Counted from the stretch's first letter, positions 1 through 64,000 are shown. The stretch is DNA of 64,000 nt from a virus (IMGVR_UViG_3300028048_000089:32001-96000); one strand, 5' to 3'. Program-made: numbers and translations. Notes: generated by a model not told the origin, from the letters alone.

Positions 1-186
1 ACCATCTTCTTTCCAATTATGTTCCGCTCTATTTAAGCTATTAAAATCAACTAACTTTGCTCTAATAATTTCAACTACTTTTGTACATTGAAAAATCTGA
101 GTGATAACATTAGTATCAATATGATGGCTACCATTACTATTAGCAACTTGTTGAATCTCATCAATTAACTTATAAAATATGTTCAT
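1..186 (-). CDS. hypothetical protein, runs off the window edge (MNIFYKLIDEIQQ...)
   Basis: ATG at 186 with AGAGG RBS and a TTGTATAAT -10 box at ~205-213; frame is open to position 1. Confidence 0.7.
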   Translation of the reverse strand, partial: MNIFYKLIDEIQQVANSNGSHHIDTNVITQIFQCTKVVEIIRAKLVDFNSLNRAEHNWKEDG

Positions 187-216
187 AACTTAAACCTCTC
201 TTATATTATACAATTT

Positions 217-975
217 TTATAATCTCTTGTCTATTGTACATCTATGGATATCTTTTGTATCTTTTAATAACCCTTTATCCATTAATTTAATTAAATTAAC
301 TGGTTCATAATCAATTACTTCTGCACAACAATTTAAATGTTGAGAATCACCTTTATAATGTTTATTATGAACATGACCATGAATATTAAACATAATACCG
401 TCAGGGACCGATATTGGCTCATGTGATAAAATAACTCTATCATTAATCATTAAAGGACCTTCATATACTTCATCAAAGAGGCCATTAGTAATTACTTTAT
501 CATAAAGATTTCCTACAGGGGTTGGGTCCACAACTTGATAACCATGTTCTTCAGGTATAAAATCTTTTGGAAACTCATCAATAAATCTAGTATCATGATA
601 AATCTCTTTTTTATAATTAGAAGCACCTTTATCATGATTACCCATAATAAGAACTTTATATCCTGCTTTTAATTTTTTAACACATTCAATATTACCAACA
701 TCACCAAGAATAATTAAAGTATCATTTTTACCAACTTTAGAATTAATATTTTTAATTTGTAATTCATCTGTAGTTTTAACTACACTTTGTAAAAATTGCT
801 TATATGTATAATTAGTAATTTTAGTCTCATTAAATTGTTCTTCAGTAATACAAGAAAATACACCTCTTAATTTATAAGAATCTAAATCTGAAAAATGTGG
901 GTCTGAATAAACCCAAACAGTTCCATTCTTTTTTAACCATCTTTTTGCTATTTCATCATATAAATGCTTTTTCAT
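217..975 (-). CDS. calcineurin-like metallophosphoesterase
   Basis: motifs SDPH, LGDVG, GNHD, SHEP, HGHVH. Confidence 0.9.
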   Translation of the reverse strand: MKKHLYDEIAKRWLKKNGTVWVYSDPHFSDLDSYKLRGVFSCITEEQFNETKITNYTYKQFLQSVVKTTDELQIKNINSKVGKNDTLIILGDVGNIECVKKLKAGYKVLIMGNHDKGASNYKKEIYHDTRFIDEFPKDFIPEEHGYQVVDPTPVGNLYDKVITNGLFDEVYEGPLMINDRVILSHEPISVPDGIMFNIHGHVHNKHYKGDSQHLNCCAEVIDYEPVNLIKLMDKGLLKDTKDIHRCTIDKRL

Positions 976-1574
976 AATTTAAATTCCTTTACAATAGTAC
1001 CTACTGGAACATATAATTTGAAATAAGGGCTATATGAACCAGATTCTTTTATATGATATAGACTTGGTGTTATACTATCATCTTCATCAATAACTGTATC
1101 TTCACTTCTCACTTTATCTAAACGATAACCCTGTGAAGTCTCCTTATAAAAATAATAGTAGTTTACATCTTTAAGAGTACCAGAACCTAGGACGAAATTT
1201 CCTTGAATCTCTGAATTCATTTTTAAAGATACAATTTCAGTAACAAAATTATTATAAGATTGTCTTTTATATCTTCTTAAAAAATGAGTTCCACCAGTAA
1301 TAAGAGTTGCATTAATTAAACAAGATACTAAGAAACAACTAAGGAATTTAAGTACATACTTCCATTTACTTTTTTGTAGTTTCTTTAATTCATTTCTATT
1401 CTCTTCTTCATCATCATGAAAAAAATCATGTTTTATCTTATATTTAGATTCTCTTATATCCCAGTTATAACTCTCTAAACTCTCTGAGAGAGAAATTAAA
1501 GACAATACTATTCCGACTATACTTATAATACTTATTAATACTATAATAAGAATTCCCACAATATGATTAATCAT
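972..1574 (-). CDS. hypothetical membrane protein
   Basis: two hydrophobic segments; overlapping start/stop junctions with neighbours. Confidence 0.6.
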   Translation of the reverse strand: MINHIVGILIIVLISIISIVGIVLSLISLSESLESYNWDIRESKYKIKHDFFHDDEEENRNELKKLQKSKWKYVLKFLSCFLVSCLINATLITGGTHFLRRYKRQSYNNFVTEIVSLKMNSEIQGNFVLGSGTLKDVNYYYFYKETSQGYRLDKVRSEDTVIDEDDSITPSLYHIKESGSYSPYFKLYVPVGTIVKEFKL

Positions 1575-1756
1575 ACTTTGCTCCTTTTACTTAAACTCAT
1601 AACTAAATACCTTTTAAGTTCATCTGTAATATCTTCACATTGATAACCATCTTCATTATCGTATACTTTTTCTTGGATAAAAATCTTAACATCTTCTCCA
1701 GAACTTCTACCTAACAATAATAATCGTAAAACATATTCTTCTAAATCACTCATCAT
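1571..1756 (-). CDS. hypothetical protein
   Basis: GGAGG RBS; packed in operon. Confidence 0.6.
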   Translation of the reverse strand: MMSDLEEYVLRLLLLGRSSGEDVKIFIQEKVYDNEDGYQCEDITDELKRYLVMSLSKRSKV

Positions 1757-1774
1757 ATTGCCTCCAATTAAATT

Positions 1775-2107
1775 TTAAAAACAGTAAATATACTTTGGTG
1801 ACTTCTTTGCTTTGAGTTCTTCAAATGCTTCATGGATTCTTTCCGCTTCTGCAATAAGATATTCTCTATCTAAATCTGCAACTTTACATTTTTCTTTGAA
1901 ATCTTTTAAGTCAGTAAATTCAGGAAGTTTTGAAGCAACAACGAAGTTAATTGTTTGACCCTTGCCGTGAGAATCTTTTTCAACTTTACAAATTAATGTA
2001 TTATATATATGTTTTTTAATATAAACATTTGTTCCTTGATATTTAATTTGGATTTGAACTTTATAACCTCTTGCTTTTAATATTTGTCTATAGTTAGTTG
2101 CTTTCAT
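1775..2107 (-). CDS. hypothetical protein
   Basis: ORF track; packed in operon. Confidence 0.6.
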   Translation of the reverse strand: MKATNYRQILKARGYKVQIQIKYQGTNVYIKKHIYNTLICKVEKDSHGKGQTINFVVASKLPEFTDLKDFKEKCKVADLDREYLIAEAERIHEAFEELKAKKSPKYIYCF

Positions 2108-2112
2108 ACCAT

Positions 2113-3018
2113 TTAATCCTCAAATCTTTCTTCTTTAACTAACGGATGTTTTTCATCATAATCAGGACTATTCCAATCAATGTATCCATGTTTATCTTGT
2201 GGGTAGTAATAAGTCTTTCTATAAACAACTTTACCATCATCATTAATATGCTCAAATACTAGATTGTCAACATCAAATCTACCATTGCAAGTACATTTGT
2301 ATGTAAGACCGTCAAGATTATCCCACCATTCTAAATAGACATTGTAGATGTCAAAGTCATGGTCTCTTAAGTATTGAAAGAATTTTTCAAGTCCTGCTTC
2401 TAATTGAGGGGCAATGCACCATCTTAAACTTTCAACAATACCAATAACCATAGAATTAATATTGTTAACATTACATGCTTTATCTAACTTTTGATATTTT
2501 ACTAAGCTATCAAATGTCCAGCCATGCCAATAACCATCATATTTATAAAGTTTATTAATAGCATCTTTATAATATTTAGATAAACATGGTTCATTAAACT
2601 CAGAAGAACAAAAAGTACTAGAGGATGAATCATATCTATCTTGCTTAACAGCATATCTAAACCCACATTCACCTTGTTCTAATAATTTAAATGCTTCATC
2701 TAAATATTTTCTTGCTTTTGGTAAAGAATAAACATCTGCTTCTTCAACATGTAAAACATATTCATTATCATCACTCTTATCTTTCTTTTTAGGTGTTTTA
2801 TATCTATTAAGCATTATAGGGGTGCTAATCTTAAATTGTTCTTCTGGATAAGGGAGATATAGATGCTTACGCCATTCCTTCATCCATTTTCTATAAGTCT
2901 CTTTTTCTTCTTCAGATAGATTACTTCTCCAAGGAAAAGGTTCTGGTACTTTGTAATTATTTTCATATGGGGAACAACTAAGTTCCATACAACCTCTAAT
3001 ATATGTCCAATCACTCAT
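2113..3018 (-). CDS. hypothetical protein
   Basis: 301-aa ORF with GAGG RBS. Confidence 0.7.
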   Translation of the reverse strand: MSDWTYIRGCMELSCSPYENNYKVPEPFPWRSNLSEEEKETYRKWMKEWRKHLYLPYPEEQFKISTPIMLNRYKTPKKKDKSDDNEYVLHVEEADVYSLPKARKYLDEAFKLLEQGECGFRYAVKQDRYDSSSSTFCSSEFNEPCLSKYYKDAINKLYKYDGYWHGWTFDSLVKYQKLDKACNVNNINSMVIGIVESLRWCIAPQLEAGLEKFFQYLRDHDFDIYNVYLEWWDNLDGLTYKCTCNGRFDVDNLVFEHINDDGKVVYRKTYYYPQDKHGYIDWNSPDYDEKHPLVKEERFED

Positions 3019-3039
3019 AATGTTATACCTCTCTATATA

Positions 3040-3846
3040 CTATGTGTTCAAATCGTAGCTGCAATCAAAATAGTCATACTCATATTCATTATTACGATAC
3101 AAATATTTTAAATTATCTATATATGCTGTTGCATCTTCCTGAATCTTCTTTGATGCTTCATCATTTGTTGGATAACTTAGATTAAAAAATTCACTTTTTA
3201 AATATTCAATATCATCATCAATACGCTTAAAGACTGATGCAAAGTCTTGTAAATTTGTATCAATTTGATTTTCTGATGATATTGTAAAACTAAATTGTTC
3301 AGTATCCAAATTAACAGTTATAACAACTTTAAATATTGTTTCAGTATTTGTTGTATAATCTTTATAAAAACTTAATTCATTTTTTAAATCTCTAAAGAAA
3401 TTATAACATGTAAAATCTCTAGAAAATAATAAATCTTTAATTTTATCTTCATATAGATTATCTTTAATTATTTTAGTATAAACTTCTAAATATTGTTTAA
3501 TTATTTGACTTGCTACTTCTTTATTAGCAATAAAATTATAGCGTAAGCCTGTTTCTCTTGCTAAGAATCTTAAGTAATTATTTTGTTTTTGTGTTGCTGT
3601 AATTTTATAGTCTTTTGGAAACTTCCAAGCATCTATACTACTTAATTTATAGTCAACTGCTCTACTACCATCACCGCTAATTTTACAGTCTTTACACCTA
3701 CACACACCCCAAGTATTATCAAAACCATGATACTCATCATAGTCATCTAAACACGAAGGGCCATCATCATGATAAGTTATTTTTAAAAGTTTACCGCAAT
3801 TAGGACAAATAGCTGTTTTATAATCTAAATCTGTATAATCTATCAT
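3040..3846 (-). CDS. hypothetical protein with N-terminal zinc ribbon
   Basis: CPNC...CRCKDC; follows a consensus sigma70 promoter. Confidence 0.65.
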   Translation of the reverse strand: MIDYTDLDYKTAICPNCGKLLKITYHDDGPSCLDDYDEYHGFDNTWGVCRCKDCKISGDGSRAVDYKLSSIDAWKFPKDYKITATQKQNNYLRFLARETGLRYNFIANKEVASQIIKQYLEVYTKIIKDNLYEDKIKDLLFSRDFTCYNFFRDLKNELSFYKDYTTNTETIFKVVITVNLDTEQFSFTISSENQIDTNLQDFASVFKRIDDDIEYLKSEFFNLSYPTNDEASKKIQEDATAYIDNLKYLYRNNEYEYDYFDCSYDLNT

Positions 3847-3881
3847 TACTTTTATACCCTCCTTATAACTATTCTATGTAT

Positions 3882-3910
3882 ATTATAAAAATTAATCATT
3901 TAAATGTCAA
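3882..3910 (-). promoter_or_regulatory. consensus sigma70/sigmaA early promoter
   Basis: minus strand TTGACA-17 nt-TATAAT. Confidence 0.85.
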
Positions 3911-4890
3911 CAATTATTTTGCAATAACCACTCATCACTGGATACAATAGGTAGTTTATTAAATTCTTCTTCAGTTAAATCATTAACATCTTTGCCTCTA
4001 GGAATTAAAATAATATCAACAAATACATCTTTTCTAATATTTGTAAGAAATCTTTTAATACCTCTATCTCCAGCAGCATCTCCATCAAATGCTAAATAAT
4101 AATGCAGTATATTACTTGCATTAAGAATATCATATTGATGTTGTGTGCCTGTTCCAAGCATTGCAATCGCAGGGATATTCCAAGACCAAAGAGATAAACA
4201 ATTAAATTGAGATTCTACAATAGTTACTTCTTTTAGATTATTTCTTTTTATCACATTATATAAATAAATTGGTTTTTCTTTATCAGTGTCAATAATGAAC
4301 TTTTTATTTTTGACACTTCTCTTTGTAAGCATATATAATTTATCATTTTCATCCCACACAGGAAAAACAATGCAAGAAGTATTTGTGTCATACCTAAGTT
4401 TAAACTTTTCACAAACTTGTCTTGAGATATGTCTTGAATCTAAATAAGGATGCCACTTTTGAAAAGTATCTAGAATTGATTCATCTAGATACGCTTTTTT
4501 CTCTTCTTGATTAAATGAGAAGTCATACAAATCATCATTTCTAACTTCGGTAACAATATCACCAAAGTTATCAACTAACCATTTCTCCCCATATGCTTCA
4601 TCTTTATCAAAACACTCACCTATAAACTTAGATAATCTACCGCTAAACCCACAAGCAAAGCAATGAAAATAACCATACTCTAAGTCACTATGTTTAGATG
4701 CATTAATATAACAATCAGGGTTCTTTTCCCTGCCTTCATCATGATGTGGACAGGTTACTTTAACTTCATCACCTTTAGATTTAAAATAACTAAGCTTACC
4801 ATTTGTTAATTGGTTTTTAACTTTAGTAAGTATCTCTTCAATAGAAGCACTAATAACATGATTATTGATTACTAATTCCATTAGAAACAA
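3907..4890 (-). CDS. dnaG: DNA primase (CHC2 zinc finger + TOPRIM)
   Basis: CPHH...HCFACG zinc finger; VES..NCLS and FDGDAAG TOPRIM motifs; GKDVND; adjacent to helicase. Confidence 0.9.
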   Translation of the reverse strand: MFLMELVINNHVISASIEEILTKVKNQLTNGKLSYFKSKGDEVKVTCPHHDEGREKNPDCYINASKHSDLEYGYFHCFACGFSGRLSKFIGECFDKDEAYGEKWLVDNFGDIVTEVRNDDLYDFSFNQEEKKAYLDESILDTFQKWHPYLDSRHISRQVCEKFKLRYDTNTSCIVFPVWDENDKLYMLTKRSVKNKKFIIDTDKEKPIYLYNVIKRNNLKEVTIVESQFNCLSLWSWNIPAIAMLGTGTQHQYDILNASNILHYYLAFDGDAAGDRGIKRFLTNIRKDVFVDIILIPRGKDVNDLTEEEFNKLPIVSSDEWLLQNNC

Positions 4891-6173
4891 TCCTCATCAG
4901 TAGTAAATTCTTTAGCATATGAGACTTCTTCAAATCTATCTTCAACATTTACAGGCTTTCCGCCAATACCATCTTTAGCATCTGGTATATAAGTGAATTT
5001 ACCTAAGTTTAAATCAATATGATATGTTAATACTTTACCATTTTCACTATCTCTAGATTTAACTAAATGAAGTTTCATAATATCATCTTTCTTCTCTAAA
5101 AAGATAATCATTGTACTATCTTGACCAATTCTATCAGATTGTGCAATTTGAGTAGTATCAACACCGTTCTCACTTGCAGTTCTATTTTGTTGACAAACAC
5201 TAATAATAGGAATTCTCTTCATCACCTGTAGATTCTTCAAGTCTTTAGAAATATTACTCATCTTTTCAACAGGAGTTTTACCTTTTCGTTGGTCTTCTAA
5301 TAAAGATAATTGGTCAACATATAAAACATCTAAATTCTCTTTTTCAATAAATAATCTCAATGCATTTACATCTGCAGGACCATTAATCATATTTGGAGTT
5401 AAAACTTTTAAAGACCCATTAAACTTTTCAGGTAATGAATCTATATATTTTTTATATTCATTTTGAATTGCAACATTACCATGTGTCAACCCACCATTTG
5501 AAATATTTCCAATAAGAGTATCAATACGATAACCAACTTTTCTTTCACTCATTTCACCTGAATAAATGCCAACATTTAAACCTTGTTTACAAGAAGCCAC
5601 AGCACACTTTAAAAGAATCCATGACTTACCATAATTAGTTCTAGCTACAATCGTTGCTAATTCTTCTTCTCTATCAAAACCACCAACAATTTGGTCTAAT
5701 TCAGGAAAACCTGTAGAAATATAGTATTTACCAAATTCTTGAGTTCTTTCTACATAAGCATCATATCTACTTCTATCTTTTAATAAATCTACACAATGTA
5801 ATGTAATACCTTGTGACATGTTCTCAACTGTATCTTTAATTTGCTTAACAGCATCATCAACTTTACCTTCAATTAAAGATGGTTTAATTTTATTGACAAC
5901 TTCAACAATCTTTCTTGTATTGTAATCATCAAATAAAGATTTAATTAAAAATTCAGGTGATTCAGTAACATTAAGTCTTTCAATATGAAAAATTGAAAAG
6001 AAAGTTTCAACATCAGGTATTTTACCATATTGTTCTAAGTGGTCTTTAATAAATCTAAATTCTTTTTTAAAATCACTAAAATATTCCTCAGTTAAGTTAT
6101 TAAGTGCAATTAAAGAACTATCTTTAGTTGTTAAAAGATAGTTTATAACTTGTAATTGTGGAATTTGTGTCAT
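4881..6173 (-). CDS. dnaB: replicative DNA helicase, DnaB/SF4 family
   Basis: STGFPELD, Walker A ARTNYGKS, SGEM, YVDQLSL, QQNR, SDRIGQDS, KSRD. Confidence 0.92.
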   Translation of the reverse strand: MTQIPQLQVINYLLTTKDSSLIALNNLTEEYFSDFKKEFRFIKDHLEQYGKIPDVETFFSIFHIERLNVTESPEFLIKSLFDDYNTRKIVEVVNKIKPSLIEGKVDDAVKQIKDTVENMSQGITLHCVDLLKDRSRYDAYVERTQEFGKYYISTGFPELDQIVGGFDREEELATIVARTNYGKSWILLKCAVASCKQGLNVGIYSGEMSERKVGYRIDTLIGNISNGGLTHGNVAIQNEYKKYIDSLPEKFNGSLKVLTPNMINGPADVNALRLFIEKENLDVLYVDQLSLLEDQRKGKTPVEKMSNISKDLKNLQVMKRIPIISVCQQNRTASENGVDTTQIAQSDRIGQDSTMIIFLEKKDDIMKLHLVKSRDSENGKVLTYHIDLNLGKFTYIPDAKDGIGGKPVNVEDRFEEVSYAKEFTTDEDCF

Positions 6174-6176
6174 ATT

Positions 6177-6893
6177 CTACCTCCCAACTAAAGACCTCTT
6201 ATCGGCACCTACTAATTCAACATCATCAGATAATAAGACAATTCTTGAATATAGTCTATCACCAATAACTTGATGTAATTCTTCATCATTTAAATTTGAT
6301 GTATAAATATTTGCTTTACCACTATCAATTCTAATGCTAATAAGGTTTAAAATATTTTCATGTTCAAATTGTGTCAACCCTTTTGTACCAACTTCATCCC
6401 AAATAACAATATCTGCATCTAATACATGGTCTTTGATATATTGCACATAATCGCTCTTTTGAGAGATGTTATCTTTAATTGCTAATAAATACCTTGGAAC
6501 ATTGATAAACAATGCTCTAGAGTCTTCTATTGAAGATTCTAACCATATATTTGAAAAGTATGCTTGAACAAGTCTCAATGCCCAACTAGTTTTACCATTA
6601 CCTGTAATAGAAGAGTGAATGTATAAATTACCACCTGTTGACACGAAATTCATAATATTCTTCTCAATAGTTGACAAATATTTATAATTTGAATCATCAC
6701 TTTCATCTGCATCTAATAAGAATGTTACTCGTTGTCTTTGCTTATTTGAGATTAAAGCATTATCATAAAGTTTTGACAATTTAAAGTTTTTTACACAAAA
6801 ACTATCATCACAATGATAGCCAGTATCATTACAAGTATCTTTTAACCAACAATTTTTACAAATTTCTAAATCTTTCATCATCTTATTATACAT
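6177..6893 (-). CDS. DnaC/IstB-like AAA+ helicase loader
   Basis: TGNGKT Walker A, IWDEVG Walker B, YTSNL, GDRLYSRI, GADKR. Confidence 0.88.
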   Translation of the reverse strand: MYNKMMKDLEICKNCWLKDTCNDTGYHCDDSFCVKNFKLSKLYDNALISNKQRQRVTFLLDADESDDSNYKYLSTIEKNIMNFVSTGGNLYIHSSITGNGKTSWALRLVQAYFSNIWLESSIEDSRALFINVPRYLLAIKDNISQKSDYVQYIKDHVLDADIVIWDEVGTKGLTQFEHENILNLISIRIDSGKANIYTSNLNDEELHQVIGDRLYSRIVLLSDDVELVGADKRSLVGR

Positions 6894-7360
6894 TATTTTT
6901 TATCAAATCTTAAGTTATTCCATTCTTCTTTAGAACAGTATTTAGATACATCTAAAGTACTGTGCGAATCAGTAGAAGCATTAAGCCATGCCGTAACAAC
7001 AAGATTTCTATTGTAATCAATACTAAAATCTCTAATGTCTGTACCAGGTCTAATTACTAAAATTAAGTCTTGTTTACCTGTAGTATGAACTCTAACACAA
7101 TACTTAGTAATCATCCAATATCCATCTCTACCTTGAAGTTCTACTTCAAAGGGTTCTTGAGGGAAGTTTCTAATAACCTCTAATGCAGTTTTAACTTGTT
7201 CCATTAAATAATCATGACTTTTATCTTCTACATTATCTAAATGTTCTTGAAGATGTCTTGACAATTGATAGTCATATAAATGTATTTGTAAGTCTTTCAC
7301 AGACTCTTGTGTACCATGAGGAAAATATACCTCTTTATGAAATAATAATGTTTTTATCAT
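6893..7360 (-). CDS. hypothetical protein
   Basis: ORF coupled to neighbours; VVTAWLN...D.H.TLD motif. Confidence 0.6.
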   Translation of the reverse strand: MIKTLLFHKEVYFPHGTQESVKDLQIHLYDYQLSRHLQEHLDNVEDKSHDYLMEQVKTALEVIRNFPQEPFEVELQGRDGYWMITKYCVRVHTTGKQDLILVIRPGTDIRDFSIDYNRNLVVTAWLNASTDSHSTLDVSKYCSKEEWNNLRFDKK

Positions 7361-7361
7361 A

Positions 7362-8099
7362 TTAATATTTTTTATCGCTTAAATTATTTGAAGATGCAAC
7401 TTTTAATTTTGTTGTTCTTACCGATTTTGAATTTTCTAAAAGTTTTTGTTCTTTCTCATAAGAATCAATTGCATATACACAATTTGTCCAACCTTGAGAT
7501 GTTGCTTTTGCAATTATATCTAATGCTTTTTGAACATCAGAACCTGCATACTTAAACAAAGTATTTTGAAAATCTAAAACTGTTTCTTTAATAACATATT
7601 TACCTTCATCATAAACAGACTCTAACCACTCAACTAGTGCTTTATGAATATTTACATTATCATTTGATAATAAATTTAAAAGTGCATATTTAATACTTTC
7701 TTTTTTAAGTTTCTTAGAGTCAGTTTTATTCTTTGGAAGATTTATTTGCTTACTTATCTTGCTTAACTCTTTAGAATCTTCTTCAGCAATTATTTGCATA
7801 AAAATCTCAACATCAAATCTTATTTTATCGGGGTTTTCTGCACTTGTTGTAATCAAACCAACTTTACTAAGAGATGCATCACAAAGATATTGCTCATCAA
7901 CTTTAATTGATGTCTTAGACTTCACATAATCTCTATTTAAAACAAAGAAATTATTCTCATCTAATTTCTTCTTCTTTCTTGCTTTAGCATAAATATCTAA
8001 TAACTCAGCACAATAAACAGCATTAGTCAAACCAATGATTTGTGCAATAGTAACATTAAAAGTTAAATAACTAGATGGACTAACAACATCCGAAAGCAT
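7362..8099 (-). CDS. putative replication initiator / replisome organiser
   Basis: wHTH-like N-terminus (IAQIIGLTNAVY); sits upstream of loader-helicase-primase. Confidence 0.5.
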   Translation of the reverse strand: MLSDVVSPSSYLTFNVTIAQIIGLTNAVYCAELLDIYAKARKKKKLDENNFFVLNRDYVKSKTSIKVDEQYLCDASLSKVGLITTSAENPDKIRFDVEIFMQIIAEEDSKELSKISKQINLPKNKTDSKKLKKESIKYALLNLLSNDNVNIHKALVEWLESVYDEGKYVIKETVLDFQNTLFKYAGSDVQKALDIIAKATSQGWTNCVYAIDSYEKEQKLLENSKSVRTTKLKVASSNNLSDKKY

Positions 8100-8895
8100 T
8101 TATAATAACCTCTCTATCTTGTTGTAAATTAATTAATGCATGTTTAACTAATTCACCTAATACTTTTTTATTATTATGAGTTAAAGAATCAAGTTTTGTA
8201 CTTAAAACATTATCTAATTTATATCTATGCTTAAATGACTTAATATAATCTTTTTGAGACATTCCTGAAATAACTTTAGAGATATTAAAACCTGCTTTAT
8301 TGAAACAATCATTGTAACAAACACTATCAATAATCATAGCACTTAAAACGTCTCTTGATTTTAATTTATATTCAACTAAATCTTTAATTGCAGACATCTC
8401 ATCTTTATCTTCAACAAATAAACATTCGGAAGAATCTCCAAATATTTCAACAGATTCTTCAACAGAAAATGTCATATAATTAAGTTTTCTTGAGTCAGTA
8501 TTTGATTGTTGAAATGCTCCTTGCATTATAGATGTAATACATTGATTAATGCACTTTTCAGCACCATGTTCTTCTTTACTAACTTTCTTTGAAGAATCTA
8601 ACCAACTCTTATATTTAAATACTTTTACAAAAGCATCATAGAGCATACTTACTGCATCATCAATTTCAATCTTCAATGATTTTGTCTTGTCATAGATGAA
8701 TGGTACCATATACCAATATCTTACCATTAAAGCACTTAAACAACTACTCATCATCTCTTTATTATTAAGTTTTTCATACTTAACATACTCATTTGCGAGA
8801 AACTCAATATCATTAAAATCTTCTTTTGTACCTACATGAAAGAGTGGTAATCTTTTTGCATCTTCTAAAAATAATTTATATGAATCTTTTAACAT
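8080..8895 (-). CDS. putative phage sigma-factor-like transcription protein
   Basis: region-2-like helix pattern (LMVRYWYMV...EIDDAVSMLYDAFVKVF...KCINQCI). Confidence 0.45.
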   Translation of the reverse strand: MLKDSYKLFLEDAKRLPLFHVGTKEDFNDIEFLANEYVKYEKLNNKEMMSSCLSALMVRYWYMVPFIYDKTKSLKIEIDDAVSMLYDAFVKVFKYKSWLDSSKKVSKEEHGAEKCINQCITSIMQGAFQQSNTDSRKLNYMTFSVEESVEIFGDSSECLFVEDKDEMSAIKDLVEYKLKSRDVLSAMIIDSVCYNDCFNKAGFNISKVISGMSQKDYIKSFKHRYKLDNVLSTKLDSLTHNNKKVLGELVKHALINLQQDREVIINAFGCC

Positions 8896-8934
8896 AATTA
8901 ATTTACCTCCAACTCAATAATTATAAACTAATAA

Positions 8935-9594
8935 TTATTTATTGTCAAGACCCCAAAGTTCTACAAAATCAATATTATATTTCTTTTTTAAATCAACTTT
9001 ATGTTTAACTACATTACCATTTTTACCCTTAGTATATGTATGAATTAAAGGGATATCTTTTTTAGTTAGCCTACATTTTTTAAGTTCTTCTTCATTTGGT
9101 TCATACTCTTTTTTAAAGCAATCAGGACACACATACTCTACCCAACCATAGGTTCTGTATCTTGCAGGTTTACCACAAAAGAAACAATACCCCTCAGATA
9201 CTAATTCATATTTATCAAGGACTGTTTGAATTTCATCAGTAGCACTAGCATATAATCTAAGACTACCCCATTTTTCTTTGATTTGTTGCCATTGTAACAT
9301 CTTTTTCCAAGAGAGATGCTTACAAAGTCTTTTTCTTGATTCTTTACCTGCTTGTTTGATTTCTTCGCTCATTTGTTTACCGAAAGCAATTCTCCAACCC
9401 TTTGGAATACTATCATATTCAGTAAATGCATAACCGCAGAATTTACCTTTCCAAACATTATAAACTCTATAGAATGGATACTTTAATAAGAAAAAGAAAT
9501 TCTTCCAATGCCATAAAAATGATATATGATTAATAAATTGATTGTGACCTAATGCATAACCAAGTTTTCTAAAAAATTTCTTTACCTTTTTCAT
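8935..9594 (-). CDS. hypothetical protein with zinc finger
   Basis: QIKEKWGSLRLY motif followed by CFFCG...CPDC. Confidence 0.65.
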   Translation of the reverse strand: MKKVKKFFRKLGYALGHNQFINHISFLWHWKNFFFLLKYPFYRVYNVWKGKFCGYAFTEYDSIPKGWRIAFGKQMSEEIKQAGKESRKRLCKHLSWKKMLQWQQIKEKWGSLRLYASATDEIQTVLDKYELVSEGYCFFCGKPARYRTYGWVEYVCPDCFKKEYEPNEEELKKCRLTKKDIPLIHTYTKGKNGNVVKHKVDLKKKYNIDFVELWGLDNK

Positions 9595-9812
9595 TATTTA
9601 ATAATCCTCCAATTTGGACATGGAAAGCCATTTACCATATCACTTTCATACTTATCAACATACTTTTTTAATTTTGTGTAATCATTTAAAATCTTTTTAA
9701 TTAACTCAAAAGTACTAGAATCCATTACCATAACCACTGTTTCTTGGTTATCACCTACATACCACCACTTTAAAAATGTTTCTGATTCTTCTACTTGTTT
9801 TTGTTCAACCAT
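9594..9812 (-). CDS. hypothetical protein
   Basis: AGGAG RBS; TTGTATAAT box at ~9838-9847. Confidence 0.6.
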   Translation of the reverse strand: MVEQKQVEESETFLKWWYVGDNQETVVMVMDSSTFELIKKILNDYTKLKKYVDKYESDMVNGFPCPNWRIIK

Positions 9813-9854
9813 AAGACTATCTTACTCCTTCTTTAAATATTATACAAGATATTA

Positions 9855-10025
9855 TTATAAATGTGAACTGATATATTCATTATCTTCAGCATCTACACAC
9901 TCTATACTTGTTACAAAAATATGATTCTTATTTCTTTTAATAAATTCAACTGTTTGTTCAGGATAGTCAAATCTCTCAACAAATGATTTGCCGTTGCTAA
10001 TGTCAATAAAATAAATTGTAATCAT
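9855..10025 (-). CDS. small hypothetical protein (56 aa, MITIYFIDISNGK...), not in ORF track
   Basis: AGGAG RBS at ~10032-10036, ATG at 10025, TAA at 9855-9857; fills the gap between genes. Confidence 0.6.
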   Translation of the reverse strand: MITIYFIDISNGKSFVERFDYPEQTVEFIKRNKNHIFVTSIECVDAEDNEYISSHL

Positions 10026-10034
10026 AAAGTTCTC

Positions 10035-10349
10035 CTAATATGGTAAATAATCTTCCATATGATAATCTAAAGAATAATTATCTAAAAGTTTACAATAAAT
10101 ATATTCTTCAATGTCTTTAAATTCACCAGAATTAACTGCATCTTCAGCCTCTTCATAAGAAATCCAAGTTGCATATTTATTACCAATTTTAACATAAATT
10201 TCTTGACCAGGCATTAAATCTTTAAAGTCATCAAAAACTTCATACTCATATTGAGATTGAGTATAATAATATCTTATTCTAATAGTCTTAGTATAAGTAG
10301 ATTTGCAATCTCTTAATCTAACAATAACTTGTTTCATTATTTTACCCAC
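10035..10349 (-). CDS. hypothetical protein
   Basis: ORF track. Confidence 0.6.
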   Translation of the reverse strand: MGKIMKQVIVRLRDCKSTYTKTIRIRYYYTQSQYEYEVFDDFKDLMPGQEIYVKIGNKYATWISYEEAEDAVNSGEFKDIEEYIYCKLLDNYSLDYHMEDYLPY

Positions 10350-10531
10350 ACTTTCTTTATATATTCTAGAAGTTCAATTGCTTCTTCAAAACCTTCTCGT
10401 TTTCCAAAGCAACAACCTTTTTCAAAAGCATCTAGATAAGGTTCTGTTGACCTTCTTTCTTGGTCTTTAATACATGAATTTAAATCGTCAATCGCATCAT
10501 TAATGATTTCTTCAAATTTTTTCTTTGTCAT
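10337..10531 (-). CDS. hypothetical protein
   Basis: GAGG RBS; first gene after the early promoter. Confidence 0.6.
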   Translation of the reverse strand: MTKKKFEEIINDAIDDLNSCIKDQERRSTEPYLDAFEKGCCFGKREGFEEAIELLEYIKKVWVK

Positions 10532-10558
10532 ATTAAATTACCTCTAACTTTCGTATAT

Positions 10559-10587
10559 ATTATATCATTATATCAAAAAGAGGTCAA
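10559..10587 (-). promoter_or_regulatory. sigma70/sigmaA early promoter
   Basis: TTGACC-17 nt-TATAAT. Confidence 0.75.
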
Positions 10588-10616
10588 TAAAAAAGTGGCC
10601 TTTATGACCACTTTTT
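10588..10616 (-). terminator. intrinsic terminator
   Basis: AAAAAGTGG...CCACTTTTT hairpin with T tracts. Confidence 0.7.
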
Positions 10617-10639
10617 GACCCAGTTTATATTTTAGTAAA

Positions 10640-10972
10640 TTAGAAGTTGAAGAAACTTCTAACTAAATCATCAAATGTAACTTGTTTCTTACCGTTATCA
10701 TTAACATATGTCATATGATAACCACCATATGTTTCAGCAAACTTATCTCTAAGTTCAATCCACTTCTTTTCAGCATCAGCAATTTGTTTAAATGCTTGTT
10801 CTTTAACATTTTCATATTCAAGATAAGCATCTTCAACTTCTTTTGCTCTTGCTTTCTTAATATCAGCTAACTTAGTTTTTTCAGCTTCTTGTTCAGCTAA
10901 TGCCTTTTCGGCTTCTTCTAATTCTTTGACAGTTTTATAAGACATGCCGGTCTTTTCACTTAAATACAACAT
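10640..10972 (-). CDS. hypothetical coiled-coil protein (probable start 10972, MLYLSEK, rather than 11071)
   Basis: AAGGAG RBS at ~10984-10989. Confidence 0.6.
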   Translation of the reverse strand: MLYLSEKTGMSYKTVKELEEAEKALAEQEAEKTKLADIKKARAKEVEDAYLEYENVKEQAFKQIADAEKKWIELRDKFAETYGGYHMTYVNDNGKKQVTFDDLVRSFFNF

Positions 10973-11093
10973 TGATTCAAATTCTCCTTTTAATTTTTTA
11001 GTCCATTTAACTAAAATTCCTAACCTATTAGTTAAATAGCAATCAATGAATTTATATACCTGAGTCATCATATAGAAAACTCATTGGTCACTT

Positions 11094-11102
11094 AATTTAG
11101 CA
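11094..11102 (-). promoter_or_regulatory. putative late promoter motif TGCTAAATT
   Basis: TGCTAAATTAAGTGA, intergenic. Confidence 0.6.
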
Positions 11103-11147
11103 CACTATATTATACAATAAAAATCAATCAAATGTGCTTGAAAAATA

Positions 11148-11173
11148 AAAATCAAGCATTTCTGCTTGATTTT
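11148..11173 (-). terminator. intrinsic terminator after nrdG
   Basis: AAAATCAAGCA-GAAA-TGCTTGATTTT. Confidence 0.8.
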
Positions 11174-11723
11174 AATCCTTATTATCTTCTGAAGTAATAA
11201 TAAATCTTGCTGGGTTTCCAACTTTTTCTTTTCTAAATTTATAAGTAGTGTTTACCCAAGATTCACCATCTTTGGTTTGCAACTTTTCAAACAAGAGTTG
11301 ATTACTCCAAGGGAATTGAAGAACACCATTATTAGTTTGATGCCATTCTTCAACAGGTCCTTTTGGCATAATGAATCTACCGATTTTGTATAAATCTAAG
11401 CAATTGAGAAGTTTAGTTGACATATATTCTCTACCACTATACATACCTACTTTAAGGTGATGTTTTTCATGAACATAATTAGTGATTCTAACTACATCAT
11501 CATGGTCACTATCACCACCCATTAACCCAAATACACTGATACCTGGATGGTCTTTAATTAATTCATCAATCTTCTCATTAGTTAATTCTTCACCAACATC
11601 TTTTAATAACCATGGCTCACTGCACCCGTCACAGTAGCCTGGACAGTTACTAATATTAACACATAAAGTGATTTCATCTGGGAATTCACTCATTGTTACA
11701 GCAACATCATAAACTTTAAGCAT
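11172..11723 (-). CDS. nrdG: anaerobic ribonucleotide reductase activase (radical SAM)
   Basis: CPGYCDGC (CxxxCxxC), MGGD, SNQ; next to nrdD. Confidence 0.9.
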   Translation of the reverse strand: MLKVYDVAVTMSEFPDEITLCVNISNCPGYCDGCSEPWLLKDVGEELTNEKIDELIKDHPGISVFGLMGGDSDHDDVVRITNYVHEKHHLKVGMYSGREYMSTKLLNCLDLYKIGRFIMPKGPVEEWHQTNNGVLQFPWSNQLLFEKLQTKDGESWVNTTYKFRKEKVGNPARFIITSEDNKD

Positions 11724-11736
11724 CTATTAATCTCCT

Positions 11737-13578
11737 TTAATCTAAATTTTCATAGGCTCTCTTAGAGGCTTCTTTTTGTCTTATCTCACTAAAATTACTA
11801 ACTCTCTTAAGATAACCTATGACTCTGGTTAAGTAGTCAACATTTTTACTACCGCATACAGGACATTCATGTAAATATCTTTTGTCAATATGACCACACT
11901 CATTACAAACTGTATTAGGACAATTAAATGTAAAATATTGACATCCTGCAGTTATTGCAATATCCATTAACATTCTATATTGTTTTTTAGTTAAATGTTC
12001 ATTCAAGTTACAATGATAAGCACTACCGCCATCTAAACACCCACTAAAATCTTTTCCTTGTAGATACATCTTTGTAATAATATCATATGAAGCATCTTCA
12101 ACTGGGTAGAAATATGAGTTATAACATTCTCTATTTGCAGGAACCCAATAACCATCTTTTTTATCCCATTGATAGTTCTTAGCACCAAGATTCTCTGCTG
12201 GAACTTGTTCTGTATTAAATTTGCAATGTTCACTTCTATCTTCTAAATTCAAATTCTTAATTGTTTCTAAGATATCTTTTGCAAATTGTTTATATGCTTC
12301 ATTATTTGGTTTAGTTTCAATTTTAAGATATTCAGCTGCTTCTAAGAAACCATTAAACCCAATAGTTAGATATTGTTTATCTAAACTAATATAACCAGCC
12401 TTATAAACAGTTAATAAATCATTATTGTATAAATCCCAAAGATAATCATTGTAAGCACTTAAATATTTATGCACTCTCTTAACAATAGGAGTTATATATT
12501 CAGGTAAAGAAACTTTTCTTCCTTCTCTATCCCAATTTTGAACAATTCTATTGATATTTAAAGTTATAACTTTTTTAGAACCTGTTTGAATACCACCAGC
12601 ACCTAAAGTATAACTAAATACATTTTCTTCAATAGCATTTTTCAATCTACAACAACTTGAAAGAGCATCAGCACTATCACTATTGTATAAGAAGAATGAA
12701 TGACCTTCTTGCCACATTTCAGCAGTAAAATCTGCCATCTCTTCATCTACATATTTATGAGTATTTTTATCCCATAACAAGTTCATGGTTTCAACAGGGA
12801 AAGTAATTACTGCTTTAGTTCTTTCTTCATTAAACCACTTCATATACATCTTTTGAAGTTCTTTAGTTGTTTCCCAACAAGGTTCATCACAATCTGGGAA
12901 GAAGAAATCTTTAAAAATACTTTCAAAATAACCTTTATCAAAATATGCAATATTAGTAAATGGAGATTGATAGTTTCTTGCACCTGCAGGTTGGTTTACA
13001 CTAAATACAAATTGTTGGAACCAATCTTCAATCTTATTTCTTAAAGTAAGTTGTCTATTACCAAAAGATTCAACAACTTCATCTAATCTTTCAATATAAT
13101 CATTACCATAATCAATTCTTAAGAAATGGTCAAAGTATGGCAAGAATTCAGGAACAGCAACAGCACCTGCAAATTGTCCAGCAATTAAGAAGATTAAATT
13201 AATAATACCGCCTATATAACTATTTGCATGTTTTGGGGCACTGCTTGTACCACCTAATGTTTGTAATCCATCTAATAAGAATGGATATAATGAGATAGCA
13301 ATACAGTAGGGCATTATGCTGGACTCATCATGCGAATAAATGATATGATTTTTCAAATCTTCTTCATAAGCATTTGCTAATTCTTCACTTAAATATCTCT
13401 TAGTTAATGCTCTATTTAAATCAATTAAATCTTTTTTACCTAATTCTGTTTGTAATGTTGCAATACACTTAGTTGTTACATTAGCATTGGCATCAAATTT
13501 ACTTCCTGTACTAGCATTACTTGCCTTCTTATAATCATCAATAAAAGCAAGTTTCTTATCAAGTGTTCTTTGGTCCAT
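11737..13578 (-). CDS. nrdD: class III anaerobic ribonucleoside-triphosphate reductase
   Basis: SSCCRL, PAENL, CNECG...CPVCG, glycyl-radical loop TRVIGYL. Confidence 0.95.
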   Translation of the reverse strand: MDQRTLDKKLAFIDDYKKASNASTGSKFDANANVTTKCIATLQTELGKKDLIDLNRALTKRYLSEELANAYEEDLKNHIIYSHDESSIMPYCIAISLYPFLLDGLQTLGGTSSAPKHANSYIGGIINLIFLIAGQFAGAVAVPEFLPYFDHFLRIDYGNDYIERLDEVVESFGNRQLTLRNKIEDWFQQFVFSVNQPAGARNYQSPFTNIAYFDKGYFESIFKDFFFPDCDEPCWETTKELQKMYMKWFNEERTKAVITFPVETMNLLWDKNTHKYVDEEMADFTAEMWQEGHSFFLYNSDSADALSSCCRLKNAIEENVFSYTLGAGGIQTGSKKVITLNINRIVQNWDREGRKVSLPEYITPIVKRVHKYLSAYNDYLWDLYNNDLLTVYKAGYISLDKQYLTIGFNGFLEAAEYLKIETKPNNEAYKQFAKDILETIKNLNLEDRSEHCKFNTEQVPAENLGAKNYQWDKKDGYWVPANRECYNSYFYPVEDASYDIITKMYLQGKDFSGCLDGGSAYHCNLNEHLTKKQYRMLMDIAITAGCQYFTFNCPNTVCNECGHIDKRYLHECPVCGSKNVDYLTRVIGYLKRVSNFSEIRQKEASKRAYENLD

Positions 13579-13584
13579 AATATA

Positions 13585-13875
13585 TTAGCCTCTTGAATTA
13601 ATATAATCTAAACATTCTTTCTTTACAAATCTTTGTCCATCAACTTCTAATGTTGGTGTTGCAGTTATGCCTTTTGACTTCATTACTTCTAAATCTTTAA
13701 CAGATTTATATTCAATATTATTTCTATTTAACATCATCTCAACAGTTTTACACATACCACAACAATCTTGATGATAGAGAATAATCTCATTATCTTTTAC
13801 TTCGTTTTCAATTGTTTCTACATAATTGTCTAACTCTTTACCAGTAAGAGTTGACACAAAAACATCTTCATTCAT
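13585..13875 (-). CDS. glutaredoxin/NrdH-like redoxin
   Basis: CGMC active site and TPTLEVDG; upstream of nrdD. Confidence 0.75.
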   Translation of the reverse strand: MNEDVFVSTLTGKELDNYVETIENEVKDNEIILYHQDCCGMCKTVEMMLNRNNIEYKSVKDLEVMKSKGITATPTLEVDGQRFVKKECLDYINSRG

Positions 13876-13926
13876 GATGCAACTTCCTTTCTAATTATTA
13901 TACAAGACTCCTTGAGAGTTCATGTT

Positions 13927-13935
13927 AATTTAGCA
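13927..13935 (-). promoter_or_regulatory. putative late promoter motif
   Basis: TGCTAAATTAACATGA upstream of the redoxin-nrdD-nrdG genes; a TTGTATAAT box also lies at ~13896-13905. Confidence 0.55.
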
Positions 13936-13936
13936 C

Positions 13937-15631
13937 TTATAAATCTTGCAAATATTTTTGTAGTATATTCATAATTGTCTCATCTTTTTTGTCATCTATA
14001 ACATAATCACTGATTGCTTTTTTAGTATTTATTGCTTGTGCTGTAACTTCATCAATTGTATCTTTACAAAGGAGGCTATAAATGAACACAGGCTTCTTGG
14101 AACCAATTCTATGAATTCTATCACATGCTTGTTCAAAAAGTGCGTAGGTCCATGGTAAATCAATGAATACCATATAGGAGGCACTAGTAAGTGTGAACCC
14201 TGTTCCCATCTTTGAAATTGTACCTATAAAAACTTTATACTTATCATCATTTTGGAACTTATCAATATTATTAGATACATCAATATCTTTCATATCGCCT
14301 GTACCGATAAGTGGATTATATTCTTCAAGTAATTTTTGTAGTTTATATACTGGTTCCTTAAATGTTGACATGATAACAACTTTATTACCATTACTAACAA
14401 TCTCTTCAACTAAGTCACAAGCTCTATCAATTTTACATGAAGCAATATCTTGACTTGTCAACACACTTGGACATGTCGTAGCTTGTCTTAAACGAGTGGT
14501 TAATGCTAAAAGATTTGAAGTGTTAAGATTAATTTTATCACAATTCTCTTTTGCTAGTTGTTTATATTCTTCTTTAACAGAATTCTTCACACTCTCATAA
14601 AATTTATCTTGAGAATCTTCCATAGTCAAAGATTCTTCAATAAAATTCTTTTCAGGTAAATCTAATAAATCTTTTGTTCTTCTCAATGAACATGAATCAA
14701 TTTCATTTTTAAGAATATCTAAATTCTTATAACCAATAATTCTACCTTTAGTGCTATCATCAAAAATACAATAAGTATTCTTAAATCTTGTAACACCTCT
14801 TTTCTTTTCAACACCTATCCAAGCAAGAGGTACATAAGCATCTAATGGCTTATTTAATAATAATGTACCTGTCATTGCAACTTGTTTATCTGCAGATAAC
14901 TCTAAAAGATTGCTTCCTTGTTGAGAATTCCAACCTTTTGCTTTATGACATTCATCAAATAACATAAGACCATATTTATTTGGACCTTTATTGATAGCAT
15001 TAAGAATTTTATCATTTCTTAAACTTTCAACATTAATAATTACAAAAAATTCATTTATAGGTTGTAATAATTGTTCTGCTCTTTTATTAATAGTTTCCCA
15101 AACTCTATTACCTTTTTTATTAATCCTCTCGCCTATAATAACACAAGATTCATTTGAATGTTTTTGTATCTCTTTTCTCCAATTGTCTCTTAGAGAAGCA
15201 ATACCACAAATAATTAAGCAGTGTTCAATCTTATCTTGTGCTTTAAGTTCTTCTGCAAGATAAATCATTTGTAAAGTTTTACCTAGTCCAGGCATATCTA
15301 AAAGAAGCCATTTATCATTATTTAAACCGTATTCTATCCCTTCTTTTTGATATTCATAAGGGTTTGTCTTATAGTTAAGAGTTATGTGTCTTAAATTGTC
15401 TTTTTCTGCTTCTTCTTCTACAATTAAATCTATATCATCAAAATAGATTAAATTATCTAATAAATATGAAAGTGAAGTTATTGGTACTTCCCATAAATGA
15501 GAATCAACATGAAAATAATAAGTCTCACTTGACTTAATTATATTTACAATTTCTTGCTTATAATCAAAAAACAAGTAAAGAGACTTAAGACCACTTAGTT
15601 TCTTTGCTTTACCTTCAACTATACGAATCAT
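13937..15631 (-). CDS. SNF2-family (SF2) helicase
   Basis: DMPGLGKT, FDECH, MTGT, GTGFTL, QACDRIHRIG. Confidence 0.92.
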   Translation of the reverse strand: MIRIVEGKAKKLSGLKSLYLFFDYKQEIVNIIKSSETYYFHVDSHLWEVPITSLSYLLDNLIYFDDIDLIVEEEAEKDNLRHITLNYKTNPYEYQKEGIEYGLNNDKWLLLDMPGLGKTLQMIYLAEELKAQDKIEHCLIICGIASLRDNWRKEIQKHSNESCVIIGERINKKGNRVWETINKRAEQLLQPINEFFVIINVESLRNDKILNAINKGPNKYGLMLFDECHKAKGWNSQQGSNLLELSADKQVAMTGTLLLNKPLDAYVPLAWIGVEKKRGVTRFKNTYCIFDDSTKGRIIGYKNLDILKNEIDSCSLRRTKDLLDLPEKNFIEESLTMEDSQDKFYESVKNSVKEEYKQLAKENCDKINLNTSNLLALTTRLRQATTCPSVLTSQDIASCKIDRACDLVEEIVSNGNKVVIMSTFKEPVYKLQKLLEEYNPLIGTGDMKDIDVSNNIDKFQNDDKYKVFIGTISKMGTGFTLTSASYMVFIDLPWTYALFEQACDRIHRIGSKKPVFIYSLLCKDTIDEVTAQAINTKKAISDYVIDDKKDETIMNILQKYLQDL

Positions 15632-15921
15632 TATTCTTCTAAATCAATTCTATCTTTAAAAATTTCTACTGAATATTCTTCATCCCATAAGTCTTCAGAG
15701 AATTGTGTTATTGTATTAATTGATGCTGTTACAATAAATTTAGTATCACAATAATCACAAATATATTCTGCACTTAAATCAGGTTCAACACCTTCAATAA
15801 GGATAATTTTTCCTTTTGAATCTTTAATGGCATTTCTATTGCCAATAAGGTCATCACTCATAAAAATTTCTTCTAATAAATATTCTGCCCCGCATTTAGG
15901 ACAAACAATTTTTGGTGCCAT
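15631..15921 (-). CDS. zinc-ribbon protein
   Basis: CPKC...CDYC. Confidence 0.65.
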   Translation of the reverse strand: MAPKIVCPKCGAEYLLEEIFMSDDLIGNRNAIKDSKGKIILIEGVEPDLSAEYICDYCDTKFIVTASINTITQFSEDLWDEEYSVEIFKDRIDLEE

Positions 15922-15934
15922 AATATCTCCTTAA

Positions 15935-16129
15935 CTAAATAGAAGTTAATATTTCCCAAACAATATCAATAACATCATCATGATATACATCACATAGTTG
16001 TTCTACAGTACACATTTTTAAATTGTCATCTTCTAAATAATCTAATATCAACCATTTAGTAATTCCACAATTATATAGAAAGTTTTTCAATTGTTTAGGA
16101 TTTTTATTTTTTAATTTACTTAATGTCAT
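15935..16129 (-). CDS. hypothetical protein, possibly leaderless
   Basis: ATG lies directly after a TTGTATAAT box at 16135-16143. Confidence 0.55.
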   Translation of the reverse strand: MTLSKLKNKNPKQLKNFLYNCGITKWLILDYLEDDNLKMCTVEQLCDVYHDDVIDIVWEILTSI

Positions 16130-16160
16130 ACTATATTATACAAGTTATTTTAATAAAAAT

Positions 16161-16223
16161 AAAAAGGTAGTTTTATTTTTACATGTGTGGCACAAACTAC
16201 CTGAAACTTATATCTCAACCACA
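16161..16223 (-). ncRNA. candidate ~60-nt small RNA (pseudoknot/terminator)
   Basis: own -10 box at 16228-16233; helices AGGUAGUUU/AAACUACCU and UGUGGU/GCCACA; ends in a U tract. Confidence 0.35.
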
Positions 16224-16241
16224 ATATATTATACAATATTT

Positions 16242-17951
16242 TTAATAGTCATTAAGATTAAAAGATATGTCTAGACTTACACCTGTTGGATAACCATTAC
16301 CATCCCCAACTATAAAATATAAATAAGTACCTTCAACTCTCCAAGAAATTGAACCATCTGATGCAGAAGAGTTTGAAATAACATTTCCAACACAAGTTAA
16401 ATAATCACTAGGCGAAGTCATACAACCTGATGAAGAACCAACTATTTTTGCTAGGTTATTTAATGATATTCTATGCCATAACCAGCGGGACATGCTCTGA
16501 TTAGGGTTATTTAATTTAAGAGAAATGCGAACAGACTCCCCAACTCTTGACCAAGTAACATGTTTTCTAGCACCTGTATCTGCAAAAGCATTATTCCAGG
16601 TTGTTCCATTACCACTCTTAACGAAATCAGAATCAGTTATACTTTTAGCACCATGAGTAATTACACCTTTTGGGTCTCCTTTAAAAACTATCGTGCCACT
16701 ATCTGTTGATAAATTAATAGTGGCACTACCTAATTGAATTAAAGTTCCATTACCAGCTATCTCTGTGACACTACCTCCTATTGCAGTATACCCTGTAAGA
16801 TAAGGAGTAGCCACTGAAGCACTCAAATCAGTGCCAATATAAATATTAGTTGAAATTCCACTATACCCACCTAATATGATACTAGATGTAGCTTCCATAA
16901 ATATTTGAGAGCCCATTATATGGCTTAAATAAGCATTATTAATATAAGCACCTTTATAATATTTACTTGAAGTACCTAAATTATAAGTATTTGTAGCATT
17001 TGGATAAATACTGTGAGTATTAGCAGTACCATTTAAAGAAATATAACTACCTGCTTCTAAATTTAAAACACCAGTATAACCACCACCAATGATACCAGTA
17101 TCTGCTATAATATTTATGTCACCAGGATTAAGAATGTCGTTAACATATAAGGATTGAAATCTTGAACCTATAGAGCCTAAGTTATAAACATCATTTGCGT
17201 AGGGAAGTATATCTCCTTGAGTATAAATAGAACTAGCATATAAAGAAAGTGTTCCACTAGTACCTATAACCATCTGAGATGGTCCAAATATAGATTGAGT
17301 TATAATACCGTTGCTATAAGCCACTAATTCATTTGTTGCAATAAAACTAGCAGATATAGAATTAGCAGATATAGAACTAGCAGATAATGTATTAGTACTA
17401 AATGATTTAGTTATTGGGGTAGAAGAATTACCATTTTCAATTTGATTTGTTGAAATATTAAGTTGTGAACTTTCTTCAATTGCCCAAGCATTTGAAACTC
17501 TTTTAAATAATTTTAATTTATATGTAAAACCATCTTTACTATCATTTTTACCTAAGAAAGTTAAACCTTTAAAGTTTGTTGAATCATCTAAAGTTTCACC
17601 TGCACTACCACCATTAGGAGTTAGTGTTTTAACACTTGTACTTTCATATGCAGAACCAAAATCAGCAACATTAATACCTGCCCAAATTTCATCACCATTA
17701 GCAGGGTTTGTAAATAATGCTTGAATATCAGAAACATTTGCAACAAAATAATAACCGCCTAAAATGATATAAGCAATATTACCATCAACATAAAAATAAT
17801 CTTTATGTAAATATGTAACTTTATTTGCTATATTAACAAAATTTTCTTCAGTTGTTAAGAATGAACCTGGGTCAATTGCATGACCACTAGCATCTTGACC
17901 TCTAAATGCAGTTGGAAATACTTTAATTTTATTATTTGATAAAAATGCCAT
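16242..17951 (-). CDS. tail fibre / receptor-binding protein
   Basis: Gly/Ser/Thr-rich; repeated I(L/Y)P.AN..YNLG motifs; end of the baseplate operon. Confidence 0.7.
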   Translation of the reverse strand: MAFLSNNKIKVFPTAFRGQDASGHAIDPGSFLTTEENFVNIANKVTYLHKDYFYVDGNIAYIILGGYYFVANVSDIQALFTNPANGDEIWAGINVADFGSAYESTSVKTLTPNGGSAGETLDDSTNFKGLTFLGKNDSKDGFTYKLKLFKRVSNAWAIEESSQLNISTNQIENGNSSTPITKSFSTNTLSASSISANSISASFIATNELVAYSNGIITQSIFGPSQMVIGTSGTLSLYASSIYTQGDILPYANDVYNLGSIGSRFQSLYVNDILNPGDINIIADTGIIGGGYTGVLNLEAGSYISLNGTANTHSIYPNATNTYNLGTSSKYYKGAYINNAYLSHIMGSQIFMEATSSIILGGYSGISTNIYIGTDLSASVATPYLTGYTAIGGSVTEIAGNGTLIQLGSATINLSTDSGTIVFKGDPKGVITHGAKSITDSDFVKSGNGTTWNNAFADTGARKHVTWSRVGESVRISLKLNNPNQSMSRWLWHRISLNNLAKIVGSSSGCMTSPSDYLTCVGNVISNSSASDGSISWRVEGTYLYFIVGDGNGYPTGVSLDISFNLNDY

Positions 17952-17971
17952 AATTATCTCCTATATCACTT

Positions 17972-17980
17972 AATTTAGCA
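17972..17980 (-). promoter_or_regulatory. putative late promoter motif
   Basis: TGCTAAATTAAGTGA ~20 nt upstream of ATG. Confidence 0.7.
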
Positions 17981-17987
17981 CTAATGC

Positions 17988-18524
17988 TTATTCACCGGTA
18001 ACAGTTGCATTACCTACTTGTAATTCCCACACAACAATAATGTTTGAATCTCTATCAATATCTTCATAACCAGTATCTACATAATACATAGCCATTGGTT
18101 TTGTTTGTTCAGTATAATTTTTATAATTATATAATACAAAATAATTAGGAACAATACCTTCTACAAAAACAGAGCCAGGAATTGTAAAAGTTAATTTTGC
18201 AGTACTTAGATTATTAGCAGTATCAGTTTCAATGCTAGATGAGCCTAAAGGAATTAATCCTGTTAAAGAATCGGCACTTGCTAATTCAGTTTCTGCAGAC
18301 TCCTCAGATGTAACATGAAATACCTGAATATATTTTGGAGATGAAGCAGACTCATATACACCAATTAAACAAGTAGCAATAAATTCAAATAATCTAAATG
18401 TACCATGATTATGTCCATTAATAACATCAATTACTTTATCATCTTTAACTAATTTAATTGTAACATTACCTGAATATGCTAATTGAAGATTGTTTTTATT
18501 TTGTTTCTTTTTTATCTTCTTCAT
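17988..18524 (-). CDS. baseplate / fibre-attachment protein
   Basis: beta-rich sequence; lies between wedge and fibre genes. Confidence 0.5.
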   Translation of the reverse strand: MKKIKKKQNKNNLQLAYSGNVTIKLVKDDKVIDVINGHNHGTFRLFEFIATCLIGVYESASSPKYIQVFHVTSEESAETELASADSLTGLIPLGSSSIETDTANNLSTAKLTFTIPGSVFVEGIVPNYFVLYNYKNYTEQTKPMAMYYVDTGYEDIDRDSNIIVVWELQVGNATVTGE

Positions 18525-18527
18525 AAA

Positions 18528-19229
18528 CTATTCTCCTTCATCTTCATCATATGGCTCAATTTGCTTACCACTAGCAATCTTAGATGTATATGTTTGAGCA
18601 AAGCCTGTAGTAGTTTCAACTTTTTCTTTATCAATTGTAGAATCATCTGGTCTCTTAACATTGAATTGTGGTTTTGCAATTCTACCAACTAAGCCTTCTT
18701 TAACATTGAATGTTGTAAGAGTATCTCTCATTGAGATAGAATTCTTCAAAGCATCATTACTAGCACCATAAATAAATCTATAATCAAAACCAACAGGAAG
18801 AATATAATCAAATATATCTTCTAATAAAACTAAGTCTTTTAAACCATATGGAATATAAATATTCACAACATGATTATCACTATCAATTCTAACTTCAGTA
18901 TAGCCACTAATGTTTTGAGCATTCATTAAAGTATAAACTGCTCTTTCAATAGCATTCTTTGTACCTTTATTTCTAACTAAGTCAATAAACACATCACAAA
19001 CATTCTTTAAGTCTTGAGCATTATATTGATGTCTTGTTTCAAAACCAACTGTTTTTGCTAGTAAAGGAATTAATCTATCGTCAAGATTATTACTTGTTGG
19101 AGCACCTGTAATTAAGTCAGTGTTCATCTTTGCATAGTTAAAGATAATTTCAAAGGCTCTTCCGAGAAATTGAAAGTCTCTAGATTGATTGTAATATACT
19201 TCAGGAACTAGATTTTTTGTCTTAATCAT
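18528..19229 (-). CDS. baseplate wedge protein (P2 gpI / T4 gp7-like)
   Basis: LIPLLAKTVG...RNKGTKNAIE...ILPVG pattern; follows the gp6/J-like gene. Confidence 0.7.
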   Translation of the reverse strand: MIKTKNLVPEVYYNQSRDFQFLGRAFEIIFNYAKMNTDLITGAPTSNNLDDRLIPLLAKTVGFETRHQYNAQDLKNVCDVFIDLVRNKGTKNAIERAVYTLMNAQNISGYTEVRIDSDNHVVNIYIPYGLKDLVLLEDIFDYILPVGFDYRFIYGASNDALKNSISMRDTLTTFNVKEGLVGRIAKPQFNVKRPDDSTIDKEKVETTTGFAQTYTSKIASGKQIEPYDEDEGE

Positions 19230-19240
19230 TGAAGTTTCTC

Positions 19241-22200
19241 CTATTGTCTAGAACTCTTTAACACATCAACATTACTAGTCTTAAAGTCAATTTGTGAGAT
19301 TGTAAATCTATTAGCAATATTATTTGCATCATAGAATGCATATGGAGACATTAAGTTTTCAGATTCAATTGCTTTAGCATTATCAATCTTGCAATTATAA
19401 TAGAACTTATCGTTCTCAAGTGCTTCCATTAAATCTTCTGTAAGAGATTGCTCAGTAACAGATGAATTATTAACAGCATCAGCAAATTCTTTAAGTGCTA
19501 ATTCTTTATTTAAACCAGAGATGAAATCAAGAGTTCCAATTGTAAGTGTACCAGAAACACCATTATTCTCAATAGTCATTCTCGCTTGACCACTTGTACT
19601 TGTTCTATGTAATTCAATAATATTAATACCTTCATTTAGGGCAACTGGTGAACCATAAGTTTCATCCGTATTATAATGTTTACCATTATATGGACCAGTA
19701 GCAAATTTTACTTGTGCAGTAGAACCACCAGTCTTGAATAAATAAATCATAATAAGACCAAATTCATCACTACCATCTCTAGAAATTAATGGTAAATCAA
19801 ATGTATAAGTAGTACCAGAAGTATCTTGACTATCTAATTTATATGTTGCATAACCTTCAAGATTTCTTAAAGGTGTTTGTGGCTCGTTATCCCCATCTAA
19901 TGCAACTTCATAGCAATACATAGTTACTGGATATGTAGGTACATTACCACTATCAGTTTTAACAGTAACAGAAGTATCAATTAAACCACCATCATTATGC
20001 ATTTCTGTATTAAGATTAAAGTTTTGTCCATTTGTATTTAAAATAACAGGATTACTAACTCCATCAAGAGTAAATGAAACTGATTGTCTTGTAGAAGTTG
20101 GTGTTTCAAGACCATCATTAATAATTTGAGACTCATCTCTTGTTACATTAACATGTAGTCTTGTTCTTGCTTTCCATCCACCTTCCGAAATGGATAAATT
20201 ATCAAGTGTTTCTGAAGGGTCACCATCAAAACCATAATGAATAATTACATCATCAGGAACAGGAGTTAGTTCATTACTATTAATAACAAAGGAAGAGATT
20301 GAACTACCTTCTTTAACAGTAATACTAAGTGTATCATCTTCAGTTAATGTTAATATATTATTTTCAACGATTGTAAATGGAGTAGTAGAAGAGAAACTAA
20401 GTGTTTTCCACTTATCTTTTAATGCTAACATACCCATTTCTAAAACATCAGATAAATCAACAACATCAGCAGTAATTGTTTCTAAATTTGTTAACTTTGA
20501 ACTTATCTTTGTACCGCTACCTAAAGTAACAAGTTGTGTTTCAGCTGCATCTGTATAGAAGAAGTATTCACCTTCTTTTAAGATTGCTTCACCGCCAGTT
20601 GTACTTGACCACTCATCACTTGTGAATAATCTATTTGTAGAGTTATTTCTTAACCAATAACATTTAGTCTTTTTATTTAAAATTACTTTATTGACTTTAG
20701 AAATTTCAATAGATTCTTGAGCAGTTAAAGCCCAGAAAAATTCTGTTTGGTTATTATTTTTAGTATTAACCTGTTTAAAAGCACTTCTGTTGTAAATAGA
20801 GTAATCACTTGATTGATATGTATTTGGAGTTGCAAACAAATCAAAACCAACAGGTTTAATGATTTGGCCCTCTACATACATTTCACATTTCCATGTATCA
20901 TTTTCAGTGAATCCCATATAAAGAATTTCACCTGCTTGTAATTGATAAATAGTATTTGCCTTAATAGGATTATTTACATCATGAATAGCACTAATAAATC
21001 TAAAATAACAATATGCAGGATAAGTTAATTCAGTAATAACATTTGGAGCAATAAATTGAACTGCTTCATTCTTATATAACGGAGTAGTAACATTTGGTGT
21101 TAATGTTAAATTAAGGTCAGTTTTAATGCTCTTAACATGTTCATTAATCATGTTCTTGCCTGAAATTTCTTTTTGACCTAATTCAAATTCAAATCTATCA
21201 TCATAATCAAATAGAGAAACATTGCCATTTAAAATATTCTTTGCTAAAATATCAACATAGAAATCAGAACCATCAACAGAAACTAAAGGAACTTCTAAAC
21301 CATTTCTCTTTAAAATATATGTAGTTAATTCAGGTTCCATTAAACTCACATAATTAATTCTCTTATCTGCTTTTTGAATGCTTTCAACTAAAGAATCATA
21401 AGGAATTTCATAACCATAATCAACTCTTCTAGCATTAAAGTCTTCAATTAATTGATGAATGACATTTGTATCAATTTCAACAACTTCATAAGCATTAACT
21501 TTATAATTAGTTGTTAATCTACCATCTAAAGATAATTTATTCTTGATAGCATAAATATCATTTGCTTCTAAAGTTTTATAGTCATGAGAAATTGTTTTAT
21601 TTTCTTCAATTGCTCTCTCAATTTCAGATGTAACTGTTTTACCTGCAGGAGTTAATGGCAAGAATGAGTTGTCATACACTTCTATATCAGAGTATGAGAA
21701 AATTGGTGCTAATGGATAGCAACATAATTGATAAGCATTTAATTTAGTTGCATCAGTAACATTAATTGTTGTTTCACCTAATTCATCATAAGAAACAACT
21801 CTCTTTGTATAGTTAATATCATTTCTTCTATCACTAACTTGAACATTAGAGACTAGCGGAAATACATCATCTGAATCATAAGCATTGTAAATAGCATTTG
21901 AATAATCCCTACAAGTTGTTAAAGTATTGAAAGTACCGATTGTCTTCTTGAAGTTATTATATGCTTCATTGATTGATTCAGGACTTGCACCATTAATTGT
22001 TGCACTGTAATTTCTAACATAAAGATTATCTTCTGCATTTTCATCAGCACCTTTTAATGAATTCCAGCTATCAGAGGTGGTACTATCTAAAGCATTAATT
22101 GTGTTAGCAGAAACATTACCATTATAACCATCAGTTAAGATATATCTCACATAGAGACCATTACCAATTAAAGATGCAATATCTTTTGGAAATTCAATGT

Positions 22201-22930
22201 AAGGAAGTTCTCTATTTGAATCATAACCAAATTTAAAACATCTAGTCATTGGTTCTACATCATTTAAAGTTTTTTCAACTCTCCAAAATTCACCTGTATA
22301 TGGATATTCTAAAATAAAGACACCATTTTGAGCAACATTTGTTTCTGGGAAATAGATTCTATTATTATCATCTAAATTACTTAATTGAATAAGTGGTTTA
22401 TTTTCATTTGTTGTAACATCACCACTTGTATTAACTTGTAATTCTCTTAAATAACCTTGCATGACAGGACATGTTTGAACATCATTTTGTTTACTTAAAG
22501 TACAATTTCTAGTTGCAATAAAAGAAATAGCAGTATCTTCATCTTTGCTTGTAAATACTGTTTCTAAAGCAGGAAAAGTAATTGGGGTATCTAACTCACC
22601 AACATAAGTTAAAGTAAGATTTGTGGTAGCAGCTACAAAATATTTCATTGAGTACCCAAGCATACCACAAAGTTTTCTCATTGAAGAATCTTGAGTACAA
22701 GAAGTAATAAAATCTTCTAAGATATTTTTATCAATGTTATAATTTAATTTATCTCCAATAAAAGCAACAAGTTTAGTTAAAACAACACCTGGGTCTGATT
22801 CATTAGAAGTTTCAGGGTCCCATCTATTGGTAAGATTTTGAATTTCTCTTACTAATTCTGGATAAATAGTTGCAAAATCTTTATCTATGTAACTTTTATT
22901 TGAAATTCTTAATTCTTCATTTGTAATCAT
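19241..22930 (-). CDS. baseplate wedge protein (T4 gp6 / baseplate J-like), 1229 aa
   Basis: SYIDKDF...SDPGVVL, LTDGYNGNV, NGASPESI, TTCRDY. Confidence 0.8.
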   Translation of the reverse strand: MITNEELRISNKSYIDKDFATIYPELVREIQNLTNRWDPETSNESDPGVVLTKLVAFIGDKLNYNIDKNILEDFITSCTQDSSMRKLCGMLGYSMKYFVAATTNLTLTYVGELDTPITFPALETVFTSKDEDTAISFIATRNCTLSKQNDVQTCPVMQGYLRELQVNTSGDVTTNENKPLIQLSNLDDNNRIYFPETNVAQNGVFILEYPYTGEFWRVEKTLNDVEPMTRCFKFGYDSNRELPYIEFPKDIASLIGNGLYVRYILTDGYNGNVSANTINALDSTTSDSWNSLKGADENAEDNLYVRNYSATINGASPESINEAYNNFKKTIGTFNTLTTCRDYSNAIYNAYDSDDVFPLVSNVQVSDRRNDINYTKRVVSYDELGETTINVTDATKLNAYQLCCYPLAPIFSYSDIEVYDNSFLPLTPAGKTVTSEIERAIEENKTISHDYKTLEANDIYAIKNKLSLDGRLTTNYKVNAYEVVEIDTNVIHQLIEDFNARRVDYGYEIPYDSLVESIQKADKRINYVSLMEPELTTYILKRNGLEVPLVSVDGSDFYVDILAKNILNGNVSLFDYDDRFEFELGQKEISGKNMINEHVKSIKTDLNLTLTPNVTTPLYKNEAVQFIAPNVITELTYPAYCYFRFISAIHDVNNPIKANTIYQLQAGEILYMGFTENDTWKCEMYVEGQIIKPVGFDLFATPNTYQSSDYSIYNRSAFKQVNTKNNNQTEFFWALTAQESIEISKVNKVILNKKTKCYWLRNNSTNRLFTSDEWSSTTGGEAILKEGEYFFYTDAAETQLVTLGSGTKISSKLTNLETITADVVDLSDVLEMGMLALKDKWKTLSFSSTTPFTIVENNILTLTEDDTLSITVKEGSSISSFVINSNELTPVPDDVIIHYGFDGDPSETLDNLSISEGGWKARTRLHVNVTRDESQIINDGLETPTSTRQSVSFTLDGVSNPVILNTNGQNFNLNTEMHNDGGLIDTSVTVKTDSGNVPTYPVTMYCYEVALDGDNEPQTPLRNLEGYATYKLDSQDTSGTTYTFDLPLISRDGSDEFGLIMIYLFKTGGSTAQVKFATGPYNGKHYNTDETYGSPVALNEGINIIELHRTSTSGQARMTIENNGVSGTLTIGTLDFISGLNKELALKEFADAVNNSSVTEQSLTEDLMEALENDKFYYNCKIDNAKAIESENLMSPYAFYDANNIANRFTISQIDFKTSNVDVLKSSRQ

Positions 22931-22936
22931 ATTCTA

Positions 22937-23311
22937 CTACCTTTCTTCATCTTTAAACAAAACAAGGTCATACATATTTGTTGTAAAGTCTAAATTATTA
23001 ATTGCTTTAAATTTAATAATAACATCTTTTCCTTGTTGCTCAATTTTAATATCTTTTCTTTGAACAGTAATTTGAGGTGCAAATGCTAATAATTGAGTAT
23101 ATATTTCATCAATCAAAATATCTCTCAACACATAATTATTTTGGTCAAATATAAATCTTTTCAACCTAATACCATAAAAAGGGTCTCCAAAAAGTTCACC
23201 CTTTTCGCATTGTAAAAGTAATCCAATATCTTGAAGAGATGCTTTATTAGAATCTCTTTCAATATTAGTACTACATTGATTAAACATGTGTGGAAACTTA
23301 ATTGAATTCAT
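22937..23311 (-). CDS. gp25-like baseplate wedge / sheath initiator
   Basis: KGELFGDPFYGIRL motif; 124 aa. Confidence 0.85.
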   Translation of the reverse strand: MNSIKFPHMFNQCSTNIERDSNKASLQDIGLLLQCEKGELFGDPFYGIRLKRFIFDQNNYVLRDILIDEIYTQLLAFAPQITVQRKDIKIEQQGKDVIIKFKAINNLDFTTNMYDLVLFKDEER

Positions 23312-23348
23312 ATAATTTTCATTTTAAATTTTTAAAAATCTATCACTT

Positions 23349-23357
23349 AATTTAGCA
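23349..23357 (-). promoter_or_regulatory. putative late promoter motif
   Basis: TGCTAAATTAAGTGA. Confidence 0.7.
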
Positions 23358-23362
23358 TCTTT

Positions 23363-23785
23363 TTATTTTAATCTATAGACATCCATTACAGATGAGGATG
23401 CTGTAATTGTTAATGGTACATTGCTTGTGTTACCTACTTTATCTATTGTAGTCGGAGATACAGAAATTCTTTGATTGTCTATAAGAACTTTGGTATATAA
23501 CCCTACAGGACCAGTTATACCTATTGAAGCTGTTGATATGCCAATAAACTGAGAATAATTAGTTATATGAAATGCTCCATAATACTTTGTACCATTAATG
23601 GTCACATAAGATGAAAAGCTTTTTAAATTAATAAAGTAAGTAACTCCATATTCTAAATCATATGTATCTGTATTTGTAGCTACTTTTGTGTAAGTAGAAT
23701 CAGCTACTATAGTTTGATTATCTATGTATTCTTTAATTGCTTCTAAAGAATGACCATCTAATAATTTATTTTCTATACTACCCAT
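23363..23785 (-). CDS. hypothetical tail/baseplate-associated protein
   Basis: AGGAGG RBS; follows the spike gene. Confidence 0.55.
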   Translation of the reverse strand: MGSIENKLLDGHSLEAIKEYIDNQTIVADSTYTKVATNTDTYDLEYGVTYFINLKSFSSYVTINGTKYYGAFHITNYSQFIGISTASIGITGPVGLYTKVLIDNQRISVSPTTIDKVGNTSNVPLTITASSSVMDVYRLK

Positions 23786-23799
23786 AATTACCTCCTATA

Positions 23800-26205
23800 T
23801 TATGAAACACTGCTAGTGCCATTTAATATAGCTAATGCTTCTGCTTTTGTATATACACCGCTTAAAGTTCTATTACTTATTATTATAGTTGATGCATATA
23901 AACTACTTGCATGAAAAGAAGCAAAACTATTTGTACTTACCCAATTTTGAGTTGCTATTTCCTCACCATCATAATAAGCACCACCACCACTAGTATCAAT
24001 ATAAAGAGGTCCACCACCAGTAAGTAAATTTACATCACCATCATAGAAATTAAACCCTTGGAAATTTGTACCAGCTAATAAAAGCCCAATATTATTTCCA
24101 TATATATCTTCTGCATAAAAACTATTTGTTCCAAGATTAACATCTTTTGAAGCACCAGAATATGGAACATAATTCTCTGCTATACTAGAAGAAGTAGCAT
24201 ATTCAGATAAATTCATATTAATGACAGAACTATTACTAGCATTAGCTGTAAATGTACCGATAGTAGAACTATTTAATTGAATTGTTAATGTAGCATCATT
24301 AATTTGATTAACAGTTGCCACTTCATTACCATTATAAGTAAATTGGCCTACTGTTGTTAGAGCAATACCTGACCTACCATATTTACTAGTATTATTTATT
24401 TCAAAATACCCTGCAGTACCAATACCAAATGTTGTATATTCACCATCCCAATATAAATTAGCACCATCATTAGTATCTCCAATATAAACATTAGAAGTAT
24501 TTACTTCATCAGCATAAATAGCAAAGAATGGATTACTTCTATTACCAAGCATAGCATTATTTACACTTGGAATAATATTACCATAAAGACTTGTTGTGCC
24601 TGAAAGTAGAATATAATTATATAAGTCCGATTGTAATGCTAATACACCAGATTGACTTGGTAAAATAACCGATGCATTACTTGAGGTTGTAGAATTTGGT
24701 CCAAGAGTTGTGTAATGTTGGTTACTTCCATCACCTGTATAAAATAATATATGAGTAGATGAAGAAGATAAGCCTAAGTTAATAGCTTTATCAAAATCAA
24801 CAAAACCAGTTGCATGAAGCATTCCAGTTGTTAATTTTTTATTACCTAAATCAACAGCTTTTGTTGCACCACTATAAGGTACATAATTTGAATATAAATC
24901 TTTAATTACACCATAAGTGCTAGAAGTAGCATATGGAACATGAATTTCACTTACATTAGAACTAGATGCAATACTTAAACCACTATTAAATCTTGGTTCA
25001 TGGTAATAGTTTGACATAGCTATTTTAGAGTAATAATAATTATTACTACCTAAGTTATATACTTTTGCATATAATTCTTTATTAAATTCAACAAAATCTG
25101 GTGTGTATTCTGTTGCTGAAGATAAAACTGAATAAGTTCTATTTATAAGGTCTTTTGCTAAGTTATAATAATCGCTATCAAATTTATAATTAGAATCAGG
25201 TCCAAATATCGGAGTATTGTTTAAATATTTACCATAAATAGAGGTATTATAACCAACATCGGTATCTCCTAATTCTAATTGGTTTTCATCAGCATAATAT
25301 TGAGGTGAAACAGCAATAGGAATTAAATCCCTTGTACTTATAGTTAAAACCCCATTTTCATCTTTAAATCTAAAAGCATAGAAATAAGTATAAACTGTAG
25401 CTAAATAAAGATAATAATCAAACCCATCCATATGGACTATTTCTACTGGATAGCATTCTAAATCAAGTTCACTAAAGAATGGACCTCTAGGAATATCAAT
25501 TTTAGTATCCATGGCGATAACAATGTCTCTAAAATCAGATGTTAATGTATATACTTCACCCTCAACACCTGCAACATCCTCATTTGAGAATGTATGAATT
25601 GACATCTTTTTATTTAAAATATTTTGTAAATCAGTTTGATTACTTAAAGTACCTTGAATATCTCCCCAATTAACTGAAGCAGGACTATAAACAATAGGAT
25701 TACCAGTATTTGGAGTTAATGTTAAATTATTGCCAGAGACAGAAGCACTAACAAGATAATTGTCAGGTTCACCACCACCTCCACCAGACGCACTGATGAC
25801 ATTATTTTCAATTGTGATATTATTACCAGGAATTAATGTATCTTGCTTAGAATCAAATTTTCTAAATGCACTTAAAATTTCGGAGTAATCAACATCTCCA
25901 ATAGTTGTATTCTTAGGTAATCTAGCACTATTTTGTACATCAAGAGATTCTAAATTAGCATGACCTCTTGGTTCATTTTCATTTAAAGATAATTTACCTA
26001 AAATAACAACTTTCTCTGCTTGATGCTCTTCAAAGCCAACATAAACAACATCTCCTACTCTATATTCTTCAGAGATTGCTGGATTATCTGAAAGAGTTGC
26101 TATAATTTTACCTGTCCTAATACCTGCAGACTCTAAATAAGGCACTCTAACAGCATAAGTATTTGAATTGATTATTCTTTCTAAAATAATTGCTTTTGTA
26201 ATCAT
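23800..26205 (-). CDS. baseplate central spike (gpV/gp5 OB-fold) with long fibre-like extension
   Basis: N-terminal YAVRVP...YRVGDVVYVGF...VILG; KQDTL..G.NITI, WGDIQGTLSNQTDL and 2x YVPYSGA.K.V.LG fibre motifs. Confidence 0.7.
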   Translation of the reverse strand: MITKAIILERIINSNTYAVRVPYLESAGIRTGKIIATLSDNPAISEEYRVGDVVYVGFEEHQAEKVVILGKLSLNENEPRGHANLESLDVQNSARLPKNTTIGDVDYSEILSAFRKFDSKQDTLIPGNNITIENNVISASGGGGGEPDNYLVSASVSGNNLTLTPNTGNPIVYSPASVNWGDIQGTLSNQTDLQNILNKKMSIHTFSNEDVAGVEGEVYTLTSDFRDIVIAMDTKIDIPRGPFFSELDLECYPVEIVHMDGFDYYLYLATVYTYFYAFRFKDENGVLTISTRDLIPIAVSPQYYADENQLELGDTDVGYNTSIYGKYLNNTPIFGPDSNYKFDSDYYNLAKDLINRTYSVLSSATEYTPDFVEFNKELYAKVYNLGSNNYYYSKIAMSNYYHEPRFNSGLSIASSSNVSEIHVPYATSSTYGVIKDLYSNYVPYSGATKAVDLGNKKLTTGMLHATGFVDFDKAINLGLSSSSTHILFYTGDGSNQHYTTLGPNSTTSSNASVILPSQSGVLALQSDLYNYILLSGTTSLYGNIIPSVNNAMLGNRSNPFFAIYADEVNTSNVYIGDTNDGANLYWDGEYTTFGIGTAGYFEINNTSKYGRSGIALTTVGQFTYNGNEVATVNQINDATLTIQLNSSTIGTFTANASNSSVINMNLSEYATSSSIAENYVPYSGASKDVNLGTNSFYAEDIYGNNIGLLLAGTNFQGFNFYDGDVNLLTGGGPLYIDTSGGGAYYDGEEIATQNWVSTNSFASFHASSLYASTIIISNRTLSGVYTKAEALAILNGTSSVS

Positions 26206-26214
26206 TCAACTCTC

Positions 26215-27495
26215 CTAGATAAGTTCATCTAAGTCTTCTGCTTTATCAACTCTTAAAAGACTTAAAGTGGTTCTAAAACCATCATAGCCAACATTATCAA
26301 CTTGCTTTGTAACAACATATAGACCAGAACTAATATGTCTTCTTCCATAGAAATATACATTAAGTCTAATATGTGTCATAAGAATTGCAGGTCTTAATAA
26401 ACCTTTAATAGTAATTTTTGCTTTAATTGGAAATTCTGTTACTTTTGTCCACCAACTCTTTTCTGCCTCAGTAGCAACTCTATAAGCATTTGAACTTCCT
26501 AAAATTGGTGCATATACTTCTTCTAATTCACCTCTATCATTAATTCTTTGTACATATTGGTCTGTATTTAATTTTTCATAGAAATTATAGAAAATTGTAT
26601 AACCTTCATCATCTTCAACATCAAAACTTGTAACAATGTTTTGAGAAGGATAACCAATATCTAATTCATATGCTAAAGGCATATTTTTTGCATGTGTAAC
26701 ATAAACAATCTTAAAGAATGGTCCTTTAAATTTTCCACTAACATCATCTTCACATACTAATGAATACATACCATCTTTTGTCAAACTAGAAGATTTTGAT
26801 GCCTTCATGATATTAACTAAGTATAATAAGTACTCAATTGGTGAAATATTTGTTCTTGCTTCAACATCAACTTCAACATCAGTTTCAGGAATAAGACCTT
26901 CTTGTTCAACTAAACTTTTATCACTCATTCCATAAAAAACTTCTTGAAGTCCATAAGAACTATCATATAATAATTTTTTAATTAATGCACTTGCTTTATG
27001 TCTACCAACCCAGTCAGTACTTGTGAAACTAAAAGCACCAACACTTAATAATTTACCTGTACTTACAGCACTAACAACATAATCAATTTTAGAAGATGAT
27101 GCTGTCATTCTTTGTCTAACTTTAAGAATAATTGCTTCTTCATCTCTATAACAGAAAGTAGGTGCAGATAAATCACCATAACTAAATTTAATTTTTCTTG
27201 TTTTACTAACACTACTAAAAACTTTATAGAAGAAGTTAGGGTCATCTGCTTCTGTCACAGGATAAGATAAATTTAAAGTATATTTATTGACTACACCATT
27301 AATCTTTTCAATTGTTAATGATTGAACATAGTTTGGATATTTAATTTTATTGATTGTAAAAACACCACTAGCATCAAAACCATTAGTACTTACTTTATCA
27401 TACACACCAAAAGTATATTTACCAATTGTGATTTTGATAAATGGAGTTTCAACTCTACTTGTATTTGATAATAAGTTAATTGGTTTTGTTGCCAT
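26215..27495 (-). CDS. baseplate hub (gpD / gp27-like)
   Basis: C-terminal KAKITIKG...SGLYVVTKQVD...GFRTTLSL; position in operon. Confidence 0.7.
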   Translation of the reverse strand: MATKPINLLSNTSRVETPFIKITIGKYTFGVYDKVSTNGFDASGVFTINKIKYPNYVQSLTIEKINGVVNKYTLNLSYPVTEADDPNFFYKVFSSVSKTRKIKFSYGDLSAPTFCYRDEEAIILKVRQRMTASSSKIDYVVSAVSTGKLLSVGAFSFTSTDWVGRHKASALIKKLLYDSSYGLQEVFYGMSDKSLVEQEGLIPETDVEVDVEARTNISPIEYLLYLVNIMKASKSSSLTKDGMYSLVCEDDVSGKFKGPFFKIVYVTHAKNMPLAYELDIGYPSQNIVTSFDVEDDEGYTIFYNFYEKLNTDQYVQRINDRGELEEVYAPILGSSNAYRVATEAEKSWWTKVTEFPIKAKITIKGLLRPAILMTHIRLNVYFYGRRHISSGLYVVTKQVDNVGYDGFRTTLSLLRVDKAEDLDELI

Positions 27496-27506
27496 TTAGT
27501 TTTCCT

Positions 27507-27830
27507 TTACACTTGTTTGAATGTGATATTACTTAAAGACGGAACTTTAAGTGTTTTATATTTACCAAATAATTTGATAAATGGGTCTTGAATCTTATTA
27601 TAGTCAGCAATAATCCAGAATAAGTCTGGTCTACCATAATAATGTTCTGCTAATGAATCTAAAGTGTCTGATTCTTTAATTTTATGAAGAACAAATGTTA
27701 CATTGTCATCTAATTGAGAAGTAATACCATAGATATATTTTTTATCTTTAGAATGATAATAGAATGGAAAGGCTGCATATCTAGAAATATAAGGATATGA
27801 TTTTTTTGATTTATCTTTTAATACATCCAT
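27507..27830 (-). CDS. LysM / tail-X-like baseplate protein (gp53-like)
   Basis: HKIKESDTLDSLAEHYYGRPDLFWIIADYN. Confidence 0.8.
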   Translation of the reverse strand: MDVLKDKSKKSYPYISRYAAFPFYYHSKDKKYIYGITSQLDDNVTFVLHKIKESDTLDSLAEHYYGRPDLFWIIADYNKIQDPFIKLFGKYKTLKVPSLSNITFKQV

Positions 27831-27839
27831 AATAGTCTC

Positions 27840-28430
27840 CTATTCAAACTTCTCTCTAAATGCTCTTGTAACACCTCTAAATGAACCTTCTTTTGCAACA
27901 CTAACTGCATCATATGGTTCAACTTCATAGACACTAAAGTTAAGAACTACTTGAGCATATCTATCATCATCTAAAATTGGTTTTTGATATTCAATAGAGA
28001 CACCGCTATTGACAACACCTTTAATGAAGATGTCTTTACCAAATTTAATAGCAATCATTGGAGGAACAACACTCTTATTTGTTGCTTGATATTTAGGTAA
28101 AGCAATTGCCTGTAACTTTCTAATTAAAGACTCAACGAAATCTTCACCATCTTCAAGTCCCCATTTAGCAAAGTCAATGTTCATATCTTGCACCATATCT
28201 CTATGAAGATGTAATTGAACTTGAACTTCTCTAGGACCACTGTGACTATAAGTGAAGACAGGTGCAGTTCTACTTAATGCATTTTGAGAAGCAAAATTTG
28301 AACCCATCTTGTCCATTACTGAATCAGGCCATTCAGGTAATAATAACCACTCATCTGTGTGATATAAGTATAAAACATTTGTAATTGTTGGAGTTGTTGC
28401 ATTACTAGGCATAAATACCTCCCAAAGCAT
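27840..28430 (-). CDS. tail tube initiator / baseplate protein
   Basis: LSRTAPVFTYSHSGPREV...PPMIAIKFG pattern; upstream of the LysM gene. Confidence 0.6.
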   Translation of the reverse strand: MLWEVFMPSNATTPTITNVLYLYHTDEWLLLPEWPDSVMDKMGSNFASQNALSRTAPVFTYSHSGPREVQVQLHLHRDMVQDMNIDFAKWGLEDGEDFVESLIRKLQAIALPKYQATNKSVVPPMIAIKFGKDIFIKGVVNSGVSIEYQKPILDDDRYAQVVLNFSVYEVEPYDAVSVAKEGSFRGVTRAFREKFE

Positions 28431-29838
28431 CTAATACTCTTAATGCTTTTACTTCTCTAGAAGACTTATCTACTTTGTTATCAAGTTCATTTTTAAGTGA
28501 TTGTAAGATACTTTCAACATCTTTATCCACATAACATAATAAGTCTTTGTAAATATCTCTATACATGAAATCACCATCATGACCATGTGTTGAAATATAT
28601 TTATAAATCCACTTGTTAATATCTTCTGACCATTTACCATAGATATCAAATGTGAAGTCTTTATCATAACCAGCAATTAAGATTTGAACTCTCTTAATAT
28701 TGCTAATAATTTCATCAATATGTGTAATTACATTATCAGATAAATATTCTCTTAATCTATCAGATAATAAATATTTTTCATGTGTTTGATATGCAAGTAA
28801 TTTAAGTCTTGTTAAATAATCATAGTTGCCAACGGCATTTACAACTGGAGATACCCAATTATCACCATCGCTAAACAAGACAGTAAATTGATGGTTTACT
28901 TCACTATAGTCACAACTATCAACTAAAACGGAATCTGCTTTCTCCGTGTCAATATCATTGAAAAACCAAGTATGTGTATCACCATTCACATAAACACCAC
29001 CAGGTATGTGTTCAAAGAATGCATTTCCTAAATACTCACCATCTTCAGTTACAATAACATCAGAGTTCTTTCTATAATCACCTTCTAACAATACAATGTT
29101 ATCAGTATATGATGTAGGAAGAATTATAAATAATTTTAAGTTATCTTCTTGTTTAATTTGTTCTTCTTCAGTTAATTCAGGTGAATGTAACAACACAGGT
29201 TTACTAAATGTTAATCCTGCATCATAAGTAACAAATGTTTTTGCTTCAATACTATCTGAAGAAGTTGAAGGTTTATCTGTCATTTGAATATATTTATTGT
29301 GAGAATAAAACCCATAAAACATTGAAATACTATTTTGATATTCAAGAGACAATGTGTAATCAGTATTTGCTCTCACAGGAATCATAAAGATATGATAATC
29401 AGCATTTGTTGTAACTACATAATTACTAGTAGCATCTGCATAAATCTCAATATCAATGTTAGAAGCAGATTGATTACTAAAGCAATTATACATAGGCATT
29501 AAATTTAAACCTAAATAATCTTTAATAAATCTTAAATATTTACCAAGATATTCATGAGTATATGAATCATAGTAATTATTTCTAATTTCAAGATGTTTAG
29601 TAAGATTTAAAACTTCATCATCATATTTATAATCACAAACTTTTTTATAGCCAGTAACTTTATTAGTACCATCAACAGAAGTAGCAATACGAATCTCTTC
29701 AAAATCTCTATCTATATAATATTCACCAACATAAAATTTACTATCATCTTTCTTAACTTTACATGTAGGTAAATTGAAAGAATGAAGCAATTCTTTTATA
29801 TGACCAACATATATATTATTATCATTAAATTTAATCAT
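28405..29838 (-). CDS. hypothetical virion (tail/baseplate) protein
   Basis: 477-aa ORF between the tape measure and tube initiator genes. Confidence 0.55.
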   Translation of the reverse strand: MIKFNDNNIYVGHIKELLHSFNLPTCKVKKDDSKFYVGEYYIDRDFEEIRIATSVDGTNKVTGYKKVCDYKYDDEVLNLTKHLEIRNNYYDSYTHEYLGKYLRFIKDYLGLNLMPMYNCFSNQSASNIDIEIYADATSNYVVTTNADYHIFMIPVRANTDYTLSLEYQNSISMFYGFYSHNKYIQMTDKPSTSSDSIEAKTFVTYDAGLTFSKPVLLHSPELTEEEQIKQEDNLKLFIILPTSYTDNIVLLEGDYRKNSDVIVTEDGEYLGNAFFEHIPGGVYVNGDTHTWFFNDIDTEKADSVLVDSCDYSEVNHQFTVLFSDGDNWVSPVVNAVGNYDYLTRLKLLAYQTHEKYLLSDRLREYLSDNVITHIDEIISNIKRVQILIAGYDKDFTFDIYGKWSEDINKWIYKYISTHGHDGDFMYRDIYKDLLCYVDKDVESILQSLKNELDNKVDKSSREVKALRVLDALGGIYA

Positions 29839-29847
29839 ATCAATCTC

Positions 29848-31983
29848 CTAGATAGTATAACCATAGTTATTATGGTTCAAGTCACTCACTTCAAATTCAC
29901 CATCTAATCTTTCTCTAATGTCATTCAAAACTTGTAAAATTGAACTAACATTTTTATCAATGTTTGGAAGTAATTCTGCTTGAGATTCATCTGTTTGTGG
30001 TTGTAATGTCTCATTATTTTGGGCACTCTCCATGTTTCCTTGTAATGTTTGTTGATAGATATCTCCACCAGCTGCACCGCCAACAAATCCTGATGCAGAA
30101 GTTGCTAAACCACTAACAAGAGAAGTTAAACCACTACCTCTTGAAATAGCAGTATTACCTTGATTAATACCTAATTTTGTAAGCATTGAAGTAGGTGCTA
30201 ATGAAGAACCAAGGCCACTAATGACATCACCAATCATGCCCAAAGAGCCAATACCAACAATACCTAATTTCATTAATTGTTCAACAGTGGCATTCATATC
30301 AAGCATACCACCTGTACCAACAGTTAATGCTTCAATGGCAGGAATATTGATACCCCCTGTAGTTGATTCAATTAAATCTGCAACTCTCCAAATAGCTGCT
30401 AATGCAGGATTAGATGCAATGCTAGATGCTAAAGAGAAGAATGAATTATCAAATAAATTTTGTACCATTTCTGCAGTAGAAATTCTTCCAGGTAAAGCAG
30501 CCATTTGTTGACCTAAAGCACCATACATACCACCAAATGATAGCATGTTATTGTTAATGCCTTTGAAACTACTTGAAAGTTGTTGAGCAGCTCTAATATC
30601 AGAAATGTTAAGACCAAATGTTTGTGCTAAACTAGACCTTACAACATTGTTTTTATTTGAACCAATTTCAACCATGTAATTAGCAATTGCATTTAATAAT
30701 GTATTTGTATTAGAAGCATTAAGACCATTGTTTAATAAATTACCAATATCTAAACCACTTCTACTAGCAGCTATTGTTAAAAGACCTTGCATAGATGAAT
30801 TACCAAATCCTTCAACATTACCACTTCCTAAATAACCTAATGCTTGTGCTAATTGAGTTGCAGTATTTTCTGATAAACCAGTACCAACTAAAGCACCTAA
30901 CCATTTTTGAACAACATATTCAAATTCAGTAGAAGCCTGCATTGTCATTTGAGAAGATGCTTCAACTAATGCCTCTTCAACACTATCAAAAGTTGTACTT
31001 AAATATTCTGTATTTTCAACCATTTGATTCAAGAATCTAGTTAAGTATGCTTCCATACCTAATCTAGCAGCTGTTGAATCACTTTGTTGTAATCTAATAA
31101 TTCTTAATAAAGCAGAATTAGAAGCATCAAATGTATCAGCAATATCTTCTTTAACTGATTGTAAGAATGCTCTTTGTTCAACATTAGCTGCAATACCAGC
31201 CTTAACTAAAGCATCTAAGTTATTTAACATTGTTTCAGTTCTTACATAAGGTTGTATGCCGACAGAAGAAGTTAATCTATTCTCTAAAACACCAAATAAG
31301 TTACCTGATGCAAACTTAGCTGCATTATCCCCCGCTCTTAAACCACCAAGACTAGAACCTTGCAATCTAGCATTAATTCCACCTTGATATTTAGCATATG
31401 TACTAATACCATTATTAACTGCATTCAAAGTAGCACTCATAGTGGCTTGCATTGCTTTATTTAATGCAGTTTGTTTTTTCTGTTCTTTTAAAGTTTGTTC
31501 AGCAAGAGCTAACTCTGCCTCTCTTCTCTTTTTATCTTCTTTTTGGTCAGCAGTAATATTTCCTTCTGCTTCAAGTTTTTCATAAAGTTTTATCCATGCT
31601 TGATTGTCTTCTTTATTTTTAACTGCTTGGTCTTTCTTTGCTTGTTGAACAGATTTCTTAGAGTCTTCTACTTGTTGCTTGTAGATTTTATTTTGCATCT
31701 CTAATCTTTGCTTATAATCTGCTTCATTTCTTTCTTCAATGAGATGCTTTTGATACTCTTCAATATTTTTAATGCCAGCCTTTCTAAGTTCTTGCTCTTC
31801 TCTAATCCAATTATTAATTGCTCGCTTCATTTCTCTTTCTTGTTCAGCGGCAACTTTCTTGGCACCTTCAAGTCTTAGTCTATTTGCAGTTTCAATATTC
31901 TTTTTCTCTGCCTTGAAAAAATCATCCAATGTCTTGAACTCATCTTTACTCATTAAACTAACATCTTGTTTTGTGTCTGGCAT
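29848..31983 (-). CDS. tape measure protein
   Basis: coiled-coil N-terminus, Ala/Gly/Leu-rich helical body; follows the tail chaperone genes. Confidence 0.75.
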   Translation of the reverse strand: MPDTKQDVSLMSKDEFKTLDDFFKAEKKNIETANRLRLEGAKKVAAEQEREMKRAINNWIREEQELRKAGIKNIEEYQKHLIEERNEADYKQRLEMQNKIYKQQVEDSKKSVQQAKKDQAVKNKEDNQAWIKLYEKLEAEGNITADQKEDKKRREAELALAEQTLKEQKKQTALNKAMQATMSATLNAVNNGISTYAKYQGGINARLQGSSLGGLRAGDNAAKFASGNLFGVLENRLTSSVGIQPYVRTETMLNNLDALVKAGIAANVEQRAFLQSVKEDIADTFDASNSALLRIIRLQQSDSTAARLGMEAYLTRFLNQMVENTEYLSTTFDSVEEALVEASSQMTMQASTEFEYVVQKWLGALVGTGLSENTATQLAQALGYLGSGNVEGFGNSSMQGLLTIAASRSGLDIGNLLNNGLNASNTNTLLNAIANYMVEIGSNKNNVVRSSLAQTFGLNISDIRAAQQLSSSFKGINNNMLSFGGMYGALGQQMAALPGRISTAEMVQNLFDNSFFSLASSIASNPALAAIWRVADLIESTTGGINIPAIEALTVGTGGMLDMNATVEQLMKLGIVGIGSLGMIGDVISGLGSSLAPTSMLTKLGINQGNTAISRGSGLTSLVSGLATSASGFVGGAAGGDIYQQTLQGNMESAQNNETLQPQTDESQAELLPNIDKNVSSILQVLNDIRERLDGEFEVSDLNHNNYGYTI

Positions 31984-31996
31984 ATTTCTACCTCAA

Positions 31997-32299
31997 CTAC
32001 TTCTTGCTATTTCTCTTTTCTTGAAGTGTTTGTAGTTCTTTTTCTACTGCTTTTTGTTTCTCATTATATTCATCTAATAAGAATTTAATCAGTAATTCTC
32101 TTTCTTTTGGAGTTATCTTCAATACATCAGCATAAGATGTATTCATATTTTTACTAATAAGATAACACTCTTGAACTACTCTCTTATATCTTTCAGGACC
32201 ATATGGTTTACCACTTTCAGTTAATTTCGGGTCCAAAAAATTCTGGTTGGAGGCGAAAGTTAGTGACAACTTCATATCCACAATTTGGACATTTTGCAA
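31997..32299 (-). CDS. T4 gp51-like tail assembly chaperone, probably made as a frameshift extension of the upstream ORF
   Basis: ECYLISKNMNTSYADVLKITPKERELLI; TTG start without evident RBS; overlaps the upstream ORF across TTTTTT. Confidence 0.6.
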   Translation of the reverse strand: MQNVQIVDMKLSLTFASNQNFLDPKLTESGKPYGPERYKRVVQECYLISKNMNTSYADVLKITPKERELLIKFLLDEYNEKQKAVEKELQTLQEKRNSKK

Positions 32300-32966
32300 C
32301 TACTGAAGTGTCTAACCCTACCTTTCCATTAAGTTCATTACCTTTATTTAAGATATACAATGTATCTTTCATAGGTAACTCTCTTACAAATTTTTCTTTA
32401 GCAACATCATTAAGTTGTTTATTATCAACTTTACCAATTAATGACATTACTGTAAACATAAACTCATAATTTGTATTAAGTTTAGTTTTCTTTTTCATAT
32501 CCTTTGCTTTTGATTTAACAGCATCAATCATTCTAGGTGTTTGTAAACTTAACTTAATAACTTTCTTTGTTTCAGGAAGAGTAATTTCTAAGTCAAGACC
32601 TTTTTCTTCATCAAATTCTTGAACTGTTTCTGTATCAAGATTGACAGAAGAACTAACAACTTCACCACAGTTAGGACATTGAATGACCATTTTGTATTCT
32701 GGTCCATAAGTAACAACTCTTAACTTGTGTAATAAGAATTGATAATCACCTAAACACATATCATAAGAAGAAATTGGTAAATCTTCTATAATACATGCAT
32801 CAATGATTTCAGCCATTGTTTCATGCTCTAATTCATTATATGCCAACCTTTTCATTTCTTCTTCAGTTGTCATACTTCTTAGAGTAACTACAGGGTTAAA
32901 TTTTTCTGCATAGAGTAACCCTTTTGATGGGAGTGTAAACTTTTCTTGAATTGTGATTGAACCCAT
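32217..32966 (-). CDS. T4 gp26-like baseplate hub / tail assembly chaperone
   Basis: TLPSKG...RSMTTEEE...D.QFLL..LRVVTYG, CPNCG x2, terminal PEFF. Confidence 0.8.
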   Translation of the reverse strand: MGSITIQEKFTLPSKGLLYAEKFNPVVTLRSMTTEEEMKRLAYNELEHETMAEIIDACIIEDLPISSYDMCLGDYQFLLHKLRVVTYGPEYKMVIQCPNCGEVVSSSVNLDTETVQEFDEEKGLDLEITLPETKKVIKLSLQTPRMIDAVKSKAKDMKKKTKLNTNYEFMFTVMSLIGKVDNKQLNDVAKEKFVRELPMKDTLYILNKGNELNGKVGLDTSVVAKCPNCGYEVVTNFRLQPEFFGPEIN

Positions 32967-32968
32967 AA

Positions 32969-33460
32969 TTAGTCTTCCTCCACATCATTTAATTTAGCAG
33001 CATCTCTATATCTCTGTGCTAGTATTAATCTCACCATAGCAGATATAGAAATTGATAAATATTCTGCTTCTGCCTCTAGTTGTTTTCTTAAATTGTCAGG
33101 GAGTTGAAATCCAATAATTTTTAAATCTTTTTGTTGTTTATATTCATCTGGTAATGATTGTCTATCCCCCTCACCACCTTGCTTCACATTATATCCAATT
33201 GAACTATCCCTGGCATGTAATGTTTCAATCCAATACTTTTCTCTTGCCTTTAAAATATCATTAGTTGAACACCACTCTAAGATTTCACGCCTAAAATTAG
33301 ATGTTCCAAATTCTCTTAAAGCGACCTTAATTTTTGAACCGCTTCCCCAATAATTCTCATCAACAAAAGAACCTTTTTTCTTTCCTACATAAATCTTTCC
33401 ATTAACTAGATTTGTGATTTTGTAAATATAACCAAATTTTGTATTAACAATATCATCCAT
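32969..33460 (-). CDS. free-standing GIY-YIG (Seg-like) endonuclease with C-terminal ribbon-helix-helix-like segment
   Basis: GYIYKITNLVNGKIYVG, YWGSG, REKYWI, GYN; C-terminus IIGFQLPDNLRKQLEAEA...SISAMVRLIL. Confidence 0.85.
   Translation of the reverse strand: MDDIVNTKFGYIYKITNLVNGKIYVGKKKGSFVDENYWGSGSKIKVALREFGTSNFRREILEWCSTNDILKAREKYWIETLHARDSSIGYNVKQGGEGDRQSLPDEYKQQKDLKIIGFQLPDNLRKQLEAEAEYLSISISAMVRLILAQRYRDAAKLNDVEED
32991..32999 (-). promoter_or_regulatory. putative late promoter motif (inside the 3' end of the GIY-YIG gene)
   Basis: TGCTAAATTAAATGA ~25 nt upstream of the gp26-like ATG. Confidence 0.65.
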
Positions 33461-33481
33461 ATTATATATTTCCTTTCATTA

Positions 33482-33490
33482 AATTTAGCA
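33482..33490 (-). promoter_or_regulatory. putative late promoter motif
   Basis: TGCTAAATTTAATGA. Confidence 0.65.
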
Positions 33491-33566
33491 TTACAAAAAT
33501 TTAAAAATAAGCACATAAAAAATTATATTTTTAAAAATATATTTTACATCTTTTTAATACAAAAAC

Positions 33567-33596
33567 AAAAAAGAAGTCAGCTAAGACTTCTTTTTT
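33567..33596 (-). terminator. intrinsic terminator after the tail tube gene
   Basis: AAAAAAGAAGTC-loop-GACTTCTTTTTT. Confidence 0.8.
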
Positions 33597-33623
33597 CTTT
33601 AAGAGTAATAATTACTTAATCAA

Positions 33624-34214
33624 TTATTCTGCTTCATCAGGAAGCATAGGAATTGCTTTATCATAAATGATAGTAGCAGTAACTGTTTTCTTATCATTGG
33701 TTTCATTGCTGAATGGGTCTTCACTAAGGCCACTAATCCAACAACCAATTAATCTCCACTTTCTAATAACGTCATCATAGTCAGGAGAGTATTCATATAA
33801 ATAACAATCATGTTTATAGTTATTCATTCTATGAACTTTTTCAGTTCTAACATCATAAGCTTGTGCTTGCCAAGCCAATAAAACTGATTTTGTTCTAGCA
33901 CCCATAAAGTCATTTAAGACTAATTGATGATTATCAAAGGTTGGAACACCAGCAACATGCATAGTGTTGTTGCCTCTCTTAACATCAATGACACCAAGAG
34001 TGAAATGTGGAACTGAAGAACTAACAACAGAAACTCTTAATGTTTCTTGACCATTTGTGATGTAATTGCTTTCTTCTGTTAAGCCACTTTCTTTAACGCC
34101 CGCTCTTAAAATTCTATCAATATCTGTAACAACAAATTCAAAGTTATTACTTCTTGCAGGTTCATAAAGTTGTGGATTATCAGCAAGATGATATGTACCC
34201 ATATTTTCTGGCAT
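33624..34214 (-). CDS. tail tube protein (gp19-like)
   Basis: EPARSNNF...AGVPTF...WRLIGCWIS...ATIIYD; follows the sheath gene. Confidence 0.85.
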   Translation of the reverse strand: MPENMGTYHLADNPQLYEPARSNNFEFVVTDIDRILRAGVKESGLTEESNYITNGQETLRVSVVSSSVPHFTLGVIDVKRGNNTMHVAGVPTFDNHQLVLNDFMGARTKSVLLAWQAQAYDVRTEKVHRMNNYKHDCYLYEYSPDYDDVIRKWRLIGCWISGLSEDPFSNETNDKKTVTATIIYDKAIPMLPDEAE

Positions 34215-34233
34215 ATTGTATCTCTCCTTTTAA

Positions 34234-35439
34234 CTATTCAGTAACTGAAATTTCATCAGTTAATTCAATTGTGATATCAAAGTCTTCAACAGCTTCAATT
34301 GGAATCAAAGAAATTTTAGCACAAAGTCTTGCTTTCTTATTAGTAGGAATTCTGCTAATCTTATAATCTAAAATACCATTACCTGTTGACATTCTATCTA
34401 ATGTTGGAAGAATGTAAGAGGTGAAGTTTGTCCAAAGAATTTCACTATTTTGTTCAAATGTATATTTATTTGCAGCATTGAAGGCCACTTTAGCAACTTC
34501 AGTAGAAAGAATTCTGCAATTTAAGAAGGAAGTCGCTTTTGTAACACCAGCACCAGATGTATCAGCTTCATTATCTCTCAATGTTCTATTACCCCAAATG
34601 AGATGACCAAATGGTCTTCTATAAGCAATTGGATTGATAGCCACACCAACATTATCGCCTGCATCATCTAAGGCAACTTCGGCATTTTTACTTCTTGCTT
34701 GGAGCATTTCAATATCAGAACTATTATATTCTTTAGCAACGGCAACTAATTCAGGAATAATACCTCTGAAAGAACCAGCAACAGCATACCACATTGGATT
34801 TTCTTTAACACTTCTTGCAAAGGCACATAAGTAACCAAATGATGCAGGAAGATTTTCAATTTTTTCAATAGCAGCATCGCTCATGCTATTAAGGTTACCT
34901 GTCCATGTTGGAGCAAAGGCAGCTGCAAATGTAGATGGTTCTTTTGTTGAGGTAAGGTTTAATGCTTTAGCACTTGTATTAATAGTTTCAATAGCAGTTC
35001 TATATTCACTAACAGCATTATTTTCAGTGGCAATATCAATTAAAGCAACAGCATCACATCTTGTAGCAGCGCATTTAATCATTTTAACACCGTCTTGAAT
35101 ACCTTGGAAAAATTGACCTGTAGTTAAGAATCTGACATTATATAAGTTTTTATCAGTTAAAATATCCCAATTAATAACTGCATCACTTGTTTCACTATCA
35201 GCAACCACACCTTCATATAAAACATGCATACCAAGAGTTAATAAATGATAAGCCATTTTAGCACTTAATCCTTCTGCATAAGTACCATCATCTACTGCTT
35301 TCTTAAAAAGTGAAGCATTTGTAAATAAAACAGGGGCAACTGCTTTATCAGCAGGACCTGGAATATAAACAACATTTGGAGTTTCAGTTGAACTCACTCT
35401 GCCAGTATTATCAATTTCTGTAATTCTAATTTTTGGCAT
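34234..35439 (-). CDS. tail sheath protein
   Basis: WYAVAGSFRG, INPI, IWGNRTL, FEQN, PIEAVEDF. Confidence 0.9.
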   Translation of the reverse strand: MPKIRITEIDNTGRVSSTETPNVVYIPGPADKAVAPVLFTNASLFKKAVDDGTYAEGLSAKMAYHLLTLGMHVLYEGVVADSETSDAVINWDILTDKNLYNVRFLTTGQFFQGIQDGVKMIKCAATRCDAVALIDIATENNAVSEYRTAIETINTSAKALNLTSTKEPSTFAAAFAPTWTGNLNSMSDAAIEKIENLPASFGYLCAFARSVKENPMWYAVAGSFRGIIPELVAVAKEYNSSDIEMLQARSKNAEVALDDAGDNVGVAINPIAYRRPFGHLIWGNRTLRDNEADTSGAGVTKATSFLNCRILSTEVAKVAFNAANKYTFEQNSEILWTNFTSYILPTLDRMSTGNGILDYKISRIPTNKKARLCAKISLIPIEAVEDFDITIELTDEISVTE

Positions 35440-35499
35440 TTTTCTTTCTCCTTAATTAAACTTGTATATATCTAATTGTTTAAATATAATTTATCATTA

Positions 35500-35508
35500 A
35501 ATTTAGCA
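35500..35508 (-). promoter_or_regulatory. putative late promoter motif
   Basis: TGCTAAATTTAATGA upstream of the sheath gene. Confidence 0.7.
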
Positions 35509-35515
35509 ATTAAAT

Positions 35516-36175
35516 TTATTTCTCTAATATATCATATGTCTCTAGCACTTCTGTAGGATTATTCTTCACTTCTACTTGAACACTAGAGATGACAAGATTA
35601 TCTTTTACTGGTGCACTGAACAGATAAGCATTGTCAATTGTGAGATGCATTGTATATCTTGTAAATTGTCCAGGAACTAATCTCTCTGGAATATCACTAT
35701 TGTCTTCAACATCTTCTTCAAGATACACTGTAGATTCATGTAGAATCTTACAATCATTGTATGGAATTTCAATAGTGACATTTGGATAGTTAACGAAGTT
35801 GAACACAAAATTTCTCATGTATTCATCTGCTTCAGCCATGTGAGCAGTATAGATATCAAGTTGATAATCTAACTTCATTGGAATGGCATTTAATTTAATC
35901 ATTGACTTCATTGGTACAAAGTTACCATCTTTATCATATGCTTTAATTTTCATGCCATCATAACTTAATGGTTGTTTATTCCTATTCAACACATTAATTC
36001 TTGTTTTTCTAGATAATGCTATAAGAGGTAATTGGATTGGCCTATCATTTGCCTCATCAGCTTTCATCTTGAATAGTCTTGTTGTTTCTTCTGGTTTTAA
36101 CACATGAATTTTATTGTCTTTAATCCAGTTTTGAAGTTTGTTAGCAAGTGCTTCATCATAGAATCTTACAGCCAT
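35516..36175 (-). CDS. tail terminator / sheath stabiliser (gp15-like)
   Basis: LPLIALSR...PMKLDYQLDIY; upstream of sheath. Confidence 0.65.
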   Translation of the reverse strand: MAVRFYDEALANKLQNWIKDNKIHVLKPEETTRLFKMKADEANDRPIQLPLIALSRKTRINVLNRNKQPLSYDGMKIKAYDKDGNFVPMKSMIKLNAIPMKLDYQLDIYTAHMAEADEYMRNFVFNFVNYPNVTIEIPYNDCKILHESTVYLEEDVEDNSDIPERLVPGQFTRYTMHLTIDNAYLFSAPVKDNLVISSVQVEVKNNPTEVLETYDILEK

Positions 36176-36565
36176 CTATCTACCTCCTTTCATAATGTAT
36201 AATTTGTATAATTCATTTATATGAGATTTAATATACTTAAATGCTCTATCTATAATATGTAAACCTTTAACTCTAAGATTACCATATTCAATTAATTTAA
36301 GAAGTGATATAATTTTCTCTTGACTTTTTTCATCATAAGTGTTATTATTAATACTTACTGTCCAGGTGTTATTATATTTATTGATTGAAAATGACATCTC
36401 TTTTAATATTGTCATAACATCAATCTTATACTTATCTTTAAGAAATTCATTTATTCTTGTTAGATTACTTTCACTTGCAAATGAATGTATTTTAACTATC
36501 AATGCTTTAATAACATAATCTTGAATAAACTTTTCACTAAATTGACCTTCTAGATATAATGTCAT
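36176..36565 (-). CDS. hypothetical neck/tail-completion protein
   Basis: LIEYGN motif; position. Confidence 0.45.
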   Translation of the reverse strand: MTLYLEGQFSEKFIQDYVIKALIVKIHSFASESNLTRINEFLKDKYKIDVMTILKEMSFSINKYNNTWTVSINNNTYDEKSQEKIISLLKLIEYGNLRVKGLHIIDRAFKYIKSHINELYKLYIMKGGR

Positions 36566-37488
36566 AGAACACCTAATTCTTTAATAACATCTGAAACAAT
36601 TTCAGAGATATCATCAGCACTTAAATCTTTATACTTTGAATTAATAGTATTCTTTAATGCTTTTTTAAAGTCAGTATAGGAATCACCAGATTGAGTTTCC
36701 TTTTTAGCAGATTTTTTACTATTTAAATCGGAATTAATTGAACCTGCAGCTAATAATTTTTGAAGAGTTGCTTCTGAATTAATTTTTCCATCTTGACCAT
36801 TTACATAGAAGATATTATTAAGAAAACTTGCCCAATCTTCATCAGATAATTGATTACCACCAATTTGACTCAACACTTTATCAGCAACTTGATTAATAGC
36901 ATTTGTCAAATCAAGATTTCTAATTTCTTGCCAATTCATTCTCTTTAAATTGTTAGGTTCTCTTAACCAATTCCAATATTCAACCATTTTGTCAACATTT
37001 TGAAATGTATATAATTCAGGGTTAAAAAGTATATTATTTAATTCATTTCTACCTTTACCCATTAAATCTTCTTTAGTAATTTCATCATTGGCATAAAGAT
37101 TATTTAAATCAATCATGTTATTTCTTGTAAGAGAAGCATTAGGATTTTTATTATAAAACGCAGGTAAGAAGTTTAAGAATGGATTAATAATTTCTTTAAG
37201 ACCTAACTCGGTACATAATTTAATTAATACATCTTTATATGGTTCAATGTTTTCCATACTAACATTTCCCCATTTATTATCTGTTGCCATTGATTGTCTT
37301 AAAAATATTTCAACTAAAGAATTTTCTTCTTCTGGTGTTGTTGCATATTTTTGTGCTTCAGATAACTTTGAAAAATTAATTTCACTATTGCCATCAGGAT
37401 TCTTTACAAGAAGAATCTCTTTCATTTTTTCATTTAACTTATTAAATAGTTCTTGAATTTCATTATCCATATTACTTCTCCTCATCAT
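36562..37488 (-). CDS. hypothetical protein
   Basis: 308-aa ORF in late operon. Confidence 0.6.
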   Translation of the reverse strand: MMRRSNMDNEIQELFNKLNEKMKEILLVKNPDGNSEINFSKLSEAQKYATTPEEENSLVEIFLRQSMATDNKWGNVSMENIEPYKDVLIKLCTELGLKEIINPFLNFLPAFYNKNPNASLTRNNMIDLNNLYANDEITKEDLMGKGRNELNNILFNPELYTFQNVDKMVEYWNWLREPNNLKRMNWQEIRNLDLTNAINQVADKVLSQIGGNQLSDEDWASFLNNIFYVNGQDGKINSEATLQKLLAAGSINSDLNSKKSAKKETQSGDSYTDFKKALKNTINSKYKDLSADDISEIVSDVIKELGVL

Positions 37489-37972
37489 TTAATAAATTAA
37501 AGTCATTTTGTACATGTGAGAATTGACTATCTTCAAAAGTACTTTCATACACAGGGGCAATTTTACAAGTAACATATGCAGGAGTTACTGCAATAGTACT
37601 CATATCTTCAACCATAAATAATCTTCCTTTTGCATCATCAAGACCACTAGGAACAATAAATAAAGCACCTCTTTGTAATCCTTTTAACTCATATGGTACT
37701 TGAATCAATGAAGCACTTTCATCAAGTTCAGCATTCCACCCCATTTTCTTCATAGTATATTGATTTGGATGTTCAACAAAAATACAACCAACTTGTTCAG
37801 GTGGATTGTAGAATGAATCCAATTCTCCATATCCATTATAGCGTTTACTACCTTGTTTTGGAGACCTATAGATAACATTAATACCTATAAGTTTGACCAT
37901 TTGTTCAAAATAGAATCTTTGAAGTTTTAGATTATTCTGATTTAGTAAAATGCCTGTATCTTTTTGTTCCAT
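37472..37972 (-). CDS. head closure / neck protein (gp14-like)
   Basis: EQMVKLIGINVIY...YGE...KKMGW pattern; position. Confidence 0.55.
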   Translation of the reverse strand: MEQKDTGILLNQNNLKLQRFYFEQMVKLIGINVIYRSPKQGSKRYNGYGELDSFYNPPEQVGCIFVEHPNQYTMKKMGWNAELDESASLIQVPYELKGLQRGALFIVPSGLDDAKGRLFMVEDMSTIAVTPAYVTCKIAPVYESTFEDSQFSHVQNDFNLLNDEEK

Positions 37973-39702
37973 TATTTAATTTTAACTTTACCTTTAACTT
38001 CTTTATCTTTTGCTTTGTAACCATATGATAAACTTTCACAAACTAAATTGCCATTATCATTTGTACAAACTAAATTAAATGTTCTTTTAGATTTACTGAA
38101 TGTTTCATTCATACCAACAAATCTACATCTGTTATTTTTAACACCTTTGTTATCTAAGACAAATGTAGTGTCTTTTGTGTTACCACTCTTGAATGTAATA
38201 ACACCTTCAACAATAAGTTTATTGTCTTCTAAATTACAAGATGTCATTGTATATTTATCAACATTATTATAAGTTGCTTCAAGATATTTATTAACTAATG
38301 TATTAAATGTATCTTCAGATAAACCATTGAGTTCTAAAGATTCTTTAGCCATGATTGAAGGTCTTTTGTTTTCTTCTTCATCAGTAACTTCATCTTCAAC
38401 TTTGTCTTCACCAACTTCATTGTTTGTGAGTTCATCTTCAACAGTAGCAGAAGAATTTTCAATTTCATCTTTACCAGTTGTTGGAGAAGGTTCTTCTTGA
38501 GGAATATCAAGAGTTGCAATTTGACCAACTAATTCAAAACCATCTTTAGAGCCACAATGCGGACAAGTTTCACCAACATTGTAAACATCTGAATCTTCAT
38601 CTTTTTCTAAGAGTTCAGGTTTCTTAAAGATAGGCGTTTTACAAACTGGACATCTTAACAATACATTACCGACATAAGAATCTTTTAATTCTTCAACTGT
38701 ATCTGCATCAACATCAACAACTTGTTCAATATGTTCATCATTGCCTTCTTCAATAAATTTCTTGCCTTCTTCAACTTCATCTTTATCTAATAAATCAACA
38801 ACAAGGCCTTCATTTAAATCTTCATTGAATTGTTCAATTGGATAATTCTTTCTTAAATCATTAATGCTACCTGCTTCAAGACCATTTTGTTTTAAGAATT
38901 CTTTAACATGTCTTAAAGTTGTTTGAGAAGAAGCCCAGCCTAAGTAACCTTTTCTTAATAGAGTTGCTTTACCATCTTTTGTAATTTTACAAACAGGAGT
39001 ACCATAAGAATAAAGAATCTTTGTACCATCTGGTCTTTCATCAACTTTTGCTTTACCATAGAATGATTTTCTTGAATCATATTCAGGAGCCATATCATGC
39101 ACAGGTTCTTCTTTAAGATTACAAGATTCTTCAACTCTACCATTTTCACTATCCCAAATCTTTGTAGGATTACCATTCACATAATGTAATAATTCCCAAT
39201 GTTTATCAGCCTTCTTTGATTCTAATGTTGCAATAAAATCATCAACATTATCAAGAGAAGAAAAGACTTGAGAATTTTTTGGATTAGCACCATCACTTAA
39301 AACATAATAATCTTCTTGAGATTCAGTAACAACCACATCTTCTTTTAATAAAGTCGCACCATTGATAAAATCTTTCTTGGAGACTTCAATTGTGTTACCA
39401 TCTTCACCTTTAAGAAGAATTGTATCACTATAACCAATCTTATGACCACCATCTTTATCAGTGACAATTTCAAATTTATTGCCATTATAATCAACATGGT
39501 CACCAGTTCTAGCATAATAATATGCTTGACCTTTGTCATACATATCTTTACCAGAAATATTAATTGTTTGAACAGATTCTTTAATTGTCTTCTTTTGAGA
39601 AGTCTTTCTTACTTTTTTAACTTCTTCTTTAACAACATCATCACTGATGTCATCTAATGCCTTAAAAGCATCAACAATAGTAATACCTTTTACTTCTTGC
39701 AT
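37972..39702 (-). CDS. acidic multi-module protein with L-x-E linkers and a zinc ribbon (putative processed head protein)
   Basis: IKES, LLKED, NLKEE, EDLNE linkers; CPVC...CPHC. Confidence 0.55.
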   Translation of the reverse strand: MQEVKGITIVDAFKALDDISDDVVKEEVKKVRKTSQKKTIKESVQTINISGKDMYDKGQAYYYARTGDHVDYNGNKFEIVTDKDGGHKIGYSDTILLKGEDGNTIEVSKKDFINGATLLKEDVVVTESQEDYYVLSDGANPKNSQVFSSLDNVDDFIATLESKKADKHWELLHYVNGNPTKIWDSENGRVEESCNLKEEPVHDMAPEYDSRKSFYGKAKVDERPDGTKILYSYGTPVCKITKDGKATLLRKGYLGWASSQTTLRHVKEFLKQNGLEAGSINDLRKNYPIEQFNEDLNEGLVVDLLDKDEVEEGKKFIEEGNDEHIEQVVDVDADTVEELKDSYVGNVLLRCPVCKTPIFKKPELLEKDEDSDVYNVGETCPHCGSKDGFELVGQIATLDIPQEEPSPTTGKDEIENSSATVEDELTNNEVGEDKVEDEVTDEEENKRPSIMAKESLELNGLSEDTFNTLVNKYLEATYNNVDKYTMTSCNLEDNKLIVEGVITFKSGNTKDTTFVLDNKGVKNNRCRFVGMNETFSKSKRTFNLVCTNDNGNLVCESLSYGYKAKDKEVKGKVKIK

Positions 39703-39711
39703 ATTACTCTC

Positions 39712-41913
39712 CTATTTAACTTTACTTACAGTATAAACATTTCTGTTATGATAAGAATCTTCTGGACTTGTTTCTTCTAATTGTTTCTTTTTATCCATAC
39801 ATTCTTTTCTAGAACCAACCATTATTCTATCAATTTTAATTGGTCTACCAGAATGAGTATCTAAAACTTTAACATGCAAAGAATAAACATCATCTGCACC
39901 TTCTTTTAAAGATTCATTTTTCTTTGTCTTATATGCAACTAAAGGATAATGACTCTTTTCATGTTCCTGTTTTTTATCTTTATATTCAATAAAAAGTAAT
40001 CCATTAGGAACCTCATAGTTATCTTCAACTATATCATAGTATTTAATGTTATTCTCTTTAGCATAGTCTTCTAGATATTTATATGCTTCTTCATATGTAT
40101 CAAATAAATCAATCTCATCACCATCTTCAGTTTCAATTGTTTTTGATTCTTCTAATGATTCTTCTACATCATCAAAGTCATCAATAATTCCTTTAACAAC
40201 AGGAAGACCAAATTTAGATTCACCAACATTTAAACCATTTTTATTTGTGATAACATATCTATCACCAGCATCAATAATGTTGTACCCTTTATATTTACAC
40301 ACAAAACCTTTGCCTCTTGATTCATCTAAAGATTCAGCTTTATCTTTTTTACCTAAACCCCAAGTATCAATGCCATCATAACCCCAAATAAGTTTATCAT
40401 CTTCACTTTCAATTTCACCACTTGGAGATACATAAACTTCAACTGAAGCAAAACCATCTCTATCAACTAATTTTCTAGCAGTTTCAATTGCTTCTTCTCT
40501 TGTAGCAAAATTGTCTGTGTAAATTTCAGAGATACCTTGGTCTCTTAAATCTTCATCTTCCCAATATTTAATATAAATTTCTTCAAAAGATTCTTTAATA
40601 GTATCTTCTTTACAACAATGCTTTTTATAATGATTTCTTGCTTCAGGTTTTAAATTTTGTTTAGAAGAATCTTCACCTAAACTAACACTAGAAGTTTCAG
40701 AAGCATCATCACTTCCCATTGTGTGATTGAAGAATTCAGCTTCTCTTGCAGGGTCACCACAAAATCTAACTTTTACTTTTTTATCTTTCTTTTCATCTAA
40801 ATCATCATTAAGAATCTTATAACCAGTTTCACCATTAGAAGCAGGACCCCAAGCAACACCAAGAGGAGTTAAACCAAATTCTTCTTTTAATTCTTGGAAA
40901 AACTTAGTAAATCTTTCAATTTGTTGTTCTCTAAAGTCATCTTCTAAATCATCAAGGTAATCTTCATGTTCAATATTAATATAGGCTGCTTCATAATATC
41001 CTGGTTCAATATCTAACATAACATCTTCAAGATTGAGGTTATATCCATATTGTTGTTCACCATCAACAACATCTGCATCCCAGGCCATTCTCTTTGTTTC
41101 TTCATTAAAGTCATAGAGTTTGTCTTTTAATCTTTCTTGTTCATCTTCATCTAAGATACACACCTTTTCTTCATCCCGATACTTTTGTTCAAAGGCATCT
41201 TTAGCATCTTCAAAAGCATCCCAATCTATTTCACCATCTTCATTTTCAAATTGTTCTTCTTGAGGATAATCTGGATTATGATGCATATTCCAATAAAATT
41301 CATCAATTGTATAGAAAACTAATAATGGGAAATGTTCTGGACCTCTACCGAAATTAGAAGTACCTTCATCAAGTTTCTTTTCTTCTTTTTCGCACTTGAT
41401 ATTAGTTTCAAAATATCTCCAATCACCATTTAAATCTCTCATATACCAATAAGTGATATCATCTCTTGGGTCAATAGCACCATTTTCAAAATCTTCTTTT
41501 GAGAAATCCCAAAGGTCACCATTATCATAAGCATCACCAAACTTACTCATGTATTCTTTAATATTATGATTGAATTCAACACAAGCACCATTCACTACAT
41601 CATTTGCAGATTCAATGAGATAATCTTTACCAACATGATTACAAATTTCATCTATGATTGCTTTATCATCAATGCCACTCATCATAGCATCAAAAATATC
41701 CCAATAACCTGTAACTTGCCACCAAGCAGAATCTGGCCACACTCTTTCAATTGCATCTTGATAGGCAATCTCAAAAGGTTTTATCTTCATCAATTCATTG
41801 TAATCATTAATGTTACCATCAAAATGTAAACATTTGGCATTTAATTTCTCTCTAGCAGCATTTAATTCATTTCTTAAATTATCTAGTTTACTCATTTTAA
41901 TCTCCTTAATCAA
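39712..41913 (-). CDS. acidic multi-module protein with ES-L-x-E linkers (putative processed head protein)
   Basis: KLDE, DLDE, ESFEE, ESLDE, ESLEE, ESLKE. Confidence 0.55.
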   Translation of the reverse strand: MIKEIKMSKLDNLRNELNAAREKLNAKCLHFDGNINDYNELMKIKPFEIAYQDAIERVWPDSAWWQVTGYWDIFDAMMSGIDDKAIIDEICNHVGKDYLIESANDVVNGACVEFNHNIKEYMSKFGDAYDNGDLWDFSKEDFENGAIDPRDDITYWYMRDLNGDWRYFETNIKCEKEEKKLDEGTSNFGRGPEHFPLLVFYTIDEFYWNMHHNPDYPQEEQFENEDGEIDWDAFEDAKDAFEQKYRDEEKVCILDEDEQERLKDKLYDFNEETKRMAWDADVVDGEQQYGYNLNLEDVMLDIEPGYYEAAYINIEHEDYLDDLEDDFREQQIERFTKFFQELKEEFGLTPLGVAWGPASNGETGYKILNDDLDEKKDKKVKVRFCGDPAREAEFFNHTMGSDDASETSSVSLGEDSSKQNLKPEARNHYKKHCCKEDTIKESFEEIYIKYWEDEDLRDQGISEIYTDNFATREEAIETARKLVDRDGFASVEVYVSPSGEIESEDDKLIWGYDGIDTWGLGKKDKAESLDESRGKGFVCKYKGYNIIDAGDRYVITNKNGLNVGESKFGLPVVKGIIDDFDDVEESLEESKTIETEDGDEIDLFDTYEEAYKYLEDYAKENNIKYYDIVEDNYEVPNGLLFIEYKDKKQEHEKSHYPLVAYKTKKNESLKEGADDVYSLHVKVLDTHSGRPIKIDRIMVGSRKECMDKKKQLEETSPEDSYHNRNVYTVSKVK

Positions 41914-42622
41914 CTGGATAGAATAAATTACTATTATTTCTTAATATTTCTCTTAAATTTTCTAATTCTCTATTACCTTCTTCAAGTAATGTATCACCAT
42001 CAATTGTGTATAAAGCATTACTTTGTTTTGCATAGGTTCTAATTCTACCTAATGCTCTCTTTGTTAATGCTAATGCATGTCTTTGAAGAATATCAATCCA
42101 ATAATCATTCTTAATGTCATCAACATCTTCAAACAAAGGCACATATTCAATTACAATAGTAGAAGGAACTCCACTAGAAATATTTATATACAATTTGTTC
42201 TCATGCTTGTCTTCTCTAAAAGCCAAGTCTGTAGATTGTGTATTTCTAAGTTGTAATAATGTATTATAAGTCATGTAGTTGGTTAAGTAGTTATTTAAGT
42301 TATACATTGAACCACCATTACTATATGCTAACCACACTTGAGCATACATAGGGTCAACACTACTAATACCACCATTACCAGGACCTTGGTCACCAATGGC
42401 TGCATCTCTATAGACATTAACAATTGCACTATGTTTAAAATCAGTTAAATCAATACAAGATGCAAAAGGAACTTGAACAAGTTTAGTTTCATCTATGTAT
42501 CTTTGAATCTCTCTAAGAGATTGCATAACTAACTTACCAATCATCTCATCAGTAATTTCTAATTCAAGAAGACCACCAGTTAACTCAAGTTTAATTGCTT
42601 CAATATAATCAGTTAATTGCAT
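41906..42622 (-). CDS. head-tail adaptor / neck protein (gp13-like)
   Basis: IKLELTGG..ELE...WI...HALALTKRALGRIR...DGDTLLEEG..E. Confidence 0.75.
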   Translation of the reverse strand: MQLTDYIEAIKLELTGGLLELEITDEMIGKLVMQSLREIQRYIDETKLVQVPFASCIDLTDFKHSAIVNVYRDAAIGDQGPGNGGISSVDPMYAQVWLAYSNGGSMYNLNNYLTNYMTYNTLLQLRNTQSTDLAFREDKHENKLYINISSGVPSTIVIEYVPLFEDVDDIKNDYWIDILQRHALALTKRALGRIRTYAKQSNALYTIDGDTLLEEGNRELENLREILRNNSNLFYPVD

Positions 42623-42660
42623 TTATATCATCTCCAAAAAGAATAGTATATCTATCATTA

Positions 42661-42669
42661 AATTTAGCA
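42661..42669 (-). promoter_or_regulatory. putative late promoter motif
   Basis: TGCTAAATTTAATGA. Confidence 0.7.
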
Positions 42670-42708
42670 ACTATATAAAATTGTATAATTTTAAGCACTA
42701 TTTACAAT

Positions 42709-42740
42709 AAAAAGCAACCAAATAAATTTAGTTGCTTTAA
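42709..42740 (-). terminator. intrinsic terminator after the tRNA
   Basis: AAAGCAAC...GTTGCTTTTT. Confidence 0.7.
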
Positions 42741-42742
42741 GT

Positions 42743-50600: not shown

Positions 50601-51762
50601 CTGTTAAAGCAATACCTTCTTTTATTTGCTTCTCTAAATACTTAAAGTAAGTTTTATTCTTTGCAAGTATATCATTTCTTGCTTCTTGCTTTGCTCTATC
50701 AACATCACTCATTGATTGTGCTGGCTCATCTTCAATTTCAAAAGTTGGTTCATCTTCAACTTTATATTTGTCTAATAAAGCATTAACATCTGCATCATCA
50801 CTAGAGATAAGACCATTTTCAACACATGTTTTAACTGAAACACTTTTACCATTAGAAAGAGTTAATAATGTATCTTCATCATCTTCTTCAACTTCTTCAA
50901 TTGTAACATCATCACCTTTATAAGTAACTTTTTTACCAACTAATGAATCACCTGCAGACTCATAGATATCAGACTTATTAGCAATTCTCTTATCAACAAG
51001 CTCTTTAGCTGCATCAATATCTTTCATACTACCAACTAAAGTACCTTTTGGGTCATAAACTTTCCAGTAGTTTTTCATATTTGTAAAAAGATTATAACCA
51101 GGATGATATACAAGTTTATAGTCTTTGTACATTTGAACTTCTTTATCTTCTTCTAAAGAACAGTCTTCTTCTTTAACAACTTTCTTTTTGCCTTTTTTAG
51201 GACCTTTGAATTGAACAAAGTAAGCAGTATGGTCAATTGCAAATCTATCATCATCTGACCAATAATCAACATCATCATAATGTTTACTTAGAATTTCCCA
51301 AGCTGCTCTTGCTTCAGATTCAAAAGAATATCTAAATATATCTTCCTTTGTGAAATTATTAGTTTCTCTCTTTAATTCATCATATACTTGTTTCTTATTG
51401 AAAGGTTTAGCATCATCCATGTAGTCTTCCTCCATATTAAATGAATCATTAGTTTCTTTACCAAGTTTATTAATATCAACTTTAGTTGTGTCTTCTTTAA
51501 CAATATCTCCATAAGATAAACTCTCATGAGCGATAACAACTTTATCAACTAAGTTTTCACCACCTGGTATTCTATATACATTATAACCATTATTTTCTGC
51601 TATGTCAATTACTTCTGAAGAGGATAAACCATAATTATTAGTAATCTCCTCAATATCAAAATAAGATGGTACTTCTCTTCCATCAGCATAAGTATGTGTT
51701 AATTCATCCATAACACTTAATATGACATCATATTCTGTTGCTTCTTGTAATCTTTTTCTCAT
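47695..51762 (-). CDS. 1355-aa polyvalent protein with a Pol-beta-family nucleotidyltransferase module
   Basis: LLGSNVSYNYTKDSDLDIH (GS...DxD); linkers SLEE, ESLEE, ELKE, DLEE, ESIEE, HLEE. Confidence 0.7.
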   Translation of the reverse strand: MRKRLQEATEYDVILSVMDELTHTYADGREVPSYFDIEEITNNYGLSSSEVIDIAENNGYNVYRIPGGENLVDKVVIAHESLSYGDIVKEDTTKVDINKLGKETNDSFNMEEDYMDDAKPFNKKQVYDELKRETNNFTKEDIFRYSFESEARAAWEILSKHYDDVDYWSDDDRFAIDHTAYFVQFKGPKKGKKKVVKEEDCSLEEDKEVQMYKDYKLVYHPGYNLFTNMKNYWKVYDPKGTLVGSMKDIDAAKELVDKRIANKSDIYESAGDSLVGKKVTYKGDDVTIEEVEEDDEDTLLTLSNGKSVSVKTCVENGLISSDDADVNALLDKYKVEDEPTFEIEDEPAQSMSDVDRAKQEARNDILAKNKTYFKYLEKQIKEGIALTEFELAYYDEYKRLLKDASMKTLRKYSGVIEKSYKGDIEELLAWLRRAITNITVVAGDSLMKSTQEKVDALNKRDGTDVEINYQANKSWSSWIADISTKEDIVKDMPKEFLEWSYDKNTGQTIDDYSEGLVFNQKQSRLTSNPVVLDLLFEYDFKLGKQNKNESLEEDTNDEVVEETNEYKIVKTIQHNFKTVNGVARKGKDKVIYQVYFRTQDFNPATNRWMNRGWANSTSDFDSIEDARAYVKKYGKELKEEVKEIQVRDNENIEKDAEECPLPLDVIPNEMGINLSNVEKVKWDEQEDGQLKKVEIDFNPGDDLEEGIIGVSGINDATANKELLKILPSDLRAKEIHFDLGNQNCIFTPLSIKQATEILKNNGWAKPRDVSSLRKQEYDLGDKYRYSVYTNDPYSTTDALYEPDLSQAPQYWFDIVLGQDDLVSNRKTNKPATNITILGWGENKKQESIEEDIEKHVAFSCKDCPYRRECPRSDPLAPQWTGPLRAIFGCPEEYLIKKFGSPERYTKTNEIKEGIEKHNILIDKPSGKDVFEILTNANYNVRKDESKPILTYIINYNDKDYEVINYGWDGDNFFVDLDKSLIDEDIEKHDELNPKLFDGEELKPEIKDKIEQIAYQFIRELNEDGIRFTLKDIVLLGSNVSYNYTKDSDLDIHLIADSSGLECPDDLYPLLYSAYRSMFNKNYDIKIKGIPSEIYVEMDEPQAKSNGIYSLNNGWLKKPEQKDIPDLDESAFDKLFMEWEDKYFNLINGEPTAESIEDFIEDIYDLRKSSIASDGEYGLGNLVFKEFRNLGYLDNLKDLRKQCVSKELSLEHLEEDFSKEVCEKIYNATLSNNGGTFDKNTGEDLSGKDVLKSAYSVEFKSKDWNKRISEINKDEFIKALNELQSSEESAIADSIGTWSSTDGDAQASCGLNKLFKDRPEAEKFALEHGQDAIGSFDDNGNYKETIYKKDFIINKK

Positions 51763-51780
51763 AATTTAGTTCTATCTTAA

Positions 51781-51789
51781 AATTTAGCA
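51781..51789 (-). promoter_or_regulatory. putative late promoter motif
   Basis: TGCTAAATTTTAAGA. Confidence 0.65.
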
Positions 51790-51795
51790 TAAATG

Positions 51796-54700
51796 CTATT
51801 CTTCATCATACTTTTCAAAATCATCATATGCTTTATTTATATCAGGTAACCCTTTAATTGTAGGGAAAGTATCTCTCAAATCACCTTTATGCCAACATTC
51901 ACCACCCATGGCATCCATACCATTATTAAATGGTGTACCATAGCCAACATGTGGGAAATCAGTCTCATCAAATAAACACCAATTTTCATCATCTACATAT
52001 TCTAAAGCATATTTAGAATTCTTATTTTTCTTATTTAAGAAGAAATATATTGTTGCATCAAAGTCTTTTGTATGATGATTAAAATCAACTCTACCTTGGT
52101 CTGAATTGTTTCCAGTTATGCACCATTCAGTGCCTTTACCGTATTTAACAGATGCTTCATAGGTATTAATTTTTAAAACTAACCAATTATCATCTTCATA
52201 TATTTTTTCAGAACCTGCTTTGCCTAATTTATTTATCTCTCTTCTTGTTGGAGTTTGTTCAACATCATCTAATGCAGTTTTCAAACTATTAATTGCACTA
52301 TCATGTGCCCATTCTTCATAGTTTGAAATATCAGAGTATTCTTGAGCCCTTTTATACCTATCTTTAAGATTTAAAAGTTGCTTCTCATTTCCCATCCAAT
52401 AATAAATATCTTTTGCTCTATCTGGTAATCTATCTTTCAATTTAAAAAATCTATTAGCAAGTTCATCTCCTGCCCATTGTCTAAACTTTTCTATATCTTG
52501 CTTAGATTCATTTAGAGATTCACTAAAGAAACCACCTCTAATATATGCTTGATTAATTGCTCTAATAATATCATCAGCATCACTTACATCTAAATCAAAT
52601 AACTCATCACCTACAGACGTATAGACTGCTAAAAGATTTTCTCCTTTACTATCTACTTTCTCTTCTGGGAATATATCATACCAATAAAATTTTCCTTCTG
52701 GTTCAAATAAGTCTTTTCTATCTAATATCTTTCTAATTGCATTAAGTTGTTCTGGTGTAGGTCTTGCTTTATCTGGCATACTTAAATATGGGTAAGTAAC
52801 ATTCATTTTTATACAATTATCATAAATAGCATTTAGATTGTACCCTTTTTGATATGCCCAATCTTCAAAATCACTATGTTCATATATTGGGTCTTCTCCT
52901 ACTTCATCCCAATATTCTTGAGCATTATCTGGATTTAAGAAATGACCATTAGGAAGAATATAAGTTGACCACATATAAAGTTCTTCTTGTCCAAATTCTT
53001 TATCTAAAGCATCTAGAACATTATCTTTAACATCTTCATGTAAAGATTCTTTAATATTGTCATATTTGATGTTATATTTATCAGCATTCTGTTTTAATTC
53101 AGCATTAATGTTACTGTTAAAAATGTTAGGGAACTCATTTGTAGAATGAGCACCTTTAATGCTCACTATTTCTAAGACATTACTTAAGTCATATGATGAC
53201 ACACCAATTTCATCTAAGAAAACTATGTCATCATCATAATGATAATATGCTTTGCTTATTGTTTTAGTTTTATTAAAATTTTTAGCAACTGCATATCTAC
53301 CCTTTGCAACTGCTACAATATCTTCCTTATTAAATTTACATTTCAATGTTATTCTGTTTTTGTATATTCTGAATCTATAATAATCAGTATAGAACAGTAT
53401 TATTTTTGTATTTCTATCAGTAACATTATCAAAATGCACCCAATCATTATCATCAGGAATCCACTGACCCTCAATAACATCACCACTAAATAGTCTATAG
53501 AACTCATCATTTGTTATAGTTCTATAGCAAATAACCTCATCAGATAAATCATCTCTACTTATTGGTGTTGAAATTTCTATATCTTTGTTAAAAGTTTCTT
53601 CCTCTAATGATTCACCAAAGAAACCTCTAGACATAGCAAATTTAACATCACTTATAATCTCATCACTTGTAGGGTTATTAAATTGTAAGTCCCATTTTTG
53701 ATGAGCATAATTTGTACCTACAAATGCTTGAATATCATAAATCTTCTTTGAGTATTTATTCTTAAGAATGTAATCAACAAAATCTTGTAATGAGTTTAGT
53801 TGACTTGAAGTTATTGAACTATAAGGAATAACAAAGTACGCTCTATCTTCAATATCAGCTTTTGAGCCATCGTTAACTCTTATCAATTTAAAGAATCTAG
53901 TAAAGAAGTTTGTTAAGTTAGAAGTATCAAACTCATTTTCTATTTCTTGCTCATTAAGACCTTCAATATCCATTAAACATTGAAAAGCTAAATCACCATG
54001 CATTTCAAATCTTTTACCAGATAATAAATACTTACCATCTGGCATAATAAATGCAGGACCACAAGATTGATATGTATTACTTACTAAATCAGGATATTTT
54101 TTACATATATCTTCCAAAGTAAATGAAAACTCATCGCCCTTAATTTCTACTTCTTCATTCATATGTTTAAAATAATGAACTTGTTGAAGTCTCTTTTCAG
54201 CTTCTTTCTTAGTATCATAAGTTCCTAAGTTCTTAGTTCCATCTTCACTTTGAACTTGATATTTACCATTATTTAATTTAACTATTTTTTCATTTAGTTG
54301 TTTAAATTCATCTAAACTATATATTTCTAAATTGTGAGGTTTAGCATTCTTCTTTAACCAAATTTCATTTTCTGGGTACTGTTTATTTGCACTATAATAA
54401 ACATAAGTATGCTGAGTTAATTTCCAATCAACATCTTCTTCATTAATTTCTCCTACTAGAATAGTCTTAAAATTATTTCTATTAATGAAATTCTTATCTA
54501 TTGTCCAATGTACACCTAAGTTATTTAAATCAATTTGGTTTTTATCCTTCCAAAGTAACCCTCTATAAACTTTTAAAGGAAACTTTAGATTATTGCAAAA
54601 ATCAACAACACTATCAAAATCATCCTCATGGTCTTGAGTTGTCTTAGTGGCTAAATCTTTTTGAGAGTCTCCCATATTTTTAAAGTATCTCATTTGCTGA

Positions 54701-57700
54701 TTGAAAAAATTCTTTTTAACTTCCTTTTTATTGGTGTTATATTCTTTTAAAGGCTCACTAAAGAACCCACCTCTAATATAGGCTCTATTAATTGCTTTAA
54801 TAATATCATTTGCATCACTTACATTTTCTTTACTCATTAGAGAATAGCCAGCATATAATTCATTAAATTTATCTTCATCATGATGTGGATATTCTTTGTT
54901 TATCTTCTTAGCATATTTATTTACTCTATCTATATGAGCATGAGTTCTTTCATCAAACTTCTTTTGATAATCTTCTTTGTCTATCTTCTCAGTTAAATAG
55001 CCTCTACCATATGCTTCTTTACACTTCTTAAGAATCTCATCTGTTGTATAATCACTATCATAATATGTCTTAGGTGCATAACTTTTAAAACCAACAGTTA
55101 ATTTATGATGAAATCTAAAATACCAATCTAACCACATTAAAAGTGAATTCCATTGAGTTTCATTAGGCCTATCATCTGGTAACCAAATATATTCTTCAAA
55201 ACCACCATTGACTCTAATACAACCTAATCTTTCTAATTCTGGTGTTTCAACTTGCCAAAAATCTTCTTTTGCATAACCTTTATCATATAAGAATTGTTGA
55301 ACATCTCTATGAGTAGCACTACCTGAAGCACTATATTTACTTACTGGTATCTTACTTCTCCAAATAGTTAGAAATTTTCCATCTGGCATAATATAACTTG
55401 GACCATCAATTGGTCTATCACTTGTACCTATTTCTTTTTCTGCAAATTCAATAGTACTCATATCAGCATCTTCATTCATATGCTTAAACATCTCAACATC
55501 TTTAAGTCTCTCCTCTGCTTCTTTCTTAGTATCATAAGTACCTAAGTTCTTTCCTTTTTCACTTTGAACTTGCCACTTACTTCCCTTTTTAACTATTTTT
55601 TCATCTAACTTTTTAGTTTCAATAATAGGTTTGGTATTGAACACTACAAAGGTAGTTTCTCCACTATGTTCCCAACACATACCATCAAAACCTAATTCAA
55701 CTAAATGTTCTTTGAAATCTTTACTTAAAATATCTTTTTCAGTTATTTCTCTATTAAAGAACTTTTTGGCTTCTTCAAATACATCATTTGTTTCCAAATC
55801 ATATATTTTAGAAGTATCTAAAATGCAAGTAAAGATGTTTTTACCATGTTCTTTCGCATACTTTTTATCAGTAGTGAACCAAACACCAGGTTCAGTTTTA
55901 ATATGAGTTAAATCAAACTTGTCTATATCACTATTAGTTCCGTGATAAACCATTATCACCTTATTATCTTTATTTTCGTTAGCAACTTTTTTAACTATTT
56001 TTTCTTTAAGAGATTCTCCTGCTTTAGCATGTATATTACCACCTTTTCTAGGTTCCATAATTTTCTTAAATGTACCAGGTTTTAAATCATAAACAACTGT
56101 ACCATAACCAAAATTATCAAGACCACTAAGTCCTTGAGCATCTTTATTAAGATGTGTAACATCAACACCTTCATAACCAAGGCCTTTCATAAGCATTGTA
56201 GATATAGAATCTTCACTATTACTTTCATATGCTTTATGAATAATATCTAAAAGAGTTTTTTCATTAACATTAAACATCTTACTTAATGTTTTCAATGCAT
56301 ACTTTAAACCTGAAATATTTCTTGCTTTATAATGTATAGCATCTTCAACATGCTTTTCAATTTCACCTGATTTCATTGTGTCAATGTCTTTCCAAACATA
56401 TTCTTCAAGGCCATATTTAGCAATAAACTCTTTAACAAGTTTTCTATAATTATCTAATGACTTGTCTTGTTCTTTTACAGCATCTTCATAATCTTCACTA
56501 TCATCGGATAAATCATCTAAATCATCAAAATCTAAATCAATGTCATCATCGTCTAAATCTTCATCAACAAGAGTCCAACCAATATTAAATAATTCATCAT
56601 CTAATGCTTCTTCATCAAAATTAGAATTTAACCAAGTATCTAAACTTGGTTCATAACCATCATTAATTTCTTTTAATGTATCATGTAATCTATAAGCACT
56701 ATCATTATCTTTTGGTTTATAGAGATTATAATTATCTAATTCAATTTCATATATTGGTCTACTTGGTTCATAATCATACTTCTTTATCTTGTTATCTTTA
56801 TCTAAACCATAAGGCCCTTCTTTACCAACAAAATAGAAACCAGTACCAAAATGACCAGTACCTCTACCACCCATCATCTTTCTAGTATCTGTTTTCTTGG
56901 CATAATCTAAGTCACCCCAAGTGATTGCTTTCTCTTCATTTAAATCTTCATTTATGTGGTCTGCATATTTATAGTCTTTTATTTCTTTAGGCTCACCTAA
57001 TGCTTTATAAAGTTGTGTATTTTCTAAAGAATTTTTATTTACTTGTGACCATTCTTTAGTTACATCTACAATTCTAGTATTTTCATAATCATACTCTCTT
57101 CCTGTAGAATAGTCAACAAAAATATTTATCTTTTTATCATAAGGAACGACATTTAAGTAAACATTATTGGCTTTATTATAATCTCCACTAATATATCCAT
57201 ATTGTTTAGCATACGCAATCATATCTGCATGTGTATTTCCATATGGGCTTCCTATTAACCACAATTCTTCTCCATTTACATGAACACCAACTAATTTAAG
57301 TGCTCTCTTACTGTTTAAGATTTTATTCTTAATTTCATAAGGAGAAGAGGAAATTAAAATTCCTGTTTGCTCTATTTCTTTTAAACTTTCATCTAGAGAT
57401 TCTTCAATAACTTTAACAACTGAAGTAAAAGGAATAATGCCATGATATTCTACTGTTGAATCATTATCCAAAACATTCTCATCTATAAACAACTTTTCTT
57501 TATCTAATTTATTGGTATCTATTTTCAATACAATAATATTGTCTGCATATTTATCATAATCTTCAACGTCATCTAACCATTCTGCAGTTTCAGCATAAGA
57601 ATAAGCAACATCTTTATCTAAAGCAAGATAAACAACACCTCTACCTTTACTATCAGACCACATTTTTCTTCCTGTATTTCCAAGACCTTTCTCTTTAATT

Positions 57701-59583
57701 GATTTTAAGAATGGCTTATATGTCGCATGATATAGATATTGTGGTAATTCAAAATCCACTTCTTCATCTAATGATTCATTTACTTTACCTAAAACTTTAA
57801 CTTGGTCAAATAAACCAAATGTTTCAACATTCTTGTCATTTATACTATCATATTCAATTGCTTTAATTCCATTGTAACCTAAACCTTCTAAGATTCTCTT
57901 GAAAGCCATTGACCTTACAACTGGTCTTATAGCAAGTCTATATGGATTAACACTATACTCATCAGCAACATTGTCAATTACTTTTCTAATTGCATCTTCA
58001 CTAATGTTTAATCTTCTAATAATTGCAGTAAATTCTCTAGAGAACTTTAAAGGAGTTGAAGGAATCATATCAAACACTCTAGCATCAGTTTTACCTACAT
58101 CTAAAAGATTTCCTAGAGTTGCACTACATTTATAAACATAACCATTACCTAAGGCAAATGTTTTAGCATAATCATAATCTTTTGTAATCCAATTTATAGG
58201 TCTATTTAGATAACCTTCAATATCTTCAACAGAACCGTGAAAATAGACATCCTCAGACACTTTTTCGCTTTCATTGAGATTTTCATCATAATTTTTATTA
58301 AACCTGCTTAAATAGTCTTTTGAGAGACCTAAACCATTTAATACACTACTTGAGATATCTCCACTCTTAATATCAAAAATTAATCTATTTGCTAACATAA
58401 TAGGAAATACATACAATCTTCCAGGATGTACATGTTCTAATTCATCTGCATCAAAACTATTGATAAAGAAGTCATCAAGTTCACCATCTGACCAATCACT
58501 AATGCCACATCTATTGTTTGCCCACATGAATAATTCAGTATAGTCTTTTATAGGTGAGATTAACCAACCATCATAATCTTCTTCTAGAACTATATATTCT
58601 GCTTCATTTTCTAAAGTATATTTAAGTGAATTTAATTTTTCTTCTTTTGTATTACCGCTAAGAGAGGCTAATTCATAACCAGCAAGTGCAGGTAAGTCAC
58701 CATCCCACATAGAATCTTCATCAAATTCTTCACCTGTTATTCTTTTATACTCTTCTGGTGTTATATCTCCATTAGCACATGCTTCAAATTCAAGATAACC
58801 ATCTGGAATCATATCATCAACCGCAGTTAAAAGGTCATTAAGTTCATCTCTACTATAAATTTCACATTCATTGCCTGTATTATCTGTAAAAGTTTCTTGA
58901 ATAATTTGCTTTAAAACATTACTATCAATTCTTTTATTCATAATAGCATTAACTAAAATGTTGCTATTACTTTCATTTTTATAATCTGCTTTAATTTCAT
59001 CAATAACAGGAGCATTAGGAATATATGGAATACCTACATCTTCAGCATTAAAAATTTCACAACTATTATCTGGATATACTGCTAATGCATATTTAGTATC
59101 TTTGTTAATAAAGAAATAGAATCTTACGCCATTTTGTGAATAATATTGGTCAAAGTAACCTGCGCCTTCTTCTCCATTAGCCCATCTCTTTGAACCACTA
59201 ATACACCACTTAGTACCTTTACCATACTTAGCACTTGCTTCATAGTTTGTAATCTCATATACTTTCCAGTCATTATCAGAATACACTAATCTAGCACCAT
59301 CTTTTTCTTTATCTTTAAGTGCAGTCTTTTCTCTATGCTGTTTTAAAAGTTCATCCACATATTTCTTCAAATCATCTGGAGTACTATTTTTCATCCAGTA
59401 ATAGAAGTCATTGTATGGTGATTTAATTCTTGGTTTTAAGAAAATAAAGTTCTTAACTAGACTATTAGCAAACATCTCTTTATCATCATCTAGGATAAAT
59501 TTTTGAGTTGTATTATTAAGAATCCAGTTTTTAAACTTCTCTTGGTCTTCTTTTGCTTCTATGATAATTTTCTCTTTTGGCAT
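51796..59583 (-). CDS. ~2595-aa polyvalent protein with several ADP-ribosyltransferase-like modules (probable start 59583, MPKEK)
   Basis: VYFHGS, YLYHAT...VYL, GHFGTGFYF, VYHGT...GVWFT, VYRGL...ENE motifs; about 14 L/M-x-E linkers; AAGGA RBS before 59583; the ORF-track start lies inside the promoter motif. Confidence 0.7.
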   Translation of the reverse strand: MPKEKIIIEAKEDQEKFKNWILNNTTQKFILDDDKEMFANSLVKNFIFLKPRIKSPYNDFYYWMKNSTPDDLKKYVDELLKQHREKTALKDKEKDGARLVYSDNDWKVYEITNYEASAKYGKGTKWCISGSKRWANGEEGAGYFDQYYSQNGVRFYFFINKDTKYALAVYPDNSCEIFNAEDVGIPYIPNAPVIDEIKADYKNESNSNILVNAIMNKRIDSNVLKQIIQETFTDNTGNECEIYSRDELNDLLTAVDDMIPDGYLEFEACANGDITPEEYKRITGEEFDEDSMWDGDLPALAGYELASLSGNTKEEKLNSLKYTLENEAEYIVLEEDYDGWLISPIKDYTELFMWANNRCGISDWSDGELDDFFINSFDADELEHVHPGRLYVFPIMLANRLIFDIKSGDISSSVLNGLGLSKDYLSRFNKNYDENLNESEKVSEDVYFHGSVEDIEGYLNRPINWITKDYDYAKTFALGNGYVYKCSATLGNLLDVGKTDARVFDMIPSTPLKFSREFTAIIRRLNISEDAIRKVIDNVADEYSVNPYRLAIRPVVRSMAFKRILEGLGYNGIKAIEYDSINDKNVETFGLFDQVKVLGKVNESLDEEVDFELPQYLYHATYKPFLKSIKEKGLGNTGRKMWSDSKGRGVVYLALDKDVAYSYAETAEWLDDVEDYDKYADNIIVLKIDTNKLDKEKLFIDENVLDNDSTVEYHGIIPFTSVVKVIEESLDESLKEIEQTGILISSSPYEIKNKILNSKRALKLVGVHVNGEELWLIGSPYGNTHADMIAYAKQYGYISGDYNKANNVYLNVVPYDKKINIFVDYSTGREYDYENTRIVDVTKEWSQVNKNSLENTQLYKALGEPKEIKDYKYADHINEDLNEEKAITWGDLDYAKKTDTRKMMGGRGTGHFGTGFYFVGKEGPYGLDKDNKIKKYDYEPSRPIYEIELDNYNLYKPKDNDSAYRLHDTLKEINDGYEPSLDTWLNSNFDEEALDDELFNIGWTLVDEDLDDDDIDLDFDDLDDLSDDSEDYEDAVKEQDKSLDNYRKLVKEFIAKYGLEEYVWKDIDTMKSGEIEKHVEDAIHYKARNISGLKYALKTLSKMFNVNEKTLLDIIHKAYESNSEDSISTMLMKGLGYEGVDVTHLNKDAQGLSGLDNFGYGTVVYDLKPGTFKKIMEPRKGGNIHAKAGESLKEKIVKKVANENKDNKVIMVYHGTNSDIDKFDLTHIKTEPGVWFTTDKKYAKEHGKNIFTCILDTSKIYDLETNDVFEEAKKFFNREITEKDILSKDFKEHLVELGFDGMCWEHSGETTFVVFNTKPIIETKKLDEKIVKKGSKWQVQSEKGKNLGTYDTKKEAEERLKDVEMFKHMNEDADMSTIEFAEKEIGTSDRPIDGPSYIMPDGKFLTIWRSKIPVSKYSASGSATHRDVQQFLYDKGYAKEDFWQVETPELERLGCIRVNGGFEEYIWLPDDRPNETQWNSLLMWLDWYFRFHHKLTVGFKSYAPKTYYDSDYTTDEILKKCKEAYGRGYLTEKIDKEDYQKKFDERTHAHIDRVNKYAKKINKEYPHHDEDKFNELYAGYSLMSKENVSDANDIIKAINRAYIRGGFFSEPLKEYNTNKKEVKKNFFNQQMRYFKNMGDSQKDLATKTTQDHEDDFDSVVDFCNNLKFPLKVYRGLLWKDKNQIDLNNLGVHWTIDKNFINRNNFKTILVGEINEEDVDWKLTQHTYVYYSANKQYPENEIWLKKNAKPHNLEIYSLDEFKQLNEKIVKLNNGKYQVQSEDGTKNLGTYDTKKEAEKRLQQVHYFKHMNEEVEIKGDEFSFTLEDICKKYPDLVSNTYQSCGPAFIMPDGKYLLSGKRFEMHGDLAFQCLMDIEGLNEQEIENEFDTSNLTNFFTRFFKLIRVNDGSKADIEDRAYFVIPYSSITSSQLNSLQDFVDYILKNKYSKKIYDIQAFVGTNYAHQKWDLQFNNPTSDEIISDVKFAMSRGFFGESLEEETFNKDIEISTPISRDDLSDEVICYRTITNDEFYRLFSGDVIEGQWIPDDNDWVHFDNVTDRNTKIILFYTDYYRFRIYKNRITLKCKFNKEDIVAVAKGRYAVAKNFNKTKTISKAYYHYDDDIVFLDEIGVSSYDLSNVLEIVSIKGAHSTNEFPNIFNSNINAELKQNADKYNIKYDNIKESLHEDVKDNVLDALDKEFGQEELYMWSTYILPNGHFLNPDNAQEYWDEVGEDPIYEHSDFEDWAYQKGYNLNAIYDNCIKMNVTYPYLSMPDKARPTPEQLNAIRKILDRKDLFEPEGKFYWYDIFPEEKVDSKGENLLAVYTSVGDELFDLDVSDADDIIRAINQAYIRGGFFSESLNESKQDIEKFRQWAGDELANRFFKLKDRLPDRAKDIYYWMGNEKQLLNLKDRYKRAQEYSDISNYEEWAHDSAINSLKTALDDVEQTPTRREINKLGKAGSEKIYEDDNWLVLKINTYEASVKYGKGTEWCITGNNSDQGRVDFNHHTKDFDATIYFFLNKKNKNSKYALEYVDDENWCLFDETDFPHVGYGTPFNNGMDAMGGECWHKGDLRDTFPTIKGLPDINKAYDDFEKYDEE

Positions 59584-59612
59584 AATAAAATCCTTTATTT
59601 TGTTAATCAATA

Positions 59613-59621
59613 AATTTAGCA
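59613..59621 (-). promoter_or_regulatory. putative late promoter motif
   Basis: TGCTAAATTTATTGA. Confidence 0.7.
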
Positions 59622-59775
59622 TGATAAATGTATTTTAATTTGAATGTTTTACTCACGCGTGTACATACGCGTATAATAGCTTTATATAGCTTATATATAA
59701 TATATACATACAGTTATATAACAGTTACAAAAGAATTATATCAAAAGAAATACTACAAAGAAAAGTTTAAATAAG

Positions 59776-59798
59776 AAAAAAGCACTATTTCTAGTGCT
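59776..59798 (-). terminator. intrinsic terminator
   Basis: AGCACTA-GAAA-TAGTGCT followed by a T tract. Confidence 0.75.
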
Positions 59799-59824
59799 AT
59801 TCTTTAACTTTAATATTTAATATC

Positions 59825-60745
59825 TTAACCCCTTCTATAAGCATATAGATTATTGCCGAGGTCAATTTCATCACCATCGTAGGTGGCAAGGAAGTGGGCA
59901 ATGCCATCTTCACTGATGCATTCTTCAACTAAACTATCTAAGTCAATAAGATTATTATCTACAACAACTTGTGATAATTCTTCATTACTATAGATATCTT
60001 TAACAAAATCTTCAACATCCATATTAGAACAGAGATAATCTAAGAATTCATCTTTCTTGTATTCTAAGTCAACACTACTGCTTAAGGTTTTTTCAGCCCA
60101 TTCATCTTCACCATCAATAATGAAGTCATCATCAGTTAAGATACCCGCATCAACCATTTCAGCAAGTAATCTATTATCATATTCAGCATCACCTTCAGAT
60201 TCAATGTCATCAATATAACCTCTATAATAATCATACATATCATCTTCAAATGCACTCCAGTCAATAAAGTTATCTAAGATATATGATTGGAAACTTTCAG
60301 AGAATGCTTCTAAACCCATTTCATCATAGATTTGTTCAATTTCTTCAGTAGCAGCGTCATATGCTTCATCATAGGTGCCAACCCAATATTCACCTTCAGG
60401 AGTAATAAAGTTATGACCATCACCCCAAGAACTTAATTCAATATCTTCTTCATTAACACCTAAATGTTCAGCCAATGCTTTAATGATAAATTGAGTATCA
60501 TCATCTTGAATATCATCTTCTCTTAATTTTAAATCTTCGTTCATATTGTTTTCCTCACTAGAATTATTATATGCATCAAAATCTACATTGTCAATATTAA
60601 AATCTTGTCTTACTCTTTTATGTTCACTTGGAATAAAGTCAACAAAAACAGTACAAGTATCTCCATCAATTTCTTCTAAGATACCTTCTTTGTTATCCCA
60701 AACACTATTAGTATTTTTAATTTTAACTTTTTGTCCAATATTCAT
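59825..60745 (-). CDS. very acidic protein: small KOW/SH3-like N-module plus DNA-mimic-like module
   Basis: IGQKVKI...GILEEI; EDLKLRE linker; D/E-rich body. Confidence 0.5.
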   Translation of the reverse strand: MNIGQKVKIKNTNSVWDNKEGILEEIDGDTCTVFVDFIPSEHKRVRQDFNIDNVDFDAYNNSSEENNMNEDLKLREDDIQDDDTQFIIKALAEHLGVNEEDIELSSWGDGHNFITPEGEYWVGTYDEAYDAATEEIEQIYDEMGLEAFSESFQSYILDNFIDWSAFEDDMYDYYRGYIDDIESEGDAEYDNRLLAEMVDAGILTDDDFIIDGEDEWAEKTLSSSVDLEYKKDEFLDYLCSNMDVEDFVKDIYSNEELSQVVVDNNLIDLDSLVEECISEDGIAHFLATYDGDEIDLGNNLYAYRRG

Positions 60746-60747
60746 AA

Positions 60748-61101
60748 TTAATCAATGTCATCATATTCAGCATTTTTTCTTGCTTGATATTCTGCTTCTT
60801 CTCTATCTAGTTCAATGTCTTCTTCAACTTTTTCTTTGAATTCTTCAAATGCATCTTCTTTACATTTATCTTTAAACCATTCTTCCATATCAGATTCAAC
60901 AGCATCAAAAACACCAAATTCAACAAGAGTATTCCAGATGTCATTGTCTTTGCCATCAATGTTAATCATTTGTCTATCAAACCATTCTCTAACACCTTCA
61001 ATGAATGTATCAAATGGAATTTCATAGAAGTAACTATCTTTATGGCCTTTGTATTCAAATTCTGGATAGTAAACTTCGTATCTTGTTTTGTCATCTTTCA
61101 T
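60748..61101 (-). CDS. acidic hypothetical protein
   Basis: ORF coupled to the upstream gene. Confidence 0.6.
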   Translation of the reverse strand: MKDDKTRYEVYYPEFEYKGHKDSYFYEIPFDTFIEGVREWFDRQMINIDGKDNDIWNTLVEFGVFDAVESDMEEWFKDKCKEDAFEEFKEKVEEDIELDREEAEYQARKNAEYDDID

Positions 61102-62675
61102 TATTCTTCACCTTCTTCTTCAGATTCTTCTGCTTCTTCTTCAATTAATTCTTTAATATAATCTATTGCATCATCATAAGAATCAAATTTGTGAGTATCT
61201 AAGACATTTTGAACCATATCAACATCTTGACCTAATTCATTAGCAATGCTTTCTGCCCAATCACTTGAATCTTCTTCATATGGGTCACCATATTCTTCAG
61301 TTAAGTCTTCAGCATATTGCTCTAACCATCTATATAAGTTACCATCAAGTTCATCATAAGCAGCTTTATTTAAGCCATCAATATACACATAACCATTAAC
61401 TTCAACACTTGCATTATAACAACCAGCATTTTCACACCAAGATTCAACTTCCCATTGAATGTCTCTTTCACTAATATTACCTTTTTCTAAGTGTGCATCT
61501 AATTCACTAGGAATATCAGCATCAGTTTCATATGTAGGAACAAGACCTTCATCATCTAACCATCTTTCAACATCTCTATAATCAATATCTAACATATCAG
61601 AGGTTTCTTTTGCTAATAATGTTGGATTTGCTTTAATAGTATCAACAGCAAACTTCTTCATATCTTCAACCCAACGGTCATAGTAATTACCATCATAATT
61701 ATTTTCAGCTGAGATAAGAACAGCATCCCAGAATGGTGTTTCATCATCAATTTCAACATTCATAAGGAACTTCGCAGCTGGACCTGCAGTTTCAATACCA
61801 TAGTCTTCAAACCATCTATCACCATCATTGAACCATCTATATTCAATTTTATTAACTGCTCTGAGGATTTCACCTGCAAGAGTATCACATTTACCACTAT
61901 CTGGAACTAACACATCAAATAAATGTTCAAATGACCAATCATCACCAATTGTTTTAACAATTTCATCAGCTTTTGCTTTAAGTTCATTTTCTTTAGCAAT
62001 TTTGGCATCTCTTTCTGCTCTTTGTTGTGCAACTTTATCTCTTCTTGCTTTCATTCTTGCTTCAAAGTCAGCTCTTTCTCTTTCTTCTTCAGCATCTAAT
62101 TCATCATCACTCATGATACCATCATCATCAGGTGCTTCAGTTAAAGTTTCTTTGTCTTCATTTAAAGAATCATTTAATAAATGGTCTTGTGCTTGAGTAG
62201 AAAGAGATTTACACATTTTTTCTTTATCTTCTTTAGACATTTTAGCAACTCTTTCTTTTGCTTCTTTTTCATCTGCACATGTACCAAAAGCAACTAATTT
62301 ATCAACTAAATCTTTATCACTACAAGATTCTTTTAAGTCTTCATCTAAAAATAAGAAGTTCTTAACAATCTCACCATTCTTTTTACAAATACAATAACCT
62401 ACTGAGTTAATATCATAAGTAAAATCTACTAAATCTTCTACATCATCAAAATCAGCTTCAAATGGACCTTTAACAATGCCATAAGAGCCTTCAACACCCT
62501 TCTTGACATAATCATTTACAAATACTTCAGCTTCTTCTAAAGATTCAGTAGCAAATTGGTCATCATCATAAAAAGAAAGTTTGCCACCATAGACATTATC
62601 ATATTTATATGCATCATATTCTTTATCATCAGGATTTAATAAAATACCTGTTTCAACTTCATAATACTTTTTCAT
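61101..62675 (-). CDS. acidic multi-module protein with L-x-E linkers
   Basis: EDLKE, DSLNE, TLTE; module LVPDSGKCDTLAGEILRA..I.YRWFNDG. Confidence 0.55.
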   Translation of the reverse strand: MKKYYEVETGILLNPDDKEYDAYKYDNVYGGKLSFYDDDQFATESLEEAEVFVNDYVKKGVEGSYGIVKGPFEADFDDVEDLVDFTYDINSVGYCICKKNGEIVKNFLFLDEDLKESCSDKDLVDKLVAFGTCADEKEAKERVAKMSKEDKEKMCKSLSTQAQDHLLNDSLNEDKETLTEAPDDDGIMSDDELDAEEERERADFEARMKARRDKVAQQRAERDAKIAKENELKAKADEIVKTIGDDWSFEHLFDVLVPDSGKCDTLAGEILRAVNKIEYRWFNDGDRWFEDYGIETAGPAAKFLMNVEIDDETPFWDAVLISAENNYDGNYYDRWVEDMKKFAVDTIKANPTLLAKETSDMLDIDYRDVERWLDDEGLVPTYETDADIPSELDAHLEKGNISERDIQWEVESWCENAGCYNASVEVNGYVYIDGLNKAAYDELDGNLYRWLEQYAEDLTEEYGDPYEEDSSDWAESIANELGQDVDMVQNVLDTHKFDSYDDAIDYIKELIEEEAEESEEEGEE

Positions 62676-62700
62676 AGTAAAATCTCCTATTAAGTCAATA

Positions 62701-62709
62701 AATTTAGCA
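62701..62709 (-). promoter_or_regulatory. putative late promoter motif
   Basis: TGCTAAATTTATTGA. Confidence 0.7.
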
Positions 62710-62856
62710 ATAAAAATTATCTTTATGCTTTATTTTTCTGCTATATTTTGTTTTATCTCTAAAGATATTTGCTCTTGTAGTCTTTTGCACATTAAAATGT
62801 AACTCATTTCTAAGTTTAGTTTGGTCTACCTTAATGTGAATAGTTTCTTTTTTCAT
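62704..62856 (-). CDS. small basic protein (probable start MKKETIH)
   Basis: FRDKTKYSRKIKHK basic tail. Confidence 0.5.
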   Translation of the reverse strand: MKKETIHIKVDQTKLRNELHFNVQKTTRANIFRDKTKYSRKIKHKDNFYC

Positions 62857-62985
62857 AAGCAATATTATTATAAATATAAAATTAATTATTGTCAACTAAC
62901 AATTTATTTTTAAGCATTAGTAGTTACTTTTTGAGATAGGTTCTCATAAATGATATATAAGCACATAAAAAAGAAGCATTAGTCT

Positions 62986-63783
62986 TTATAGACCATACTT
63001 CTTCTTAAATTCATCATATTCTTCTCTTGTACACCAACCATGCCACAATGCTTTCTCATACCAATCATTTTTTCGTAAAACTTCTTTTGTAATTGGTGTA
63101 AATATATTTATTGAGTAATTACCTTTTTTAAATTCTTCTATGTATCTATTACTTCTCTTTAGCATCATATCCCAATTTCTTATTTCATCATTAGCCCAGG
63201 TACTTGGAGCTGATTCATTAGGATTATTAAATTGTATATGCTTAACATTGGTTATATGAAATTCTAATTCTGGATATTTATAGTGTAATAAGCAAGACCA
63301 TATTAAATCTTCAAACCCCTCATTTTTTTGAGGGTCAATATCAACCATTGGTTCTTTCTCATAAATATATCTAGAAATCGCACATAAATTTAATTGAGCA
63401 TTTTCATATTGAATAAAACAAAACCCATTTGGATGATTATCCATTTCATCTAGATAATTTGTTGTTGCTTCAACTGTTGATTCAATTATACAATCATCAT
63501 CACACATGATTAAATAATCGTAATTTGATTCTAAAAATTTTTCTCTTAATGTTTTTCTTGCTTTGAGAATACCTAACTTTGAATAGTAAAAAACATTTGC
63601 ATTTATTGAATCAGGCAATTTATAATCTTTCCAGTTTTGGGCAATAATTATAATTGGAATACCTTTAAAGTAGATGTCTAATTGCTTAAACAGTCTTTCT
63701 AGTCTATCTATTCTTTGAGTTCTTGCTTCTTCATTATCTGGTAACCAAGAAACTATTCCAATTACTTTATTTAATTTATTCAT
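62986..63783 (-). CDS. glycosyltransferase (GT-A / family 2-like)
   Basis: GILKAR...YDYLIMCDDD (DxD), GFED. Confidence 0.65.
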   Translation of the reverse strand: MNKLNKVIGIVSWLPDNEEARTQRIDRLERLFKQLDIYFKGIPIIIIAQNWKDYKLPDSINANVFYYSKLGILKARKTLREKFLESNYDYLIMCDDDCIIESTVEATTNYLDEMDNHPNGFCFIQYENAQLNLCAISRYIYEKEPMVDIDPQKNEGFEDLIWSCLLHYKYPELEFHITNVKHIQFNNPNESAPSTWANDEIRNWDMMLKRSNRYIEEFKKGNYSINIFTPITKEVLRKNDWYEKALWHGWCTREEYDEFKKKYGL

Positions 63784-64000
63784 TATTTGTTTCCTCTTTA
63801 ATTTGAAATAATTTACAAATTTCTCTTTTAAATTTACTTTTATTTTCCTCTATATTATCTTCATCAAGTTTTTCAAGCATTATAGCTTTAAGTTTATACT
63901 TATCAATATAGTAATTAAATTCATCTGAATATTCATTTAAATAGTGCTTAGTATTATCTTTAGGTTGAATTGTTTGAACAAATATTACTCTATTTAATAT
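63776..64000 (-). CDS. 3' end of a hypothetical gene entering from the window edge
   Basis: open frame from 64000 to TAA at 63776-63778. Confidence 0.6.
   Translation of the reverse strand: MLNRVIFVQTIQPKDNTKHYLNEYSDEFNYYIDKYKLKAIMLEKLDEDNIEENKSKFKREICKLFQIKEETNNE

Follow-up and report, generated by a model that had tools for sequence, protein, structure and literature searches.

The 115-kb genome of an uncultured phage with a T4-type head carries, within the stretch of 64,000 nucleotides that was analysed (the window), nine minus-strand ORFs at 37972-41913 and 44992-62675. The encoded proteins of 576, 733, 374, 506, 1355, 2608, 306, 117 and 524 aa, 7,099 aa in total, are acidic (D+E 0.18-0.32, pI 4.1-4.8) and are referred to here as cargo proteins. 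A first-pass annotation had described eight large acidic ORFs, each a string of unrelated modules. Eight large ORFs and one small one were found where it had placed them, and homology blocks do delimit separate modules, several of which occur as single, stand-alone proteins elsewhere.

The array has the capsid gene on one side and the head-tail adaptor gene on the other, is followed downstream by the genes for sheath, tube and baseplate (Table 1), and is syntenic in the relatives G001, which is distant, and L018. The adaptor gene interrupts the array and marks its head/neck context; the gene for the 733-aa protein sits downstream of it. The 306- and 117-aa proteins keep their order in L018, and their membership of the cargo set is uncertain. 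A ferritin-like helical module in the 374-aa protein (a weak match) recurs in G001, where the gene is placed differently.

The cargo genes had also been said to share a sequence motif with the sheath genes, and TGCTAAATT boxes were found upstream of both. All 13 copies of this promoter-like box, against 2.5 expected, lie on the minus strand. Copies at 62701 (62701-62709), 51781 and 47682 precede cargo genes, those at 42661 and 35500 precede the adaptor and the sheath gene, respectively, and a further one lies at 33482. Because the longest version of the giant ORF begins inside a TGCTAAATT box (59613-59621), the true start of the giant protein is probably Met14 at 59583, which provides the leader MPKEKIIIE.

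Table 1. Features of the cargo array and its surroundings (window coordinates unless stated otherwise)
Feature	Position	Strand	Description
Tail tube and tail sheath genes	33624..35439	-	phrog_45, phrog_23; late structural context
Acidic protein, 576 aa	37972..39702	-	sole site EDLNE 294-298; C-terminal half conserved in G001
Acidic protein, 733 aa	39712..41913	-	ESLDE 527-531, ESLEE 585-589, ESLKE 667-671
Head-tail adaptor gene	41906..42622	-	phrog_211 head-tail adaptor Ad2, 4.6e-9
Acidic protein, 374 aa	44992..46116	-	ESLKE 69-73 and 143-147, ESISE 275-279
Acidic protein, 506 aa	46116..47636	-	ESLKE 384-388; syntenic homologues in L018 and G001
Polyprotein, 1355 aa	47695..51762	-	leader MRKRLQE; CSLEE 201-205, ESLEE 549-553, ESIEE 846-850
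Giant polyprotein	51796..59622	-	longest ORF 2608 aa; about 12-15 homology-defined modules
Second KHMNE copy	54154-54168	-	in giant protein
Linker KHMNE, giant protein residues 1380-1384	55471..55485	-	after DUF2188-like mini-module
Linker ESLKE, giant protein residues 1203-1207	56002..56016	-	separates 897-1207 module from ART-PolyVal module
Linker ESLDE, giant protein residues 616-620	57763..57777	-	separates two modules; point at which homology blocks change
Two acidic proteins, 306 and 117 aa	59825..61101	-	without strict site
Acidic protein, 524 aa	61101..62675	-	ESLEE 44-48; also EDLKE, DSLNE, EDLTE
Peptidase_S77 (gp21-family) prohead protease fused to scaffold	genome 105921-107411, outside window	-	PF03420

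Linker motif

The pentapeptide ESLxE occurs 15 times in the nine acidic proteins, compared with an average of 0.30 over 300 residue shuffles, none of which gave more than 3, and 0 times in the remaining 129 ORFs (29,037 aa) of the genome, in line with the earlier claim that the motif is scarce in the tail and replication proteins. For ES[LI]xE the counts are 17 in cargo proteins and 2 in other ORFs, and an unbiased scan placed ESL.E first among all 3-5-residue gapped patterns enumerated. The further claim of a frequency above that predicted from composition stood for ESLxE but not for plain [LI]-x-E (121 copies, 103 expected). The signal resides in the extended motif and its border placement, not in plain [LI]-x-E.

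The giant protein alone has seven ESLxE sites together with ENLNE, EDLNE, two HMNE and EPLKE. Linkers had been proposed throughout the listed ORFs and are present in most of them, but a strict site is missing from the 576-, 306- and 117-aa proteins. The listed variants EDLNE, KLDE and HMNE are located at module starts confirmed by homologues, and the junction of G001 homologous to the EDLNE of the 576-aa protein is ESLKE. Codons of ESLxE vary by site (Ser TCT, TCA or AGT; Leu TTA, CTA or CTT; Glu GAA or GAG) and the flanks are unrelated; it is therefore a protein motif and not a DNA repeat and, as judged from these codons, selection on it is at the protein level.

Formally, S-L-x-E matches S-x-x-E, which in an acidic setting could be a casein-kinase-2-type phosphorylation site or some other modification or binding motif. 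We give this almost no credence, as the serine is dispensable (junctions in relatives read NINE, RLEE, KLDE and HMNE), the invariant positions are the Leu/Ile and the Glu, and a kinase was not identified.

Sites as module borders

In a search of 1.8 billion proteins, homology blocks begin and finish at the linker sites. For 150 homologues, best-stretch coordinates cluster at giant-protein residues 620, 745/749, 896, 1207 and 1384. A [LIM]-x-E lies within 3 residues of the module start in 125 of 194 unique homologue contexts, compared with 22 +/- 4 for random positions, and L-x-D and L-x-K are depleted there. When no motif filter was applied, P1 was Glu in 60 of 93 homologue junctions and P3 was Leu, Ile or Val in 60 of 93.

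Relatives join shuffled modules by [L/I/M]-x-E. The same modules occur in different orders in P0001-P0003, P0009 and P0011 with joints at L-x-E, and P0001 has an ESLKE identical to that at residues 1203-1207 followed by a different module in place of ART-PolyVal. AlphaFold models place linker sites in low-pLDDT stretches: ESLDE 616-620 lies within a segment of pLDDT below 50 (model residues 165-171), and ESLKE 1203-1207 (model residues 752-756) adjoins a low-pLDDT stretch (model residues 747-754). Against this, one double site (741-749) is predicted as a helix start. Three independent criteria, namely the limits of homology blocks, the shuffling of modules among relatives, and predicted structure, agree with the original proposal that the motif sits at domain borders, and the linker sites are true module borders.

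Heavy shuffling with breakpoints at the motif, and a Glu-Ser preference that is clade-specific as homogenised joints would give, might also mean that the joint serves mainly for recombination, with the shared coding stretch GAA-TCW-TTA-NNN-GAA permitting in-frame exchange and no proteolysis taking place. However, with only some 9 bases fixed and synonymous codons varying, the stretch would make a poor substrate for recombination, the amino-acid pattern is kept in distant relatives of 47% GC, and the single-gene leaders and the S77 link described below would be left unexplained. We consider this explanation very unlikely; a role in recombination may be a secondary benefit of the joints rather than a rival to their proposed cleavage.

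Module content

Modules have an acidic pI of about 4-6 and had no match among GenBank phages. The first-pass annotation had inferred a set for anti-defence and host takeover; assignable activity is limited to ART-type modules, one a Pfam ART-PolyVal and one of Tpt1/KptA-like fold. The ART-PolyVal domain (PF18760) covers residues 1222-1331 of the giant protein at 55.7 bits (cut-off 31.2) and starts 15 residues past ESLKE. One site-to-site segment of the same protein, residues 622-742, is exactly one Tpt1/KptA-like ART domain by structure comparison of the model (Z 12.2, rmsd 2.3, 94 aligned), and the module at 897-1207 folds as a single unit in AlphaFold (pLDDT 88, pTM 0.82). In the 1355-aa polyprotein, an LPD5 match (PF18799) directly after ESLEE scores 21.2 bits, below the cut-off of 27, and phrog_36119 spans residues 984-1209 (2.7e-31), where nucleotidyltransferase matches are weak and sub-threshold.

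Prohead protease, capsid protein and leaders

A gp21-like protease was expected elsewhere in the genome and was found, together with a gp23-type capsid protein (PF07068, 105 bits) and a gp20-type portal (Portal_T4, 142 bits). The protease matches Peptidase_S77 at 33.5 bits (cut-off 27) and phrog_207 at 1.1e-34. A profile of four relatives has T4 gp21 (5jbl) as its top PDB match, which is weak (E 0.027). Within this weak match, the segments GELGHP and G-I/V-S-S-R-G, invariant in the four relatives, align with T4 gp21 segments that we take to hold its catalytic His and Ser.

The linker motif is consistent with the L/I-x-E rule of T4, as had been suggested. The same site had been anticipated in the capsid protein, which has a conserved K/R-M-N-E followed by A (F-L-N-E followed by Q in G001 and L005), 26 residues before a PNLIA motif. 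This motif aligns with residue 37 of mature T4 gp23, the mature N-terminus of which lies 36 residues before it. The [M/L]-N-E is thus a predicted maturation site near the expected point, although it lacks the Glu-Ser of the linkers; the KHMNE linker of the giant protein has an identical M-N-E. In the distant G001, ESLxE is infrequent and the top enriched pattern is LDDG. Strict ESLxE is a clade preference and not the protease rule; neither the capsid site nor the leaders have Glu-Ser.

Leaders in the window proteins are MRKRLQE followed by A (1355 aa; this leader is also present in L018) and MPKEKIIIE followed by A (giant protein, from Met14), and several array members have no clear leader or strict site. 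Stand-alone homologues of the modules start with MKFRLVE, MKFKLIE, MKLNE or MKINE, and in contig L016 seven genes start with MKF(R/K)L(V/Q)E, one of them encoding an ART-PolyVal protein. These short leaders resemble T4 capsid-targeting sequences: the N-terminus of IPII/IPIII is MKTYQEFIAE, a leader of this type works in capsid targeting, and cleavage in T4 is after Glu (PMC9026906).

Covariation was assessed by counting unique contexts in IMG/VR contigs with the 897-1207 module. L-x-E was found at the module start in 4/4 S77-positive and 6/39 S77-negative cases (Fisher p=0.0017), though S77 may have been missed in many of the contigs, which are fragments. In roughly 40-kb phages (five records, four of them at least 90% complete by CheckV), an S77 protease was not found, and the module lies inside ORFs of >2000 aa without an L-x-E joint.

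The N4 virion RNA polymerase is delivered intact, and the cargo proteins could likewise be packaged and delivered whole, the L-x-E joints being uncut relics of the leaders of genes that have fused, or favoured flexible linkers. Leader-bearing stand-alone homologues make the fusion of such genes a plausible origin, one site is predicted helical, and passages of the polyvalent-protein literature record large proteins transferred uncut (PMC5512222). Relics would decay, however, whereas about 100 divergent junctions retain Glu at P1 and Leu/Ile at P3, with Asp or Lys at P1 depleted. Moreover, the Met-Lys-Phe of the leaders is missing from the joints, which show a Glu-Ser preference of their own, and an association with S77 is unexpected for a passive linker. 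We regard intact delivery as unlikely.

Less probable still is cutting by a different enzyme or at a different time, the enzyme being perhaps a host protease that acts once the proteins are injected, or a peptidase module in the polyproteins that escaped detection. Neither fold nor function is assigned for most modules, and passages of Iyer et al. 2017 propose that such proteins process themselves through embedded peptidases, either ahead of delivery or following it (PMC5512222). Against this, no peptidase domain was detected by Pfam in the nine proteins or in 20 fragments, the motif falls in the specificity class known for the protease encoded by this phage, the same M/L-N-E is seen in the capsid protein, and the covariation is with S77.

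Proposed mechanism

From the observed motif statistics, module borders, protease family, stand-alone leaders and co-occurrence of L-x-E with S77, we infer packaging, cleavage, ejection and effector roles, and consider it likely that the array encodes polyproteins packaged as cargo into the T4-type head of a myophage and cut by the S77 protease. The first-pass annotation had inferred the same packaging, cutting and injection, and its interpretation is supported in part. The polyproteins would be expressed late from TGCTAAATT promoters, alongside structural proteins, and carried into the core of the assembling prohead, at least two of them by a T4-type capsid-targeting leader (MRKRLQE, MPKEKIIIE). 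There the scaffold-fused gp21-family (S77) serine protease would cut after Glu in [L/I/M]-x-E, both in the capsid-protein propeptide and in exposed ESLxE-type linkers, and release about 30 modules of roughly 45-530 residues each. The modules would be retained in the DNA-filled head and pass together with the DNA into the host, where ART-type and other modules may act ahead of phage gene expression. A single leader could load many effectors, and the conserved joints would permit in-frame module swaps.

Inside modules, plain [LI]-x-E occurs at chance level, which counts against cleavage of the cargo; the protease would need to read accessibility or extra context. Also weighing against the proposal are the lack of Glu-Ser at the capsid site and in the leaders, the helix start predicted at 741-749, the acidity of the modules where the internal proteins of T4 are basic, the array members with no clear leader or strict site, the small number of ESLxE copies in G001 and the weak PDB match of the protease.

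With slightly better than even confidence, we suggest that this represents a general 'punctuation' strategy of phages with head-maturation proteases, in which many pre-made effectors are fused into a few giant chains, each behind one leader, and diced within the capsid at joints that co-evolve with the specificity of the head protease. If so, the injected arsenal of an uncultured phage and the specificity of its protease could be read from sequence alone, and the separate leader-bearing genes of L016 and the fused chains seen here would represent alternative states of a single system. Among instances of such a strategy, the present genome would have the firmest experimental anchor, since it shares its code (L/I-x-E, S77 protease) with T4 gp21.

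Comparison with known systems

The nearest cultured relatives by capsid protein, at about 30% identity, are Bacillus phage vB_BceM-HSE3 and Listeria phage LIS04. The likeness lies in their being myophages, in low-GC Gram-positive hosts, a gp23-type capsid and head/neck/tail gene order; HSE3, however, has one small ORF between its capsid and neck genes, and the roughly 20-kb cargo array is absent. Polyproteins of RNA viruses are similar in operation: functional units made as one translation product are separated by a viral protease at a short consensus. There is no evolutionary relation, however, and here the dicing would be intracapsid and serve the delivery of pre-made proteins rather than genome expression.

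In phiKZ, 201phi2-1 and SPN3US, a diverged homologue of gp21 likewise cleaves many head-internal proteins after Glu, and some propeptides of giant phages are cut at several sites (PMC10052503, PMC9026906). The motif of phiKZ and SPN3US is Ala/Ser/Gly-x-Glu and mostly concerns N-terminal propeptides of single proteins and not junctions of unrelated modules (PMC10052503, PMC9026906). A motif of this type was rejected for the present joints, where P3 is Leu, Ile or Met in 120/120 motif-aligned cases (60/93 L/I/V unfiltered, as above) and the sites are internal. No sequence relation to the ejection proteins of these three phages was found.

Polyvalent proteins of phages and conjugative elements were described by Iyer, Burroughs, Anand, de Souza and Aravind in 2017 (PMC5512222). 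According to passages of that paper, they are giant multidomain late proteins beside virion genes, with domain shuffling and predicted packaging and injection, all of which the cargo proteins resemble. The class is given as having two to fifteen unrelated domains, a range that includes the giant protein, and as lying among virion or late genes of portal-terminase phages, as the array does; of its signature domains, ART-PolyVal is present and LPD5 is sub-threshold. The difference lies in processing, for which those passages propose embedded peptidases (zincin-like or C-terminal assemblin-like) that are frequent but not obligatory; they mention no repeated linker matching the specificity of a separately encoded head protease (PMC5512222). 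The large ORFs of the roughly 40-kb phages examined, which contain the 897-1207 module but no L-x-E joint, are of the polyvalent kind.

The likeness to T4 lies in the S77 protease family of gp21, the gp23-type capsid and the gp20-type portal, in a predicted cleavage class (after Glu, with Leu/Ile two residues earlier) and leaders ending in the site, and in an ART among the cargo, as with the ADP-ribosyltransferase Alt of T4 beside IPI-III. Identity is low, the capsid protein being about 24% identical to those of T4-like phages. T4 cargo consists of separate small, mostly basic proteins with their own leaders, and gp21 trims terminal propeptides, whereas up to about 13-15 modules with internal sites are joined here in one acidic chain, the protease is fused to a coiled-coil scaffold and the preferred joint is E-S-L-x-E. 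We rate the present reading as a variation on polyvalent proteins and on the internal-protein processing of T4.

Gene order and late-gene box

The nine acidic proteins of the array are probably cargo polyproteins, which would be packaged into the head and cut there at exposed [L/I/M]-x-E linkers by a protease of the T4 gp21 family (Peptidase_S77, PF03420), as sequence comparison and structure models suggest. The record is 115,328 bp in length with a G+C content of about 29%, the window corresponds to its bases 32001-96000, and the minus strand carries nearly all of its genes. Head genes lie upstream of the array in a locus of the same genome outside the window (L001), and tail genes, including those for the baseplate hub and wedge, lie downstream. 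The box TGCTAAATT occurs 13 times, on the minus strand only (2.5 expected), and precedes cargo, adaptor, sheath and other late genes, as the first-pass annotation had proposed for the cargo and sheath genes. The giant gene has one of these boxes lying across the opening codons of its longest ORF, which makes Met14 (59583) the likelier start.

Coordinates and matches of features in and around the acidic array
Feature	Position	Remarks
Head-tail adaptor	41906-42622	downstream of array
Tail sheath	34234-35439	downstream of array
Tail tube	33624-34214	downstream of array
GIY-YIG homing endonuclease	32969-33460	between tail tube and baseplate hub genes; phrog_314, 1.5e-27
tRNA-Met(CAT)	42743-42818, minus strand	terminates ORF-free stretch
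ORF-free stretch	42819-44991	between array and adaptor gene; TGCTAAATT at upstream end (44922-44930)
Paralogue 1	62986-63783	upstream edge of array
Paralogue 2	L001:11493-12173	adjoins protease gene
HNH homing endonuclease	L001:12649-13788	between portal and head genes
gp23-family capsid protein	L001, upstream, outside window	105 bits
T4-type portal	L001:13841-15715, upstream, outside window	142 bits
Peptidase_S77 fused to long coiled-coil scaffold (L001:9921-11411; protease domain, about residues 1-175)	L001, upstream	33.5 bits (cut-off 27); phrog_207, 1e-34
Large terminase, interrupted by intein and homing endonuclease	L001:15763-19239 (genome 111763-115239)	

Several other features were observed in these regions. 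The large terminase is split over two ORFs, the first with an intein splicing domain and a GIY-YIG/NUMOD homing-endonuclease module; the GIY-YIG endonuclease in the window is a paralogue of this module and has its own TGCTAAATT box. The ORF-free stretch, about 2.1 kb with no ORF longer than 60 codons in any frame, is richer in G+C (0.35) than its surroundings and may be a large structured RNA; an Rfam search of it returned no family, even at E<=1. The two paralogous genes resemble each other in their N-terminal halves and match no family.

A recurrent peptide in the acidic proteins

The array ORFs encode proteins of 576, 733, 374, 506, 1355, 2608, 306, 117 and 524 aa, all strongly acidic (D+E 0.18-0.32, pI 4.1-4.8). 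ESLxE is found 15 times in their 7,099 residues, against 0.30 in shuffled sequences (maximum 3 in 300), and is absent from the remaining 129 ORFs of the genome (29,037 residues), which bears out the earlier observation that the motif recurs in the acidic ORFs and is rare in the tail and replication proteins. ESL.E also ranked first in an unbiased enumeration of all gapped patterns of three to five residues, and the shuffles and this ranking together rule out chance or a low-complexity artefact. The codons for Ser, Leu and Glu differ among sites and the flanks are unrelated, which excludes a repeat at the DNA level and argues for a constraint on the peptide itself, E-S-L-x-E followed by Ser, Asp or Glu. 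A modification site at the joint is a lesser alternative to cleavage here. Without the Glu-Ser extension, [LI]-x-E shows no enrichment (121 observed, 103 expected).

Sites as module borders

That the motif marks domain boundaries, as first proposed from the sequence, is upheld by three independent tests, namely homology blocks, module shuffling in relatives and an AlphaFold model, which all identify the sites as module borders. A phmmer search of 1.8 billion representative proteins with residues 452-1650 of the giant protein (2608 aa) returned 1,219 hits, many of them single-module proteins of 110-320 residues. The best-aligned stretches form blocks bounded at residues 620, 745/749, 896, 1207 and 1384, which are ESLDE, ESLDE-SLKE, EDLNE, ESLKE and HMNE, respectively. 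Large homologues, with 52-75% identity in the shared parts, contain these modules in altered order and in new combinations; in P0001, for example, ESLKE precedes the module that stands after HMNE in the giant protein. A role of the joint in recombination is one of the lesser explanations.

Across unique contexts in the homologues, [LIM]-x-E lies within three residues of the predicted module start in 125 of 194, and exactly there in 70, compared with 22 +/- 4 for random positions, and L-x-D and L-x-K are depleted. With the motif filter off, Glu immediately precedes the module in 60 of 93 junctions, and Leu, Ile or Val occupies the third position before it, also in 60 of 93. Module starts were used in place of raw BLAST breakpoints of long homologues, which are only about three-fold enriched for ES[LI]xE since HSPs extend across collinear modules and variant motifs stand at many joints. 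In the AlphaFold model of residues 452-1230 (alignment of 42 sequences), confident domains are separated by low-confidence stretches that include or border the sites at 616-620, 892-896 and 1203-1207; the double site at 741-749 is predicted, with moderate confidence, as the start of a helix.

What the modules are

Two assignments, an ART-PolyVal domain (ART, ADP-ribosyltransferase) and a Tpt1/KptA-like ART fold, are secure. The former (55.7 bits) begins 15 residues past ESLKE. The latter is a site-to-site domain (model residues 171-291) that aligns structurally with the NAD-binding domain of Tpt1/KptA (Z 12.2, rmsd 2.3 Å, 94 residues, 26% identity) and matches other ART-fold enzymes more weakly. 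The widespread module 897-1207, modelled alone, is a single unit (pLDDT 88, pTM 0.82) in which confidence drops only in the final dozen residues, running into ESLKE. Its best match has a Z of 7.2 and falls on its helical insert, the PARP4 catalytic domain gives Z 6.1, and Foldseek gives E >0.5; the model, though confident, corresponds to no clear known fold, and an ART identity was not adopted. Weak matches point to LPD5 immediately behind ESLEE in the 1355-aa protein, to DUF2188-like mini-modules and a helical module resembling ferritin, and to a nucleotidyltransferase-like module that has a strong match to a PHROG of unknown function and is conserved in the related phage G001. Of the modules, which number about 30 in all, most received no name in Pfam and PHROGs searches. 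The description of the array as an anti-defence and host-takeover set is thus a reasonable guess for the ARTs; the other modules could have such a role or a different one.

Head protease, capsid site and leaders

T4 gp21 cleaves after Glu with Leu or Ile two residues before it, and the T4 internal proteins reach the prohead core by ten-residue leaders that end in a gp21 site (PMC9026906). The leader of IPII and IPIII, read from the T4 record, is MKTYQEFIAE. A gp21-like protease, which had been predicted to lie elsewhere in the genome, is the Peptidase_S77 of L001. A four-sequence profile of it had T4 gp21 (5jbl) as its top, weak match in the PDB (E 0.027), in an alignment that takes in the GELGHP and SSRG segments; phmmer of the whole protease against the PDB gave no match. 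In another phage record (IMG/VR 3300028805_000213) the S77 match includes a single in-frame TGA, a hint that this phage recodes TGA or that its gene is broken.

A check of the capsid protein for the same site had been proposed, and the protein carries it in part: K-M-N-E/A (slash, predicted cut) stands at the predicted maturation point, and the Glu-Ser of ESLxE is missing. The site reads R-M-N-E/A in an 84%-identical relative and F-L-N-E/Q in 53%-identical relatives, and M/L-N-E lies 26 residues before a PNLIA motif that aligns with residue 37 of mature T4 gp23. Both DUF2188-like mini-modules of the giant protein end in H/K-M-N-E, as in the capsid site. Predicted leaders are MRKRLQE/A in the 1355-aa protein and, from Met14, MPKEKIIIE/A in the giant protein. 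The portal has a variable acidic loop at about residues 150-185 with ALNE and KLEE (KLNE, SIDE and ESLKE in G001), and in view of these motifs the portal, in contrast to T4 gp20, may itself be cut by the protease or serve as its docking site.

Four points count against the reading as cleaved cargo: ordinary L-x-E is frequent within modules, the Glu-Ser preference of the joints is without explanation, the cargo is acidic, and certain members of the array lack a leader or a site.

Relatives and covariation with the protease

By capsid protein, the closest cultured relatives are myophages of Bacillus, Listeria and Streptococcus (about 30% identity). In Bacillus phage HSE3 neck genes come almost immediately after the capsid gene, and the acidic array of about 20 kb is thus an addition in the lineage of the present phage. 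A close relative, L018, has the same gene order and a giant protein of 1810 residues with a different module set. In G001 (47% G+C), whose protease is 50% identical, a smaller array stands in syntenic position between the capsid and adaptor genes and shows L-x-E at individual joints; ESLxE is not enriched there, and LDDG is the top-ranked pattern. Nucleotide and protein searches of GenBank phages gave no match for the array or module 897-1207, and the sole match of the giant protein was 120 residues in Lak phages. Related-locus searches with the 1355-aa protein and with the homologue P0039 found no relatives.

In a 13.7-kb ENA contig of another phage (L016), seven neighbouring separate genes start with MKF(R/K)L(V/Q)E or close variants, among them a homologue of module 897-1207 and an ART-PolyVal protein. 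From its sequence this set resembles the T4 internal proteins, each with a gene of its own, and seems to represent the present polyproteins in unfused form. L016, L018 and IMG/VR 3300028797 derive from gut or rumen metagenomes. In a second lineage (P0110, P0126, P0128, P0132 and P0148; loci L020 and L021) a Tpt1-like ART module has (Q)GVAE on both sides, and the polyprotein N-termini have the T4 IPIII leader format, M-[KR]-x-x-x-E-[FIL]-x-x-E.

The 897-1207 module family is present on 57 IMG/VR contigs, and on most of these, including phages of about 40 kb, the module lies in the middle of an ORF (>2,000 residues) and is not preceded by L-x-E. The main rival explanation, that the chains are delivered uncut and the joints are relics or simple linkers, is in our view unlikely. 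Peptidase_S77 was found in five records, and [LI]-x-E stands at the module start in all of them (4/4 unique contexts) versus 6/39 in S77-negative records (Fisher p=0.0017), in a sample of small numbers with many fragmentary and mutually related records. Cutting of the joints by another protease is a lesser rival to cutting by S77. The same comparison fails in the (Q)GVAE lineage, whose contigs, at 3-6.5 kb, span too little sequence to show the protease.

Comparison with known systems

If the joints are cut, the array would be a phage counterpart of viral polyprotein processing, serving delivery instead of expression; a single signal would load at least 12 enzymes at a constant ratio, and new combinations could arise easily through the standard joints. 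The rule could also be used to find proteins active in the first seconds of infection, such as counter-defence candidates and new ART-type activities. Polyvalent proteins and their predicted packaging are already described (PMC5512222), and gp21-type processing of head-internal proteins is likewise known (PMC9026906, PMC10052503). Our literature search found no account of polyvalent proteins in which the motif cut by a head protease, itself the product of another gene, recurs between modules. As judged from sequence, the linker code of the present phage matches the experimentally defined T4 rule, and the idea can therefore be tested with established T4 tools such as leader-driven packaging and recombinant protease assays. 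If it is true, the class of polyvalent proteins would gain a concrete processing mechanism, and the T4 model of leader, core and gp21 cut would extend from single small proteins to modular chains.
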